DNA of 52,892 bases from Promethearchaeota archaeon (GCA_048939015.1 JBHLPW010000036.1:1-52892), one strand, 5' to 3'. Positions 1 through 52,892 are shown, numbered from the stretch's first letter. Notes: generated by a model from the letters alone, not told the origin. Made by a program: numbers and translations.

Positions 1-90
1 CACTAGAAATACCAAAATTAATGAAGTTTTATATTTTTCATCTAATAATAGAGAAGAAATTAAATTAATTTATCAAAGTGAGCTTTTAAG

Positions 91-891
91 TTGAATCTTG
101 GTAAGAAGATAAGAATGGAACGGATATTTGATAGGAAAAGTAAAAAAACTATAATAATTCCAATGGATCATGGATTAACGATGGGCACTATCAAGGGATT
201 AGAGGATTTAGCTGCAATGGTAGACAAAGTTGCTTTAGGTGGAGCAAATGCTGTTTTAATGCATTCTGGGATGGTTAGTGCAGGGCATAGACAGTATGGA
301 AAGGATATTGGGCTGATTATTCATTTATCAGGAGCTACTAGTTTATCACCAAATCCTAACAAAAAAGTTTTAGTTTGTTCTGTTGAGCGTGCTTTAAAAA
401 TGGGTGCAGATGGGGTTTCCATACACATAAATATTGGTGCTGATGATGAACCAGAAATGCTTCAAGATGCTCATAAAATTGTTGAGGATACTAGAGAGTG
501 GGGAGTACCATTAATAGCTATGATGTATCCAAGAGGAAAAAAAATTACAGATGAAAATGAACCAAGTGTAGTTAATATCGCAGTTAGAGCTGGAGCTGAA
601 TTGGGAGCTGACATAGTTAAAACTAATTATACCGGAGATATTGATTCTTTTAAGAAAATTACTAATGGAGTCAGACATGTTCCAGTTATAATTGCTGGTG
701 GTCCTAAAATGGATACTATTCCAAATTTACTCCAAATGGTTCATGATTCTATAGAAGCTGGAGGATCTGGAGTTGCTTTTGGAAGGAATGTATTTCAATC
801 AGAAGATCCTACCAAGTTAGTTCGATCTCTTAGCAAAATTGTTCATGAAAAATATTCTGTAGAAGAAGTAATCAAAGAATTCAAATTTTAA
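91..891 (+). CDS. DhnA-type class I aldolase, likely 2-amino-3,7-dideoxy-D-threo-hept-6-ulosonate (ADH) synthase of the archaeal shikimate route
   Basis: GKKIRM N-terminus, [23 protein letters not shown] (Schiff-base Lys), IAGGPK and GRNVFQ motifs. ADH synthase versus FBP aldolase cannot be fully separated. Confidence 0.85.
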
Positions 892-957
892 GGTATTAAG
901 AATTTCGTAAAAAATGACTTTTTTGAAGTAATTTGGATGATTAAATTCTGAAGATTT

Positions 958-1824
958 TTAAGAGTCTTCTTTAATTTTTTCATAATATTTCACTAAATTT
1001 TTGAAGACATAGTTAGTAGGAGCAAATCCTTGTGTTGCTGTTTTTAACAGTATATTTTGTAGAAAATCATGATGTTTAACATTTTGATCTAAAGTAATAT
1101 TCAATTCTCTAATATTGAAGAAGCTACGGAAAAAAAGAGTTGGAAAATCAACTAATGGTTGTAACATTTGACTATAGTATAATTTTCCTTCTTTTGTTAG
1201 CTCTAATTCTTTTTTTAGACTATAATGATAGTTATTCCCTTTCTTTTTAATTGTAATAATCCCATCTGATTCAATTTCTTTCATAGTAGATTCGACATCT
1301 GACCTATCTACGTCTTTTATATTTAATTTCTTTAAACTATCAAGAATTTCGATATCTGTTTGACCCTTTAATTTCATCAATGTATAATTTCTTGCAATAA
1401 TATTATATTTTAGGGGAACTGATTCATGATCAAGTTTGTTATATTGTATGAGATTTCCTAGAATTTCTTTTGCTATGAAATATTTCAATACTACTTGATC
1501 TTCCTCAGAAAAATCATTTTTAAATAAGTCAGAATTTAAATATTGTCCATATAAAGTTTGTAATAAGGTTTTTACTGCATGAAATCCATCTAGAGTAGCT
1601 TGTTCTACATTTTTTAAAACTGAAATTCTGTAATCAATGTCTTCTAGGAATTTAGCTTTATCAAGAGGTATTTGACGGACTATATGAGGTTGATTATTAA
1701 GTGGTTTCAAATAATCTTCCCATTTTTTCTTGAAACGAGGGGATTGAGTTTTTACAATACTTGAAAGTTTATATATAACCTCAGTAAGTCTATTGAGAAA
1801 TTGTTGTTCTGAAACTTTTATCAT
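958..1824 (-). CDS. Hypothetical protein with a probable internal winged-helix segment
   Basis: 288-aa ORF with ATG start. DVESTMKEIESDGIITIKKKGNNYHYSL resembles a wHTH recognition helix plus wing. Confidence 0.6.
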   Translation of the reverse strand: MIKVSEQQFLNRLTEVIYKLSSIVKTQSPRFKKKWEDYLKPLNNQPHIVRQIPLDKAKFLEDIDYRISVLKNVEQATLDGFHAVKTLLQTLYGQYLNSDLFKNDFSEEDQVVLKYFIAKEILGNLIQYNKLDHESVPLKYNIIARNYTLMKLKGQTDIEILDSLKKLNIKDVDRSDVESTMKEIESDGIITIKKKGNNYHYSLKKELELTKEGKLYYSQMLQPLVDFPTLFFRSFFNIRELNITLDQNVKHHDFLQNILLKTATQGFAPTNYVFKNLVKYYEKIKEDS

Positions 1825-2030
1825 CCACGAAATACCTTATCCTTATTCGAATTTTTTTTTGAACTATTAATAATATTATGACCTATAAATTTTTAAATTT
1901 TCAACAAAATTAAGATGAGATTATTTACATAACGATTTAAATAATTAGCTAAAATTGTAAATATATAAATATTAAAAAATTGTTTATTATTAGCTTTTAT
2001 AAGAAGGTAAAAACTTCAAAGTTGATCGAA

Positions 2031-2429
2031 ATGAGTGAGAAAAACTTAGAACATATAGCTGTTGCTGCGAATTATGAAAGCGATTCTGATAGTTTTTTTA
2101 TTGAATTACTAGGGTTAGAAAAAACAAGATCATTCACAGTTTCAACTGACTTAATGGAAAAATTCTTTGGTGTAAGTAGAGAGCAAAAAGTCCTACGATA
2201 TGAAAAGGGCTCCCTAGGCTTTGAAGTTTTTATTACTAATGATGAAAGTAAGGCGAATGACACCTTTACTCACTCGTGCTTATTAATAGAAAATAGAGAT
2301 GATTTTGTTGATAAGGCAACTTCATTGGGATATGATGTTATTAAAGTTTCCAGAAAAGAGGGAGTTGGATATTATTTGTTTATTAAAGATTCTTTTCAAA
2401 ATCTTTATGAAATAAAGGAAAAGGGTTAA
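2031..2429 (+). CDS. VOC/glyoxalase family protein
   Basis: LEHIAVA...FFIELLGL, FEVF, THSCL and FIKDSFQNLYEI motifs. ATG at 2031 preferred over the upstream TTG. Confidence 0.8.
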   Translation: MSEKNLEHIAVAANYESDSDSFFIELLGLEKTRSFTVSTDLMEKFFGVSREQKVLRYEKGSLGFEVFITNDESKANDTFTHSCLLIENRDDFVDKATSLGYDVIKVSRKEGVGYYLFIKDSFQNLYEIKEKG

Positions 2430-2434
2430 TCAGG

Positions 2435-2863
2435 TTAAATTAAGTTATCTAAAATTCCTGAATTCTTAATAATTTCCATATGATCAAAAGCCAGCTCTAA
2501 AGAAGAAAGTTTTTGCAAAGAAACTATTTCTAGCTCAGCTGCATCATCTAAGGCTTTAGGTTTTTCTTTTTTTGTTAATGGTTCACAAAAAAAAGCAACA
2601 GTGACAGTATGCCCTCGTGGATCCCTTTTTGGATCGGAGAAAACACCAATTAGTTTTAGAATTTTCACGTTAATGTTTGTTTCCTCTTTTACTTCTCGAA
2701 TACAAGCATTCTCAACAGTTTCACCAATGTCAACAAATCCTCCAGGTAATGCATATTGCCCTTGAAAAGGAGGGTTTTTCCGACGGATTAATACAATATC
2801 TATTTTATTGTTTAGGAGGATTACAGCATCTACCGTTAAAAGTGGTGTAACTGGTTTGGGAAT
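2435..2863 (-). CDS. NUDIX hydrolase (ADP-ribose pyrophosphatase-like); probable ATT start
   Basis: The frame is open upstream of the track start (2668) and reads PKPVTPLLTVDAVI...LIRRKNPPFQGQYALPGGFVDIGETVENACIREVKEETNI (Nudix box), then SDPKRDPRGH and LAFDH. There is no ATG/GTG/TTG upstream of the box, and GAGGT precedes ATT at 2863. Confidence 0.85.
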   Translation of the reverse strand: MPKPVTPLLTVDAVILLNNKIDIVLIRRKNPPFQGQYALPGGFVDIGETVENACIREVKEETNINVKILKLIGVFSDPKRDPRGHTVTVAFFCEPLTKKEKPKALDDAAELEIVSLQKLSSLELAFDHMEIIKNSGILDNLI

Positions 2864-2886
2864 TTTATAAACCTCATTTATTTTAA

Positions 2887-3708
2887 TTATTCATCCCAAA
2901 CTTCCGATGCAAGTAAATGTTCGATTCGTGTTTTTCGAGGTCTAATAAACTCTGTATGATTTTCCTTTCGTTCCAATAATAAAGTCTTCTTAAGATTTAT
3001 TGAATCAACAATATATACTTCCAAATCTCCTTCTTTTAGAAAAATATGATTAAAACTAGGTGAATCATCAGCACGAACTTTATTTGAAGTTGAAGTGCCA
3101 CAGTAAAGAAAAGTAGTGTTTGAAGAATTCTTCCAAGAAATGGTATAAGCGTGAGGAACATGGCGATGACCCATTAGTACTAAATCTACTTCAAATAAAT
3201 TAGTAAACTCTAAAATTTCTCCCGCATCTCGGACTGTAGTAAATTTTTGTCCGGACATTGGAATTGGAATTAAATGGTGATGTAATGCTATTACTCTATC
3301 TTCTAAATTCCGGTTAAAGCATCTCCCCATCCAATCGAGTTGTTCATCACCAATTTCACCATGTGCAATATCGTCTCTAGCAGAGCAAACCCCTACTATA
3401 AGGGCATTTTTTTTTTCTAAAATAATTCTAGACCTTCTTGGTCCAATGATTTTTTCAAAAAATACGAGTCCTGAACTTTTAGCATCATGATTGCCAGGTA
3501 CTGCCATAAACCTAGTTATATCCTTTATTCTATTTATATATTGGACAGCATTTTTGAACTGAGTAACTCTTCCCTTATGAACAATATCTCCAGTGCAGAT
3601 TACAATGTCAGGATGAACATCATTGACATAATTAATAATATTTTCAATACAATCTTCTCGGAATTCACTTCCGTAGTGCAAATCGCTAATTTGTATGATT
3701 TCTACCAT
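2887..3708 (-). CDS. Calcineurin-like metallophosphoesterase (CpdA/Icc-like)
   Basis: SDLH, TGD, GNHD, HHH and GHRH metal-binding motifs. Confidence 0.9.
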   Translation of the reverse strand: MVEIIQISDLHYGSEFREDCIENIINYVNDVHPDIVICTGDIVHKGRVTQFKNAVQYINRIKDITRFMAVPGNHDAKSSGLVFFEKIIGPRRSRIILEKKNALIVGVCSARDDIAHGEIGDEQLDWMGRCFNRNLEDRVIALHHHLIPIPMSGQKFTTVRDAGEILEFTNLFEVDLVLMGHRHVPHAYTISWKNSSNTTFLYCGTSTSNKVRADDSPSFNHIFLKEGDLEVYIVDSINLKKTLLLERKENHTEFIRPRKTRIEHLLASEVWDE

Positions 3709-3869
3709 TTTTCAGCATCTCCTCATAATGAGGTTAAATTCTAAGAGAGAATTTCTATAATTTATAAATTTAATAATTAGTCCTAAATTTAAAATGTTTT
3801 TGATGAGATAAAAATCTTAAATAAAAACAATTAGATTGTGAAAATTAAGTTAAATAAAAAAAACAGGTT

Positions 3870-4052
3870 TTAATAATAGGTCTCTACACTGAGAGAATTA
3901 ATTGTTGTATCGAGATTCTGCTGTGATTTACGCTGTTCTGCTAATAATATTAGTGTGTTTTTATTATTACAATCAAAACAAACACCATTAACGTCTATAT
4001 AGCGTAATCCTCCACATTGTGGACAGTAAAACTCTTTAAATATAGGTTTCAT
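3870..4052 (-). CDS. Small zinc-ribbon protein
   Basis: CPQCGG...CFDC motif; ATG at 4052 (MKPIFKEFYC). Confidence 0.6.
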   Translation of the reverse strand: MKPIFKEFYCPQCGGLRYIDVNGVCFDCNNKNTLILLAEQRKSQQNLDTTINSLSVETYY

Positions 4053-4080
4053 ATTAGTTTTTCTCGTTAGATTTGTAATT

Positions 4081-4251
4081 TTAATATATATATTCAATTT
4101 GATTTAATTTGGTTAATTTTTCAATATCTTGCTTAATCTTTTCTATTATGAAATCAATAGATTTTTCGAGAGGAGTTCTAACAACCTTACTTTTTAATTG
4201 TATATAATCTTCTTTTTGATCTAATAAGTTCATTAGAATCTGATTAAACAT
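4081..4251 (-). CDS. Small hypothetical protein (56 aa, not in ORF track)
   Basis: ATG at 4251 to TAA at 4081 reads MFNQILMNLLDQKEDYIQLKSKVVRTPLEKSIDFIIEKIKQDIEKLTKLNQIEYIY. It is amphipathic-helix-like and co-oriented with its neighbours. Confidence 0.4.
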   Translation of the reverse strand: MFNQILMNLLDQKEDYIQLKSKVVRTPLEKSIDFIIEKIKQDIEKLTKLNQIEYIY

Positions 4252-4406
4252 GATATATATAGTTCTTTTATTCTCTTTAATTATTAATAAAAAATTTAGA
4301 GTTATAAGTGCTCTCGTTATATTATATAATGTCTATATAGACTATATAGAAAAAAATAGTTTTGAAAAATATTCTTTTAATTGTATTTTTACAATAAAAA
4401 ATGCTT

Positions 4407-6209
4407 CTATTTTGGTATTCCTTCTGAGTCCCATCCTCTTAACTTATAGTATTTTTTTAGCATTTCTTTAAGGGGTGGTATATTACCTTTTGTCCCTCCT
4501 TTAGGGATAGGAATTGAAAATCTTGATCCGATAGAATCATGGTTTTTTGTCATACCACATTTAATGTTGTATACTCTTTTTAAATTGAATAAATTTTCGC
4601 CAATTTTTACCCAATCTTCAACTGTATAGGTCCTACCTGTGATTGCATTAACTGCATCCACCCATGGCTTAATTTCACTAGAGTAAAAAAAGCCAAACAT
4701 ACATCCTCCTGTTGCTACATATGATTCGCAAGCATCTTGTAATTTTATAACTGCATTCATAACTTCCTCACCTACTGAGAAAGCGTCAATCCTTTCAGTA
4801 AGTCCCAGTTCTTTTTTAAAGTGAGTGGCAAATGATAAATGAAAAGGTTCATAACCATGATATGCCCCACGAGAAGAAGTAGTGAGATCTAAAGCTGTCA
4901 TATTATTCGAACGAGGTTCATGAGCAGGGACTTCAAGACCTTTTCCCTGGATATTAAGATCATCTGGTAAACTATATTTTTGGCAAAAAAGCCGAACACC
5001 ATCAGCCAAATCATTCCCAATCTCTTTTCGAAATGCAATTAATTTGATCAAATTTTCAATTGGAGCAGTAGTACTCCAAACAATATATTGATTTTTTTCA
5101 GGATCTTTTTCAAATCCTAACTTATTATGATCAATTTCAATTAATCCTCTCTCTACAGCTTCAAGAAAAACTCCAAGAACACCACCAAGAGATATACAAT
5201 CAATCCCTAGATCATTAACCATAATATTCCATCTAATTAAAGTTTCTAAATCATCCACGAATAAATTAGAGCCTAGCATTGCCAAGAATTCATATTCAGG
5301 CCATTCGACCCAAGTGTTATTATACTTAATTTTACCTCTACAAGCAGTCCAACAATTAAAACAGGAATAATGTTGTAATTCAAAGTTATCTTTTAATGCA
5401 TAAAATCCAATTTTTTTTGTTCCTTTCCATCGACTTAGAGTAAAGTTTTTAATTGGTACATCTCCTGCACTAACGTAATTATCCATATGTGCTAACGTAC
5501 CCACATCGTGCATTACTACAGATAGAGGGGCAGTTTTTGCTATTGTTCTTATTTTTTGGGCTGCATCCTTTAATTTTTCTTCATTAATGATTGGTACATC
5601 TTTAGTGCCACGTACTACTATTGCTTTTAGATTTTTACTGCCCATTACTGCACCCATGCCACAACGTCCGGCAGCATGACTTTTTTCACTCATTATTGAA
5701 GCGAAATTTACAAGATTTTCTCCTGCAGGCCCTATTGATGCAATTTTTATGTTCTCATCCCCGATTTCTTTCTTAAGTAAATCTTCTGTTTCTCGAGTTC
5801 CTTTACCCCACAATTTTGTTGCATTACGAATTTCAATTTTATCATTGTAAATCCATAAATAGACAGGTTTTTTACTTATTCCCTTAATGATAATATGATC
5901 ATAACCTGCTTTTTTCAATTCATTTCCAAAAAACCCTCCAGCAGAAGATTCTCCTAAAATCCTGGTTAAAGGAGATTTTGCCATGACAAAATATCTGCCA
6001 CAATATGGTACTGAAGTTCCACAAATGGGGCCTAAAGAAAAAATAAGGAGGTTTTGAGCATCTAATGGGTCAATATCAGGGGAGACTTCTTTGGTAAAGA
6101 TTGCAGCTGCTACACCAGCTCCACCTATGTATTTTTCTTTTAATTTGGGTTCTACAGTATCAATAGAAAAGTTCTCGGATTCTAAATCAATTCGTAATAT
6201 TTTTCCCAT
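4407..6209 (-). CDS. aor: Tungsten-dependent aldehyde:ferredoxin oxidoreductase family
   Basis: GKILRIDL, YIGGAG, KSPLT, SSAGG, IGPAGENLV, AAGRCGMGAVMGSKNLKAI, CFNCWTAC, PEYE, DLGIDCIS and YYKLRGWDSEGIP motifs. Confidence 0.92.
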   Translation of the reverse strand: MGKILRIDLESENFSIDTVEPKLKEKYIGGAGVAAAIFTKEVSPDIDPLDAQNLLIFSLGPICGTSVPYCGRYFVMAKSPLTRILGESSAGGFFGNELKKAGYDHIIIKGISKKPVYLWIYNDKIEIRNATKLWGKGTRETEDLLKKEIGDENIKIASIGPAGENLVNFASIMSEKSHAAGRCGMGAVMGSKNLKAIVVRGTKDVPIINEEKLKDAAQKIRTIAKTAPLSVVMHDVGTLAHMDNYVSAGDVPIKNFTLSRWKGTKKIGFYALKDNFELQHYSCFNCWTACRGKIKYNNTWVEWPEYEFLAMLGSNLFVDDLETLIRWNIMVNDLGIDCISLGGVLGVFLEAVERGLIEIDHNKLGFEKDPEKNQYIVWSTTAPIENLIKLIAFRKEIGNDLADGVRLFCQKYSLPDDLNIQGKGLEVPAHEPRSNNMTALDLTTSSRGAYHGYEPFHLSFATHFKKELGLTERIDAFSVGEEVMNAVIKLQDACESYVATGGCMFGFFYSSEIKPWVDAVNAITGRTYTVEDWVKIGENLFNLKRVYNIKCGMTKNHDSIGSRFSIPIPKGGTKGNIPPLKEMLKKYYKLRGWDSEGIPK

Positions 6210-6318
6210 AGTATAACCATCCTACTAATTAAAAATCCTATTAATATTACTATTGATTTGATTTATATTAAATTGTTTTTAACAATTGAAAAAAAACCAA
6301 TTCAATTATTTTTAAGAT

Positions 6319-7218
6319 TTAGAAATCGTTATAGTCAAAATCTGAGAAAAATGCTTTAATTTTCTCTTTTTTGTTATTAGAAATCCATTCAGTATGAGTG
6401 TATAGGGGTTTAATACCAATTTTTTCTGGTTTGGATAACCATAATGGATTATATGGTAAAAACCATATTTTCTTTATTTGTAAGGTTTTTAAGTAATTTG
6501 CAAGCACTTTTAAATTTTCTGATGTATCTGTTATATCAGGAATTAGTGGGATTCTTGGTAGCACTTTTTTATCTTGTTTTTTAATCAAAATTTCGAAATT
6601 TTCCAAAATTCGTTTATTAGAAACTTTACAATATTGAGCATGAAGCTTAGGATCTAATAATTTTAAATCAAAATAAATTAAATCGACGTATGGGTATATT
6701 AGTTCATCAAATTGGTTTTCATTATAAAATCCACATGTCTCAATGCATACATGGACCTCTTTTTTTTTAAGTTCTTTGAGTAGATTATGAACAAAATCCA
6801 TATATACGAGTGGCTCCCCTCCAGAAAGGGTGACCCCTCCACCAGAATTATCATAAAATATTTTATCTTTTAAGATAATATTCACTAGTTCTTCAACGGT
6901 ATAAGTTTCACCAACAAATTTTAAAGCATTATTGGGACAAAAATCTATACAATTACCACAAAGAGTACACAAACTTCGATCTATACGATATTTATAATCA
7001 AAATTAATCGCATTTTGAGTACATGCTTCTAAACATTTACCACATTCGACACACAGTTCTTTATCAAAATAGAGTTCAATAAAAGGAGATTTTGCTTCTG
7101 GATTTTGACACCAAACGCAAGAAAGAGGGCAACCTTTAAAAAAAATTAGAGTTCTAATTCCTGGACCATCATCTAGAGCATTTCTTTTGATATCTACAAT
7201 CAGTGTTTTTTCTATCAT
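6319..7218 (-). CDS. Glycyl-radical enzyme activating enzyme (radical SAM with 2x[4Fe-4S] ferredoxin insert)
   Basis: DGPGIRT, KGCPLSCVWCQNPE, CVECGKCLEAC, CTLCGNCIDFCP, GGGVTLSGGEP and IETCG motifs. Confidence 0.93.
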   Translation of the reverse strand: MIEKTLIVDIKRNALDDGPGIRTLIFFKGCPLSCVWCQNPEAKSPFIELYFDKELCVECGKCLEACTQNAINFDYKYRIDRSLCTLCGNCIDFCPNNALKFVGETYTVEELVNIILKDKIFYDNSGGGVTLSGGEPLVYMDFVHNLLKELKKKEVHVCIETCGFYNENQFDELIYPYVDLIYFDLKLLDPKLHAQYCKVSNKRILENFEILIKKQDKKVLPRIPLIPDITDTSENLKVLANYLKTLQIKKIWFLPYNPLWLSKPEKIGIKPLYTHTEWISNNKKEKIKAFFSDFDYNDF

Positions 7219-7263
7219 TATTTCAAGAATTTAAAATTAAAAAATAAAAATATGGGATATTTA

Positions 7264-10227
7264 CTATCTTGGATGATATTCATGCCTTTCAATTAGTTCT
7301 AACTGCATATTTTTGTTTAATTTTGTAAAATAGGCATTATATCCTGAGACTCTGACTAAAAGCCATCTATAATCAATTGGGTTAACCATTGCATCTCTCA
7401 GAGTTTCCGAGGATACAACATTAAATTGCCATTGCATCCCATTTAGATCAAAAAAACTCTGGACATAACTAGTGAAAAGATCTAAAGTCTGTTTATGGTC
7501 ATCACCTGGATGTGGAACAAGTTTCACATTATAAGAAGCATTATTTGCCATTTTTAAGTAGTCTAAAGCAGCAACACTTTGAATACTTGGAAGTAAGATG
7601 TCAGTGGTACCAGGTGCGGGAGTTAATCCAGGAGTTAATGCTTTTCCTTTCTTTCGACCGGAAGGTAACGCTCCAGTTAGCATTCCAAATCCCGTATGAT
7701 AACTTATCGACCAATAGCCCACTAGATATTTACCACCTCTATAATTTTCAGCAGAATTATAGATATCATAACAGAAATCACTTATATCTTGAGCCATCTC
7801 AATAGTGCCATCTTCCCCTGAACCAAACTTAGGGACTTGTTCAATTTTATGTAAAATGGATTCGTATCCTTCAAAGTTGTTATCAATAGCGTCTATTAAT
7901 GTAGCAAAATCAAATACTTTTTTATTGTAGATTAAATCCTTAATTACTAGTAAACTATCAATTACATCTGTAAGCGCTACAAGAGCAACTCCCGAGGTAT
8001 TGTAAACAGCACCACCATTAATGAGATCCTTACCCTTTTCTAAAGGTCCATCATAAAAACCAGATAGTAGTGGTGTTGGATGTATATATCTATGTGATTC
8101 CCCGAGATAATTATTGATTTCAATTGATTGCTCTGCTAAATATTTAAGTTGAGTTTTATAAGCATTGAGGAAATCCTCAAACGTTATAAAATTGGTACGA
8201 ACATCACCAGTTTCAATTCCCATTTTTTCTCCTGTTAATGGAATAATTCCGTTATTTAATGCCATTTCTAAAGGGGCAACTAAGTTCAGAAGCATACAAT
8301 TCGTATGACCATAATGTTTTCCCACGATAGTTGGCTCAACACATCCAGTTGCTGCCCAATCTCTAGCATCTTCTACAGTAAAACCTTCATGAACTAAAGC
8401 TTCAATCATAGTTCTATCATTATGAATGCTTGGAGAAGCTCCCATATTAATATTCACTTCACATAAACGTCTTAAATATTCCTTAGAATTAATTCCAGAA
8501 TAATATCGAGCATTCATATTAGGATCTTGGAAACCAAGCATTTCGTTTGTTTTTAAAATAATAAAGCTCATATCATTAACAGCATCATTCCCTTCTCTAT
8601 CGACACCTCCAACCGTCACCGTATCATCTGAAGAACTGCCTCCGAAGAGTTTCCATCCCACATTTGGCATAAGGGGATCATGATCATTGATTCTTATAAA
8701 TAACGAGCCGACTAGTTCAATTGCCTTCCTTATAAATTGTTCTTTTTCAATGTCATTTTTTGTATTCTTTATCTCTTTTAGAAAGAATGGTTGGAGCATT
8801 TGATCTAATCTACCAATTGATAATGCAGAATTAGCATTTTCACAATGCAGACAAACAAAACTCGTCCAAATAGATTGGATTGCTTCTTGAAGAGTTTCTG
8901 CTGGTTTTGCGGGTACTTTTGCACAAATTCTAGAAATTTCTCTTAGTTCTTCAATCCTTTTTGCTTGTTCGGGTTCATTTGGATCCAATGACTCAGTAAG
9001 TCTTAATGCTTCTTCACTCAGATTTTTAGAATATGTTAAAACACCATTTAATGCTATTTGAATGGACTTATAGAAAATTTTTCTCTCTTTGGAATCAGTT
9101 TCCTTTTCCAATTTTTCAGCTTTATGTTTTACACTTTCTAATCCTTCGGTTATAACCATTGGAAAACCCGGGACAGTATGACTGATTGCATTGGTTTTCA
9201 TCATAAAATAAAATACCCAACCTTCTTCTAATGTTTGAGATTTGGGATTATTGAATTTTGTACGACAATATTCTCTTACATTTTGTTCCATCCAATAGGG
9301 AAAAACTTCTAAACTTAAAATATCCGCATCTTTATCGGAAATATCATTAGGATTTAGTTCTCGTTCACCAATTGTTTTCAACTCAGGCCAAATAGCTGTT
9401 GCAATAAGTTCAGGATACATAGGGATCCCAACTTCTTTTGAAGTAGTGGAACCTGCTATTAGATGTTTATCGTGAATTATAGGTTTTTTATTAGACATTA
9501 TATAATTTACTGCTCCTGCTTGTCGTAATTCTGGGTCTAGTGGATTTCCAGAGTTATCTTCTTCGAAACCATTTTTTCTATGATATTCTGTGACTAATTT
9601 AGCTCTTTCAACACATATTGCTGGTTTTAAGGCAAACCTCCGGCTTTTTAAATATTTTAAACGTGGAAAATCATCTAAAGTATATTTTGCTAAATAAGGA
9701 TCTTCTAACATCTCAACATTATCGACCTTTTTATTCAAACTTTCATTCTTGAGCTTCCTACTCTTTTCTCCTTTATCAATATCCTCAATTGGATACAGTA
9801 AACGATTTTCAGGCCCTTTATAATCCTTGATCTTAGCACCCATAACGAGTGATGTGAGATAAGAAAACTTAGTAAGATAAGACATGTTTCCAATATATCC
9901 CATCTCGTTTGTTAAAAGATAATCAAGTGATTCTTCAGCACTTTTGCTATAGAGATTTGCCAATGTCTCTTTATCCTTATAATATATTGTGATATTGGGA
10001 TTATCAATTTTTCCATCGGCTACAGTCATCTTCCCATCTTTAAAAATGACGTGAACATTAAATGTATCATCTTTAGTCGTAAATTGATATTTGGCATTAA
10101 AGATGAATCCTGTTTTTTCATTATAAATCTCTCTACGCATTTTTCTGCGAGTATCAAATATCATAGCTAACAAATTTAACTGTTCCTTGAAATTTTCAAG
10201 CTCTTTCTCAACTTCTAATTCAATCAT
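7264..10227 (-). CDS. Glycyl radical enzyme (PFL2/eliminase-type) with N-terminal SCP2-like domain
   Basis: GCVEP Cys loop, SIGRLDQ and C-terminal LLVRVSGY glycyl-radical motif. The N-terminal ~130 aa (YQFTT...FKDGKMTV.DG...PNITI...GNMSYL.KF) look like SCP2. Confidence 0.9.
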   Translation of the reverse strand: MIELEVEKELENFKEQLNLLAMIFDTRRKMRREIYNEKTGFIFNAKYQFTTKDDTFNVHVIFKDGKMTVADGKIDNPNITIYYKDKETLANLYSKSAEESLDYLLTNEMGYIGNMSYLTKFSYLTSLVMGAKIKDYKGPENRLLYPIEDIDKGEKSRKLKNESLNKKVDNVEMLEDPYLAKYTLDDFPRLKYLKSRRFALKPAICVERAKLVTEYHRKNGFEEDNSGNPLDPELRQAGAVNYIMSNKKPIIHDKHLIAGSTTSKEVGIPMYPELIATAIWPELKTIGERELNPNDISDKDADILSLEVFPYWMEQNVREYCRTKFNNPKSQTLEEGWVFYFMMKTNAISHTVPGFPMVITEGLESVKHKAEKLEKETDSKERKIFYKSIQIALNGVLTYSKNLSEEALRLTESLDPNEPEQAKRIEELREISRICAKVPAKPAETLQEAIQSIWTSFVCLHCENANSALSIGRLDQMLQPFFLKEIKNTKNDIEKEQFIRKAIELVGSLFIRINDHDPLMPNVGWKLFGGSSSDDTVTVGGVDREGNDAVNDMSFIILKTNEMLGFQDPNMNARYYSGINSKEYLRRLCEVNINMGASPSIHNDRTMIEALVHEGFTVEDARDWAATGCVEPTIVGKHYGHTNCMLLNLVAPLEMALNNGIIPLTGEKMGIETGDVRTNFITFEDFLNAYKTQLKYLAEQSIEINNYLGESHRYIHPTPLLSGFYDGPLEKGKDLINGGAVYNTSGVALVALTDVIDSLLVIKDLIYNKKVFDFATLIDAIDNNFEGYESILHKIEQVPKFGSGEDGTIEMAQDISDFCYDIYNSAENYRGGKYLVGYWSISYHTGFGMLTGALPSGRKKGKALTPGLTPAPGTTDILLPSIQSVAALDYLKMANNASYNVKLVPHPGDDHKQTLDLFTSYVQSFFDLNGMQWQFNVVSSETLRDAMVNPIDYRWLLVRVSGYNAYFTKLNKNMQLELIERHEYHPR

Positions 10228-10497
10228 CTTATTTCTCTTAATTCTATTTATGAATGGATAATAATAGTTATAATTAATCTGGTAATTATTTATATCTTTA
10301 GTTTAAATTTGAGGAATAAAGTTTATCAGTTTTAATACTTTTACAAGAAGGTTTGTTATATATTTATCTTTGGTTATGATCAAGAACAGTAGTTTTGTAT
10401 TATTTAAAAAAATAAGAAATTTCTGATAAAAAACCGTCTTAAAATAATCCCAAGAAGGTTGATTTAATTTTGGCTAATCTAATTTAAATTCTAAAAA

Positions 10498-11673
10498 TCA
10501 TATATTTAACATTCTAGTTAATTGTTCCACTCCTTGATCTGGATTATATAAAAGATGTGGGGTAGCAGAACTCGGTAAGATGGAAGTTTTTTCTGGGTAT
10601 CTTCCTGTAAAATTTACGACTATATTATTTGTATTTATTTTTTTAGCAGATTTAATCGCTCCACTGAACGCTATTAATCCACTTTTTTCCAGTTCGAAAA
10701 ATTTTAAAGCTAGATCAATTGTAGGATATATTCCTGCATCAACCAGTGTTTTTAAAATTAAATTTTTTTGATCATCAATTTCTTCTTGTGAAATTTTGAC
10801 AGCAATAACTTTTCCTCCATTTTTTCTCCATTGAATAAATTTTTCAATCGCGTATAGTGGTTTAGTGCTACCTAATGTGGTCTCAATATTAGAAGTTTCA
10901 TAATTCCATTTCTGAAAAATTTCAAAAGGATCATGGCCTAGTGAATGTTCATTTAAGGCATCGATTATTGGAGTAGTTTTACTATCAAAAGGCTGAACTA
11001 CTAATAATTCTGGATTTATATTATAAAATGATGCATATTCAATCACTCCAGCAGGACAAACTCCTCCTGATACTGTCTGAACAAAACAAACATCATCATT
11101 TAAAAGATTCATTTGATCTAACACAAAACCAACTTGACTATATGCAGCTGTTTTTAAATTTGCGTCTGCTAAAACTATATTAAACCGTTCTAACAATTTT
11201 TCTTTGAGTTTACTCGCAAATTCTCTTATACTATCTAATGTTGAATTTTTTAGAACAACGTAATATACATAAGGGTTATTCTCAATGGCGCTTTTAGAAA
11301 CTTTAAATGAGGAAATTTCCGGAACTAATAGAATAGCCTTAATTTTTTTTTTTGATTCTTGATTATACCTTTTTATAACGTTGGCCATACTTTCAACTGT
11401 ATTTCCAGAAGAAGTTGAGATAACAAAATCAATATCATACTCATCATAAACATGAAATAAGTATTGACAATCAGTATCCTTAAAAGTTGGAGTACTCCAA
11501 AAAAGACCATATAGATTTTTATTTGATATTAGATCAGGTAAATAAATAACAGAAACTGGAATAGTAGGAAAGTATTTAGAATTAATTTTTCTTCCAGTTA
11601 ATTTATAATATATTTTGTCACTTGATCTCCATTTATATCCACCAATATAACTTTCACAGATTTTTTTTTCCAT
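10498..11673 (-). CDS. Divergent PLP-dependent fold-type II enzyme (threonine synthase-like)
   Basis: PTFKD (PLP Lys), STSSGNT, TVSGG, LLVVQ and final VNFTG motifs. Confidence 0.7.
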   Translation of the reverse strand: MEKKICESYIGGYKWRSSDKIYYKLTGRKINSKYFPTIPVSVIYLPDLISNKNLYGLFWSTPTFKDTDCQYLFHVYDEYDIDFVISTSSGNTVESMANVIKRYNQESKKKIKAILLVPEISSFKVSKSAIENNPYVYYVVLKNSTLDSIREFASKLKEKLLERFNIVLADANLKTAAYSQVGFVLDQMNLLNDDVCFVQTVSGGVCPAGVIEYASFYNINPELLVVQPFDSKTTPIIDALNEHSLGHDPFEIFQKWNYETSNIETTLGSTKPLYAIEKFIQWRKNGGKVIAVKISQEEIDDQKNLILKTLVDAGIYPTIDLALKFFELEKSGLIAFSGAIKSAKKINTNNIVVNFTGRYPEKTSILPSSATPHLLYNPDQGVEQLTRMLNI

Positions 11674-11709
11674 AAATCACTTCACTATAATATTTTTATT
11701 ATTAAATAG

Positions 11710-11895
11710 TTAAGGGGGATTACAACACCATTCAGAATCATTCGGAGGGGGAATTTTTTTACATTGGGCTTTTAAATTACACTTCTGACAAATTTCAGAC
11801 TTATTATTAAAATTATCATAACAAGATGGGAATTCTGTATTTTGTTTATCTGATTCATTAAAATCTTTCTTATCTTTATTTATTGTAGTTTTCAT
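11710..11895 (-). CDS. Small Cys-rich protein
   Basis: PSCY...ICQKCNLKAQC...WCCNPP. ATG at 11895 is preferred because the upstream region holds the operator-like repeats. Confidence 0.55.
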   Translation of the reverse strand: MKTTINKDKKDFNESDKQNTEFPSCYDNFNNKSEICQKCNLKAQCKKIPPPNDSEWCCNPP

Positions 11896-11975
11896 TGGCC
11901 TAATAAATATAAGAAAAAAAAAATATGTCATATATTCGTTATGAAATGACATGAATATTTAAATATTATGTTAGA

Positions 11976-11998
11976 TTATGACATTATATATGTCATAA
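11976..11998. promoter_or_regulatory. Perfect inverted repeat TTATGACAT-N5-ATGTCATAA, candidate operator in a divergent promoter
   Basis: Seen directly. Further half-sites ATGTCAT (~11925) and ATGACAT (~11946) lie in the same intergenic region. Confidence 0.6.
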
Positions 11999-12029
11999 AA
12001 ATATATTATTCAATTTTTTCATCAAGATT

Positions 12030-12599
12030 ATGTCCAATGAAAAAAAAATTTATAAAAAATCTGTTCATGCGACCATTTCCCATGAGTCATATGAAATTTT
12101 AAAGCAATATGAAGAAGAATTCGGTTCAAAATCTGCTGTTGTAGATGCAGGGATTAAATCATTAAAAAAATTTAAAGAACCACATTTAATGGATCAAAGA
12201 AGTATATGGTGTAGAGCTAGAGATGAATTAAATATGCTTTTAGTTGGAAAAACAACATATCTTAACTATATCAAAGGTAAGGTCGAGGAGGTTTTCACAA
12301 AAAACATTGCTGTTGAATCAATTGAATGGTATTTAGGGAAAAGGAAAGAAATAATGACATTCGAAGAATTTTTAAATGGTCTTAAAGGAATGTGGCAAGC
12401 AGCTAATTATTTTTACAATGTAGAATTAGAGAAGAATGATAAAGGTACATATCAAATGAGATTTAATCATGATTTAACAAAAGATTATAGTGAGTTTTGG
12501 GCAAAATACTTTGAAAAAGTTTTGAAAGATAATTGGAATTGTTTTGTTGAAGCATTTATTCGTAATGAATCTCTCTATTTAATTATAAGAGAGGAATAA
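12030..12599 (+). CDS. Putative transcription regulator: N-terminal ribbon-helix-helix-like domain plus C-terminal V4R-like ligand domain
   Basis: KSVHATISHESYEILKQY...SKSAVVDAGI has the RHH pattern; alpha/beta C-terminal domain. Confidence 0.55.
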   Translation: MSNEKKIYKKSVHATISHESYEILKQYEEEFGSKSAVVDAGIKSLKKFKEPHLMDQRSIWCRARDELNMLLVGKTTYLNYIKGKVEEVFTKNIAVESIEWYLGKRKEIMTFEEFLNGLKGMWQAANYFYNVELEKNDKGTYQMRFNHDLTKDYSEFWAKYFEKVLKDNWNCFVEAFIRNESLYLIIREE

Positions 12600-12676
12600 T
12601 GTTAATGCTAAAGATTTAATTTACTAAATAATGTATTTTTTAATTTCTTCTATATCTAAAGATGTAGATTAATAAC

Positions 12677-15670
12677 TTACTTTTTTTTCTTCTTAATTTT
12701 TTTATCTATATATTTATTAAAGCTTGCTTCAAAACGATTTGCAACAGTATTAGTTTTTCCTCTTTCACTACTTATATATCCAGATACATAAGTATCTTTA
12801 CCCCCTCCTCTAAATTCATAATGTTGTAGTTCCTCTCTTATAAATTTATTTAAACTAATATCAGTGTTTTCAGCAATTTCTGGAGACATCATTCCAGTGA
12901 TATATGTTCCTTTTTCAATTTCATCAAAAAACCAATTAATAGAATTATCCACGTATTTTTGAACGTTTGAGCTTATATTGTTTAAATCTTTTTGAGATAT
13001 ATTGTTAAATGTATGATAAATTAAAGTGTATTGATCATGTTGTTCAGCATTATTATATAAATTCTTTGCAAATGTTTTACTTAGATAAACACTAATATCT
13101 TTCTGATTTAGTTTTTGTTTATTTTCTTCCCATTCCTCTAATAACTTTTGAACCTTAGAAGGGACATCAGTTTTTTTAGTTCCAAGTATTTGAGAAATCT
13201 CTGATAGTACATCACCTTCAAATGTTTTCTTGGAGGTTAAATGCAAATCCTCCTGATCTATATTACCAGTTTTCAGCGACTTATTGAGATTTTTCCATTT
13301 TTCAAATAATTCTTCTACACGTCCGACAAGTTGTTTACGTTCGATATTTAATATGCTTTTTAATTCTTTAAGAATTTTTTTATGTTTTTCTTTTAATTTA
13401 TTTGTAGCTTCTCCAGCTACAAATGTAAGCCTGACAATCCCATCTTGAATCTTTTGTGATTTAGTTATATGTATATATCCCGTTTCAGAAGTATTATTTA
13501 AATGTGTGCCTCCACAAGCTTCAACATCTACTCCAGGTACTTCTACAATTCTTAAATTCTTTCCTGGAACAGCTCCCCCTTGATAAATTATCATTCCATA
13601 TTCTTTTTCTGCCTTAGCACGGGGAATAAAACTAAGATTAAGGTTAATTTTTTTGTTTACAATCTGATTTGCCTTGTTTTCAATTTCCAGAAGCTTTTCT
13701 CTTGGAATTTGTTCATAATGTGTTATATCCAAATGAGAATTTTTTAAAGTCTTCTTCGCTCCTGCTTGATTTACATGACTACCTAAAACATCTCGTGCTG
13801 CTGCATTAACAATATGAGTAGCTGTGTGATGCTGGGAGAGTTGAGTACGCCATTCCTTATCAACCTCAACTTTAACAATATCTCCCTCCTTAAAAGTAGG
13901 GGTTTCATCTAAAATATGCACAGTATGATTCCCTTGTTTAAAAGCGTCTGAGAAGGTTTGTCCATTTATTGTTCCTATATCATGAAGTTGCCCTCCTGAA
14001 GTTGGATATACAACTGTTTTATCTAAAACCACCATTTTATCGATTATTTTCAATACTTTTGCTTCATTAGAAATCTTAGTATAGTCGTAATAATATAGTG
14101 ATTTAGTTTCAGGAATTCCTTCTAAATCTAATTCTATATCTTTTCCTGTGGCATGGACTTGTTCGGCTATTTCATGTCTTTGGACTACTAGATTATAAAA
14201 GTCATCAGGAATATTTATTTTGATACCATACTTTTTAGCTGCTGTTTTTACCATATCAGGACTTATACCATTAGAATCATAAAGTTCAATTAAAGTCTCA
14301 GTAGATATCTCTCCTTTTTTAAGTAATTTCTCTATGATTTTTCCTGCTTTTTGTTTTGTAGCATAAAATTTTTCCTTCTCAACGTTTAGAATTTCACGAA
14401 TTTCATCTAGATGTTCTGAAACTTCAGGGAAGATCCCTTTTAATTCTTCAGCGTGCCATTGGCAAACATCGGACATATCAATTTCCCATTTGAACCTATC
14501 AATAAAGCTTATAGCACGACGAAAGATTACTCTTAAATTATAACCTCCACCAACATTTGAGGGAAGTTTACCATCGTTTATTGCAAAGAGTAAGGTGCGT
14601 GAATGTTCTGCGATTGAGTATAGTGCCGTCATTGGCAATATTTTGTTTTTTAATTCCTTTAATTCAATTTTTAATTCTTTGGCAACGCTATTCCATGCTT
14701 CATCCATATTATCTACTTCATCCACATTTAGATAAGCAGAATAACGCGAAAATTGGTTATATAGATTCAAATCTATCTCAATATTAGTAATTTCCCTTAA
14801 TTTCGATAAAACGTATGGAAAAATTGCCTCGTACATATTAGGAGTACCTTGAGAGAACCATGCCACACGTTCTTGACCTAATCCCATATCAAGTACTTTA
14901 AGCTTAAGTTCTCGTGGTCCTTCAGGAGTTTGCTCAAACATTGTATACACTTGATTAAAAAGTTCCACCCCTCTACTGAAGAATTCAAGACTACAACCAA
15001 ATGAACCTCCTCCTGCCCATGAGTCTTCATGTATTGTTATTTCTTCTTTTGGTAACCCTACTCCCTTATGAATAAAATCATGAATATCCATAAAAAGTTC
15101 CCCTTGATTCCATTCTTCAGGGGATACGAATACGTGTTGACCTATCATAACAAATCCTGTATTATGTGAAGATGTGACACCTACATTTTCGATGTCGTTA
15201 AATCTCAAACAAAATTGAGGGATAACAAGTTTTTTTGCAGGAGGTTCAACTTCACCTGTAATGACATATGGTTGGAAGGCAGATATAGATGCTATTGTAA
15301 ATTCTGATGTAGGGTTCCATCTAGCTACACAAGGGTATCTCCTAATAGGTAAATAACCTCTCGGTTCTAAAATCTCAACAATCTTCTCCCAAACTCCTAT
15401 AAATGAAAGTTTCACCTTCGAAGGATTATTTACTGTAACTTGAAATCCACCAGAACAAAATGGGTCTCCACATACTTTTCGATCTTTATCTACCGTCCAG
15501 AAATATGTTCCGCATTGTTCACATTTTTTTCTTGTATATCCTAATTCTCTAAGTTCCTTAGTTGGAAAATAAACATCAGGATTTTTTGATGCAATTTTTT
15601 TGAAAATCTTTTTTAATTCCTTATCTGTTCTACAATCTTTAAGTTGGTTAACAAGTTGAACGGAGAGCAT
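12677..15670 (-). CDS. alaS: Alanine--tRNA ligase, archaeal type
   Basis: Archaeal N-terminal CEQCGTYFW...CGD, VARW, IASISAFQP, WAGGG, PSNVGGGYNLR, YPTSGGQLHDIG, editing-domain HHTATH and CGGTH, and C-Ala GGGK. Confidence 0.96.
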   Translation of the reverse strand: MLSVQLVNQLKDCRTDKELKKIFKKIASKNPDVYFPTKELRELGYTRKKCEQCGTYFWTVDKDRKVCGDPFCSGGFQVTVNNPSKVKLSFIGVWEKIVEILEPRGYLPIRRYPCVARWNPTSEFTIASISAFQPYVITGEVEPPAKKLVIPQFCLRFNDIENVGVTSSHNTGFVMIGQHVFVSPEEWNQGELFMDIHDFIHKGVGLPKEEITIHEDSWAGGGSFGCSLEFFSRGVELFNQVYTMFEQTPEGPRELKLKVLDMGLGQERVAWFSQGTPNMYEAIFPYVLSKLREITNIEIDLNLYNQFSRYSAYLNVDEVDNMDEAWNSVAKELKIELKELKNKILPMTALYSIAEHSRTLLFAINDGKLPSNVGGGYNLRVIFRRAISFIDRFKWEIDMSDVCQWHAEELKGIFPEVSEHLDEIREILNVEKEKFYATKQKAGKIIEKLLKKGEISTETLIELYDSNGISPDMVKTAAKKYGIKINIPDDFYNLVVQRHEIAEQVHATGKDIELDLEGIPETKSLYYYDYTKISNEAKVLKIIDKMVVLDKTVVYPTSGGQLHDIGTINGQTFSDAFKQGNHTVHILDETPTFKEGDIVKVEVDKEWRTQLSQHHTATHIVNAAARDVLGSHVNQAGAKKTLKNSHLDITHYEQIPREKLLEIENKANQIVNKKINLNLSFIPRAKAEKEYGMIIYQGGAVPGKNLRIVEVPGVDVEACGGTHLNNTSETGYIHITKSQKIQDGIVRLTFVAGEATNKLKEKHKKILKELKSILNIERKQLVGRVEELFEKWKNLNKSLKTGNIDQEDLHLTSKKTFEGDVLSEISQILGTKKTDVPSKVQKLLEEWEENKQKLNQKDISVYLSKTFAKNLYNNAEQHDQYTLIYHTFNNISQKDLNNISSNVQKYVDNSINWFFDEIEKGTYITGMMSPEIAENTDISLNKFIREELQHYEFRGGGKDTYVSGYISSERGKTNTVANRFEASFNKYIDKKIKKKKK

Positions 15671-15847
15671 TATGATTCGATGCTAATAATTAGTAATTAT
15701 TGAAGAATCTAATGTTTCTTCTCCTAAAATTGTTTTGATTATAATATTATGATTTAAATATTGAAATAAGAGAAAACAAAATTAAATTTTATATTTTAAT
15801 ATTAACTACAAAAGGAGGATTTTTTGTGATTTCTTGCATGATAGAAT

Positions 15848-16081
15848 TTAATTAGGTAGATCGAATTTATTATGTTCTTCAACTTTTCTATGAATATTAT
15901 CTAAATTAGACTCTGTGGTCTTTTTCAGATTATCATTTAAGATTTTTACTTGAATCTTCACAAAATCTAAAAGTGAATTAATTAAATTACAATTTTTACT
16001 AATGATTTCAAATTTTTCTATAATAGGATTATAATTTTTCCTATTTTTATTTCTTTTCTTTATTTTTAACATGTATATCAC
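15848..16081 (-). CDS. Small hypothetical protein
   Basis: 77-aa ORF co-oriented just downstream of the receiver gene; no recognisable motif. Confidence 0.3.
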   Translation of the reverse strand: MIYMLKIKKRNKNRKNYNPIIEKFEIISKNCNLINSLLDFVKIQVKILNDNLKKTTESNLDNIHRKVEEHNKFDLPN

Positions 16082-16108
16082 ATTTTTGAATTAATAAAAA
16101 CTTTAATT

Positions 16109-16492
16109 TTATATATCTATTATTTTCAATTCTTTTTCAACACATTTGGATATTTTTTTAATAAAGTAATCAATCATGAAAGGTTTTTCAATAAAACTAA
16201 TAGCTCCTGTGAGGATAGCTTTATTTTTAATCGTAATATCAGAACTTATTATAATGATCTTAAGGTTTTGATCTATTTTTAACAACTCTTCTGTAACCTT
16301 TAATCCATCTTTAACAGGAAGGCGATAATCTATTAATATTATATCTGGTTTATTGTCTAATGTTCTAAATAACTCTAAAGCTTCTTGACCATTTCTTGCT
16401 ATTTCCAATATCTTATATTTATATATCTTAAAAATAGATCTATATAATTTAATTGTAGTCTCATCATCTTCAATAATAAATACTTTTCTTAT
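16109..16492 (-). CDS. Stand-alone response regulator receiver (CheY-like); probable ATA/ATT start
   Basis: The N-terminal KVFIIEDD acidic pocket lies upstream of the track's TTG. Also PDIILIDYRLPVKDG and FIEKPF. AGGGTG precedes ATT(16495)/ATA(16492). Confidence 0.88.
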   Translation of the reverse strand: MRKVFIIEDDETTIKLYRSIFKIYKYKILEIARNGQEALELFRTLDNKPDIILIDYRLPVKDGLKVTEELLKIDQNLKIIIISSDITIKNKAILTGAISFIEKPFMIDYFIKKISKCVEKELKIIDI

Positions 16493-16546
16493 AATGAAAA
16501 CACCCTTTAAATTAAATTTGAAAAAAAAAATTAAAATCTTTAATTT

Positions 16547-17446
16547 TTAAACTTTAATTGGTTTTTCAAGTAGTTTTTCCTTAATAGTCCTATTTTTATT
16601 CTTCTCTTTTTTCTTTGATAAAACTTTTTTCATTGATAAAACTAAAGAAAGTTTTAATTCCTCAGCTAAGGAATTCAGTTTATTAGCAGTTGCTGAAATT
16701 TCCTCCATAGATGACGTTTGTTGTTCTGTAGAAGCACTTATTCCTTCCATTGAAGTTGTAGTTATCTGAATCTTTTTAATTATATCGTTAACTTTCGTTC
16801 CGGTATTTTTTACAGCACTTCTCGATTCCTCTGCAAGTTTTCTGACTTCATCTGCAACAACCGCAAATCCTCGTCCATATTCTCCCGCCCTCCCCGCTTC
16901 TATACTAGCATTTAATGCCAATAAGTTAATTTGTTCCGAAATATTTGTTATGATTGACATTATTCCACGGATTTCATCAGAAGAGGCTAATATTTGTTGA
17001 CTATCTTGTGAGATTTCTTGCGAAGTGTTTGCGATTTCTTCGGAAGCCGCATTTACTTCATTAGCACTTGCTGCTAATTCCGTTGACATATTTGATACAT
17101 TAATAGAATTTTCATTCGCAACATCAATAACTTTTTTTAAAGCGGTATATTGTTCTTCGATTACCTTAGATATGTAATATATTATTACAATAATCATAAT
17201 AATAAGAAGGGGAGCCGCTACAAAAACTGTTAAATTACTATTCTCAAGTATTGTATGTTGTAATGTTGAAACAGACGATACTACTCCAACCATGATTGAA
17301 AGTAAAATAGCTATTTTCAAAATTATTTTTGATTCGTACTTTTTCCATTTAAATAAAAGATAACAAAAACCAATAAGAACCAAGACAATAAAAGGAATTG
17401 TAGCTAATGAACTTATTAATTCATCAATTTCATTTTGAAATAAGAT
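16547..17446 (-). CDS. Membrane protein with methyl-accepting chemotaxis (MCP) signalling domain; probable ATC start
   Basis: [37 protein letters not shown] signature and about three N-terminal TM helices. The frame extends to ATC-TTA-TTT-CAA behind AGGT. Confidence 0.85.
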
Positions 17447-17670
17447 TTTTAAGACCTTTTTTTAAAGTTGTTTAATATTACTATTAAGATCTTTTTTTCA
17501 ATATTAATGATTTATTTTTTACAAATATTTAAATATTTTTATTTCATAATCTACTTTTTTAAAAACTTTATCTTGAAAAAATATAATTGAAATATTTAAA
17601 AATTTATAGGGAATTAAATATTCAAGATAAATAGTTTAGAATGACTGAAGTTAATGAGATTTGAAATAAG

Positions 17671-18642
17671 ATGAAAAATGATAATAATGATAAAATTGCT
17701 ATAGATATTAAACTACAAAACTATTATAATCTTTCAATTTTAGATCTACTCACATTACAAATATTATTGAACCAAGTAAAGCCTGTTAAAAGACATTCTC
17801 TTTATTTAGAAGTAAATAGTTTATTATTAAATAAGGAAAAAAAATTATTATTAAACCAATCTTCTATTGATAAAAGCATCAAGGATTTTACAAAAATAGA
17901 TAAAGAAATAAAATCCATTTCAACCTCGAGTTTCTATAATAATTTAGTAAATTTAGAAAAGAAAGGATTGATAAAATTTATTCGAAAAAAAAATAAAGTA
18001 AAAGAAGTAGAAAAGACAGAAATCACATTAAATTTCATAAAAATCATATTCCATTCTCTTTTAGAAACATTCATTCCTAACTTGTATAAGTTCCCTAAAG
18101 GATCAGCGATGTTAATCAAAGAAAAGTACAATTTAGTAGATCTTGACCCGGGACTAATAATCTATGTTGATGAATTTCATGAATTTGGATTAGATTTTTT
18201 TTTAAAAGTTTCTGAGAATATGACAATCTTGACTGAAAAATCATTTTATAAATATGCTTTAAAAGGAATAGATAAATTTACATTTACACATGTAGAAAAT
18301 GGATTAATTAGAGAACCTGAGGGTTTTTTTAATGGTATATATCTCGGAAGATTTCGGAAAGATATAGATTTCTTTGGTTTGACAGCAAAAGATTTAATAA
18401 AAGAAGCTATACGAGTGTTAAAACCCGGAGGTTATATTACAATCTCAACTTACTTATTTGTCGAACCGATTAATCATATATTTATTGATGGTCTCATAAA
18501 TATCTACAATGAGCTAAACATTAATTATATTTTTACCGAAGAAGAACTTAGAGGTCTATTGGAACCGAATGGAATTAACGATATTGAATTTTTAAAATTT
18601 CAGGGTTATTTAATAACAATTGGATCTAAGCTTAAAAATTAA
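17671..18642 (+). CDS. Winged-helix protein fused to a degenerate class I methyltransferase-like domain
   Basis: ISTSSFYNNLVNLEKKGLI (wHTH); KEAIRVLKPGGYI and FTEEELRGLLEPNG (MTase-like). Confidence 0.6.
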   Translation: MKNDNNDKIAIDIKLQNYYNLSILDLLTLQILLNQVKPVKRHSLYLEVNSLLLNKEKKLLLNQSSIDKSIKDFTKIDKEIKSISTSSFYNNLVNLEKKGLIKFIRKKNKVKEVEKTEITLNFIKIIFHSLLETFIPNLYKFPKGSAMLIKEKYNLVDLDPGLIIYVDEFHEFGLDFFLKVSENMTILTEKSFYKYALKGIDKFTFTHVENGLIREPEGFFNGIYLGRFRKDIDFFGLTAKDLIKEAIRVLKPGGYITISTYLFVEPINHIFIDGLINIYNELNINYIFTEEELRGLLEPNGINDIEFLKFQGYLITIGSKLKN

Positions 18643-18738
18643 TAGGAATATTTCTTTCCAATCCAATCTATTTAATGGAAGAATAATATTTTCTGATTAT
18701 AGATATAAATAAAGCCAAGATTAGATTCTCATCAGAAT

Positions 18739-18896
18739 AAGCTTTTAAACAATAGAAACAATTTCTTCTTATAAAAAATTCTAATTTAGAATTTTGAAGT
18801 GAGGTTGAAATCATAGGGCTCATATTTTAGTTACAGGTTGGACTCCACAGAACAAAGGGGATGAAATGATAAAAGTATATACTGCCAAAGATAAAC
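18739..18896 (+). pseudogene. Truncated 5' remnant (promoter, SD and ~27 codons) of a paralog of the gene at 21529
   Basis: 18797-18896 matches 21511-21610 at 91/100 nt by manual alignment, with weaker similarity extending ~58 nt upstream. The ATG position reads AGG. Confidence 0.8.
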
Positions 18897-19132
18897 TTTT
18901 CTTTTTCGGTAAGCACTTTAATCAGATTATGATAATCAAAATTATTTTATAAAATAATCAAGAAAATTATGATTCTCCTATAATAATTTCATCTAATATT
19001 TTATTTCTTAACAATTTTATTATCCCTTTTCCTAGATAAGGTTCTATACAAAAAATTAAAAATATATTCTTATATAATTTTTAAAGGAAATTAGGTAATT
19101 AAAGTAAATATTAAAGTTAAAGTGTTAAAAAT

Positions 19133-21028
19133 ATGACTAATATCAAACGTGAATTAGATGATCTATTGAAACGATATAAAGAATTAGAAGTTATAATAAA
19201 TAAAAGTCCTGTTGTCGTATTTCTTTGGAAAAATGAAGAAGATTGGCCAGTAGAGTTTGTTTCTGAAAATATTACACAATTTGGATATACTAGGGAAGAA
19301 TTTATGTCTGGTAAAATTAAATATTCTGAAATGATTTATCCAGAAGACTTAGAACGCGTAACAAAAGAGGTTGCAACATATTGCGAAACAAATTTAACAG
19401 AATTTACTCAAGAATATAGAATTTTTAATAAATCAAAAGAGATTTTATGGGTTGATGACAGAACCTTTATAAGAAGAAATTCTGATGGTGAGATTACCCA
19501 TTTCCAAGGAGTTATTCTTGAAATTACTGAAAAAAAAAAAATTCTTCAAGATTTAGAGAATTCTGAGAGAAAATTTAGAATGATTTCTGAACAAATATTA
19601 GTAGGCATTGGAATTATACAAGATGGAAAAATAGTATATGCCAATAAAAAAGCAGTTGAAATTTTTGGATATAGCTTAGAGGAAATGAAAAATTGGCTAC
19701 CTGGAGAGTTTGCTAAAACAATTCACCCTGATGATCTTAAACGTGAAGTAGAATATATAGATCAAATACAAACTGATCCAAATATAAATGAAATTCAATT
19801 TCGAACTAGAGGACTTAAAAAATCAGGTGAATTGTTTTGGGCAGATGCTCTTTTTAAAAAATTTATTCTCAATAATCGCCCAGCCCTTATAGGTATGTTT
19901 ATTGACATAACTGAAAGAAAAAAAGCAGAAAATGCTTTAAGGTTTACACAATTCACAGTGGATCATAGTTCTGAACCTGCCTTTTGGTTGGATGATCAAT
20001 TTAGTATCTTTTATGTAAATGAAGCAATGTGCAAATCATTAGGATACTCTCGTGAGGAATTGGTTAAAATGAAAGGTTTTGATATCAGCCCCAATTTTCC
20101 CAAAGATGCCTGGAGACCCACCTGGGAAAAAATCAAAGAAAAAGGATCAATTATTATAGAAACAGATCATCAAAAGAAGAATGGAGAATTCTTTCCCATT
20201 GAAGCATATATAAATTATATAAAATATGATAATAAAGAATATAATTGTATATTTGCTCGAGATATCAGTGAGCGAAAAGAATCTGAAAGGAAATTAAAAA
20301 AATCAGAAGAAAAATATCGTGAAGCATTCCATCGGGAGAATTTTTATAAAGATCTTTTTACTCATGATATGAGAAATATACTACAATCTATTTGTACATC
20401 ATTAGAGTTATATGAATTAAATTTTAAAAGTAAGACAGGAACAATACAAAATGATGAGTTCTTAGAAAATATCCATTCTCAAATAGATAGAGCAACTCAT
20501 TTAATTAATAATATTAAAAAGTTTTCCGACTTAGATTCTTTTGAGCAATCTTTAATTAGGATGAATATTTATCAAATAGTTCAGCAAATTATTAACAACA
20601 TCCAAAACTCATCAAAAAATAAAAGAATTTCAGTCAAAGTTGAACCAAATAATCAATCTAAGTTCTTAATTCTTGGTAATGAGCTTTTAAATGAAGCAAT
20701 TGAAAATATCTTACTAAATTCAATTATCCATAATGATAATGAAGAAGTTTTTATCTCAATTAGAATATTAAAAGTTTTAGGAGACGAAAAACCATTTATT
20801 AGAGTTGAATTTTCTGATAATGGAAGAGGAATTGAAGACTCAAGAAAAAAAATTATTTTCAATCGTGCTTATAATCAGAATAAATCAACAATAGGAATGG
20901 GCTTAGGTTTATCACTAGTAAAAAAAATTATAGAAAACCTTGATGGTTTAGTTTGGGTAGAAGATAGAATTACAAATGACTATAAACAGGGATCCAAATT
21001 CATTCTATTACTACCTGAGGTGGATTGA
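19133..21028 (+). CDS. Cytoplasmic multi-PAS sensor histidine kinase
   Basis: Three PAS/PAC repeats (YPEDLE, HPDDLK, ...DITERK), H-box THDMRNILQ, N-box ENILLNSIIH, DNGRGI and GMGLGL. Confidence 0.93.
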   Translation: MTNIKRELDDLLKRYKELEVIINKSPVVVFLWKNEEDWPVEFVSENITQFGYTREEFMSGKIKYSEMIYPEDLERVTKEVATYCETNLTEFTQEYRIFNKSKEILWVDDRTFIRRNSDGEITHFQGVILEITEKKKILQDLENSERKFRMISEQILVGIGIIQDGKIVYANKKAVEIFGYSLEEMKNWLPGEFAKTIHPDDLKREVEYIDQIQTDPNINEIQFRTRGLKKSGELFWADALFKKFILNNRPALIGMFIDITERKKAENALRFTQFTVDHSSEPAFWLDDQFSIFYVNEAMCKSLGYSREELVKMKGFDISPNFPKDAWRPTWEKIKEKGSIIIETDHQKKNGEFFPIEAYINYIKYDNKEYNCIFARDISERKESERKLKKSEEKYREAFHRENFYKDLFTHDMRNILQSICTSLELYELNFKSKTGTIQNDEFLENIHSQIDRATHLINNIKKFSDLDSFEQSLIRMNIYQIVQQIINNIQNSSKNKRISVKVEPNNQSKFLILGNELLNEAIENILLNSIIHNDNEEVFISIRILKVLGDEKPFIRVEFSDNGRGIEDSRKKIIFNRAYNQNKSTIGMGLGLSLVKKIIENLDGLVWVEDRITNDYKQGSKFILLLPEVD

Positions 21029-21399
21029 TAATACCAAATATATTCATTGTTGAAGATGACCTAAATATTGTAAAATTATATATTAATGCTTTACAGGTTT
21101 TTGGACATATAGTAGTTGGGTGTGCATATGATGGAATGGAAGCAATTTTAAAATTTAAAGACTTTATGACAAAGCCAGATCTAATAATTATGGATCATCG
21201 AATGCCAATTAAAAATGGTATAGATACAATGAAAGAGATTTTAGAAATAGAACCTAATATGAAAATCATTTTTGCTAGTGCAGATATTCAAATTAGAGAT
21301 ATTGCCATGAAAGCAGGGGCAATAAGTTTTCAGGAAAAACCCTTTTCCATAATACAATTAAAAGAAAAAATTAATAAAGCTTTAGATCCGAAAGGTTAA
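21025..21399 (+). CDS. Stand-alone response regulator receiver
   Basis: IFIVEDD, PDLIIMDHRMPIKNG, FASA and EKPF motifs; overlaps the kinase stop codon. Confidence 0.93.
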   Translation: MIIPNIFIVEDDLNIVKLYINALQVFGHIVVGCAYDGMEAILKFKDFMTKPDLIIMDHRMPIKNGIDTMKEILEIEPNMKIIFASADIQIRDIAMKAGAISFQEKPFSIIQLKEKINKALDPKG

Positions 21400-21528
21400 T
21401 ACGTAATTTTTTGAGAACAATTAGAATCGTAAACCTCTTCAATTTAATTGATAAAGCTTTTAAATTATTGAAATAATTTCAACTTACAAAGAAATCTATT
21501 CTTTAATTTAAAGTGAGGTGGAAATCAA

Positions 21529-21831
21529 ATGGCTCATATTTTAGTTACAGGTTGGACTCCACAGAACAAAGGAAATGAAATGTTAAAGGTATATACAGCT
21601 AAAGATAAACCAGCATATCCTGATTTTATAAAAAGAGTACAGCATTGGATGGTAATGTCAACAGAGGGTATGCTTAAAACTTATGCTGTGTATGAATGCC
21701 CAGATGATAAAATAATGGAAGGGTTGAAAGCAATTGGTAGAAGATACACAGTCTATGCTCAAGTAGAAGGTTATAAATACTATCCCGAAGTATTATTTGA
21801 TGCCCAAGAAATAATCAAGATGATGCTATAA
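21529..21831 (+). CDS. Small hypothetical protein (possible dimeric alpha-beta barrel)
   Basis: Strong SD (GAGGTGG) before ATG; a conserved paralog fragment exists at 18797-18896. Confidence 0.75.
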   Translation: MAHILVTGWTPQNKGNEMLKVYTAKDKPAYPDFIKRVQHWMVMSTEGMLKTYAVYECPDDKIMEGLKAIGRRYTVYAQVEGYKYYPEVLFDAQEIIKMML

Positions 21832-21894
21832 TGCCAAAATTTTTAAAAAAATTAAACAATTCTTTTTTTTAATTATTCTTATAGGTGTATCTAA

Positions 21895-22839
21895 TTGTAT
21901 ATTGTATTAAAATCGAATTATTCACAGAGTAAATATGAAAAAATACTTAGTAATCTACGAGAATCTTTAATTAACTATTTTGCAAATAATGTTCAGCATG
22001 AAGATTTAAAAGAAGCAGAATCTTGGTATGAACGAATTGAAAATATTATTAAATCTGGAAGGGATAATTTTACAAGTTTTGAAATCAGAAAGGAAGATGA
22101 TATTTTAGGATTCTTAATTTTTAGACATATAAACCAAAATTTCGCTTTAATTAGGCATTTTTATATACTAAATACCACTAATAGAGAAGAAGTTGCATTT
22201 ATTCTTTTAAGAGAAGCCATTAAAAAGTTAAAATCTACTAATGAGGATATCAAATTTGATAATGCTGCATTTACTTTTCCAGAAGACTACTTAGCGAATC
22301 CACTAAAAAGACTTGGATACAGTATAGTGAAAAGATATAATATGACACTGATCTTAGATACGTTTAATAAAACATATGAGTTGTTACCTGAATATTCCTT
22401 TACTCACTTTAATGAAATTGACTTTTTAGAAATAGCAGAACTATGTGTTGATGCTTTCAAAAATCATCCAGATACAACTTTTTGGGAAGACATAAATTCA
22501 GTTCCTCTTTATTTAGAATATTTGAAAAATAGTATGACTACTTATATGCTGAAAGATTGTTCATTTGTTGTAAGGGATAAAAAGGAACAAATTGTTGGAA
22601 TATGTCTTGTAGAAGATGGAGATCAAGAAGGTGAATTTATGATTCAAAACATTGCAGTTGAAAAAAATCTCAGAGGTAGAGGAATTGGAAGGGCTCTTCT
22701 TTCAAAATCCTTGAATAATATTCGGAAAAAAGGTTATAGAAAAGCAATTCTTACAGTTACTGAAGGGATTCCGGCTCAAAAAATGTATGAACGCTTTGGT
22801 TTTAAGAAATATAATTTATTTAATGTCATAGTGAACTAA
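21895..22839 (+). CDS. Tandem GNAT acetyltransferase
   Basis: C-terminal IAVEKNLRGRGIGRALL (acetyl-CoA motif A) and AQKMYERFGF; degenerate N-terminal GNAT. Confidence 0.88.
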   Translation: MYIVLKSNYSQSKYEKILSNLRESLINYFANNVQHEDLKEAESWYERIENIIKSGRDNFTSFEIRKEDDILGFLIFRHINQNFALIRHFYILNTTNREEVAFILLREAIKKLKSTNEDIKFDNAAFTFPEDYLANPLKRLGYSIVKRYNMTLILDTFNKTYELLPEYSFTHFNEIDFLEIAELCVDAFKNHPDTTFWEDINSVPLYLEYLKNSMTTYMLKDCSFVVRDKKEQIVGICLVEDGDQEGEFMIQNIAVEKNLRGRGIGRALLSKSLNNIRKKGYRKAILTVTEGIPAQKMYERFGFKKYNLFNVIVN

Positions 22840-23079
22840 AATTCTAAAACATGAAGGCTTGAATATCTTTCAATTATTTTCAATATAAGTATTCGTCTTC
22901 CATGGACAATATTTTATGTCTTTCTAAAATCTCTATATCTTTTTTTTTTTAAAATATCACCCTTTCTTTTCATGTTGTTTATCCCTTGAAGAAATCTACT
23001 TATGGGTTTATTAAGAATAAATTGATTCTTGTATATTGCTGGGATTTTTTATATCATGAAAATGATAATATACATAACC

Positions 23080-23754
23080 ATGAAAAAATATATAATCGAA
23101 GTAGATCCCTCACAGATAAAAAACTTTGGATTGGATTACCAAAAGATTTTCGAGGAATTTGATTATATAGAAGGAAAGAAGCTTTTAAAACTTGATTTTG
23201 AGAATAATCGCAAATTTTTGGTGCTCGATATCCATTTAAAGCCCAAGAAACAATTAATGAGTAGCTATGCTGACGGAAATTTCAAAATACTTGAAGTTTT
23301 TCATTCTGAAAGAGTCATCCATACTTGTCTAGTGAGTTTGAACTTTTCTCAGACTATTTTTGCGAAGGATATTCATAATAAAGAGATGTTTTCATTATTT
23401 GATGATATAATCTTTGACCTTCCCTTTTTTGGAAACAAGTCAAAATTTACTTTTTCCCTCATAACAGAAAATAAATATCTTGATCCTTTTTTTACTCAAC
23501 TCCAAAAGTACGGGAAGATAAAATTAATAAGTGTCCAAAAACCAGATCAATCCTCGGAAGACCTCCTTGATGGTCTCACTCCACGCCAGCGGGATGCCAT
23601 CCTTCTTGCAAAGGAACTTGGTTATTATGAATGGCCTCGAAAGATGAATGCGGGGCAAATTGCAGAATACATGAATATTACGAAATCCACGTTTGTGGAA
23701 CATTTGCGAAAAGCGGAAAATGCAATTATTAAACAAATTCTTATGGGTTTATAA
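23080..23754 (+). CDS. HTH_10 (bacterio-opsin activator-type) transcription regulator
   Basis: LTPRQRDAILLAKELGYYEWPRK...IAEYMNITKSTFVEHLRKAE motif. Confidence 0.9.
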   Translation: MKKYIIEVDPSQIKNFGLDYQKIFEEFDYIEGKKLLKLDFENNRKFLVLDIHLKPKKQLMSSYADGNFKILEVFHSERVIHTCLVSLNFSQTIFAKDIHNKEMFSLFDDIIFDLPFFGNKSKFTFSLITENKYLDPFFTQLQKYGKIKLISVQKPDQSSEDLLDGLTPRQRDAILLAKELGYYEWPRKMNAGQIAEYMNITKSTFVEHLRKAENAIIKQILMGL

Positions 23755-23844
23755 ACTAGGTTCATTTCAACCTTTGTTGTATTATCGAAATCTGGTTAAA
23801 ATGGAGAAAAATTTACAAATTCAGTTTATAAGCATTAATTTATT

Positions 23845-23860
23845 CCCGTACATGTACGGG
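23845..23860. promoter_or_regulatory. Perfect 16-bp palindrome CCCGTACATGTACGGG, candidate operator
   Basis: GC-rich palindrome in an AT-rich intergenic region, between a TATA-like TTTATAA (~23825) and the ATG at 23896. Confidence 0.6.
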
Positions 23861-23895
23861 GTGTATTATTTTTTATTAGAAATGTTATATATAAT

Positions 23896-24699
23896 ATGAA
23901 AAAATTATCTAAAAAAAAAATCGGAAAACTCGGATTATATGAATTTCAAGCATATATAGGGGCTATGACAAGCCCAACTTTTGGAGGATGGAAAGGAACT
24001 AATAGACTAATTGAAGTATTAAAAATAAATGAAACCAAGAAACCAAAAATCTTAGAAGCAGGATGTTCGACAGGTTATATCACCAGGTATATTGGAGAAA
24101 AATTCAATTGTGAGATTACAGGTATTGATTTAGGCGATCTCGTATTAGAAATAGCCTGCAAAGAAACACAGAAATCAAACCTAACAAATGTTCTTTTTCA
24201 AAAAGCGAATGTAGAAAATTTGCCTTTTTCCGATAATTCATTCGATATTGTTTTCGGTGAAGCAATTACGGCACTTGTACCAAATCCAATCAAGGTTCTT
24301 AAGGAATATAAACGAGTTCTAAAACCAAACGGCAAAATAGGTACTCTAGACTTATTTATGAAGGAATCTCTAAGTTTAGAATTAGTGGAAGAGATAAGTA
24401 AGATTATGTCCATTGTTATAGGGGCACCGATTAGAATCAGAACTTTTCAAGAATGGGAACAGATTTTTATTGAATCTGGATTTAATGATATTAAAATGAA
24501 TGAATATTATGATGAAATCTTTAAAAGATCTTATTCATTTGGTGAACTCGTAAAAATAATGTTTAAAATGCTTTACTATATGATTGTGAACAAAGAAATG
24601 CGAAAAAAATTATCTCCTACACTGAAATTCTCAAGAAAATTTCAAAAGACCCTAAAAGAAGGTCATTTTGGGTATCTTATTTTCACAGGGACAAAATAG
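23896..24699 (+). CDS. Class I SAM-dependent methyltransferase
   Basis: ILEAGCSTG, TGIDL, ANVENLPFSDNSFDIV and RVLKPNG motifs. Confidence 0.9.
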   Translation: MKKLSKKKIGKLGLYEFQAYIGAMTSPTFGGWKGTNRLIEVLKINETKKPKILEAGCSTGYITRYIGEKFNCEITGIDLGDLVLEIACKETQKSNLTNVLFQKANVENLPFSDNSFDIVFGEAITALVPNPIKVLKEYKRVLKPNGKIGTLDLFMKESLSLELVEEISKIMSIVIGAPIRIRTFQEWEQIFIESGFNDIKMNEYYDEIFKRSYSFGELVKIMFKMLYYMIVNKEMRKKLSPTLKFSRKFQKTLKEGHFGYLIFTGTK

Positions 24700-24810
24700 A
24701 GATTCATTAAATATAATTAGAAAGTGAACTTAGAAATATTTAATTAATTTATGCTTAAGATGAATTTAATCGTAATTAATTTCTCTTAAAAGGTTATAGA
24801 AAAGCTATTC

Positions 24811-25257
24811 TTATAATTCTAGAACTTGAAGTCTTGAATATCCTTCATTAATAAAATCATAGTCAAGAAGCTCAATTTTTTCAGGAATTATTTTCAATAT
24901 AAGTTTTCTTCTTCCTCGGACGATATTTTGTGCTTTTTTGAACTCTTCATCTCCTTCTTTTAAAAATATCAACCTTTCTTTTCCTGTTGCAGTAATTTGC
25001 ATACCTTGAATCTTTCCTTCAGACATTGGAGTATAAATTCCAATACTTATAATAGGATTCTCTTCTATATTCCTTACTTTCCTTCCAGGAGCGGGACCTA
25101 CATATATATTAAAACTATCTTTTTCTGTATAAAAATCCATGGGAGTTGCTCGAGGAATATTGCTGTGACATGTACAAAGTACTAGTACTTTCCTGTTATT
25201 TAAAAATTTGCGAATTTCTGCCTTGAGAATATCTAAAGGCATTTCTTTTTTACTCAT
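24811..25257 (-). CDS. Pyridoxamine 5'-phosphate oxidase-like split-barrel (FMN/F420-binding) protein
   Basis: LVLCT...PRATPM, RKVRNIEENP.ISI and GMQITATG motifs. Confidence 0.8.
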   Translation of the reverse strand: MSKKEMPLDILKAEIRKFLNNRKVLVLCTCHSNIPRATPMDFYTEKDSFNIYVGPAPGRKVRNIEENPIISIGIYTPMSEGKIQGMQITATGKERLIFLKEGDEEFKKAQNIVRGRRKLILKIIPEKIELLDYDFINEGYSRLQVLEL

Positions 25258-25335
25258 TTTAAAATATCATTCTATAAATTTTATTTTGATAATAATGGAA
25301 AAGGAATAAAATAAGATAAATCTTCAAAAAAAATT

Positions 25336-26490
25336 TTAAAATCCGACTATACTTGTAGGAGTGAAATCCATATTTGAGTCAACAGCCGCCCTTACATAAG
25401 GAGAAACAGGACCATTGGCTAATACCATAATCTTAATCTTGGAACCCATATCAGGTTTATTCTGAACTCCAAATTTTAATTGAGCTTCTTCAGGGATTTC
25501 ATTTGAGATAGTAGATACTACTTTATCGACTTTTGATAAAGTTAAAGTATGATCACCTGTTACTGATACTAAGCATCTGTTCACTTGTCTAGGATCTGGC
25601 TTTAGAAGAGGATTATTTAATGCTAATTTTGCTTTTTCAATTAAATCAGAGTCATCTCCTATACATTCTGCAATTCCTACTAATCCTGAAGGATATTTTC
25701 CGTTAGGGTTTTCTAAAAGTGTTTTTTTCACATCTGCGAAATCTATATTAACTAAACCACAATTATTAATTAAATTAACAACTTCACCTATATTCCTTAT
25801 TAGGATTTCGTCCATGATCTTAAATCCTGTAATCATGGGTATTTTTCCAACTATCCCCAATAAATTGTCGTTTGGAATTGGAATTAGAAAGTCCGAATAT
25901 TGAGCAAGATTTTTTAAGCCTAATTGAGCCCTTACTGTTCTTTGTTTACCCTCAGATGTGAATGGAAGTGAACAAAAGGTAACAACGATAGCATTGTTTT
26001 TTTTTGCTTCTGATGCAATAACAGGCGCTGCTCCTGTTCCTGTGCCACCACCTAGTCCACATGTTAAAAAGATAATATCAGCGTTTAATGTGTTGCTCAG
26101 CCTTTCACGATCCTCTTCTGCAGCTTCAGCACCGACTGAGGGATCATTACCTGAGCCTAATCCATTACAACGTTCTTTTCCTATGAGGATTTTGTGTTTT
26201 GAATTTGAATAATATAAATCATGTGCGTCAGTATTAATATTAATAGTTTCAGCATGACTGATACCCATATCTTCTAATCTAGAAACTGTATTATTACCTG
26301 CTCCTCCAACACCAACTACATATGTCTTAATTTTCAAAACTTTTAAAAGATCTGCCAAAAACTTGTCATCATCACAATTTGGATTAGAATTAGGATTTTG
26401 GTTATGGGTTGCTATTTCATTAAACCTTTCTCTTACTGATGCTCGGGATTTTGCAAGTTCAACTAAATCAAAAATTTCATCATTACTCAT
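25336..26490 (-). CDS. ftsZ: Cell division protein FtsZ (divergent paralog)
   Basis: VGVGGAGNN, INTDA, GLGSGNDP, GLGGGTGTGAAP, PFTSEG, IPNDNL, T7 loop NIDFADV and NPLL. Confidence 0.9.
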   Translation of the reverse strand: MSNDEIFDLVELAKSRASVRERFNEIATHNQNPNSNPNCDDDKFLADLLKVLKIKTYVVGVGGAGNNTVSRLEDMGISHAETININTDAHDLYYSNSKHKILIGKERCNGLGSGNDPSVGAEAAEEDRERLSNTLNADIIFLTCGLGGGTGTGAAPVIASEAKKNNAIVVTFCSLPFTSEGKQRTVRAQLGLKNLAQYSDFLIPIPNDNLLGIVGKIPMITGFKIMDEILIRNIGEVVNLINNCGLVNIDFADVKKTLLENPNGKYPSGLVGIAECIGDDSDLIEKAKLALNNPLLKPDPRQVNRCLVSVTGDHTLTLSKVDKVVSTISNEIPEEAQLKFGVQNKPDMGSKIKIMVLANGPVSPYVRAAVDSNMDFTPTSIVGF

Positions 26491-26745
26491 TTATTATCAA
26501 CACAAAAATAGTATCTAGATAATACACACATATTTTGAATTAAAAATGGAAGAAATATCTGTGTAATACGTTAAATCATATTTAAATTATTTAATGATTT
26601 TTTTATTAAAACGATGAAATTTTAACCAATATACATAAATAGTATGATATCAATTTTTTCTTTTGAAAAAGAAGACAAATCAGTTAAGAGAATAAATTTA
26701 TAAGTCTATATTATCATGATAGTCATGGTTTCGGGGTAAAAAAAA

Positions 26746-26985
26746 ATGGAAATTGATAAAATTCAAGGCAACGGTAAGGAGTCAGTAGAATCATCAGAAA
26801 ATAGTGAATTAATTAAAGTGAGAGCTATAATTACTTGTCCAAATGGTGATTACAAGAAGACGTTCAAAAATCAATTTCCACGAAAGGATATAGAGTTGAT
26901 GGTTGTTTCTCTAAAAATTTTCGATTGGATGGTATGCCATCGCTGTGGAGAATTACTTAATCTTAATTTGGAATTTAATATCTAA
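26746..26985 (+). CDS. Small zinc-binding hypothetical protein
   Basis: CPNGD...CHRCGE motif. Confidence 0.6.
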   Translation: MEIDKIQGNGKESVESSENSELIKVRAIITCPNGDYKKTFKNQFPRKDIELMVVSLKIFDWMVCHRCGELLNLNLEFNI

Positions 26986-27020
26986 TTTATAATAAAACTA
27001 ATTTGTTAGAATAAGATTAA

Positions 27021-28331
27021 TTACAAGTCAAAATTAATTTTACCATAAGTTCCTCCACCACCTGGAGTATATTCAATCTCATTATTTCTAAGTGCTTTTA
27101 TTACAGTTCCAATAGTCTGATCATACTTTTCAATTACTTGAATTGGGATATCTATTAAGATCTCAAATTCCGTTCCAAGTTCCTGAATTATTTTATTATA
27201 TTCATTAGACACAGTTTTACTTGTTGCACTTTTAATACCTTTTACTGACCGGATAATATCTACTAAAGGTATAGCATTGATATAGAGAGGTCTATGATCT
27301 GGGTGCTTAGGTTCTGAATATGTAGAAATTTTTTCAATTCTTTCACTAACTCCTAGTTTAACCTTAAAATTTTTATTGAATTCTTCTTTACAAGCCGGAC
27401 AATTAACCTTATTTTTGGAAACTTGTTCTAAATAATTTAATCTTGAAGATATAGGATCATTTGAATAGTAGATAACAAAATTATCTGTTATTGAGTATTG
27501 GTTAAAAATTTCACTTACTTTTTTTTTAGCATTCTTGAATAATATCCTTCTTCTGCATTTATTACAAAACATATTGTAATATTTCCCGAGCTTAGGATGT
27601 AGACCTACATTAAGATTGATCCTTCTTCCATTTTTTCTTTCTAATGCTAATACAATTTCATCGAACGATGGATTATCAGTATCAAATCTATTAAACTCTC
27701 GACCTAAAGAACGTGGATCTTGTGAGTGAGCATCACTATTGCTTAGAAATGATACATTTTCTAGGGCTTTCAAGCGATCTGCCAAATCTGTATTAGCAGA
27801 AAGACCTAACTCAATAAAACTTACTTTTTTAGTTGCTCCTTCATAACAATCCTCAAGAGATTCAAATTTTCCTTGTCGAAAGATGGCTTTAAAAGGAGTA
27901 AATGCATGAGCAGGACCAATTATAGCTCCAGAATCTGAAATAATATCGACTAAGGCAGGGGGTGACAAATTCACTCTTGGTCTTCCGCCCCACTCACCCA
28001 AGATGTTTTTAGAATATGGTTTTAATTTATTCTGAATTTCTATAACAGAACTAAAATCAGGAAATAAAACCACATGATGTATACTTTCAATATCTTCAAT
28101 TTCTGTCTGTAGGATAAAACAAATATCTTTGTATAAAAATGAACCATCATTCTGTTTTTCTAAATTGTTTTTAATATATTTAAACCATTCTGGTTGTAAA
28201 ATATCACCTGTTCCAAGAAGGTTTAAACCTTTCTTCTTACAAGTCTCCAGCATAGTATCCAAATTCAACGATTTTGATACTGCAATTGAATGAGGACTAT
28301 GAATATGGAGATCAGCGTTAAATATATCCAT
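27021..28331 (-). CDS. endoQ: Endonuclease Q family (PHP domain plus Zn finger) DNA repair protein
   Basis: DLHIHS, GTGD, GPAHAFTP, ELGLSA, NSDAHS, LGREFN, GKYY..C..C, CPAC, GVSER and PGGGGTYG motifs. Confidence 0.85.
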   Translation of the reverse strand: MDIFNADLHIHSPHSIAVSKSLNLDTMLETCKKKGLNLLGTGDILQPEWFKYIKNNLEKQNDGSFLYKDICFILQTEIEDIESIHHVVLFPDFSSVIEIQNKLKPYSKNILGEWGGRPRVNLSPPALVDIISDSGAIIGPAHAFTPFKAIFRQGKFESLEDCYEGATKKVSFIELGLSANTDLADRLKALENVSFLSNSDAHSQDPRSLGREFNRFDTDNPSFDEIVLALERKNGRRINLNVGLHPKLGKYYNMFCNKCRRRILFKNAKKKVSEIFNQYSITDNFVIYYSNDPISSRLNYLEQVSKNKVNCPACKEEFNKNFKVKLGVSERIEKISTYSEPKHPDHRPLYINAIPLVDIIRSVKGIKSATSKTVSNEYNKIIQELGTEFEILIDIPIQVIEKYDQTIGTVIKALRNNEIEYTPGGGGTYGKINFDL

Positions 28332-28390
28332 CAGTTATTAAAAATCATACTTTAATAAAAACATTTTAATAACCTATTAATTATATGTTT

Positions 28391-29440
28391 TTAATTTAGG
28401 ATAAGCATTTTATCTTTTATTTGATCAGTCAATAAAATACGATAGTATTCTAAAGAATTTCTAAAATTGACTTTTTCTAATTTTCCTTCTATTAAAACTT
28501 TCTCTCCTTCTTTAGCTTGTTCACAAAACCGCCCTCTAAATGAGTTAATTTCATTTATATCGCTTGAGTTAATATTATTTAATTTCAAAGTACTTTCGAG
28601 AATTTTTTGAGGTTTTATTTTGTATGAACATGGTGTAAAAATTGAATCTCTTGAATCTAAAATTTCAGCTTTGAGTTTAATTCTCCCAAGATTTTTATAT
28701 TGGTAATCATAAAAATTACCTTTCCAATCAATAGGACTTTTTATGTATCTTATAAAGAAATCAAGTTCCATAAATTTGCCTTGATGTAACTTTCTTCGCT
28801 CACTTCTTAAAAAATCTTCAAAGGGAATATCAGAACCACCAACTCTCCAATCATAATGAAATTTATATTCTTCATTATTATAATTCCGAATTTTATCAGA
28901 ACTCTTAAAGATCTGGCCCATTTTTTCATGGAATTTCAGAGAAGTTTCTGTACCATATATTATTAGATCAATATCAGAATCTTCAGTATTCAATCCTACC
29001 ATTGTTGATCCTGTAATCCCTATTGAATCTTCAGAAATATCTCCTTGCGAAATTAATAATTCACATAATTCTCTTGACTGAATTTCAATACTAGTTAAAT
29101 ATTTTCTTTCTAGTAGCTTTTTAAAAAATTTTCTTGGAGTATGAATTTCGTTTATTTCTTTCTTACGCACTCCTTGAACCTCTAAATCGAGTTCTTTCGA
29201 AAAGAAAAGATACTTTGGGTACCTTTCTTTCAAGAGGGCATATCTATTGTCTAATTGGTAGATTTTTTTATATTTGGTACCATTCTTTATCCGGTCTCCT
29301 TCTAATGAAGGAAAAAATCTCAAAAAACATATGATATAATCATCTGGATGGAGAAGACCTTTTACATCAAAAAATAAATTAGTGTTTTTAGTTTCTATAT
29401 AATCTCCTTCAATTGCCTGCAAATTTTTCATGAACTTCAC
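28391..29440 (-). CDS. Archaeal predicted nucleotidyltransferase (COG1665-like)
   Basis: FDVKGLLHP, FLRF.P, GITGS...SDIDLIIYG and SFRGRFCEQAKEGE motifs. Confidence 0.8.
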   Translation of the reverse strand: MKFMKNLQAIEGDYIETKNTNLFFDVKGLLHPDDYIICFLRFFPSLEGDRIKNGTKYKKIYQLDNRYALLKERYPKYLFFSKELDLEVQGVRKKEINEIHTPRKFFKKLLERKYLTSIEIQSRELCELLISQGDISEDSIGITGSTMVGLNTEDSDIDLIIYGTETSLKFHEKMGQIFKSSDKIRNYNNEEYKFHYDWRVGGSDIPFEDFLRSERRKLHQGKFMELDFFIRYIKSPIDWKGNFYDYQYKNLGRIKLKAEILDSRDSIFTPCSYKIKPQKILESTLKLNNINSSDINEINSFRGRFCEQAKEGEKVLIEGKLEKVNFRNSLEYYRILLTDQIKDKMLILN

Positions 29441-29451
29441 AATTTTAATAA

Positions 29452-30609
29452 TTAGTAGCCTGAAGGAGTTTTTGATTTAATATTAGAGGGAGTCTTCGTC
29501 TTGATTGACGGTGATTTCTTTTTAATACGTCTCAATTCTCTTTCAAAAGCCTTTTTCTCATTTAGAAATCGCTGTTTATCTTTTTCTAACTTTTCTCTTT
29601 CTCTTCGAATAGTATTTTTTTCACTTTCTAAATTTAATTTTTGTTTTTCTAATTGCCTATATTCATTATTTAATCGTCTATATTTTTCTTCAAAAGTAGG
29701 AATTTTTCTATTTAAGGATTGGAACTTACTTTCTGCTGCCGAGGTTTTCCTTTCTAATTCTTTAAGTCTTGCTTCTTGTTGTGTTCTTCTTCTTTTTAAA
29801 TCACTTGCATCTTTTTCAACTTTATCTCTATACTTTTTTAGATCTACTTTTTTCTTATCAATTTCACGAGTTCTTAAATCAATATCTTGTTTTTTATAAC
29901 GAGTTTTATCCCTCTCTTCTTTTAATTTTTTCTTTTCTTCATTTATTCGATTTCTTTCATCAGTAATCTCTCTCTGTAAGTTATGAATTTCCTTGTTTAG
30001 ATTATCTCGTTCATTGGTTTTATCTTTAATTTCATTTCTTAAATCCATCAACTTAGATTCTAAATCATTAATAGTTCTTTCTAAGGCACTTTCTCTTCTT
30101 TCCATCCCAGGTATTTTGGTTTTAATTTCCTTTATTCTTTTTTCCGTTCTTTCTTTCTCCCATTCTAAATTCTTTTTTTGATCTGAAATATCCTCTCTTA
30201 ATCTATCTAAGTTCTCTTGAAATTTTTCTAATTGTGCATTTTTTTGATCTAATTCCTCATTCTTTCTTCTGATTTTTTCTCTAAATTGTTGTTCTTTGGT
30301 TGCTAACTCAATATTTCGCTGGGTGATTTGATTTTTTGTTTTTTCTAACTCATTCTGTAAATTATCTCGTTGTTCAAGGAGATATTTAATCTTAAGTTCC
30401 TTTTCTTTTCTTATTTTTTCAAGATCCTCAATATTTTCCTTATAATTTTCAATTTGATTAACAACTTTTTCCCATTCACTCTTTTCTTTGTCTAATTTAA
30501 TCCTTTCCTTCTTTAATTTTTTAAGTAACTTCTTATCAGGGATGAGGACTGATTCTTCATCTGGTGTTTTTTCTCGAATTTGATACTTAGGAATTGGTTC
30601 GTCGTTCAT
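29452..30609 (-). CDS. Long coiled-coil protein with KTPS-repeat tail
   Basis: About 330 aa of K/E/R/L heptad-rich sequence with no ATPase motif; C-terminus IKTKTPSNIKSKTPSGY. Confidence 0.8.
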   Translation of the reverse strand: MNDEPIPKYQIREKTPDEESVLIPDKKLLKKLKKERIKLDKEKSEWEKVVNQIENYKENIEDLEKIRKEKELKIKYLLEQRDNLQNELEKTKNQITQRNIELATKEQQFREKIRRKNEELDQKNAQLEKFQENLDRLREDISDQKKNLEWEKERTEKRIKEIKTKIPGMERRESALERTINDLESKLMDLRNEIKDKTNERDNLNKEIHNLQREITDERNRINEEKKKLKEERDKTRYKKQDIDLRTREIDKKKVDLKKYRDKVEKDASDLKRRRTQQEARLKELERKTSAAESKFQSLNRKIPTFEEKYRRLNNEYRQLEKQKLNLESEKNTIRREREKLEKDKQRFLNEKKAFERELRRIKKKSPSIKTKTPSNIKSKTPSGY

Positions 30610-30808
30610 AATAAAGGTATTTTTAATATATTCTATTAATAAAGTCATATTAATACTGACTCTAAAGTGTTTGCCAATCACGATTATAATTTCAAAAATA
30701 GAATTTTTCTTGATTCTATTTATATATCCTAATTTCTTTTATTCTCATATAATTATAGCAAAAAAATAAGTGATTAATAGTAAATATATAATCATTAGGG
30801 TTTGTACT

Positions 30809-31255
30809 ATGGGTTTTGATAACGAATTTAATGAAGAATTTGATGAACAAGAATTTGACGAAGATTTAGAAGAATTAGATGAAGATTTAGAAGAAGTTGA
30901 TGAAGAATTTGAAGAAATTAAAGAAGATGATATAGAAGAGCCATTTGAAAATATTCCAGAGGAAGAAGTTGAGACTAAAACTCCGACTAAAAGGAGTGTG
31001 GGTGGTGGTAAGAAAATCTCTGTTTTTTTTATGTCTACTATAGGTCCAGGCGAGAAAAAGCAAAAATTAACTGTTAATGATGGGAATCTTGTTGGTGATA
31101 TTAAAGAAACCGTAGCAAACTTATTTGGTTTAGATCCTGATGACTTTCATTTATCTTGCGGTGGAATAACAATGGATGAAACTAATCCTTTAAACAGTTA
31201 TTCCATTTCTGATGGAGATGATATACTTTTAATTCCAGCTAGTATTGCGGGTTAA
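30809..31255 (+). CDS. Ubiquitin-like protein A (long acidic N-tail, C-terminal ...IPASIAG)
   Basis: Beta-grasp pattern VGDIKE...LFGL...LSCGG..MDE...LNSYSISDGDDILLIP; close paralog of 33117-33449. Confidence 0.85.
   Translation: MGFDNEFNEEFDEQEFDEDLEELDEDLEEVDEEFEEIKEDDIEEPFENIPEEEVETKTPTKRSVGGGKKISVFFMSTIGPGEKKQKLTVNDGNLVGDIKETVANLFGLDPDDFHLSCGGITMDETNPLNSYSISDGDDILLIPASIAG
30857..30919 (+). repeat. Three imperfect 21-bp tandem repeats encoding DEDLEEL/DEDLEEV/DEEFEEI
   Basis: GACGAAGATTTAGAAGAATTA, GATGAAGATTTAGAAGAAGTT and GATGAAGAATTTGAAGAAATT. Confidence 0.75.
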
Positions 31256-31302
31256 ATTTTTCTTTAGCAAATAAAGAGATTTGAATTTAAATTATCTTAA
31301 TC

Positions 31303-32097
31303 TTAATTTTTCTCTTTTCGTGAGGGTATAAGAGCAATTTCATCATCATCATCAATATTATATTCTTTAATTTGTAAAGTTTCATCCAACAATATCCCAC
31401 CAGATGACAAGAGAAAATCCTGATTTTCATAATCAAATAATAATGCAATCTTATCCTTAATGATACCTACAAACTCACCAGTATCAATAATTATAATTTT
31501 TGTTTTCTCACCAGGTTCTAAAAGAGATCTAACATATACACGAATTTGGTCTTCCAATTCAACAGAGTTTATAGGTGCTATGTAAGGGATCATTTCATCA
31601 ACAATATCTCTACTCTTTATCATATTGTCTATTAAATCTTTTCTCTCATTTGGATCATAGTATAACATTTCTCGGATAAATGAAATCTTATCCATTTTAG
31701 ATAAATCCAGAGAGTTAATCTTATTTAATTCTTCTTGGCTTAAAATTGTAAAAATATATTTATCAATGATTGGCATGTCCTTATAGGATTTATCTGACTC
31801 AGCGTAGTCATCCAAAGAAGGCATAGCATCAATGTAATTCTCAAGAATAGTGGAAGATGTTCTTTTAATTGATTTTGGTTTTGTGATATATTTTTTTTCT
31901 TTTAGTGTTTTAATTGAACTACTTTTAGATTGTATAACAGTATATACTGTACTAGTTGATAAGACAGCAACACTACCTATAGTGAGTGCAAGAAAAAAAA
32001 GCGTATTTTCTATATGGTATAGGAAAAATACTACATAGAGCAAAATACAAACAATATATAATGCTAAAACACTTAATATTCGATAATTTTTTTTCAT
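31303..32097 (-). CDS. Two-TM membrane protein with C-terminal ubiquitin-like domain lacking a terminal Gly
   Basis: Two N-terminal hydrophobic helices. The C-terminal IRVYVRSLLEPGEK...VGIIKDKIALLF...FLLSSGGILLDE...EYNIDDDDEIALIPSRKEKN aligns with the two free Ubls. Confidence 0.8.
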   Translation of the reverse strand: MKKNYRILSVLALYIVCILLYVVFFLYHIENTLFFLALTIGSVAVLSTSTVYTVIQSKSSSIKTLKEKKYITKPKSIKRTSSTILENYIDAMPSLDDYAESDKSYKDMPIIDKYIFTILSQEELNKINSLDLSKMDKISFIREMLYYDPNERKDLIDNMIKSRDIVDEMIPYIAPINSVELEDQIRVYVRSLLEPGEKTKIIIIDTGEFVGIIKDKIALLFDYENQDFLLSSGGILLDETLQIKEYNIDDDDEIALIPSRKEKN

Positions 32098-32175
32098 GAT
32101 TTTTTAATTAGATTTGTTCTGAATTTAAAATATGTGATTGAAAATTTAAATGGGATTGGAATGAAAGTGGAGTTT

Positions 32176-32853
32176 TCAATCATTTTCATCTTGAATCAAT
32201 TTTCTTATATTAGAATATTTTTTTTGGTTTAACTTGTATAAATTTCTATTTTTTTCTTTTTCAATATTTATTAATTTTAGACTTATTAAAACATTCATAT
32301 ATTTTTTAATAGTTGTATGATTCTTTTTTAAACCATTTGCTATCTCGGTGATTTTTAATGCTTCATTTTCTCTTATCATAAAACTGATTATATTTTGAAC
32401 AATATTCTTTTTTAAATAATAAAAAAATGGGTCATATTTTGGATTTGAATCGAATTTGAAGAACATTTTATGATTATTGATTTGTTTTGACCTGATAAAT
32501 TGAAATTTCTCTAAGCATGATAAATGCCATAAAGCTTGATTACTACCAATTCTTAATACTTTCATTATCTCATTAATATTTGAGGGATTTTTTTTTATAA
32601 AATTGAAGATCTCATTTCTTTTCGGATGCTCAATAATATTGTTTTTCATCAGTTTTGTTCCAGGGATTATAACTCTCTTTTTTAATAAATCTTTCAAAAT
32701 TAACTCTATTCTATTCTCATTTATGTTTGGATTATATCGTACCCTATTGTTTATAAAAGAGATAATATCTCTAATGGAAAAGAAATTTTTCTTTGTTAAA
32801 TACTCTCTTACTAATTCAAGAACAACAGATTCTACATCATCCAGAGAATTCAT
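32176..32853 (-). CDS. Multi-winged-helix (ArsR-like) transcription regulator
   Basis: RNEIFNFIKKNP...NQALWHLSCLEKFQFI and ITEIANGLKKNHTTIKKYMNVL...RNLYKLN. Confidence 0.8.
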   Translation of the reverse strand: MNSLDDVESVVLELVREYLTKKNFFSIRDIISFINNRVRYNPNINENRIELILKDLLKKRVIIPGTKLMKNNIIEHPKRNEIFNFIKKNPSNINEIMKVLRIGSNQALWHLSCLEKFQFIRSKQINNHKMFFKFDSNPKYDPFFYYLKKNIVQNIISFMIRENEALKITEIANGLKKNHTTIKKYMNVLISLKLINIEKEKNRNLYKLNQKKYSNIRKLIQDEND

Positions 32854-33116
32854 AAACCTTTACTTTTATCCCATTGATTTTTCTGATTTTTATAATAGTA
32901 TGTTCTCTCTAAAACAACTTTTTATAATTTATATATATTAATAGGGTTTCATTCAATTTATAATATAATTTCTTGAGGATTCAATTATTCAGCATTTAGT
33001 TTTTAATAAGAAATTAAAAACTGCAAAATCATTCCATAGGATTTTATTATATCTTTTTAACGCCATTTTATTAAGATTAATAAAATTAAAAATTAAAAAA
33101 AATGGAAGTGATATGA

Positions 33117-33449
33117 ATGAGTTTTGAGGATTTTGATGAAGATCTAGGAGTAAATGAACCTGTCAAATCTAAAACTCCAGCAAGTAAAGTTCCATCTGGA
33201 GGGAAGAAATTGACTTTATATTTCATGTCAACTATTGGTCCAGGTGAAAAAAAGGAGAAATTAACTGTGAATGATAGGAATAAAGTAAGAGATATCAAAC
33301 AAACTTTAGGAAATTTATATGGGCTTGATCCTAATGATTTCCACATATCTTGTGGAGGGGTTACTATGGACGAAAACAGTGATTTAGGAGATTATGATGT
33401 AAATGATGGCGATGACATACTATTAATCCCAGCGAGTACAGCTGGTTAG
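33117..33449 (+). CDS. Ubiquitin-like protein B (C-terminal ...IPASTAG), first gene of the E1-E2-JAMM-RING cluster
   Basis: VRDIKQ...LGDYDVNDGDDILLIP matches the ubiquitin-fold pattern; adjacent to E1. Confidence 0.88.
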   Translation: MSFEDFDEDLGVNEPVKSKTPASKVPSGGKKLTLYFMSTIGPGEKKEKLTVNDRNKVRDIKQTLGNLYGLDPNDFHISCGGVTMDENSDLGDYDVNDGDDILLIPASTAG

Positions 33450-33483
33450 ACTTATAAAACTTTCTTCATAATTTATAATATAT

Positions 33484-33520
33484 GGGCGTGAGCCCTTTAA
33501 TTTTTTTTATTTTTTTTTTT
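33484..33520 (+). terminator. Short hairpin GGGC-GTGA-GCCC followed by long T tract
   Basis: 4-bp GC stem with a GNRA-type loop, then T8-A-T11, between Ubl-B and E1. Confidence 0.55.
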
Positions 33521-33532
33521 CTATAAAATGTA

Positions 33533-34780
33533 ATGGTGATTATGTTGGATAAGGATTCAGATTTTTTCGCAAAGGAACTATCGGTAGAAGAGAGAGACCT
33601 ATACGATCGTCAATTTCGTTTAGAGGGGTGGTCGCAGAAATTAGTAAAGAATTCAAGAGTATTAATAGTTGGTGTGGGAGGTTTGGGGTGTGAAATTGCT
33701 AAAAATTTGGCGATGCTTGGTGTAGGTCACCTTGATCTAGTTGATTTAGACATTATTGAACACTCTAATCTAAATCGTCAAGTTCTTTTTACGGGTGCAA
33801 GGATAGGAGAATCCAAAGCAGTTAGTGCTGCTCGAAAGTTAAAGGAAATAAATCCAAATATTATCGTTAAAGGATATCATACTTCTTTAGAACGATTAAA
33901 TCCTACACTATATCAATCAGCAGATGTTGTTATTGGTGGTCTTGATTCAATGAATGCACGTTTGAATTTAAACGCACAATGTATAAGATTTAGAAAACCA
34001 TTAGTAGATGGAGGAGTATCCGGTTATCATGGACATGTATACACTGTATTCCCCTATAAAAACGCCTGTTATGAATGTAATCCTTTACCTGTAGCTGAAA
34101 CAGATGAAATGGCTGCTTGTACAGTTGTTGGAATCCCTCGAAAAAGAATCCATTGTGTTTTTAAAGGTGATATGGCATTTAGGGAAAAATTTGATAGAGA
34201 TCCAAATCCAAAAGATGTAAATGATATAAAATTCATTCAAAATTTTGCAAATGAATTAGTAAACAAGCATGATTTCTTACCTGAATATACTGAAGATGAT
34301 ATCGTAAAAATCATTGATAGACACGATCCTGGCATAATAACTATAAATGCAGTTATTTCTGCATTACAATCACATGAAGCGATCAAAATTATTCATTGGA
34401 ATAGAAAACATAAAGGATTAGGCGAGCCTATAAGAACTTATGTTATCTATAATGCTATCACAATGAAATTCTATCATATCGAAAAAAAAAGGAATCCAGA
34501 ATGTTCTCAATGTGGTAAAAACGTGAGAAGAGTATCGATAAAGTTAAGATCAGATTCACCTTGCATGAATATCATAAAAATTTTAGCAAAGAACGGATTT
34601 AAGTTTGATTCCGAATCTGAGCCGATTTTAACTTTACAGGATTTTAATGATATTATCATGGTTGATTTGGAAAAAAATCCAATTGAAAATGGTTTAAGAA
34701 ATTACGAATTAATGACAGCTGCTGGATTCCTAGGTGGAGAAATTTATATAACTTTAAAATTAAAACAAAATGTGAAATGA
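33533..34780 (+). CDS. Ubiquitin-activating enzyme E1 (ThiF/MoeB core with Uba2/Uba3-like catalytic-Cys insert and C-terminal extension)
   Basis: YDRQ, VGVGGLG, DLD.IE.SNLNRQ, Zn ligands CYEC and CSQC, and candidate catalytic AACT. Confidence 0.92.
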   Translation: MVIMLDKDSDFFAKELSVEERDLYDRQFRLEGWSQKLVKNSRVLIVGVGGLGCEIAKNLAMLGVGHLDLVDLDIIEHSNLNRQVLFTGARIGESKAVSAARKLKEINPNIIVKGYHTSLERLNPTLYQSADVVIGGLDSMNARLNLNAQCIRFRKPLVDGGVSGYHGHVYTVFPYKNACYECNPLPVAETDEMAACTVVGIPRKRIHCVFKGDMAFREKFDRDPNPKDVNDIKFIQNFANELVNKHDFLPEYTEDDIVKIIDRHDPGIITINAVISALQSHEAIKIIHWNRKHKGLGEPIRTYVIYNAITMKFYHIEKKRNPECSQCGKNVRRVSIKLRSDSPCMNIIKILAKNGFKFDSESEPILTLQDFNDIIMVDLEKNPIENGLRNYELMTAAGFLGGEIYITLKLKQNVK

Positions 34781-34861
34781 AAACATATTTAAAAATAATT
34801 AAAAAAATTAAAAGAAAAATTTGGATAATAAATTAATAATAAAAAAATAAGGGTTGAGATT

Positions 34862-35389
34862 ATGAGTATAAGAAGTAGTCGTATTTCCCAAGATTTTGCG
34901 GGATTAAAAAAAATGTTGAAGGATGGTAATATAGTTCAGTTAAAACCATTTAATCCAAAAAGGAAGAGTATTGATCATTTAGCAATTTCATTTAAAGGAC
35001 CAAAAGGTACAGTTTATTCAGGGGGTCTTTTTAGGTTAGAATTGAAGTTCCCTGCACAATATCCGAAACAGCCACCTTTTGTTAGATTGCATACACCAAT
35101 ATGGCATCCTAATTTTTGGCCAAAGCCGTCTGAATATAAAGGACAAAGAAATATTTGTCTAGCATTAGTAGATCCCTCATTGGTAGGTAAAAAAGGGGGC
35201 TGGAGTCCATCAAAAACAGCTGTAACAGTTGTTCAAGCAATAATTGCTATGTTAAATACACGTGGTAAATATGTTAATCCTACTGATGTCTTTAATAAAA
35301 AGGCTGCCGTAGAAATGATGAAGAATCAAAAGTTCTTTGAGAAAAAAGTAAAAAATCTTGTTAAAAAGTATGCAAATAAAAAGTGGTGA
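34862..35389 (+). CDS. Ubiquitin-conjugating enzyme E2
   Basis: GPKGTVYSGG.F.L...FP..YP..PP, IWHPN, catalytic ICL, WSP and FN..AA motifs. Confidence 0.93.
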   Translation: MSIRSSRISQDFAGLKKMLKDGNIVQLKPFNPKRKSIDHLAISFKGPKGTVYSGGLFRLELKFPAQYPKQPPFVRLHTPIWHPNFWPKPSEYKGQRNICLALVDPSLVGKKGGWSPSKTAVTVVQAIIAMLNTRGKYVNPTDVFNKKAAVEMMKNQKFFEKKVKNLVKKYANKKW

Positions 35390-36216
35390 GATTTTCTATG
35401 GAAGATAAAGCATCAACGAACAATTCAATCAAAGATACAATTAAGAAGAAGATAAAAGAAAAAATAAAACAAGAATTGTTAGATGAAATATGTGAGGAAC
35501 TCCAATTGGAAGAAGATGAATTAACTGAAGAAATTACTTCAATGCTTACAAAAAAGTCCCCAAATAATAAACCAATAATAAAACTTACAAAGATACCTGC
35601 AGCAGAAAAAGTAGAAAAGAAAGAAATTGAAATTCCTAAAGAAGAGGAAATTCAAAAGGAGCTCTATATATCCGTAAAACCTATCCTTAAAATTGCTAGT
35701 CATGCTCTTAAGTATGCAAATTCAAAGATTCCACGAGAAAAATGGGTGGAAGTTATAGGACTTTTAGCAGGTAAAATTGATAAAAAAAATGGGGTATTAA
35801 ATATTGAAGATGCTTATCCAATGGGGCATGGCACAGCAGTTTATGCTGAGATTAAAGATTATAAAAACTTTGCACGAGCTTTCCAAGATATTAAAAAGCA
35901 AAAATTGTTTATCTGTGGATGGTATCATTCACACCCTAGCTATGGATGTTTTTTAAGTGCGGAAGATATGGGTACTCAAGCGAGATATCAAAAATTTTGG
36001 GATAAATCTGTTGCTCTTGTGATAGATCCATATCAAATAGATGGAAAATCCACAGGATTTGAAATATATACTGCAGATCTTATTACTAAAACATGGTATC
36101 CTTTAGTATATGGAATTAAAGGATCATTAGATATTAAGATGCTCCCGGAAATTTTAAAATTCATGAATCCTATTATTGAAGGGAAGGCTGCATACTTAGA
36201 GTATGATGGAGATTAA
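35383..36216 (+). CDS. JAMM/MPN+ metalloisopeptidase (Rpn11/CSN5-like)
   Basis: EVIGLL.G, GWYHSHPSYGCFLSAED (intact HxHx7Sx2D) and ALVIDP motifs. Confidence 0.93.
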   Translation: MVRFSMEDKASTNNSIKDTIKKKIKEKIKQELLDEICEELQLEEDELTEEITSMLTKKSPNNKPIIKLTKIPAAEKVEKKEIEIPKEEEIQKELYISVKPILKIASHALKYANSKIPREKWVEVIGLLAGKIDKKNGVLNIEDAYPMGHGTAVYAEIKDYKNFARAFQDIKKQKLFICGWYHSHPSYGCFLSAEDMGTQARYQKFWDKSVALVIDPYQIDGKSTGFEIYTADLITKTWYPLVYGIKGSLDIKMLPEILKFMNPIIEGKAAYLEYDGD

Positions 36217-36244
36217 AATAATAGAAAAATGGTGATATTAAATT

Positions 36245-37426
36245 ATGCCTAAATTTAAGGCTATTGCAATTACGCTGGCGATATTTTCATTTATAGGCAT
36301 AATACATGGTGCTATTTTAAATTCTATTAATGTGTTTTTAAGTTGGTTATTAATTGGAGTATGGATAATTTTTTCTATCAATATTGTAAAAAATATAAAA
36401 CAATATCGTGAATATCGGAGTCCCCACAATACTGCCTTTTTTATTATCGGTCCCGTTTTCGTGGGTATATTTTATTCAATTTGGGGTAATTTTACGGGTT
36501 TATTGGGAGAAAATCTTCTGGTTAGTTCAGATTTGTACTTAAGTTGGTGGAGTATTATATTTGGATTCCCTTATGTATTATTTGGTTCTGTATCTTTATA
36601 CCGTTGTTTTAAGAAATATAGTGTAATCTATTTCGGGACAAAATCAGTTAATGCCAGGAAGTTTGGATATTTTTTAGGATTCTCAATAGTTTTTTTTATT
36701 GTTGTCTATTGGTTAAGTTTCTATTCACTGATTGACTTTTATGAGTCTCTTTTGATACCTATTCATTTTTTAATTGATCTTAATCTTTTATTATTGCTAA
36801 TAGGAACTATGTTAATAATTATTATACATGGATTTTTTGGAACTCGGTCCCAATTACCTCGATTGTCTCGAAATTACATAACAACTCGTACAAGAAGATT
36901 AAATGATTTAGTTTCTCCTAATCGACAAACAGAGAGTAGTCGTAGCACAATAAGATCATCTCCAACTCCATCAACTAGAACAGTCACTCGGACTTCAAGA
37001 TCAGTTTCCCATTCCTCAAGGACAACCCCTTCTGGACATTTACGTTCACAAAATACTAGAGTTAAAACATCTACTCGAACTACAAGTAGTCGTAAAACGG
37101 GAAAACCAATTAGAAGTGATCAAAGAACCATAAAACAAATTAATTTTAAATTATATAGACCAAAAGCGGCAAATTTATCAATAGAAGATTTTAAATGTAT
37201 ATTTTGTTTTAGATTACCTGAAAGTCCCAAAGATAATGGTAGAGGAATAATTTTATGTCCTAAGTGTAGATATCCTGCTCATGCAGATGAATTTAAAGAT
37301 TGGCTTAAAACTTCTCATCTATGTTCTAGATGTAATGCGCCAATTCCATCAAGTTATAAAAAAAATCCTAAAATAATAAGTGTAAAGAATTATATTGTCA
37401 TTTATAAAGGTTTATTAAAGAAATGA
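36245..37426 (+). CDS. Polytopic membrane protein with C-terminal variant RING finger (putative membrane E3 ligase)
   Basis: About six hydrophobic helices, an S/T/R-rich linker, then CIFC-x16-CPKCRYPAHADEFKDWL-x5-CSRC. Confidence 0.8.
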   Translation: MPKFKAIAITLAIFSFIGIIHGAILNSINVFLSWLLIGVWIIFSINIVKNIKQYREYRSPHNTAFFIIGPVFVGIFYSIWGNFTGLLGENLLVSSDLYLSWWSIIFGFPYVLFGSVSLYRCFKKYSVIYFGTKSVNARKFGYFLGFSIVFFIVVYWLSFYSLIDFYESLLIPIHFLIDLNLLLLLIGTMLIIIIHGFFGTRSQLPRLSRNYITTRTRRLNDLVSPNRQTESSRSTIRSSPTPSTRTVTRTSRSVSHSSRTTPSGHLRSQNTRVKTSTRTTSSRKTGKPIRSDQRTIKQINFKLYRPKAANLSIEDFKCIFCFRLPESPKDNGRGIILCPKCRYPAHADEFKDWLKTSHLCSRCNAPIPSSYKKNPKIISVKNYIVIYKGLLKK

Positions 37427-37440
37427 ATTTTACGTTATTT

Positions 37441-38400
37441 TCAGTGTTTGAATTTAAGTTTTTTTCTTAGATCTCCTACTGTTGTTTTCAATTCTGCGTA
37501 TACGTTATGGGGATGTATGCTCTCAAAAGATTCAATTTTAAATTTTACTTTAAAATCATCTTCAAGATTGGGAAAATCTCTTAGCATGAAATTTTTTGCC
37601 ATTTCTCTTATAACATCTTCAGAAAAAAGAGGCTTTAAATGCGCACTTCTTATTAATTCGGCTTCTTCTGGTCTTTTTAAAACGGATTGAATTTTACCAC
37701 TCATAGATTGTTCTATAACATCAATAATATCTAAAACATCTACTTTATGATTAGTAAGGTCTCTTATTTGGATGATTATTGATCCAATAGATCTTTGATT
37801 ATGTGAAGAAAAGGGAAGTAAATTAAGCAATTTATTGAGATCTTCTTCAGAAACATTAATATCTTTTCTAGATTTAACGATTTCTTCAGCATATTCCAAA
37901 GAAAGTTCTTTAGCACAAGGACAGACCGTCATGCCAACTGCACTAGCACCTATAAAATAATTATAATCAATATTACCTAAAATATCTCGAACTGCTTTTA
38001 CAAAAGAGCTAATATCATATGATTTTTGAATAGTCCTTTCATCATTTTCTCTCACTTGAACAACAATCTTACCTTCTAGTTTTACTTCAGCTTTAGAAGT
38101 ATAAGGGTGTCGTTCCATTAATTTCTTTACAATTCTATCTCCAACAACTTCAATAGTAGGAGTAGGTTTGAAAATTACCTCATTAATTACTTCTTCTATT
38201 GTTTCCGAAGTTCGGGACATGTGAATTCCACGTTGCTGAGCCGGAAGATTGATTAACGCAGATATTTTAGGGTAAAAAGAAAATTTTTTATTCTCTTGAA
38301 CAATTTCAACTTTTTTTTCCAATTCTACAATACCAACCTTGTCAATTGGAATATCTATACTAGAATCAGAATCTTGCAAATCCGTTTTAAATTTTGTAAT
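37441..38400 (-). CDS. mptA: GTP cyclohydrolase MptA (FolE2 family); probable ATT start
   Basis: RGIHMSR, GMTVCPCA, SHNQR, LKRPEE, FSEDVIR and ESIHPHN motifs. The N-terminal DxQ motif (TDLQD) begins upstream of the track's TTG. Confidence 0.88.
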   Translation of the reverse strand: MTKFKTDLQDSDSSIDIPIDKVGIVELEKKVEIVQENKKFSFYPKISALINLPAQQRGIHMSRTSETIEEVINEVIFKPTPTIEVVGDRIVKKLMERHPYTSKAEVKLEGKIVVQVRENDERTIQKSYDISSFVKAVRDILGNIDYNYFIGASAVGMTVCPCAKELSLEYAEEIVKSRKDINVSEEDLNKLLNLLPFSSHNQRSIGSIIIQIRDLTNHKVDVLDIIDVIEQSMSGKIQSVLKRPEEAELIRSAHLKPLFSEDVIREMAKNFMLRDFPNLEDDFKVKFKIESFESIHPHNVYAELKTTVGDLRKKLKFKH

Positions 38401-38493
38401 TAATAGCCACCAGCATCAAAAATTAATTTATTAATGTTCTATTCTTTAAAAGGATTAGAAATATTTAAAATAATTTACATTGATTATGAATTA

Positions 38494-39666
38494 ATGGCTA
38501 ATAAATACATATTTAGCAAATATGCTTTAATTGGAGAGAATTTAGATTTAAAGCAAAACGTAAAAATAGAAATTGATCAGGATGGGAGAATTTTTGATAT
38601 TTACTTTGATGAAATAATTGAAAAAATAGAAATTCTTCCCAAAAATCAAACTTTTTTAATGATTCCAGGCTTTATTAACTCCCATGTGCATATTGGGGAT
38701 AATTTCGCAAAAGAATTGGGTTTTAATAAAAAATTAAATGAAATTGTCGCCCCTCCGTTTGGTCTTAAACATAAGTTACTAAGACAAACTCCAAAAGATA
38801 TGGTTATTGATGGAATCCAAAATGCTACTAAAGAAATGTTTGCAAATGGAATAACGTTTTTCATTGATTTTAGAGAGGGTGGAATAGAAGGTATAAATCT
38901 TTTGAAAAAAGCTTTGATTGATAATCCTATTAATTTTTTAACTCTAGGACGTTTTATGGATGAAAGTGAAATCGATCTTGTATTTGATAATGCAGATGGT
39001 GTTGGATTATCAAGTTATAAACAAATTAATAATCTTAATAAAAAATTTGTTACTTCTGCTAAACAAGAATTTAAAAAAATTATTGCCTGTCACTGTGCTG
39101 AGAAGATTCGAAATGAAAATCTCATAAATAGAATGTTTAGTGATGATCTTGTTGATGTAATCATTCATGGGACGAAATTTGTGAAAAAGGATTTAGAAAA
39201 AATAAATAATAAAAATAAATCTCTTGTTCTATGTCCTCGGTGTAATGGATACTTTGGAGTTGGATTTCCTCCTATAAACGAAATTTTAAATTTAAAGATT
39301 CCAATATCATTGGGTACAGATAATTTAATGGTAAACAATACTGATTTATTTGAAGAAATACGTTATCTTTATCGAATATCGAGAGTTTTATGCAGTTATA
39401 ATGAAAAACTTCAATTTTCTTCTAAAGATTTATTGAAAATGGTAACTATTAATGCTGCAAAAAATTTTAATCTTGAAGAACAGTTTGGTTCTATCTCAAA
39501 GGGAAGATTTGCTAATTTTTTTTTAGTTGATCTTAGCTCCCCAAATCTTTATTCTGCAAAATTAGATTCTAATAACTTATATAATTTAATTACTCAAAGA
39601 GTAAAATCAGAAAATATAATAAAGACTTATATTAAAGGAGTTTTAGCATATGAAAAAAAAAGATAA
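38494..39666 (+). CDS. Metal-dependent amidohydrolase/deaminase (TIM barrel)
   Basis: PGFINSHVHIGD, PPFGLKH, DFREGG, HCAE, LCPRCN, LGTDN and TINAA motifs. Confidence 0.85.
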   Translation: MANKYIFSKYALIGENLDLKQNVKIEIDQDGRIFDIYFDEIIEKIEILPKNQTFLMIPGFINSHVHIGDNFAKELGFNKKLNEIVAPPFGLKHKLLRQTPKDMVIDGIQNATKEMFANGITFFIDFREGGIEGINLLKKALIDNPINFLTLGRFMDESEIDLVFDNADGVGLSSYKQINNLNKKFVTSAKQEFKKIIACHCAEKIRNENLINRMFSDDLVDVIIHGTKFVKKDLEKINNKNKSLVLCPRCNGYFGVGFPPINEILNLKIPISLGTDNLMVNNTDLFEEIRYLYRISRVLCSYNEKLQFSSKDLLKMVTINAAKNFNLEEQFGSISKGRFANFFLVDLSSPNLYSAKLDSNNLYNLITQRVKSENIIKTYIKGVLAYEKKR

Positions 39667-40318
39667 GCCTTATATCCTATTAAGTGCTGCAATGACGATA
39701 GATGGTAAAATCGCAACTAAAAAAGGTGATTCAGAATTATCAGATAAAGTTGATTGGAAAGAAGTTCACAAACTACGAACTCAAGTTGATGCGATAATGG
39801 TAGGAAAGGACACTATTCTCAAGGATAATCCAAAATTACATATAAAATATTATAATCACAAGGGTTATCACAGAATAGTATTAGATAGTAATTTAACGAT
39901 ACCATTAGAGTCTAATGTTATTTCATTTCAACCAGAAATTTATCCTACAATAATTTGCACCACTGAAAATGTTCCAATAACTAAACAAAAACCTTATGAA
40001 GATAAAGGCGTTAAAATTATTAAAGCAGGATTAGGTAAAAGAGTAGATTTAATAAAGCTTTTACCATTGCTAAAAAGTAATGGAATAAATTCAATCTTAC
40101 TGGAAGGTGGCGGTAATTTAAATTGGAGTTTTATACAAAATAACTTAGTCGATGATATAAGATTAACTATAGCACCCTGGATTGTAGGTGGGAAGGATGC
40201 AACTAGTTTGGTTGAAGGATTAGGATTTGATGAAATAAAATATGCCCCTAGATTTGATCTATTTGATGTTAAAATTAGAACTTATTACATAACTTTAAGT
40301 TATAAAAAGAGAAAGTGA
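39650..40318 (+). CDS. arfC: 2,5-diamino-6-ribosylamino-4(3H)-pyrimidinone 5'-phosphate reductase (stand-alone RibD-C)
   Basis: AAMTIDGKIA, VHKLR, DAIMVG..T...DNP.L, LLEGGGNL and APWIVGG motifs. Confidence 0.88.
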   Translation: MKKKDKPYILLSAAMTIDGKIATKKGDSELSDKVDWKEVHKLRTQVDAIMVGKDTILKDNPKLHIKYYNHKGYHRIVLDSNLTIPLESNVISFQPEIYPTIICTTENVPITKQKPYEDKGVKIIKAGLGKRVDLIKLLPLLKSNGINSILLEGGGNLNWSFIQNNLVDDIRLTIAPWIVGGKDATSLVEGLGFDEIKYAPRFDLFDVKIRTYYITLSYKKRK

Positions 40319-41439
40319 TGGATCCAAAGAAAATCAAGCAGTTAATAAGTTTAAATAATAAGAATCTCAAAAAAAAGGTTAAAGATATAAAGGATCTATT
40401 ACCTGTGGAAGATCGATACGTAATAACATATTCTAAAAATTTCACTCTTTCTCTTTCAAATTATTGTATTAATCAATGTGGTTATTGTTTTTATAACAAT
40501 AAAGTTCCTAAATTACATAGTGAAGAAAATGTGGCTTTGCTTAGTATTAATCAAATAGGAAATTTAGTTAAGAAAGCTCAGCATTTTAATTGTAAAGAGG
40601 CTCTTATTATGTCAGGAGAATGTCCCGAAAGTTTTCCTGAGGTTAAAAAAGAATTAGAAAAACACAATTATTCACATTTTATTGAATTCGTAAAATGCGT
40701 GTGTAATTACCTATTAGATTATAATATTTTACCTCATACGAATTTAGGATACTTATCTTATAATGAATTAAAAAAATTAAAAAAATACAATGCGAGCATG
40801 GGATTAATGCTTGAAAGTACAAGTATGAGACTTTTTGAAAAAGGAGGTGTACATGAAAATTCTCCAGGGAAGCTGCCAGAAAAGAGGGTAAATCACATAA
40901 GAAATGCTGGAAAGTTACAAATTCCATTTACTACTGGATTATTATTAGGTATTGGAGAAAACATTAAAGAGAATATTGAAGATTTATATTTAATTAAGGA
41001 GATTAATAGTGAATATGGTCACATTCAAGAAGTCATAATACAGAATTTTGTTAAGAAACAAAATATCCCTTACCAACCGAAAAGTTCAATTTCTATCGAA
41101 AAAATGCTTAAAATAGTTGGACTTGCTAAAATTATTCTTGAAAATGAAATAAGTATTCAAGTTCCTCCAAATCTTATAGCGGGTTTTGAAAAGGAATTTA
41201 TTGATATGGGCATTGATGATTTTGGTGGAATTTCCCCTTTTTCATTAGACTTTATAAATCCTGATAATCAATGGCCTCAAATAGAAGATTTGTTTAGAAT
41301 TTGTAAAGAAAAAGGATATGATCTTAAAGAGAGACTGCCCATCTATGAAAAATTTATTAAGAAAGAAGGTTTTTGTTCAAAAAATATTAAAAAAATAATA
41401 AATAATATAAATTTAGATGATAGATACTCAGCTTGTTGA
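40315..41439 (+). CDS. cofG: FO synthase subunit 1
   Basis: ITYSKN, CINQCGYC, PHTN.G, SMGLMLE, SPGK.P..R, PFTTGLLLGIGE, HIQEVIIQNF, QVPPNL and DDFGGISP motifs. Confidence 0.93.
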   Translation: MMDPKKIKQLISLNNKNLKKKVKDIKDLLPVEDRYVITYSKNFTLSLSNYCINQCGYCFYNNKVPKLHSEENVALLSINQIGNLVKKAQHFNCKEALIMSGECPESFPEVKKELEKHNYSHFIEFVKCVCNYLLDYNILPHTNLGYLSYNELKKLKKYNASMGLMLESTSMRLFEKGGVHENSPGKLPEKRVNHIRNAGKLQIPFTTGLLLGIGENIKENIEDLYLIKEINSEYGHIQEVIIQNFVKKQNIPYQPKSSISIEKMLKIVGLAKIILENEISIQVPPNLIAGFEKEFIDMGIDDFGGISPFSLDFINPDNQWPQIEDLFRICKEKGYDLKERLPIYEKFIKKEGFCSKNIKKIINNINLDDRYSAC

Positions 41440-42547
41440 AAAAATTAGTCCAGATATTAGAAAGATTTTACAGAAGGCTATAGATGCGGAAGAAATAAGT
41501 TCAGGAGAAGCCTTGCAGATTTTAAATGTAAAAGGAAAAGAGTTTTTTGCTTTACAAAACGTAGCTGATCATATTTGCTTAAAAAAAAAACAAAATGTAG
41601 TAACTTTTGTAATAAATAGAAATATTAATTTCACTAATATTTGCTACCAACGCTGTAAGTTTTGTTCGTTTAGTTTATCAAGAACAGATCCTAATGCTTT
41701 CTTACTCACAATTGATCAAATTAGGGAAAAAGTAATTGAAGCTAAAAATGTTGGATGTACGGAAGTTTGTATTCAAGGTGGCATAAATCCTGAAGTAAAG
41801 TTTGATTATTATTTAGATATTCTTAAATGTGTTAAAAGTATCGATCCGATGATGCATAATCACGCATATTCTCCACAAGAAATCTTTTATATGGCAAATT
41901 TATATGAAAATTCGATAGAAGATACTCTTAGAGAGTTAAAAAAAGCAGGTTTAGATTCAATTCCTGGAACTGCTGCTGAAATATTAGTTGATGAAGTAAG
42001 AAAAATAATTTGTCCAAATAAAGTAAGTACCTCTCAATGGAAGGAAATTATAACTACGGCTCATAAATTAAAGATTCCAACTACTTCCACTATGATGTAT
42101 GGTCATATTGAGAGTTTAAGTGATAGAATTAAACATTTAGAAATTTTAAGAGATATTCAAAGGGAGACTCATTGCTTTACTGAATTTGTACCATTACCCT
42201 TTGTTAAAGAAAATCCAATTTTATCAAGGCTTGAAAATTTTCCTTTAAAACCAAGTTATGGGATGGATGATTTAAAACTATTTTGTGTAGCAAGATTGTA
42301 TTTAAATAATTATATAGATAATATTCAATGTAGTTGGGTAAAATTGGGACCGAATTTTGCCCAAGTTTCTCTAAATTTTGGAGTGAATGATTTTTCTGGA
42401 ACATTAATGGAAGAAAATATATCAAAAAGTGCTGGTGCCGAATATGGTGAACGTTTATCTCCGGAGAAAATAGTGGAAATAATAAAAAACGCAGGAAAAA
42501 AACCAGCACAGAGAGATACCATATATACTATTCTAAAATATTATTAA
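41417..42547 (+). CDS. cofH: FO synthase subunit 2
   Basis: NRNINFTNIC..RCKFC, EVCIQGG, PGTAAEIL, TSTMMYGHIE, EFVPLPF, NIQ.SWVKLG and GTLMEENIS motifs. Confidence 0.93.
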   Translation: MIDTQLVEKISPDIRKILQKAIDAEEISSGEALQILNVKGKEFFALQNVADHICLKKKQNVVTFVINRNINFTNICYQRCKFCSFSLSRTDPNAFLLTIDQIREKVIEAKNVGCTEVCIQGGINPEVKFDYYLDILKCVKSIDPMMHNHAYSPQEIFYMANLYENSIEDTLRELKKAGLDSIPGTAAEILVDEVRKIICPNKVSTSQWKEIITTAHKLKIPTTSTMMYGHIESLSDRIKHLEILRDIQRETHCFTEFVPLPFVKENPILSRLENFPLKPSYGMDDLKLFCVARLYLNNYIDNIQCSWVKLGPNFAQVSLNFGVNDFSGTLMEENISKSAGAEYGERLSPEKIVEIIKNAGKKPAQRDTIYTILKYY

Positions 42548-42588
42548 GATCTTTTTCTGTTAAAAAAAACTAGTTAAATTTTTATTTA

Positions 42589-44454
42589 CTAATGAGGTTC
42601 CCGAGACTGTAATAAATCTAAGATATATCTTTGAGCAATTAAATCTGAATTAACTTTTCCTAATACTTTGCCTTCATCTACAACTGGCATTGCTGAAATC
42701 TTATATTGTTCTAATTCACGAACGACATCTAAAATTGTAAAATTTGGATGGGCAGTAATAACATCCTTTGTCATTATTTTATCAAGTGTAATTTTTATAT
42801 TCCCCTCTGCCATAGCTTTCGTTACGTCCCAATCTGTGACAACTCCTACTAATTTATCATTTGAGAGAACAGCAATTATATCACTTACTTCTTTAATTAT
42901 TAGGTATGCAGCTTCTTGTATTGTGCTATTAACCTCAATTGTAGGTATAGGTATCATAATATCTTTCACCATACGCTCTCTTTCTTTTGCTGTAAGTCGT
43001 TGTAGGCTTATTTGTTCTGCTGCAGTACATGGTAGTATATCTGGATTTGCAGTTAATAAATCGACTAGCTCAATCATATTATTATAAATTACATTTTCTC
43101 TATAATCTTCCCCTGCTATTAATCGTTTTTTTGATAATTCAGCAAATTCTTTTTCGTGATCTTTTAACCATTTTTCTACTGCTTCACGATTACCTAACAT
43201 TTCTTCTGGAATCTGTAAGTGATCTGGGGTTCTTACAATATGTTCTTGTGCTGCAAAAATTACTCCTCCTGAATTAACCAAATAATCATTTGCAATCATA
43301 ACGCCTTTTTCTCGATATACAATTTGTTCCATACGTATTCTTGAAGCTCTCCTATTCGGATCAGGAGAATATGTATTTGCACCTTCAATAATCACAGCCC
43401 ATTTTCCCATTCGATCAACTGTCATTGAAGGATTTTCAGAACTTCTAACACACAAATAATTAAAAATCGGAGCTGCAGGAATAAAACAAAATGCATGTTC
43501 TAGAAGTAAATTGTCAGCATTAGTAGAAAATTTTGTTGGATGTCTATATCCTTCTGATACTATGTTATTCTTAAAATATATATTGGAAACTAACCTATTT
43601 TCTTTCCATAACTTAAACAATTCTTCTATAGGTAACCCGGTTTCATTATACAAATATCCCTCCAAATCGCTGATACCTACAACTTTTGCTTCAGGCAATC
43701 GTTCTTTCAATATGCGAGCAGCGTGAGCTCCCACAGCGCCAAATCCTTGAATCAATATCTTTAGTTCATTTGAGTGAGGAATTTCTAAATTAGCAAATTG
43801 AGGAAGTATTCGTAATCTAGGCATTATATCTAATAAAGTTTGTAAGGCAATTATTACACCTCCTGCAGCAGCTCCAAGTTCATCTATACGATTCCCTCCC
43901 ATATCAGCAGGCTTAGAAAGAGCATTATCTATACCATTTTCAATAGCAACAGTCTTCATATCCGCATCATTAGTGCCAACATCAGGTCCTGGAAGATATA
44001 TTTCTTTATAACGTCGGATTAATCTAGCAAAATCACGAACAATCTCAGTATGTTTTTCAGGAGCAAGATTCCTCTCTGCTACAATTCCTGCTTTTCCACC
44101 CCCATAGGGAAGGTTAGCCGCCGCATTCTTTAAGGTCATACCTCGTGCTAAATTATAGATATCAGAGGGAGTTATATCTGGTAACATCCTTATCCCGCCC
44201 ATAGAAGGGCGTCCTCCTGCTAGAGAGTCAACTACTACATATCCACCAATCTCGTGTGGAGATTTTTCATCCCATATACATGCAACTAGGTGAGGGCCAA
44301 CTTTATCACATATTATGCCTAAATGAGATAAAAGATGTACATCTAAATTACTAAATTCGAGATAGCATCTTCCCTCCTCTTTCTTAAGTCGAGCTTTGAA
44401 AGTAGCTTTAGGGAGATGCTCATTGAGAAATGATTCCATTTTTTTCGGGATCAT
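42589..44454 (-). CDS. Glu/Leu/Phe/Val dehydrogenase family fused to a C-terminal CBS pair
   Basis: GGIRM, LARGMTLK, YGGGKAG, GPDVGT, IQGFGAVG, EGAN and NSGGV motifs; CBS motifs GVVTDWD and SAMPVV. Confidence 0.9.
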   Translation of the reverse strand: MIPKKMESFLNEHLPKATFKARLKKEEGRCYLEFSNLDVHLLSHLGIICDKVGPHLVACIWDEKSPHEIGGYVVVDSLAGGRPSMGGIRMLPDITPSDIYNLARGMTLKNAAANLPYGGGKAGIVAERNLAPEKHTEIVRDFARLIRRYKEIYLPGPDVGTNDADMKTVAIENGIDNALSKPADMGGNRIDELGAAAGGVIIALQTLLDIMPRLRILPQFANLEIPHSNELKILIQGFGAVGAHAARILKERLPEAKVVGISDLEGYLYNETGLPIEELFKLWKENRLVSNIYFKNNIVSEGYRHPTKFSTNADNLLLEHAFCFIPAAPIFNYLCVRSSENPSMTVDRMGKWAVIIEGANTYSPDPNRRASRIRMEQIVYREKGVMIANDYLVNSGGVIFAAQEHIVRTPDHLQIPEEMLGNREAVEKWLKDHEKEFAELSKKRLIAGEDYRENVIYNNMIELVDLLTANPDILPCTAAEQISLQRLTAKERERMVKDIMIPIPTIEVNSTIQEAAYLIIKEVSDIIAVLSNDKLVGVVTDWDVTKAMAEGNIKITLDKIMTKDVITAHPNFTILDVVRELEQYKISAMPVVDEGKVLGKVNSDLIAQRYILDLLQSREPH

Positions 44455-44628
44455 ATTATCTACCTATTTGAAAATCATAAGAGTATGCTATATAAGTTTA
44501 GGAATTATTTAAATTTCTACTCATGGCATTAGTATTATTCTTATTGAAATATCTCCAATATAGTTTAGTTTTGGAGATTACAATTGTATAGACAAAATTT
44601 ATTAAATTTTTCAGTTTTAAACCAAAGT

Positions 44629-46527
44629 ATGGGAAATAGGAGAAAAAATCTTTTAGTTATTGGTATAGATCAGGCAATACCTTATCTTCTGAAAAAATTC
44701 ATTAAAGAAGGTCTAATTCCCAACATTGCTCAACTTGCAGAAACAGGTGTGATGGGAGAAGCACTTCCATGTGCTCCATGCGACACACCTACAAATTGGA
44801 CGACCATAGCAACTGGTGCAACTACGGCAGTCCATGGTGCAACAAGTTTTTATATGCATTTACCTGGAGAACCTTTAAATCAAGGACTAGAACTGCGATC
44901 TAGAACTCAACTCTCACGATATTGTAAAGCGGAGTATTTTTGGGATGTAGCTGATAGAGCTGGGTATATCCCTTTCGTAACTAATTATCCTGGAGGATGG
45001 CCAAGATATTTTAATAAGGGAGCAATGAGTCTTTTCACATGGTCAATTCCTGAATCACTACCAAGAATGTTAGAACGGTCATCTATCTATTCTTTCAATT
45101 TAAATTCAGAAGATTCCTCAATTCATTTAGTAAAAATAAAAGAAAATAAGAATCAAAATAATTCACCACTTTTACAAGCAACAATATATTTAAAAACTAA
45201 AGAGATAAGAAATCAACGATTAATTGAATTTTATCTTTTTGACTCTAAAGGGAAAGGATATGATATGGTTAAATTCTCTACAAAAGATAAAGGTGAATTA
45301 GAGTATTTAAATATAAATGAATGGAGTGATTGGATAATAAGAGATTTGGATACTGTTTTTGGTATTTTACCATGTCTGTTTAAATTAAAAGCTTTAAATT
45401 TAGACCCAGAAGGAAATTCATTTAAAATTCAAATATCAAGTATCTATAATACCAAAGGATGGGCTACACCAGAGAGTTTTGGAAAAAAAATTGTCGAAAA
45501 TGTGTTCAAATATGATTTACCGAAAAAACAGAAAATAGAGTTTATGATTTATGGTAATATAAATAAATTTTTGTCTTCAGCAAAACAAGAGAGTTTAACA
45601 CTAGCAAATTCTATAAAATTTGCGCATAAGGAATTAAATTGGGATGTTTGCTTTTTTCATTATCATCATATAGATAGCATTAATCATACAACACTTGCCT
45701 ATTTAGATAAAAATTCCCCTATTTATACGGAAAAGAAAGAAGAAAAATCATGGGAATATGTTAAGCAAATTTATTTAATAGTTGATGAGTTGGTAGAAAA
45801 TTTAGTAAAATCTTGTGTAGATGAGAATACAGTCATAATTTTTATTTCTGATCATGGAGCTGTCCCAATTTGGAAGATAGTTGATATACCATTAGCTTTT
45901 GCTAAAGCAGGTTTAACTAAGTATAAATTAGATTCTAGAAGAAAAAAGTATTTAATTGATTGGGAGAAATCAGTTGCATTTCCTTATATGGAACCTCCTT
46001 TTATATGGATAAATCTTAAAAATAGAGATCCTCATGGAATTGTTAGTCAAACTGAATATGAAGATGTTAGAAATCAAGTTATTGAAACATTAGAAAATCT
46101 AAAAGATCCAGAAACCAATCAATCAGTTATCCAATCCGTTTTTAAAAGAGAAGATGCTGGAGATCTGGGTTTAGATGGTGAAAGAATAGGAGATTTAATA
46201 TATTTTTTGAAACCCCCTTATGGGATTTTTGATGGGAGTCTAAATGCTATAAATGCTTCAAGTTTATCTCAAAATTACTTTAGCAAATCAATCGTTAATG
46301 ACTCTAAAAAGTTTTTTGGAGCTCATGCTTATTATCATCCTAACGCTAAACTTGGTGATTATACTGTTAGTGCTCCATTAATTTTTAATGGTCCTGGTAT
46401 AAAAAAGGGGATTGAATTAAATAAAATAGTAAATCTAACCGATATTGCTCCCACATTAGCCTATCTTCTCCAAATACCGAAACCGGCACAATCCCAGGGA
46501 AAGATTATTGGTGAAATTCTTGAATAA
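44629..46527 (+). CDS. Alkaline phosphatase superfamily, type I phosphodiesterase/nucleotide pyrophosphatase
   Basis: IGID, DTPTNWTTIATG (Thr nucleophile), D..NH, ISDHG, INLKNRDP and DIAPT motifs. Confidence 0.85.
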   Translation: MGNRRKNLLVIGIDQAIPYLLKKFIKEGLIPNIAQLAETGVMGEALPCAPCDTPTNWTTIATGATTAVHGATSFYMHLPGEPLNQGLELRSRTQLSRYCKAEYFWDVADRAGYIPFVTNYPGGWPRYFNKGAMSLFTWSIPESLPRMLERSSIYSFNLNSEDSSIHLVKIKENKNQNNSPLLQATIYLKTKEIRNQRLIEFYLFDSKGKGYDMVKFSTKDKGELEYLNINEWSDWIIRDLDTVFGILPCLFKLKALNLDPEGNSFKIQISSIYNTKGWATPESFGKKIVENVFKYDLPKKQKIEFMIYGNINKFLSSAKQESLTLANSIKFAHKELNWDVCFFHYHHIDSINHTTLAYLDKNSPIYTEKKEEKSWEYVKQIYLIVDELVENLVKSCVDENTVIIFISDHGAVPIWKIVDIPLAFAKAGLTKYKLDSRRKKYLIDWEKSVAFPYMEPPFIWINLKNRDPHGIVSQTEYEDVRNQVIETLENLKDPETNQSVIQSVFKREDAGDLGLDGERIGDLIYFLKPPYGIFDGSLNAINASSLSQNYFSKSIVNDSKKFFGAHAYYHPNAKLGDYTVSAPLIFNGPGIKKGIELNKIVNLTDIAPTLAYLLQIPKPAQSQGKIIGEILE

Positions 46528-46536
46528 AAAATCAAT

Positions 46537-47031
46537 TTAATTAATTATCTTAATACGAATTTTAAGACTCAATACCAAAGCTAATATTCCAGCTATTAAT
46601 TGTAAAAAAATTGCGATACTAGGCCAGTAGTAATTGACACCCCAAAAAGTTGGATAATCCCTTACTAGAGTATAAATAATTTGCCATGAAATTATGAGGA
46701 AAAGAGGGGAAATTATCATCACAATTCCTCCAATCATATAATACCTTGCCCATATTTCTAATCTTTTTTTCGGTTTTAAGCTGGTAAATAGGAATAAAAC
46801 GGAAGTTGCCATTATCAGAATTAAAATAATGACTGCTGGAATTAAAAATTCTATTTCTGTGTCATATACGATACCAATTTCGTTTGAATTTAAACCAAAA
46901 TACATAACAGAACCCCATAGCCAAAATTGGTATATAAAATTCGCACTTATGTGAAAAATTACTGGTGTAAAAATTGAAATAATTCCAATTATTCCAGAAA
47001 AAAATAACAGTTTAAAATGAAATTCTACCAT
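46537..47031 (-). CDS. Hypothetical membrane protein (~4 TM)
   Basis: Several long hydrophobic segments. Confidence 0.7.
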   Translation of the reverse strand: MVEFHFKLLFFSGIIGIISIFTPVIFHISANFIYQFWLWGSVMYFGLNSNEIGIVYDTEIEFLIPAVIILILIMATSVLFLFTSLKPKKRLEIWARYYMIGGIVMIISPLFLIISWQIIYTLVRDYPTFWGVNYYWPSIAIFLQLIAGILALVLSLKIRIKIIN

Positions 47032-47149
47032 GATCTTTACGAACTTTTGTGTTATATTTTATTTAAGTTCGATGATCATAATTTTAAAAACTAATAAAAT
47101 TATTTTTTGACTAAAAATTAGAATTAATATTAAAATAATAAAGAAAGAA

Positions 47150-47449
47150 GTGGTGTTAACAATTCCACTAACCTTAATTGCAACCGTTCGAGTGAAAAAT
47201 GGAAATATGGAAGAAGCAATTGAAGCTTTAAAAGAAATTGTCCCAAAAATAAAAGAATCAGAACCAGGATGTTTACAGTACATTCCTCATACGATAAAGG
47301 GTGATGAAAATTCAATCATTTTTTATGAAGTCTATACTGATTCTGATGCATTGAAAGAGCATAATAAAAATTTAGGTAAGAATATGGCAAAATTAAGTCC
47401 TTTGCTAGAACCTGGAATGGATTTAAAGATCTGTCGTGAAATTCTTTAA
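47150..47449 (+). CDS. Antibiotic biosynthesis monooxygenase (ABM)-like dimeric barrel
   Basis: EPGCLQY, IIFYEVYTDSDALKEH motifs. The start may be ATT at 47162, with GTGGTG acting as SD. Confidence 0.8.
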   Translation: MVLTIPLTLIATVRVKNGNMEEAIEALKEIVPKIKESEPGCLQYIPHTIKGDENSIIFYEVYTDSDALKEHNKNLGKNMAKLSPLLEPGMDLKICREIL

Positions 47450-47463
47450 TAAAAATTTTTTTT

Positions 47464-49035
47464 TTATTCATCTTGAATATAGGGTTTTCCAAGAAATAAG
47501 CAAATTTCAGCTTTTTTCAATTCTCTACCTAGATAATTTAAGTGATACATGTCATTAGTTAAGCCATTTTGAATTATCTTTTTGCTTAAAGTTTCTGCAC
47601 TCTCTCCAATAAAAGTTTGAAGTAAATTATCTTCATTTGAGTAGAAAAGAACATAAATTTTCCTCGAATAATGATTTATATAAATTCTAAAATAACCCAT
47701 TGAATCAGGAATATAATTAGTAATAAGCCCATTCATGACAATTGCATTTTCTTCATTTATTTTTGGCATTTCTTGATTTATTTTTTCTTTAGCTTTAAAA
47801 ATTTGGATACCTTGATTGATAGGGGGTGTTTTTTTATGTTTTGCTAGGTAATTTAACTTTATACTTTCTTTTAATTCTCTTACTCCTCCCATTAGTTTTG
47901 TACTATGTTCAACAGTAAAAACAATTCCCATGTCCAGTTCAACAGCGATACTAGCTAAAAGCCCATTAATTCCAACTGAGTCTATATCCATTAACTCTAC
48001 TACATTTGAAATTCCAAAAAACATTGGTAATTCATGATTTTCATACTTATCTTCTTTAGCTTTCTTATCGTAAAGAAAGTAAGCTTCTAAAGAATTGCAG
48101 ATTCCTGGATTAATTGGTGTTTCTAGTAATGGGTCAGCTATTAATTTCTTGAATCCATTGTTGAACAACTCTTTTGTTAACTTAAATAGATTTTCAACAC
48201 GAGATTTAGGATCTTTAGGAAAATAAAATTGTTTAACATTCGTGGGAAGTATGACAATAGGAATGTTTTTAGGAAGATTTAACATTTCTTCATAATTGCC
48301 GAGATCTAAGCTTAAAATTATATCTATATTTTCATGTACTGCAGCATAAATTTCTTCTGGAACCATTGAATCAATACTAATCAAAACATCATGCTTAGAT
48401 CTGATTAAATTAATTATCTCTTTGATTCTATCTGGGTTTGGCTTATTAGCCACACATCCAATATCTATAATATCCGCTCCAGAATTGATATAATGTATTG
48501 CCTTTTTAAGAATATGTTCATCGCTTTTTTCAGTACAATTAACAATCTCAGCGATAATTGGAGGTGGCATATTCCTTCCAATTATGATATTAGATTTTTT
48601 TTCATTAAGATAATATGTATGAGTACCTAACTCTTTTTTTGCCACTTCTAATTGCTTATTTACAATATCTGAATATTCACTTATTCCAGAAATTTCCAAT
48701 AATCTATTTGCGGGCATTGTATTTGATAATTTTAAATGATCCAAATTTTTTAGAGTAATAGACAAATCAGAGGCAAATTCAGGTCCTTTTCTAATTTTTA
48801 TTGAATATTTTTCCTCTAAATGAATAGAATCCCATTGGACAAAACCAGGTAATAATATCAAATCATAATTTGAAATTTCTATCTGATCCAAGAGATTAGT
48901 TGTGATAGATTGCGTAAGAAAGGCAGAAATAGAGATTGGTGCTTTTATGGTTTTTATCTTATGCTCTTTTATGGGTTTAACAATCTTTTCTATAGTTTCA
49001 TAACTCTGTTCGCCAGTTATTATAAGGATTCTAAT
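47464..49035 (-). CDS. Dihydropteroate synthase-like protein with C-terminal DUF4346-type domain; ATT start
   Basis: N-terminal RILIITG...SAFLT...YDLILLPG, IAEIV, GADIIDIG, SIDS, IADPLL, NVVELMDIDSVGINGLL, DSMGYFRI and HLNYLGRELKKAE motifs. Confidence 0.85.
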   Translation of the reverse strand: MRILIITGEQSYETIEKIVKPIKEHKIKTIKAPISISAFLTQSITTNLLDQIEISNYDLILLPGFVQWDSIHLEEKYSIKIRKGPEFASDLSITLKNLDHLKLSNTMPANRLLEISGISEYSDIVNKQLEVAKKELGTHTYYLNEKKSNIIIGRNMPPPIIAEIVNCTEKSDEHILKKAIHYINSGADIIDIGCVANKPNPDRIKEIINLIRSKHDVLISIDSMVPEEIYAAVHENIDIILSLDLGNYEEMLNLPKNIPIVILPTNVKQFYFPKDPKSRVENLFKLTKELFNNGFKKLIADPLLETPINPGICNSLEAYFLYDKKAKEDKYENHELPMFFGISNVVELMDIDSVGINGLLASIAVELDMGIVFTVEHSTKLMGGVRELKESIKLNYLAKHKKTPPINQGIQIFKAKEKINQEMPKINEENAIVMNGLITNYIPDSMGYFRIYINHYSRKIYVLFYSNEDNLLQTFIGESAETLSKKIIQNGLTNDMYHLNYLGRELKKAEICLFLGKPYIQDE

Positions 49036-50125
49036 CTATATCACTTATCAATTTGTCTTTATCAAATGGAATAAAAATATCATCTAAAATTGAACCATTT
49101 GCTTCTTTTATTTTTAAGTTAGTTACTATAGGTTCGAATCTACCACCTAATATTCCATCGGCTATAAAAGCGGCACCTTGAGCTGCACGTTTTGCTATTT
49201 GGCTAAATGATTTCATAACTCTTACAGGTGCAACATCACTTAAACCTTTAATCATTATATCTCGTAAATATGGTAGATTTGCTCCTCTTCCTGCTAATAA
49301 TACTTCTTTGATTTTTTCTTTTGATGAAAATGAGGAAGATATTCCAAAAACAGCCTTTTTCACACTAGATAAATAAGCTTTTAATGCAACCTTAGTTTGT
49401 TCATCTTTTTCAGCTAAAAGTGTTATTTCTTTCAAGCTTAAATCCGAATAGCCAGAAATATATGCTACTCCACCTTTGTAAATATTTTTCTTATGAATAG
49501 TTTTAATTAAATAGGCTAATTCTCCATCAAGACTACCACAGGCTCTAAAACCCATTATATTACTTCCTCCAATCCCATCGATTATTTGTCCATTTTCAAT
49601 TGCTAAAACCGCTGTAAATCCATACCCTATCTCAACTAAAATAAAATTGGTATTCTCTGGACCAACTCGTAATTTTTCCATTTGATCTCTTATTCCCGTA
49701 ACAGTCGTGCAAATCTTATCTGCTGTACCCATATCAATTTTATTAATTTTTCGATACTTTGGAACGGTGGGTAAATGCTTGACTCCAGGAACAATGATAC
49801 CTGAAATCTTTTGAGCTTTGATAAGTCTTAAAACTTCACCAAGACCAACTAATTTATCTTTGTCTTTTTGATCAAATTTTAATAATGTAAAAAAAATATC
49901 CTGCTCCGTTAAATCTTTTACGTCTTTTAAAGGAAGTCCAAATCCACTCGGAGCTACCATTAGATCAATATCCTTTACAGAATTAATTATAGTAATTGCT
50001 TTCTGAGGATTAGCGATTAGTTCTTTAGTTGGTAGAGAAGTATCAAGAATTGTTTTATTATCCTCCAAACCGAAGAAGTCCCATGATAAACTGCCAGGAT
50101 CTATACCCAGAACTCTTTTAACCAT
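49031..50125 (-). CDS. DUF1464 family ASKHA-fold (butyrate/sugar kinase-like) protein
   Basis: LGIDPGS.SWD, APSGFG, PGVKHLPTVP..RKINKIDMGTADK, IDGIGG, GSLDGELAY and AAQGAA.IADG..GG motifs. Confidence 0.85.
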   Translation of the reverse strand: MVKRVLGIDPGSLSWDFFGLEDNKTILDTSLPTKELIANPQKAITIINSVKDIDLMVAPSGFGLPLKDVKDLTEQDIFFTLLKFDQKDKDKLVGLGEVLRLIKAQKISGIIVPGVKHLPTVPKYRKINKIDMGTADKICTTVTGIRDQMEKLRVGPENTNFILVEIGYGFTAVLAIENGQIIDGIGGSNIMGFRACGSLDGELAYLIKTIHKKNIYKGGVAYISGYSDLSLKEITLLAEKDEQTKVALKAYLSSVKKAVFGISSSFSSKEKIKEVLLAGRGANLPYLRDIMIKGLSDVAPVRVMKSFSQIAKRAAQGAAFIADGILGGRFEPIVTNLKIKEANGSILDDIFIPFDKDKLISDID

Positions 50126-50339
50126 TTCAAAGATTAAATTTATTAATACATTTTAGAAGATTCTATAATTCTTTTTATATTCTATTTTTTTTTAATAATT
50201 GCTTTTAAAATGTAAAATTTTTAAAAATTAACTTGAAACTATAAAAACAGTGCAAATTTTTAATATTTCAACATAAGAATGAATTCTTATACTAAGTTGT
50301 AAGAGAATAAAAAAAGGATTTTATAAGTGGTGAAAAAAG

Positions 50340-50870
50340 ATTTTTGTTAAAGTTTTTGTTTGTAAGATATGTGGAGAAGCTTATATTGGAGAAGAAGAAC
50401 CAAGCCGATGCCCTTTTTGTGGTGCTTTCAAAAAATATTTCGTAGAATCGACAGAATATGATGATACAGGAGCTTGGGATGTTGAACTAAGCGAAAAAGA
50501 TAAAGCCAATGTAGAAAAAGCTTTAGAAGTTGAGGTGTCGAACAATATCTTTTATAAATGTGCAAGTAATAAGACACCGGAATTAGATGGTCAAAAAATA
50601 TTCAAAATTCTGGCAAAAGTAGAAGCTGAACATGCTGCCGTGTGGAAGAAAATATTAAAGCTAGATAAAGTAGAATTCCCAAAATATGATAAATGTGCTA
50701 CCAAATATACTCCAAATTTAGAAGAATCTCATAGTAGGGAGGACAGAGCAATAAAATTTTATGGACAAGCAGCTGCTGAAGCCCAAAATTCGAGAGTAAA
50801 AGAAATATTTGAAGCTTTTGTAGAAGTTGAAACAGACCATCTCCATCTCTCAGAAGCGAGATTAAAATAA
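50340..50870 (+). CDS. Rubredoxin-ferritin-like fusion (reverse rubrerythrin-type); probable ATT start
   Basis: In-frame upstream FVCKICGE...PSRCPFCGA; diiron motifs EAEH, EDRAIKFY and ETDH. In-frame TGA at 50331-50333. Confidence 0.85.
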   Translation: MFVKVFVCKICGEAYIGEEEPSRCPFCGAFKKYFVESTEYDDTGAWDVELSEKDKANVEKALEVEVSNNIFYKCASNKTPELDGQKIFKILAKVEAEHAAVWKKILKLDKVEFPKYDKCATKYTPNLEESHSREDRAIKFYGQAAAEAQNSRVKEIFEAFVEVETDHLHLSEARLK

Positions 50871-50970
50871 TAAGAACCTATAATTGAAAACCTTATTTTT
50901 CATTTTTATTTTTCTTACTTATGTTAAAATTATTCATAATTCTTCATTTAGACATTTTTGGGGATGTTAT

Positions 50971-52503
50971 ATGAGTGAAAAAATGAATGTCCTTTTTATC
51001 ATTACAGATCAACAACGTGCTGATATGTTACATTGTTATGGTAATCCTCTTATTAAAACACCCAATATTGATTTGCTTGCTAAAGAAAGTGTTAGATTCT
51101 CTAATGCTTTCACAGTTTGTCCGATGTGTATGCCTAATAGAGCTACTTTATTGACTGGATATTATCCTAATGTCCATGGTGTTAGAAGTAATGGAATTAA
51201 TTTACCAAAAGAGATACCAACAATAACTCAATCATTAGTTAGGAATGGATATCATACAATTAGTATAGGAAAAACTCATTATAATACTTGGACATGTCGT
51301 TACAACCCTAAAACGAAATCTGCAGAAGATTTTGAGGATTGGAAATCTAAAAAACCCAAAGGAGCTTATTTAACTCATGAGAATTTTCCAATACCTTATT
51401 ACGGATTTGAAGAGGTTGATTTAGTTGTTGGGCATGGTAATACATGCTTAGGGCATTATCTTGATTGGATTGAGGAGAAGGATCCCAAAATTGCAGAAAA
51501 AATTGTAGAGGAATATAATACTAAAGTACCAGCTTTAGAAGTTTTTTATGAAAGTTGGGTTCCATTGGAACTTTATAATACCACATATATCCAAAATAAC
51601 ACTATTGCTTTTTTAGAGAGGTTTGCTAAAGGTAATTATGGAAAAAAACCTTTCTTTCTACATTGTTCATTTCCAGATCCTCATCAACCTGTTTCACCAC
51701 CAGGAGAATATAGAGAGATGTATAAACCAGACGATATAATTCTTCCTGATAACGTGCATAATATAAAGAATTTGTATAAGCATCCTTATCTTAAGCAACA
51801 TTTAGAATACCCTCCTGTGAGAGGGGCAATGTTACGTGAGGAAACAGAAGAGAACATAAGAAAATTTATTGCTCTTAGTTATGGTTCAGTTTCTTTGATA
51901 GATCACGCAGTAGGTCAAATTTTAGCTTCATTGGAAAAGTTGGGTTTATCAGATAATACAATGGTAATTTTTACATCTGATCACGGCGATTATATGGGAG
52001 ATCATGGTATAATTTTAAAAGGAATCTCTCCTTTCAACGGTACTTTGCAGGTTCCTTTGATTTGGAAGGTTCCAGGAGTTACTAAACCTGCTGTTTCTGA
52101 TGCATTAATTAGTTCTGTTGATGTACCGAAGACAATTCTTGAATTACTTAATATCAGAGAAAGATACAGACCACCTGGAATGCAAGGTTACGACATGTCA
52201 CCTGTTTTGAAAAATTCTAAATTGGAATTAAGGGATTCTATTCTTATCACTGAAGATGAGGAAGTTGGACCACAAGGACCTTTATATACGAGAATAGTTC
52301 ATTTAATAACGAAAGATTATAAATTAACCAAATATGCTGAATTACCAGGATATGGGGATCTTTTCGACAGAAAAAACGATAAAGCAGAACTATATAATTT
52401 ATGGGAAAAAGATAAAGAGAAAAGGCTAGAAATATTAGATAAATTGTTCCATGAGTATTCAATAACTCGAAGCAGATTTCCAAAAAGAGATTCTGGTTTT
52501 TAA
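50971..52503 (+). CDS. Formylglycine-dependent sulfatase
   Basis: NVLFIITDQQR, CMPNRA (CxPxR), GKTH, PDPHQP, TSDHGD and VPLIW motifs. Confidence 0.92.
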   Translation: MSEKMNVLFIITDQQRADMLHCYGNPLIKTPNIDLLAKESVRFSNAFTVCPMCMPNRATLLTGYYPNVHGVRSNGINLPKEIPTITQSLVRNGYHTISIGKTHYNTWTCRYNPKTKSAEDFEDWKSKKPKGAYLTHENFPIPYYGFEEVDLVVGHGNTCLGHYLDWIEEKDPKIAEKIVEEYNTKVPALEVFYESWVPLELYNTTYIQNNTIAFLERFAKGNYGKKPFFLHCSFPDPHQPVSPPGEYREMYKPDDIILPDNVHNIKNLYKHPYLKQHLEYPPVRGAMLREETEENIRKFIALSYGSVSLIDHAVGQILASLEKLGLSDNTMVIFTSDHGDYMGDHGIILKGISPFNGTLQVPLIWKVPGVTKPAVSDALISSVDVPKTILELLNIRERYRPPGMQGYDMSPVLKNSKLELRDSILITEDEEVGPQGPLYTRIVHLITKDYKLTKYAELPGYGDLFDRKNDKAELYNLWEKDKEKRLEILDKLFHEYSITRSRFPKRDSGF

Positions 52504-52752
52504 GAATGAAAAAATCATCCTTTTCTAAATATATTCCCTTTTAATTCAAGATTATTTAAGTATAATACGTTAGAGATTAGAATTATCTTATTTTTAAGAA
52601 AAGTAAATATTTCTTTTTGTATAAATTGTTATTAAATATAATTTATAGTTTTAAAAAAGTAGTTGATTTAATTAAAATTAGAAGAAGATTTCTTAAATTA
52701 ATAAGAGATTTAAAATTATATATTATCAATACACCAGAAAAGGTTTTCATAA

Positions 52753-52892
52753 ATGAGTAAAATCAATGAAAATAATATTTACCAAGAACAAGTACCAAAA
52801 TTTCCTATTGCAGAACCCCATGATCTTTCTCCTCGTTCTAAATGGCTTAGAGACTATTATTTTAAGGGTTTAGATAGAGAATGGAATAATAA
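52753..52892 (+). CDS. 5' end of a gene truncated by the window edge (N-terminus reminiscent of glycyl radical enzymes)
   Basis: ATG behind AGGT, open to the window end: MSKINENNIYQEQVPKFPIAEPHDLSPRSKWLRDYYFKGLDREWNN. The family guess is weak. Confidence 0.5.
   Translation, partial: MSKINENNIYQEQVPKFPIAEPHDLSPRSKWLRDYYFKGLDREWNN

Follow-up and report, generated by a model that had tools for sequence, protein, structure and literature searches.

Introduction

Translation initiation at third-base near-cognates of AUG is known from Escherichia coli, where AUU and AUA starts behind a Shine-Dalgarno (SD) sequence occur in a handful of genes, among them infC, which encodes IF3, and pcnB. ATT, ATC and ATA (collectively ATH, or AUH in RNA) are also listed as alternative initiators in NCBI table 11. 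Autoregulation has been established both for infC, through its AUU codon, and for eIF1, through the poor context of its start (PMC4705826), and aIF1 of S. solfataricus discriminates against AUU in vitro (quoted in PMC4705826). As for Asgard archaea, a single "rare ATT start codon" has been reported, for AtubA of a Heimdallarchaeial (Kariarchaeaceae) MAG (PMC13394414); apart from this remark, a full-text search of literature outside subscription journals retrieved no account of ATH starts as a systematic feature of Asgard archaea.

Here, we analyzed a stretch of 52,892 nucleotides of a Promethearchaeota archaeon (JBHLPW010000036.1), referred to as the window in its whole length, together with its MAG and related genomes. 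Judging from the sequences compared, the window very likely carries real genes that are translated from an AUU, AUA or AUC behind an SD, and this appears to be a regular minority mode of initiation in a Lokiarchaeial genus of the Promethearchaeota. As in infC and pcnB of E. coli, a third-base near-cognate of AUG is located at start distance behind an SD and is presumably read by the initiator tRNA, and, again as in E. coli, the gene of a fidelity factor has itself an AUU start (infC there, aIF1 here). In contrast to E. coli, an estimated 2–6% of genes rather than a handful would be started in this way, ATA and ATT are SD-associated like GTG, and the fidelity factor is aIF1, a homologue of eukaryotic eIF1, instead of IF3, with an autoregulation that is so far only presumed. 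Mitochondrial codes also use ATA, ATT and ATC as regular starts, yet without SD-led selection, with a modified tRNA-Met and often with ATA reassigned to methionine in elongation, of which we saw no sign here. The resemblance to eIF1 autoregulation (PMC4705826) lies in the gene of a homologous factor having a weak start, the use of which should rise when the factor is scarce; in eukaryotes, however, the weakness comes from a poor Kozak context around an AUG reached by scanning, whereas here the ATT codon itself would be weak and its selection SD-led. Finally, similar to AtubA (PMC13394414), an Asgard protein deposited without its first beta strand, which an upstream ATT at a plausible RBS distance restores, the proteins described here are completed by an upstream start; yet AtubA was one rare case found by structure prediction, while the starts reported here are systematic, conserved between species and quantified genome-wide.

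Near-cognate starts in the window

The first-pass annotation of the window had named, for six genes, a near-cognate start codon, an SD motif and an upstream in-frame stop, and on inspection of the sequence all of these were found in place at six of the six genes. The frequency it had given, five or six of about 50 genes, is likewise accurate, as the window contains about 48 long ORFs. At all six sites the SD is positioned 5–8 nt upstream of the near-cognate codon, and the NUDIX, Response_reg, MCPsignal, GCHY-1, Pterin_bind/PterinBD-DUF4346 and Rubrerythrin plus RUBY_RBDX matches of the encoded proteins exceed the Pfam gathering cut-offs. When chance was estimated from composition (30% GC), the expected share of non-coding codons that are neither stops nor canonical starts (ATG/GTG/TTG) was about 0.876, and runs of 46–74 codons free of both are expected at 2e-3 to 6e-5 each; at the flagged genes, such long runs without canonical starts additionally bear Pfam domains.

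The NUDIX hydrolase gene (2435..2863, minus strand) has its ATT start at 2863-2861, separated by 7 nt from the SD GAGGT (2875-2871), with an in-frame TGA at 2893-2891. No canonical start occurs in the stop-to-stop frame before codon 74, a GTG, and the Pfam NUDIX domain (1.6e-24, residues 19–141 of the same frame) begins far upstream of this GTG. The stop of the upstream gene precedes the NUDIX start by 24 nt. A single-domain CheY-like receiver (16109..16492, minus strand; Response_reg 5.8e-20, residues 22–132) may start at ATA 16492-16490 or at ATT 16495, behind the SD GGGTG (16505-16501), with no canonical codon before the TTG at codon 46. The gene of a membrane-bound MCP (16547..17446, minus strand; MCPsignal 5.4e-30) is assigned an ATC start at 17446-17444 behind AGGT (17457-17454); its first canonical codon, a TTG at codon 26, falls within the first hydrophobic helix.

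The GTP cyclohydrolase gene of the FolE2/MptA family (37441..38400, minus strand; GCHY-1 1.4e-59) shows ATT at 38400-38398, GGTGG at 38411-38407 and an in-frame TGA six codons upstream of the ATT. Its next canonical codon, TTG 38379, lies 7 codons downstream, and a start there keeps nearly the whole Pfam domain. In the gene of a DHPS-like pterin-binding protein (47464..49035, minus strand; Pterin_bind and PterinBD-DUF4346), ATT 49035-49033 directly follows an in-frame TAG and is preceded by an SD-like GTGAT (49044-49040). The ATT shares its final T with the stop codon of the upstream DUF1464 gene, a TAG at 49033-49031 that opens with this base. The first canonical codon of the DHPS-like frame is a TTG at codon 48; residues 3–86 match DUF6513 weakly, at 16.7 bits, below the cut-off of 23.9. 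The sixth gene encodes a rubrerythrin with an N-terminal rubredoxin-like domain (50340..50870, plus strand), with ATT at 50340-50342 behind GGTGA (50329-50333), the TGA of which is the in-frame stop. This frame has no ATG at all, and its sole canonical codon is a GTG at codon 67, with RUBY_RBDX at residues 8–36 and Rubrerythrin at residues 59–171.

The proposal that essential motifs lie upstream of the first ATG/GTG/TTG therefore holds clearly for the Pfam domains of NUDIX, the receiver, the DHPS-like protein and rubrerythrin and, as a truncated helix, for the MCP; in MptA only 7 codons are at stake. By domain content alone it is thus MptA, with its TTG 7 codons on, and not the MCP, as had been suggested, that makes the weakest case; the MCP gene has no ATG, GTG or TTG before the first hydrophobic helix. 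Gene callers picked the downstream starts for rubrerythrin and MptA, and the public rubrerythrin call on the contig, 111 aa from the GTG, has the whole rubredoxin domain cut off. The expected truncation by standard annotation was seen for two proteins, which are shortened in the public calls on the contig, whereas two others are over-extended instead.

We noted two further, ambiguous candidates in the window. A second CheY-like receiver (21031..21399, plus strand; Response_reg 2.5e-18, residues 8–119), with the SD GAGGTGGA just upstream, possibly starts at ATA 21031, which, as in the paralogues, precedes beta-1 by three codons and has GGTG 8 nt upstream; the alternatives are ATA 21028 and TTG 21025, the latter only 2 nt after GGTG. 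In turn, an ABM-family monooxygenase (47162..47449, plus strand; ABM 1.4e-14 from residue 20 of the stop-to-stop frame) may begin at ATT 47162, 6 nt behind GTGGTG, or alternatively at the GTG codons of this motif (47150/47153).

Conservation of the start codons among congeneric species

Among 25 congeneric NUDIX orthologues, the aligned start is ATG in 23, ATT in the window and ATC in one genome (L038), the sister of which (L039) has ATG. The rubrerythrin start of 20 congeners is ATT in 17, ATA in one and ATG in two, at about equal distance behind a conserved GGTGA. Direct orthologues of the receiver and the MCP were found in none of 30 congeners, which encode only paralogues of 40–50% identity, and the comparisons for these two genes rest on paralogue alignments. 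In the 29 parsed receiver paralogues of the genus, the codon 3 positions before beta-1 is ATA in about 17–18, ATG in 8 and TTG and ATT in one each, with one unclear, and an SD is located 6–8 nt upstream of it. Since ATA 16492 occupies this aligned position, we favor it over ATT 16495 as the most likely start of the receiver; the first-pass annotation had left both codons in play. MCP paralogues share an N-terminal x-[LIV]-F-Q motif, the first codon of which is ATG (in three), GTG, TTG, ATA or ATT, corresponding to ATC here.

For MptA, TGGTG(A/G/T) plus 6 nt is followed by ATT in 28 and by ATA in one of 29 species; in four species the ATT comes immediately after TAA, and the codon preceding D-L-Q varies freely across species. 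The DHPS-like ATT stands straight after TAG or TAA in 15/15 species. Thus, the anticipated alternation of ATG with ATT/ATA/ATC behind a conserved SD is displayed by NUDIX, rubrerythrin and the receiver and MCP paralogues, but not by MptA and the DHPS-like gene, for which ATG at the start site was found in no relative, all of them having ATT or ATA.

These data bear on the possibility that the true starts are the next downstream ATG, GTG or TTG, or that the genes are decaying, with the upstream segments being untranslated relics of lost ATG starts. The NUDIX ATT, derived from the ATG of 23/25 relatives, would on its own resemble such a loss, and downstream starts are what the gene callers chose for rubrerythrin and MptA. 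They would, however, cost NUDIX its Nudix box, the receiver its acidic pocket, rubrerythrin its entire rubredoxin domain and the DHPS-like protein 48 residues, although the upstream segments are conserved at the protein level in 15–29 species, with synonymous changes, and the ATT itself is conserved as well. Moreover, the SD is at start distance from the ATH codon and at least 20 nt away from the downstream codon, and we consider downstream starts highly improbable. Even less credible, to the point of being negligible, is an assembly or sequencing error turning ATG into ATT, ATA or ATC: the MAG does consist of 125 contigs with 6.5% contamination, yet identical codons are present at the same positions in 15–29 independently assembled genomes of the genus, single-contig ones included. 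The persistence of ATT in MptA, the DHPS-like gene and aIF1 across independent MAGs, with neighboring codons varying, excludes both assembly error and recent start loss.

Genome-wide association of ATH codons with SD sequences

A first SD test, which allowed any spacing of 4–11 nt and gave 5–6% for ATH vs. 2.5%, was judged confounded and dropped because SD-like 5-mers also turn up within coding sequence, at about 4% and locked to one codon phase; a spacing-resolved test replaced it. The anti-SD was assumed to be the usual archaeal one (AGGAGGTGATC complement), the MAG being without a 16S 3' end. In 5' regions, 17.4 per 1000 in-frame ATH codons have a 5-mer SD at spacing 7, compared with 2.25 for control codons and 0.53 in the coding interior, and SD enrichment is absent from out-of-frame ATH triplets. 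In the strict test (5-mer SD, spacing 6–7), the frequencies per 1000 were 57 for TTG, 49 for ATG, 26.5 for ATA (p = 3e-17), 20.7 for ATT (p = 3e-14), 19.8 for GTG and 3.4 for other codons, with 72 matches spread over 44 contigs. Genome-wide support for ATC, at 2/380 in the same test and not enriched, is much below that for ATA and ATT. ACG and CTG were not enriched as starts either (3/76 and 6/97, respectively, in the broad test; CTG 1/97 in the strict test).

This codon specificity argues against start-codon-independent re-initiation, in which ribosomes leaving an upstream ORF would restart at any codon at the right distance, with ATH being incidental. The DHPS-like ATT, which overlaps the upstream TAG (ATTAG) in 15/15 species, and the NUDIX start 24 nt past the preceding stop would suit such a process, but pooled other codons remain at background (3.4 vs. 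20–27 per 1000 for ATT and ATA), and the genes of rubrerythrin, MptA, the receiver and the MCP are each preceded by an intergenic region rather than an upstream ORF. We regard re-initiation of this kind as very unlikely.

We applied a two-component mixture to 346 ORFs in which 20 or more codons precede any canonical start, and it assigned a coding-like upstream segment to about 129 of them; a codon-usage classifier thresholded at 95% on "intergenic" windows had discriminated poorly because its negative set was contaminated. ATH together with a 5-mer SD is found in 43% of the coding-like group, vs. 14% for ATG starts. Part of this coding-like group may consist of genes that are fragmentary or carry frameshifts, in a MAG with 6.5% contamination. 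AUH starts cover at least about 2% of genes; by our estimate, the genome contains at least 85 and probably about 130–250 AUH-started genes, the latter amounting to 3–6% of genes, and the figure ranges from 85 to several hundred depending on the SD usage assumed among ATH starts.

aIF1, initiator tRNA and the presumed weakness of AUH starts

In 28/28 readable members of the genus, including contig C27 of the genome studied here, the aIF1 gene (PF01253) displays TGA TAA, two codons and then ATT; elsewhere in the class its start is ATT/ATC, ATA or TTG. The ATT-started protein aligns from residue 5 to residue 3 of the solved M. jannaschii aIF1 (4mo0). By analogy, this start suggests an infC-like feedback. 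As for the initiator tRNA, none was recognized in the MAG among 13–18 ARAGORN tRNAs (with and without introns) or 20 Rfam tRNAs, and the initiator anticodon-arm pattern gave no tRNA-like match in this genome. An exact pattern detected it in 4/31 genus members, and the initiator-like tRNA of one congener (G010) possesses A1/U72, three G:C pairs in the anticodon stem and a CAU anticodon.

We propose that an SD duplex (GGTGA-like, about 6–8 nt upstream) positions the small subunit and that the standard CAU-anticodon initiator tRNA would pair with AUH despite the third-position mismatch, the protein beginning with Met. Such starts would be weak, with reliance on a strong SD more frequent than at ATG starts, and their long retention in particular genes may reflect tuned low expression. 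In an infC-like loop, less aIF1 would lead to more AUH initiation and thereby to more aIF1, and the loop would set the translation level of all AUH-started genes. Decoding by Met-tRNAi, the weakness of AUH starts and the aIF1 feedback are all inferred at this stage.

A dedicated decoding change could instead be envisaged, in which the initiator (or a second) tRNA carries a modified C34 that truly pairs with AUA, AUU and AUC, making the starts efficient rather than weak. f5C34 of mitochondrial tRNA-Met offers a precedent, ATA, ATT and ATC starts being common in mitochondria. ATA and ATT are here as SD-associated as GTG, the three codons that can be used depart from AUG solely at the base that position 34 reads, and the trait is lineage-specific, as the gain of a tRNA modification would be. 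Yet the initiator-like tRNA gene of the congener has nothing unusual in its anticodon stem-loop, although DNA would not reveal a modification, and both the strong SD, about three times as frequent at ATH as at ATG starts, and the retention of ATT with no drift to ATG fit weak starts; we find a modified C34 improbable, if less so than re-initiation.

As to the cause of the near-cognate starts, the first-pass annotation had attributed them to relaxed start-codon discrimination. AUN initiation as such is supported by the relatives and by the genome-wide SD signal, but its mechanism is not readable from sequence, and relaxed discrimination would remain an interpretation. Tuned, factor-controlled weak starts account at least as well for ATT being kept over long times, for a dependence on the SD that is roughly 3-fold stronger and for the ATT at which aIF1 begins. 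More tentatively, and at somewhat less than even chances, one family-level lineage of Lokiarchaeia may have low selection stringency, with AUA and AUU used routinely on a par with GUG, and a few-hundred-gene AUH regulon governed by aIF1, which would sense itself via its own AUU.

Distribution and implications

The same pipeline gave a positive result in a congener (G006; p 0.003–0.006) and a weaker one in a genome from another family of the order (G032; p 0.01–0.08), and found no SD enrichment at ATH in small samples of two SD-using genomes from other Asgard classes. The lineage-wide AUN initiation that had been put forward is thus strong in the genus and weaker in another family, without extending to the samples of the two other classes; the trait is not general to Asgard archaea. 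Since it varies between related lineages, comparing their initiation factors and initiator tRNA could locate its cause. Against the single AtubA case and the bacterial infC-type starts known before, the systematic use of ATH, its interspecies conservation and the genome-wide count appear to be new to the literature searched.

In these genomes, a few percent of proteins are shortened or overlooked by gene callers that accept only ATG, GTG and TTG, and the mis-called proteins distort the domain inventories and predicted structures of the very archaea on which reasoning about eukaryote origin draws most. Prokaryotic and eukaryotic initiation differ centrally in start-codon fidelity, and here a lineage with eukaryote-type aIF1, aIF1A and aIF2 routinely uses third-position near-cognates behind an SD, with aIF1 itself behind ATT. 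If true, the aIF1 regulon would be an archaeal counterpart of both infC control in bacteria and eIF1 control in eukaryotes, and this in a lineage closely related to the latter. The genus offers a natural system for learning by what means e/aIF1 sets stringency and whether feedback through factor level is older than eukaryotes.

Non-canonical start codons in the window

The window belongs to a MAG (G000) of 4.86 Mb in 125 contigs (94.9% complete, 6.5% contamination, 30% GC). The first-pass annotation had assigned ATH (ATT/ATA/ATC) starts to six of its genes, encoding a NUDIX protein (ATT 2863), a receiver (ATT 16495 or ATA 16492), an MCP (ATC 17446), MptA (ATT 38400), a DHPS-like protein (ATT 49035) and rubrerythrin (ATT 50340), and all these coordinates were correct when the sequence was read again; the gene for the DHPS-like protein is on the minus strand. 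For these genes, all stop-to-stop frames were listed together with their first canonical codon (ATG/GTG/TTG), and the six frames were translated and scanned against Pfam. We found the first canonical codon at codon 74 of the stop-to-stop frame in the NUDIX gene, 46 in the receiver, 26 in the MCP, 12 in mptA, 48 in the DHPS-like gene and 67 in the rubrerythrin gene, whose frame contains no ATG at all. The Nudix (residues 19–141) and receiver (residues 22–132) domains begin well 5' of this codon, the rubredoxin-like domain of rubrerythrin (residues 8–36) lies well 5' of it, and a weak DUF6513 match in the DHPS-like protein (residues 3–86) also begins upstream. The first TTG of the MCP frame is located within the first hydrophobic helix. 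By domain content, mptA is the weakest of the six cases; a TTG 7 codons 3' of the ATT would retain the GCHY-1 domain minus its first residues. Since a non-coding codon avoids stops and canonical starts with an estimated probability of ~0.876, based on base composition, runs of 46–74 such codons are very unlikely to arise by chance.

Exact look-ups retrieved the public gene calls on the contig for four of the genes. Rubrerythrin (a 111-aa fragment from GTG) and MptA (312 aa from TTG) are truncated; the NUDIX protein (151 aa from an ATA directly after the stop) and the receiver (142 aa from an ATT 5' of its own SD) are given non-canonical starts unsupported by SD or orthologues. Thus, the annotator had already turned to such codons for two genes. 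In relatives, callers of rubrerythrin often choose internal GTG valine codons of the first strand. Elsewhere in the window, an ABM-family monooxygenase gene (47111–47449, plus strand) carries ATT 47162 6 nt behind GTGGTG, and its Pfam domain starts two residues later; the GTG codons of this motif could be either the start or the SD for ATT 47162.

Start codons of orthologues and paralogues

The genus is well sampled, and 24–30 species genomes were available for the orthologue comparison. In rubrerythrin genes, GGTGA, the TGA of which closes the frame, is followed after ~2 codons in most species by the start, which is ATT in 17 species, ATA in 1 and ATG in 2, at protein identities of 67–93%. 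The codon preceding P-K-P-V-T-P-L-L of the NUDIX protein is ATG in 23 of 25 cases, ATT in G000 and ATC in one further locus (L038), whose near-identical sister (L039) carries ATG there, with the context unchanged. In the mptA genes of 29 species, TGGTG(A/G/T) plus six bases precedes ATT (28 species) or ATA (one species), with TAA immediately 5' of the ATT in four species; the following x-K-F-K peptide is conserved, its changes being synonymous. The codon immediately 5' of D-L-Q varies among species (ATG, TTG, ACA, ACG, ATA, AAA, AAG or TCG), so there is no conserved downstream canonical start. The ATT of the DHPS-like gene directly follows TAG or TAA in 15/15 species, and in all 15 it overlaps the TAG stop of the upstream DUF1464 gene as ATTAG, with GTGAT 4 nt upstream (49031–49044, minus strand, in the window; L022–L035 in relatives), an arrangement compatible with translational coupling of the two genes.

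Orthologues of the receiver and the MCP were absent from the genus genomes searched; paralogues were therefore compared, many of them mutually orthologous, so that their counts are not independent. Among 29 parsed CheY-like genes (L066–L095), the codon three positions before strand β1 is ATA in ~17–18, ATG in 8, TTG in 1, ATT in 1 and unclear in 1, with an SD 6–8 nt upstream. Among these loci, ATA is the commonest start codon of single-domain receivers in the genus. As ATA 16492 occupies this position, it is preferred over ATT 16495. An x-[LIV]-F-Q motif is common to the N-termini of the MCP paralogues, and the first codon of this motif is ATG (three), GTG, TTG, ATA or ATT, as against ATC in the window. 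In the NUDIX, rubrerythrin, receiver and MCP families, ATG alternates with ATH at aligned positions, as the proposed ortholog test had envisaged. The comparisons exclude both assembly error at the ATH sites and recent pseudogenisation of the genes concerned.

A second CheY-like receiver in the window (21019–21399, plus strand) reads GAGGTGGA TTG ATA ATA. Its second ATA (21031) lies at the ATA/ATG start position of the paralogues and its TTG is 2 nt from GGTG; judging by this context, the gene is a possible seventh case of an ATH start.

Genome-wide association with Shine-Dalgarno motifs

We analyzed 3,976 non-overlapping long frames from the whole MAG, in which G is enriched between positions -14 and -8 of ATG starts. 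In a broad test (any 5-mer of AGGAGGTGATC, spacing 4–11), the motif precedes 4.9% of ATT, 5.1% of ATA and 6.3% of ATC codons, 2.5% of pooled control codons and 0.9–2.1% of out-of-frame ATH, values possibly inflated by the ~4% occurrence of such 5-mers within coding sequence. This concern was removed by the spacing-resolved profile: gene interiors hold the motif in one codon phase only (spacings 2, 5, 8, 11; ~0.5 per 1000 at 1, 4, 7, 10), ATG starts give a broad peak at 5–8, and in-frame ATH codons that precede any canonical start have their maximum at spacing 7 (17.4 per 1000 vs. 2.25 for control codons). A strict test limited to spacings 6–7 yielded, per 1000, 57 for TTG (p 6e-35), 49 for ATG (p 2e-73), 26.5 for ATA (p 3e-17), 20.7 for ATT (p 3e-14), 19.8 for GTG (p 1e-4), 5 for ATC (2/380) and 3.4 for all other codons pooled. 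The 72 ATH matches are spread over 44 contigs, a median of 2 codons past the upstream stop and 18.5 codons ahead of the first canonical codon. No SD enrichment is seen for ACG or CTG in G000. SD association of TTG, the first canonical codon in ~800 long frames, is as strong as that of ATG, and GTG is far behind both (20 per 1000).

The same script was run on sampled regions of control genomes, with the broad variant set to spacing 5–8. In a congener (G006, 400 kb), ATH reached 43 per 1000 against 17 for the control (broad p 0.006, strict p 0.003), and in a member of another family of the order (G032, single contig, 31% GC, 800 kb) 22 against 12 (broad p 0.08, strict p 0.01). Two genomes of other Asgard classes (400 kb each) use SD heavily (ATG 209–228 per 1000) without ATH enrichment in either test (G102, 25 against 23; G126, 28 against 18.5), in small samples of 178–199 ATH codons each. 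Hence the signal is not made by the method, and the trait is lineage-variable.

The excess of SD-preceded ATH codons sets a floor of ~85 ATH-started genes. Of 346 frames whose first canonical start comes only after 20 codons or more, ~129 have an upstream segment that a codon-usage mixture classes as coding-like. Canonical codons make up ~3.3% of coding codons, so about half of ATH-started genes are expected to show such a long gap, which implies ~250 ATH-started genes (~6%), some of which may be frameshifted or fragmentary. ATH with a 5-mer SD occurs in 43% of the coding-like group, compared with 14% of ATG starts; ATH starts seem to rely more on a strong SD.

aIF1 and initiator tRNA

The SUI1-family aIF1 gene of G000 (contig C27) and of all 28 readable genus members reads TTG TGA TAA, two codons, ATT; at locus L101 of the single-contig congener G006, a run of N covers the N-terminal part of the gene and with it the start codon. 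A CxxC zinc knuckle follows five codons past the ATT, and residue 5 of the ATT-started protein aligns to residue 3 of the solved M. jannaschii aIF1 (4mo0), which makes this N-terminus natural. Elsewhere in the class, aIF1 starts with ATT or ATC (same family), ATA (f5) or TTG (f2, f6), and in other Asgard classes mostly with ATG, with ATA behind AGGAGG in two families. Across Asgard families (L185–L205, L230–L259), ATA occurs in f5, f14 and f20 behind GGTGAT or AGGAGG, ATG in f13, f17, f18, f19 and f26, GTG in f15, GTG or ATG in different members of f10, and possibly CTG in f9. The AUU start of IF3 underlies its autoregulation, in vitro work with S. solfataricus showed aIF1 to reject AUU mRNA, and eIF1 is autoregulated via poor start context (PMC4705826). 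By analogy, it is reasonable to infer that aIF1 of this genus may be subject to a feedback loop.

No initiator tRNA was detectable in G000, where only 13–20 tRNAs were detected, so its tRNA set is poorly recovered or intron-rich. ARAGORN reported a tRNA-SeC (tca) without and a tRNA-Pyl (cta) with the intron option. Congener G010 carries an initiator-like tRNA gene (L207:1470–1580, plus strand), not called by ARAGORN, with A1/U72, three G:C pairs, a CAGGG-CUCAUAA-CCCUG anticodon arm, an ordinary CAU anticodon and a T-arm insertion of ~30 nt.

ATH starts in this Asgard lineage

Full-text literature searches found no systematic account of ATH starts in Asgard archaea; a 2026 paper mentions a single "rare ATT start codon" in a Heimdallarchaeial tubulin (PMC13394414). 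The observation is real. The claim of systematic use is supported in substance: the genus regularly starts genes at SD-dependent ATT and ATA codons, and occasionally at ATC. How these codons are decoded, through mismatch tolerance or through tRNA modification, how efficient ATH starts are, and feedback by aIF1 are what we infer. The same kind of feature is already known in bacteria; new in this Asgard lineage are the frequency of ATH starts, their conservation and their tie to the eIF1 homologue.

What the first reader, a model, noticed from the sequence alone, without database searches (positions are those of the whole stretch)
31303..32097. Membrane-tethered, non-conjugatable Ubl paralog
Seen: two TM helices, a helical linker, and a C-terminal domain colinear with the free Ubls (PGEK, VG.IK, F.LS.GG..[LM]DE, Y.I.D.D.I.LIP) but ending SRKEKN with no Gly. 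Inference: an adaptor or decoy that recruits E1/E2/JAMM or a Cdc48/proteasome-type ATPase to the membrane, like eukaryotic integral UBL-domain proteins. It appears to derive from the modifier itself.
Basis: partly seen in the sequence, partly recalled or inferred. Interest (0 to 1): 0.7.

Follow-up and report, generated by a model that had tools for sequence, protein, structure and literature searches.

The report
Membrane ubiquitin-like tether for a regulator
In a few genera of Loki-type Asgard archaea, a small membrane protein inside the ubiquitin-like gene cluster carries a ubiquitin-fold domain that cannot be attached to targets, joined to an undescribed domain that nearly always travels with a DNA-binding-type partner, so it most likely ties control of the tagging genes to the state of the tagging system.

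Summary
ORF 31303-32097(-) encodes 264 aa: two N-terminal TM helices, a basic linker, a helical middle domain and a C-terminal beta-grasp domain. That domain is 43% and 32% identical to the two neighbouring free Ubls. It ends IPSRKEKN where the free Ubls end IPAS[TI]AG. Among 117 orthologs, six have a Gly in the last six residues, at varying positions. Charge distribution puts the Ubl in the cytoplasm.

The middle domain ("module X"), together with TM2, is a cassette also found as the cytoplasmic tail of many Lokiarchaeial surface proteins. This cassette is almost always encoded beside a paralogous ~220-aa tandem-wHTH protein. That held for 3/3 cases in this genome, 38/46 in 20 other genomes, and all 26 TM-Ubl loci tested. 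The two partners co-diverge (Mantel r 0.85), share the same genus distribution, and are fused into one ORF twice.

My best reading is a membrane tether (anti-regulator) for the adjacent wHTH, which sits divergent to the Ubl-E1-E2-JAMM-RING operon. The dead-end Ubl would be its cytoplasmic input or degron. Binding and DNA recognition are inferred, not shown. Earlier follow-ups in this scan reached the same reading on orthologs in other genomes. I found no publication describing it.

The parts
31303..32097 (-). TM-Ubl gene, 264 aa (P0001)
   Evidence: ORF listing and translation. 404 homologs, nearly all 259-269 aa.
32017..32079 (-). TM1 (aa 7-27), signal-anchor-like helix after the MKKNYR start
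   Evidence: Hydropathy and charge. AF2 helix 3-26. Column conservation 0.58.
31933..32001 (-). TM2 (aa 33-55) with motif TIGSVAVLSTSTIYT. It is the most conserved segment of the protein.
   Evidence: Conservation 0.81 in 117 orthologs. The same IG[SA]V..S...Y motif occurs in the single TM helix before module X in surface proteins.
31846..31932 (-). Basic juxtamembrane linker (aa 56-84)
   Evidence: Mean net charge +5.9. Low pLDDT.
31609..31845 (-). Module X (aa 85-163): amphipathic N-part plus a three-helix-bundle core. Absent from Pfam.
   Evidence: phmmer hits at the C-terminal tails of unrelated surface proteins. AF2 alone gives mean pLDDT 78.6, core 86-94. No Pfam or PDB match.
31324..31548 (-). 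Ubiquitin-like beta-grasp domain (aa 184-258)
31306..31323 (-). Conserved basic tail SRKEKN in place of the modifier's ASTAG. No conjugation Gly.
32176..32853 (-). Tandem-wHTH protein (225 aa), 78 bp upstream on the same strand. Proposed cognate partner.
   Evidence: Pfam HTH_5 26.4 bits and HrcA_DNA-bdg 27 bits, both above their cut-offs. 32-34% identical to the wHTH genes beside the two other module-X genes of this genome. PDB profile hits are DNA-binding wHTH proteins only.
32854..33116 (.). Divergent intergenic region between the wHTH/TM-Ubl genes and the UblB-E1-E2-JAMM-RING genes, with conserved non-coding blocks
   Evidence: In an alignment of 25 distinct orthologous spacers (26 loci), blocks at about 32903-32918, 32928-32975 and 33015-33075 are at least 85% conserved. 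No operator was identified.
33117..33449 (+). UblB, free modifier ending IPASTAG
30809..31255 (+). UblA, free modifier with a long acidic N-terminal tail, ending IPASIAG. It is convergent with TM-Ubl (47-nt gap).
33533..37426 (+). E1 (ThiF), E2 (UQ_con), JAMM and a polytopic RING-like membrane protein
   Evidence: Pfam for E1, E2 and JAMM. The RING-like end has only weak hits, such as zf_UBZ E 0.0022. Synteny.

Best explanation
TM-Ubl is the membrane-anchored partner (tether or anti-regulator) of the tandem-wHTH protein encoded just upstream of it.

Topology (predicted): TM1 and TM2 form an N-in/C-in hairpin.

Cassette (shown by homology): TM2, the basic linker and module X are the same cassette that forms the cytoplasmic tail of many Lokiarchaeial type-I surface proteins.

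Binding (inferred from genomics): module X binds the cognate wHTH and holds it at the membrane.

Input (inferred): in the ordinary receptors the input is the ectodomain. TM-Ubl has no ectodomain, so its input would be the C-terminal Ubl domain, which cannot be conjugated. The Ubl would act as a built-in pseudo-modifier. It could be a handle or decoy for Ubl-recognising machinery (JAMM, E2/RING, a Ubl receptor, an AAA unfoldase). It could also be a non-removable acceptor for Ubl chains, in the manner of ubiquitin-fusion degradation. Either way, the tether's occupancy or turnover would report the state of the Ubl system.

Output (inferred from position only): released or retained wHTH would control the divergent promoters of its own operon and of UblB-E1-E2-JAMM-RING. 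This would give feedback control of the tagging system.
For: 1. Cassette homology. phmmer hits to P0001 aa ~31-165 lie at the extreme C-termini of large proteins with extracellular-type domains: beta-helix/NosD, FG-GAP, PQQ/WD40, LamG, GH9+CBM3, SBP_bac_5. Their single TM helix carries the same IG[SA]V..S...Y motif as TM2.

2. Gene pairing. In this genome all three module-X genes lie next to paralogous ~220-aa wHTH genes on the same strand. Only about 10 wHTH paralogs exist in the 4.86-Mb genome. In 40 loci from 20 other genomes, 38 of 46 module-X ORFs have such a gene within 600 bp on the same strand. All 26 TM-Ubl loci tested have it.

3. Co-divergence. The Mantel correlation between module-X distances and partner-wHTH distances is r = 0.854. 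No permutation reached it, 0 of 2000 overall and 0 of 2000 when permuting within genomes.

4. Co-distribution. Both families are essentially confined to one family of the phylum. Both were not found in genus g3 (0/4). Both are expanded together in g2 and in G273.

5. Fusions. Two G273 ORFs (L088 1698-4697, L089 191-3307) read ectodomain-TM-module X-wHTH in one chain.

6. Co-inheritance. wHTH and TM-Ubl are gained or lost together. G138 has the Ubl-E1-E2-JAMM-RING operon without either.

7. The wHTH looks DNA-binding. It is divergent to the Ubl operon across a spacer with conserved blocks.

8. The Ubl domain is under its own constraint. Column conservation is 0.75. Against the free Ubls, 20 positions are conserved and identical and 18 are conserved but different, including a conserved SRK tail.

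9. About a fifth of module-X receptors carry a RING-like zinc finger between the TM helix and module X. The best single-sequence hit is RBBP6 RING, E 0.0014. Profile hits are p44, Mdm2, TRIM25 and RNF4 at E 0.0015-0.2. This is a second, weak tie of the receptor family to Ubl chemistry.
Against: No physical evidence exists that module X binds the wHTH. I could not run a complex prediction.

Adjacency, co-divergence and fusion show functional coupling and co-duplication. They do not show the direction of control.

Module X is a generic three-helix bundle with no informative structural match (best Z 5.3).

DNA binding by the wHTH and its target sites are not shown. I found no k-mer conserved both upstream of UblA and in the wHTH-UblB spacer.

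The role assigned to the Ubl domain is inference by elimination.

In genus g6 the TM-Ubl/wHTH pair sits by UblB and a small RING, with E1/E2/JAMM not adjacent.
Confidence: 0.55

Rival explanations
1. Pure membrane adaptor or scaffold. The Ubl domain recruits E2, the polytopic RING protein, JAMM or a Cdc48/PAN-type ATPase to the membrane, like Herp/Usa1, TMUB1, MUB or UBX proteins. The wHTH would merely regulate its expression.
For: The protein carries a cytoplasmic, non-conjugatable, strongly conserved Ubl on a membrane hairpin. The gene lies in the cluster with a polytopic RING-like protein. TM2 is the most conserved segment (0.81), which fits a specific intramembrane partner.
Against: This reading does not explain why module X and its TM helix are shared with dozens of unrelated surface proteins. 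Each of those has its own wHTH partner and most have no Ubl. It also does not explain the module X-wHTH fusions. The RING-TM operon exists without TM-Ubl in G138. No enzyme interaction could be tested.
Confidence: 0.2
2. Constitutive 'pre-ubiquitinated cargo' mimic. The in-line Ubl on a surface-protein-type tail recruits Ubl readers, such as ESCRT-I/II-like proteins, to the membrane or to complexes of cassette-bearing surface proteins.
For: The cassette is shared with surface-protein tails. The genome encodes an EAP30/Vps22-family protein elsewhere (C10:6966-7622). Ub-binding by Asgard ESCRT components is published (PMC9192718).
Against: There is no linkage to ESCRT genes in the window. A UEV Pfam search of the genome found nothing, although the control genomes were also silent, so that search is uninformative. 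The strict pairing with a wHTH is left unexplained.
Confidence: 0.1
3. A latent modifier. The protein is processed to release a conjugatable Ubl.
For: Some free Ubls in the lineage are made as precursors with 1-7 residues after the Gly. A JAMM protease is encoded nearby.
Against: No Gly is conserved anywhere in the tail. In 111 of 117 orthologs the last six residues have none. At the position aligned to the modifier's terminal Gly the tail has no conserved residue.
Confidence: 0.03
4. The Ubl is a passive structural or solubility domain with no signalling role, and the protein acts only through TM2 and module X.
For: The function of module X does not need a Ubl in the other receptors.
Against: The Ubl is more conserved than module X (0.75 against 0.71). 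It has 18 class-specific conserved positions and a conserved basic tail. It is retained in all four genera that carry the gene.
Confidence: 0.07

Closest known systems
SdpI/SdpR of Bacillus subtilis (PMC2910880, read)
   Same: The regulator gene is followed by a membrane-protein gene in one operon. The membrane protein sequesters the wHTH (ArsR-type) autorepressor on the cytoplasmic face. This is the same gene order as wHTH then TM-Ubl.
   Different: There is no sequence or fold relation. SdpI is polytopic and senses an external toxin. Here the membrane part is a hairpin, the binding domain is a soluble three-helix module and the input would be a cytoplasmic Ubl. Sequestration is not shown here.
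Membrane anti-sigma / ECF sigma pairs, especially RsgI/SigI of cellulolytic clostridia (own knowledge)
   Same: These are families of paralogous pairs: a single-pass membrane protein with a variable carbohydrate-binding or enzyme ectodomain plus a cognate cytoplasmic transcription factor. The pairs are duplicated and co-diverge.
   Different: Archaea have no sigma factors. The partner here is a tandem wHTH. The cytoplasmic domain lies C-terminal to the TM helix and is unrelated to anti-sigma domains.
Herp (HERPUD1)/Usa1 and TMUB1, UBL-domain membrane proteins of Hrd1/gp78 ERAD ligases (own knowledge)
   Same: A non-conjugated UBL domain is held on the cytosolic face by a TM hairpin. It is encoded or acts together with a polytopic RING ligase.
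   Different: Domain order is reversed. There is no detectable sequence relation beyond the generic ubiquitin fold. Herp and Usa1 have no transcription-factor partner. Binding to the RING-TM protein is untested.
MUB/UBL3 membrane-anchored ubiquitin-fold proteins (own knowledge)
   Same: A ubiquitin-fold domain that is not conjugated is tethered to the membrane, where MUBs recruit E2s.
   Different: MUBs are anchored by C-terminal prenylation at a CAAX box. This protein ends SRKEKN and is anchored by N-terminal TM helices.
Membrane-tethered transcription factors released through the ubiquitin system, and feedback regulators of it: Spt23/Mga2, NRF1 (NFE2L1), Rpn4 (own knowledge; NRF1 review PMC12285602 seen only as a search hit)
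   Same: The logic is the same: a regulator held at a membrane, or turned over, in a way that depends on ubiquitin/proteasome capacity.
   Different: These are eukaryotic, unrelated in sequence, and use real ubiquitination. Here the link to Ubl chemistry is an in-line dead-end Ubl, and the mechanism is hypothetical.
Archaeal Ub-E1-E2-RING-Rpn11 operons (Caldiarchaeum subterraneum: PMC5654768, PMC6043591; Asgard: PMC9192718)
   Same: The surrounding cluster is of this kind. The best structural match of the Ubl domain is Caldiarchaeum ubiquitin.
   Different: In PMC9192718 and bioRxiv 2023.07.25.550441, term searches (transmembrane, membrane-anchored, ubiquitin-like) found no mention of a membrane-anchored Ubl or a paired wHTH. 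The two Caldiarchaeum papers were seen only as search hits. The modifiers here end Ala-Gly and the RING protein is polytopic.

Membership tests
Ubiquitin-like beta-grasp domains (Pfam ubiquitin PF00240 clan) | Beta-grasp fold | tested here: met
   AF2 block-mean pLDDT is about 74-90 over the domain. Foldseek gives probability 1.0 and TMt 0.77-0.90 to ubiquitin, ISG15, SUMO and Hub1. VIA-align gives Z 12.8, rmsd 2.1, 77 residues aligned.
Ubiquitin-like beta-grasp domains (Pfam ubiquitin PF00240 clan) | Score above Pfam's curated cut-off | tested here: not met
   22.3 bits against 25.4 (E 1.1e-4). The two free Ubls of the cluster are also just under it, at 24.3 and 23.9 bits. Homology to those Ubls is significant by BLASTP.
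Conjugatable Ubl modifiers (type-1 Ubls) | Exposed or exposable C-terminal Gly | tested here: not met
   The tail is SRKEKN. 111 of 117 orthologs have no Gly in the last six residues, and no Gly position is conserved. Free Ubls of the lineage end AG.
Conjugatable Ubl modifiers (type-1 Ubls) | Activation by the cognate E1 | not testable with these tools
   This needs an adenylation or thioester assay with the E1 encoded at 33533-34780.
Herp/Usa1-type ERAD scaffolds | N-terminal UBL, C-terminal TM hairpin, binding to a Hrd1-type ligase | tested here: not met
   The order is reversed: TM hairpin N-terminal, Ubl C-terminal. No Herp/Usa1-specific match appeared among the structural hits listed, which is inconclusive for homology. 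Ligase binding was not tested.
MUB/UBL3 | C-terminal CAAX prenylation box | tested here: not met
   There is no Cys in the tail, and orthologs end [KR][EK][KR]N.
Membrane tether + cognate transcription factor pairs (SdpI/SdpR-like, anti-sigma-like logic) | Membrane protein and regulator encoded as a conserved adjacent pair | tested here: met
   3/3 in this genome, 38/46 in other genomes, 26/26 TM-Ubl loci. Always the same strand.
Membrane tether + cognate transcription factor pairs (SdpI/SdpR-like, anti-sigma-like logic) | Partner is a DNA-binding regulator | tested here: inconclusive
   HTH_5 and HrcA_DNA-bdg score above their Pfam cut-offs. PDB profile hits are only DNA-binding wHTH proteins: 5duk at E 1.5e-5, then TFE, Lrs14, IclR and MarR more weakly. 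No DNA-binding assay was done and no operator was found.
Membrane tether + cognate transcription factor pairs (SdpI/SdpR-like, anti-sigma-like logic) | Direct binding of the regulator by the cytoplasmic domain of the membrane protein | not testable with these tools
   Only indirect support is available: co-divergence r 0.854, co-distribution and two natural fusions. No complex prediction was available.
UBA/CUE/VSL-type helical ubiquitin- or Vps4-binding domains (considered for module X) | Significant sequence or structural match | tested here: inconclusive
   The best sequence hit is the Vta1 VSL region at E 0.15. Nothing was found in Pfam. Foldseek's best hit has E 0.87 (protein A). The best VIA Z is 5.3. 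Such scores are common for a three-helix bundle.

The most novel reading that the evidence does not exclude
Lokiarchaeial cells would run a family of membrane-to-DNA signalling pairs: a surface receptor with a module-X tail plus a cognate tandem-wHTH factor, present as up to 15-17 module-X copies per genome. This family would be wired to the ubiquitin-like system. Some receptors carry a RING-like finger next to the factor-binding module. One ectodomain-less member carries an in-line, non-removable Ubl and autoregulates the Ubl-E1-E2-JAMM-RING operon. That would be a prokaryotic counterpart of ubiquitin-dependent release of membrane-tethered transcription factors (Spt23/Mga2, NRF1) and of Rpn4-type feedback.
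Probability: 0.25. Interest if true: 0.85.

Novelty: new variant of a known kind. Interest (0 to 1): 0.66.

Why it matters
Asgard ubiquitin-like systems are studied as models for the origin of eukaryotic ubiquitin signalling. How they are regulated and what they target is largely unknown.

This gene offers a concrete, testable handle in three parts:
- a small membrane protein whose soluble part can be expressed;
- a defined candidate partner, the adjacent wHTH;
- a defined candidate DNA target, the 263-bp divergent spacer.

If the tether model holds, it would show that a dead-end ubiquitin-fold domain was recruited as a regulatory input in an archaeon. It would also define an undescribed receptor/transcription-factor family.

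One caveat limits its weight. The gene is confined to four genera of one Lokiarchaeial family, so it is a derived innovation, not an ancestral Asgard trait.

Tried and rejected
1. Module X identity. Pfam on 13 members, a PDB sequence profile, Foldseek, VIA-align wide and the ESM Atlas gave nothing usable. The Vta1 VSL hit (E 0.15) is not significant.

2. wHTH as an ESCRT-II-like winged-helix protein. The EAP30 family matches only another locus (C10:6966-7622). The wHTH profile hits only DNA-binding wHTH proteins. I rejected this idea as unsupported.

3. UEV search of the genome. There was no hit, but the control genomes were silent too, so the result is uninformative.

4. Operator search.
- The spacer is AT-rich with many chance palindromes.
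- The conserved block ACTKCAAAATCATTCCA has no second copy in the window beyond chance.
- No 8-10-mer is conserved both upstream of UblA and in the wHTH-UblB spacer.

5. The bacterial promoter/terminator scan is not applicable to an archaeon and was at chance level.

6. UFM1 affinity of these single-Gly Ubls. No Ufm1 family appeared among the Pfam hits and none among the top structural matches. Whether they are the 'Asgard Ufm1 homologues' of PMC12962969 was not resolved.

7. Literature. Five full-text searches and five papers read did not turn up a description of a membrane-anchored Asgard Ubl, of module X or of its wHTH pairing.

8. Cultured carrier. All 70 carrier loci in the species-representative genome set are uncultured MAGs.

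Full report
**Observation.**
The window is AT-rich (27-33% GC). At 30.8-37.4 kb it holds a ubiquitin-like cluster. The genes, in order, are:
- UblA, on the + strand;
- the gene in question, 31303-32097, on the - strand;
- a 225-aa tandem-wHTH gene, on the - strand;
- then, on the + strand, UblB, E1 (ThiF, E 1.5e-61), E2 (UQ_con, 8e-25), JAMM (2e-15) and a polytopic protein with a RING-like end.

The ORF encodes 264 aa. Hydropathy windows above 1.6 are confined to aa 4-52, which fits two helices at about aa 7-27 and 33-55. The C-terminal 76 residues align without gaps to UblA (43% identity, E 7e-19) and UblB (32%, E 3e-13).

AF2 with a 54-sequence alignment gave mean pLDDT 68.7, with block means of about 74-90 over the Ubl domain. 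This part matches ubiquitin-fold structures. The best Foldseek hit is Caldiarchaeum ubiquitin 6fno_D, TMt 0.77, with others up to 0.90. VIA-align gives Z 12.8, rmsd 2.1, 77 residues, to the ISG15 C-terminal domain.

The protein ends IPSRKEKN.

**Family and tail.**
A search of 5.8 billion clustered proteins gave 404 homologs, nearly all 259-269 aa. Where named, the sources call them Promethearchaeota or Lokiarchaeota MAGs. Tails are IPSRK[EK][KR]N-like. Of 117 full-length orthologs, 111 have no Gly in the last six residues and only two end in Gly.

Free Ubls from several families of the phylum all end LLIPAS[TI]AG. Some carry 1-7 further residues, as precursors would. So Ala-Gly is the lineage's conjugation end, and the TM-Ubl family has lost it. 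Other N-terminally extended Ubl fusions keep it: L036 8619-9401 ends IPSRVAG and L035 8583-9506 ends IPSSTAG.

**Topology.**
Mean net charge is +3.4 before TM1, -0.4 in the five-residue loop and +5.9 after TM2. The positive-inside rule then gives N-in/C-in. If TM1 were instead a cleaved signal peptide, TM2 would still leave the C-terminal part in the cytoplasm.

**Origin of the Ubl domain.**
In a tree of 82 Ubl domains, with the tails removed, the TM-Ubl domains form one clade (SH-aLRT 98). This clade sits on a long stem. The free Ubls of distant families are nearly identical to one another.

Full-length TM-Ubl was found only in four genera of one family: g1, g4, g6 and g7. Elsewhere among 301 genomes of the phylum only free Ubls matched. 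A late duplication of the modifier followed by rapid change is the simplest reading. The tree is unrooted and has only 76 columns.

The domain is not decaying. Its column conservation is 0.75. Against the free Ubls, 20 positions are conserved and identical and 18 are conserved but different. The differing positions include the SRK tail.

**The middle domain is a module of its own.**
An exhaustive phmmer search showed that aa ~77-163, often with TM2, also occur at the extreme C-terminus of large unrelated proteins. Their N-terminal parts are extracellular-type domains: beta-helix/NosD, FG-GAP, PQQ/WD40, LamG, SBBP, GH9+CBM3 and SBP_bac_5.

The single TM helix before the module carries the same IG[SA]V..S...Y motif as TM2. 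TM2 is the most conserved part of TM-Ubl, at 0.81. TM-Ubl is therefore an ectodomain-less copy of a surface-protein tail cassette with a Ubl added.

The module ("module X") has no Pfam family and no significant PDB sequence match. Folded alone, it is a three-helix bundle with core pLDDT 86-94. It has no informative structural neighbour: Foldseek's best E is 0.87 and the best VIA Z is 5.3. It is confined to the same archaeal family: f1 56/68 genomes, one genome in f2, and none elsewhere in the genomes searched.

**The decisive pattern: a partner gene.**
This genome has three clear module-X genes. Each lies beside a ~220-aa tandem-wHTH gene on the same strand. The three wHTH proteins are collinear paralogs, 32-34% identical. 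Only about ten members of the wHTH family exist in the 4.86-Mb genome. A fourth, weaker module-X protein (C110) is also followed by one. More distant paralogs sit next to other membrane proteins.

I fetched 40 loci around module-X hits in 20 other genomes. Of 46 module-X ORFs, 38 have such a wHTH gene within 600 bp, always on the same strand. Several of the exceptions are cut by contig ends. All 26 TM-Ubl loci tested have the wHTH next to the gene.

Four further lines of evidence couple the two families:
- Distances among module-X domains and among their partner wHTHs correlate (Mantel r 0.854). No permutation reached this value, 0 of 2000 overall and 0 of 2000 when partners were shuffled only within genomes.
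- The two families share their genus distribution and expand together.
- In G273, two ORFs fuse ectodomain, TM, module X and a complete wHTH in one chain.
- G138 has the Ubl-E1-E2-JAMM-RING operon with neither wHTH nor TM-Ubl, so the two are one inserted unit.

**What it most likely does.**
Three things are shown:
- a cytoplasmic, non-conjugatable Ubl on a membrane hairpin;
- a cassette shared with surface receptors;
- strict genomic coupling of that cassette to a wHTH family whose matches are DNA-binding regulators.

Three things are inferred:
- Module X binds its cognate wHTH at the membrane.
- TM-Ubl lacks an ectodomain, so it takes its input from the Ubl domain. The Ubl could be a decoy or handle for Ubl-recognising machinery. 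It could also be a non-removable chain acceptor that sets the tether's lifetime.
- The wHTH acts on the 263-bp divergent spacer, which holds three blocks conserved across genera.

The outcome would be feedback control of the Ubl system. SdpI/SdpR shows that a membrane protein can sequester a wHTH autorepressor encoded just upstream of it (PMC2910880). Anti-sigma/sigma families show the same paralogous-pair logic.

About a fifth of the receptors have a RING-like finger between the TM helix and module X. The single-sequence match to RBBP6 RING has E 0.0014. Profile hits to p44, Mdm2, TRIM25 and RNF4 lie at E 0.0015-0.2. This weakly suggests that Ubl chemistry is part of signalling in the wider family.

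**Limits.**
I could not predict or test the complex. I found no operator. In genus g6 the pair is not next to E1/E2/JAMM.

**Novelty.**
Five full-text searches and five papers read did not turn up a description of this protein, of module X or of the pairing. Those read include Hatano 2022, the UEV-Vps23 preprint and the 2026 structural surveys.

After I had reached the tether reading, I looked at the scan's earlier notes. Several follow-ups on orthologs in other genomes had come to the same reading. I do not count them as evidence.

All 70 carrier loci in the representative genome set are uncultured MAGs, so tests will have to be heterologous.

Noticed in passing
L088 1698-4697(-) and L089 191-3307(-) (genome G273): Two ORFs of 1000 and 1039 aa fuse a signal/ectodomain, a TM helix, module X and a full tandem-wHTH in one chain. 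These are natural membrane-tethered versions of the pair.
   Followed up: yes
L007 2481-4655(+) (own genome C16); also P0158, P0159, L050, L058, L062, L084: About a fifth of module-X receptors carry an eight-ligand Cys/His finger (C-x2-H-x12-C-x2-C-x4-C-x2-C-x12-C-x2-C) between the TM helix and module X. It matches RING domains weakly (RBBP6 E 0.0014; p44, Mdm2, TRIM25 and RNF4 by profile).
   Followed up: partly
window 30809-31255 and 33117-33449; G000:C46:104729-104956(-): The genome has three free Ubls ending Ala-Gly, not Gly-Gly. Across the phylum the end LLIPAS[TI]AG is nearly invariant, and some copies have 1-7 extra residues, as precursors would.
   Followed up: partly
L035 8583-9506(+) (G204); L036 8619-9401(-) (G138): Proteins of 307 and 260 aa have unrelated N-terminal parts and a C-terminal Ubl that keeps the conjugatable ..AG end. 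They may be Ubl-fusion precursors or self-tagging proteins.
   Followed up: no
window 27021-30681(-): A PHP-like 436-aa gene, a nucleotidyltransferase-like 349-aa gene and a 409-aa Lys/Glu-rich coiled-coil gene are syntenic with the Ubl cluster across genera g1 and g4. The coiled-coil gene is also there in g7 and g6.
   Followed up: partly
window 32903-32918, 32928-32975, 33015-33075: Three non-coding blocks in the divergent spacer are at least 85% conserved across the 25 distinct orthologous spacers aligned (26 loci). Two contain a similar TCAT.C.A core followed by a TATA-like run. Their function is unknown.
   Followed up: partly
own genome: C10:2396-3352 and C10:45638-46372 (+), C88:26059-26808(+), C112:14186-15520(-), C110:7892-8815(+): More distant paralogs of the wHTH also sit directly beside predicted membrane proteins with 2-7 TM helices. 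The membrane-partner habit may extend beyond module X.
   Followed up: partly
window 36245-37426(+): The cluster's RING-like protein is polytopic, with a long Ser/Thr/Arg-rich linker. Pfam gives only weak hits to its zinc-finger end (zf_UBZ E 0.0022, zf-RING_16 E 0.13).
   Followed up: no
L118 (DATKTW010000117.1): One carrier contig is deposited as a Nanopelagicaceae bacterium MAG. It is probably a mis-binned Lokiarchaeial contig.
   Followed up: no
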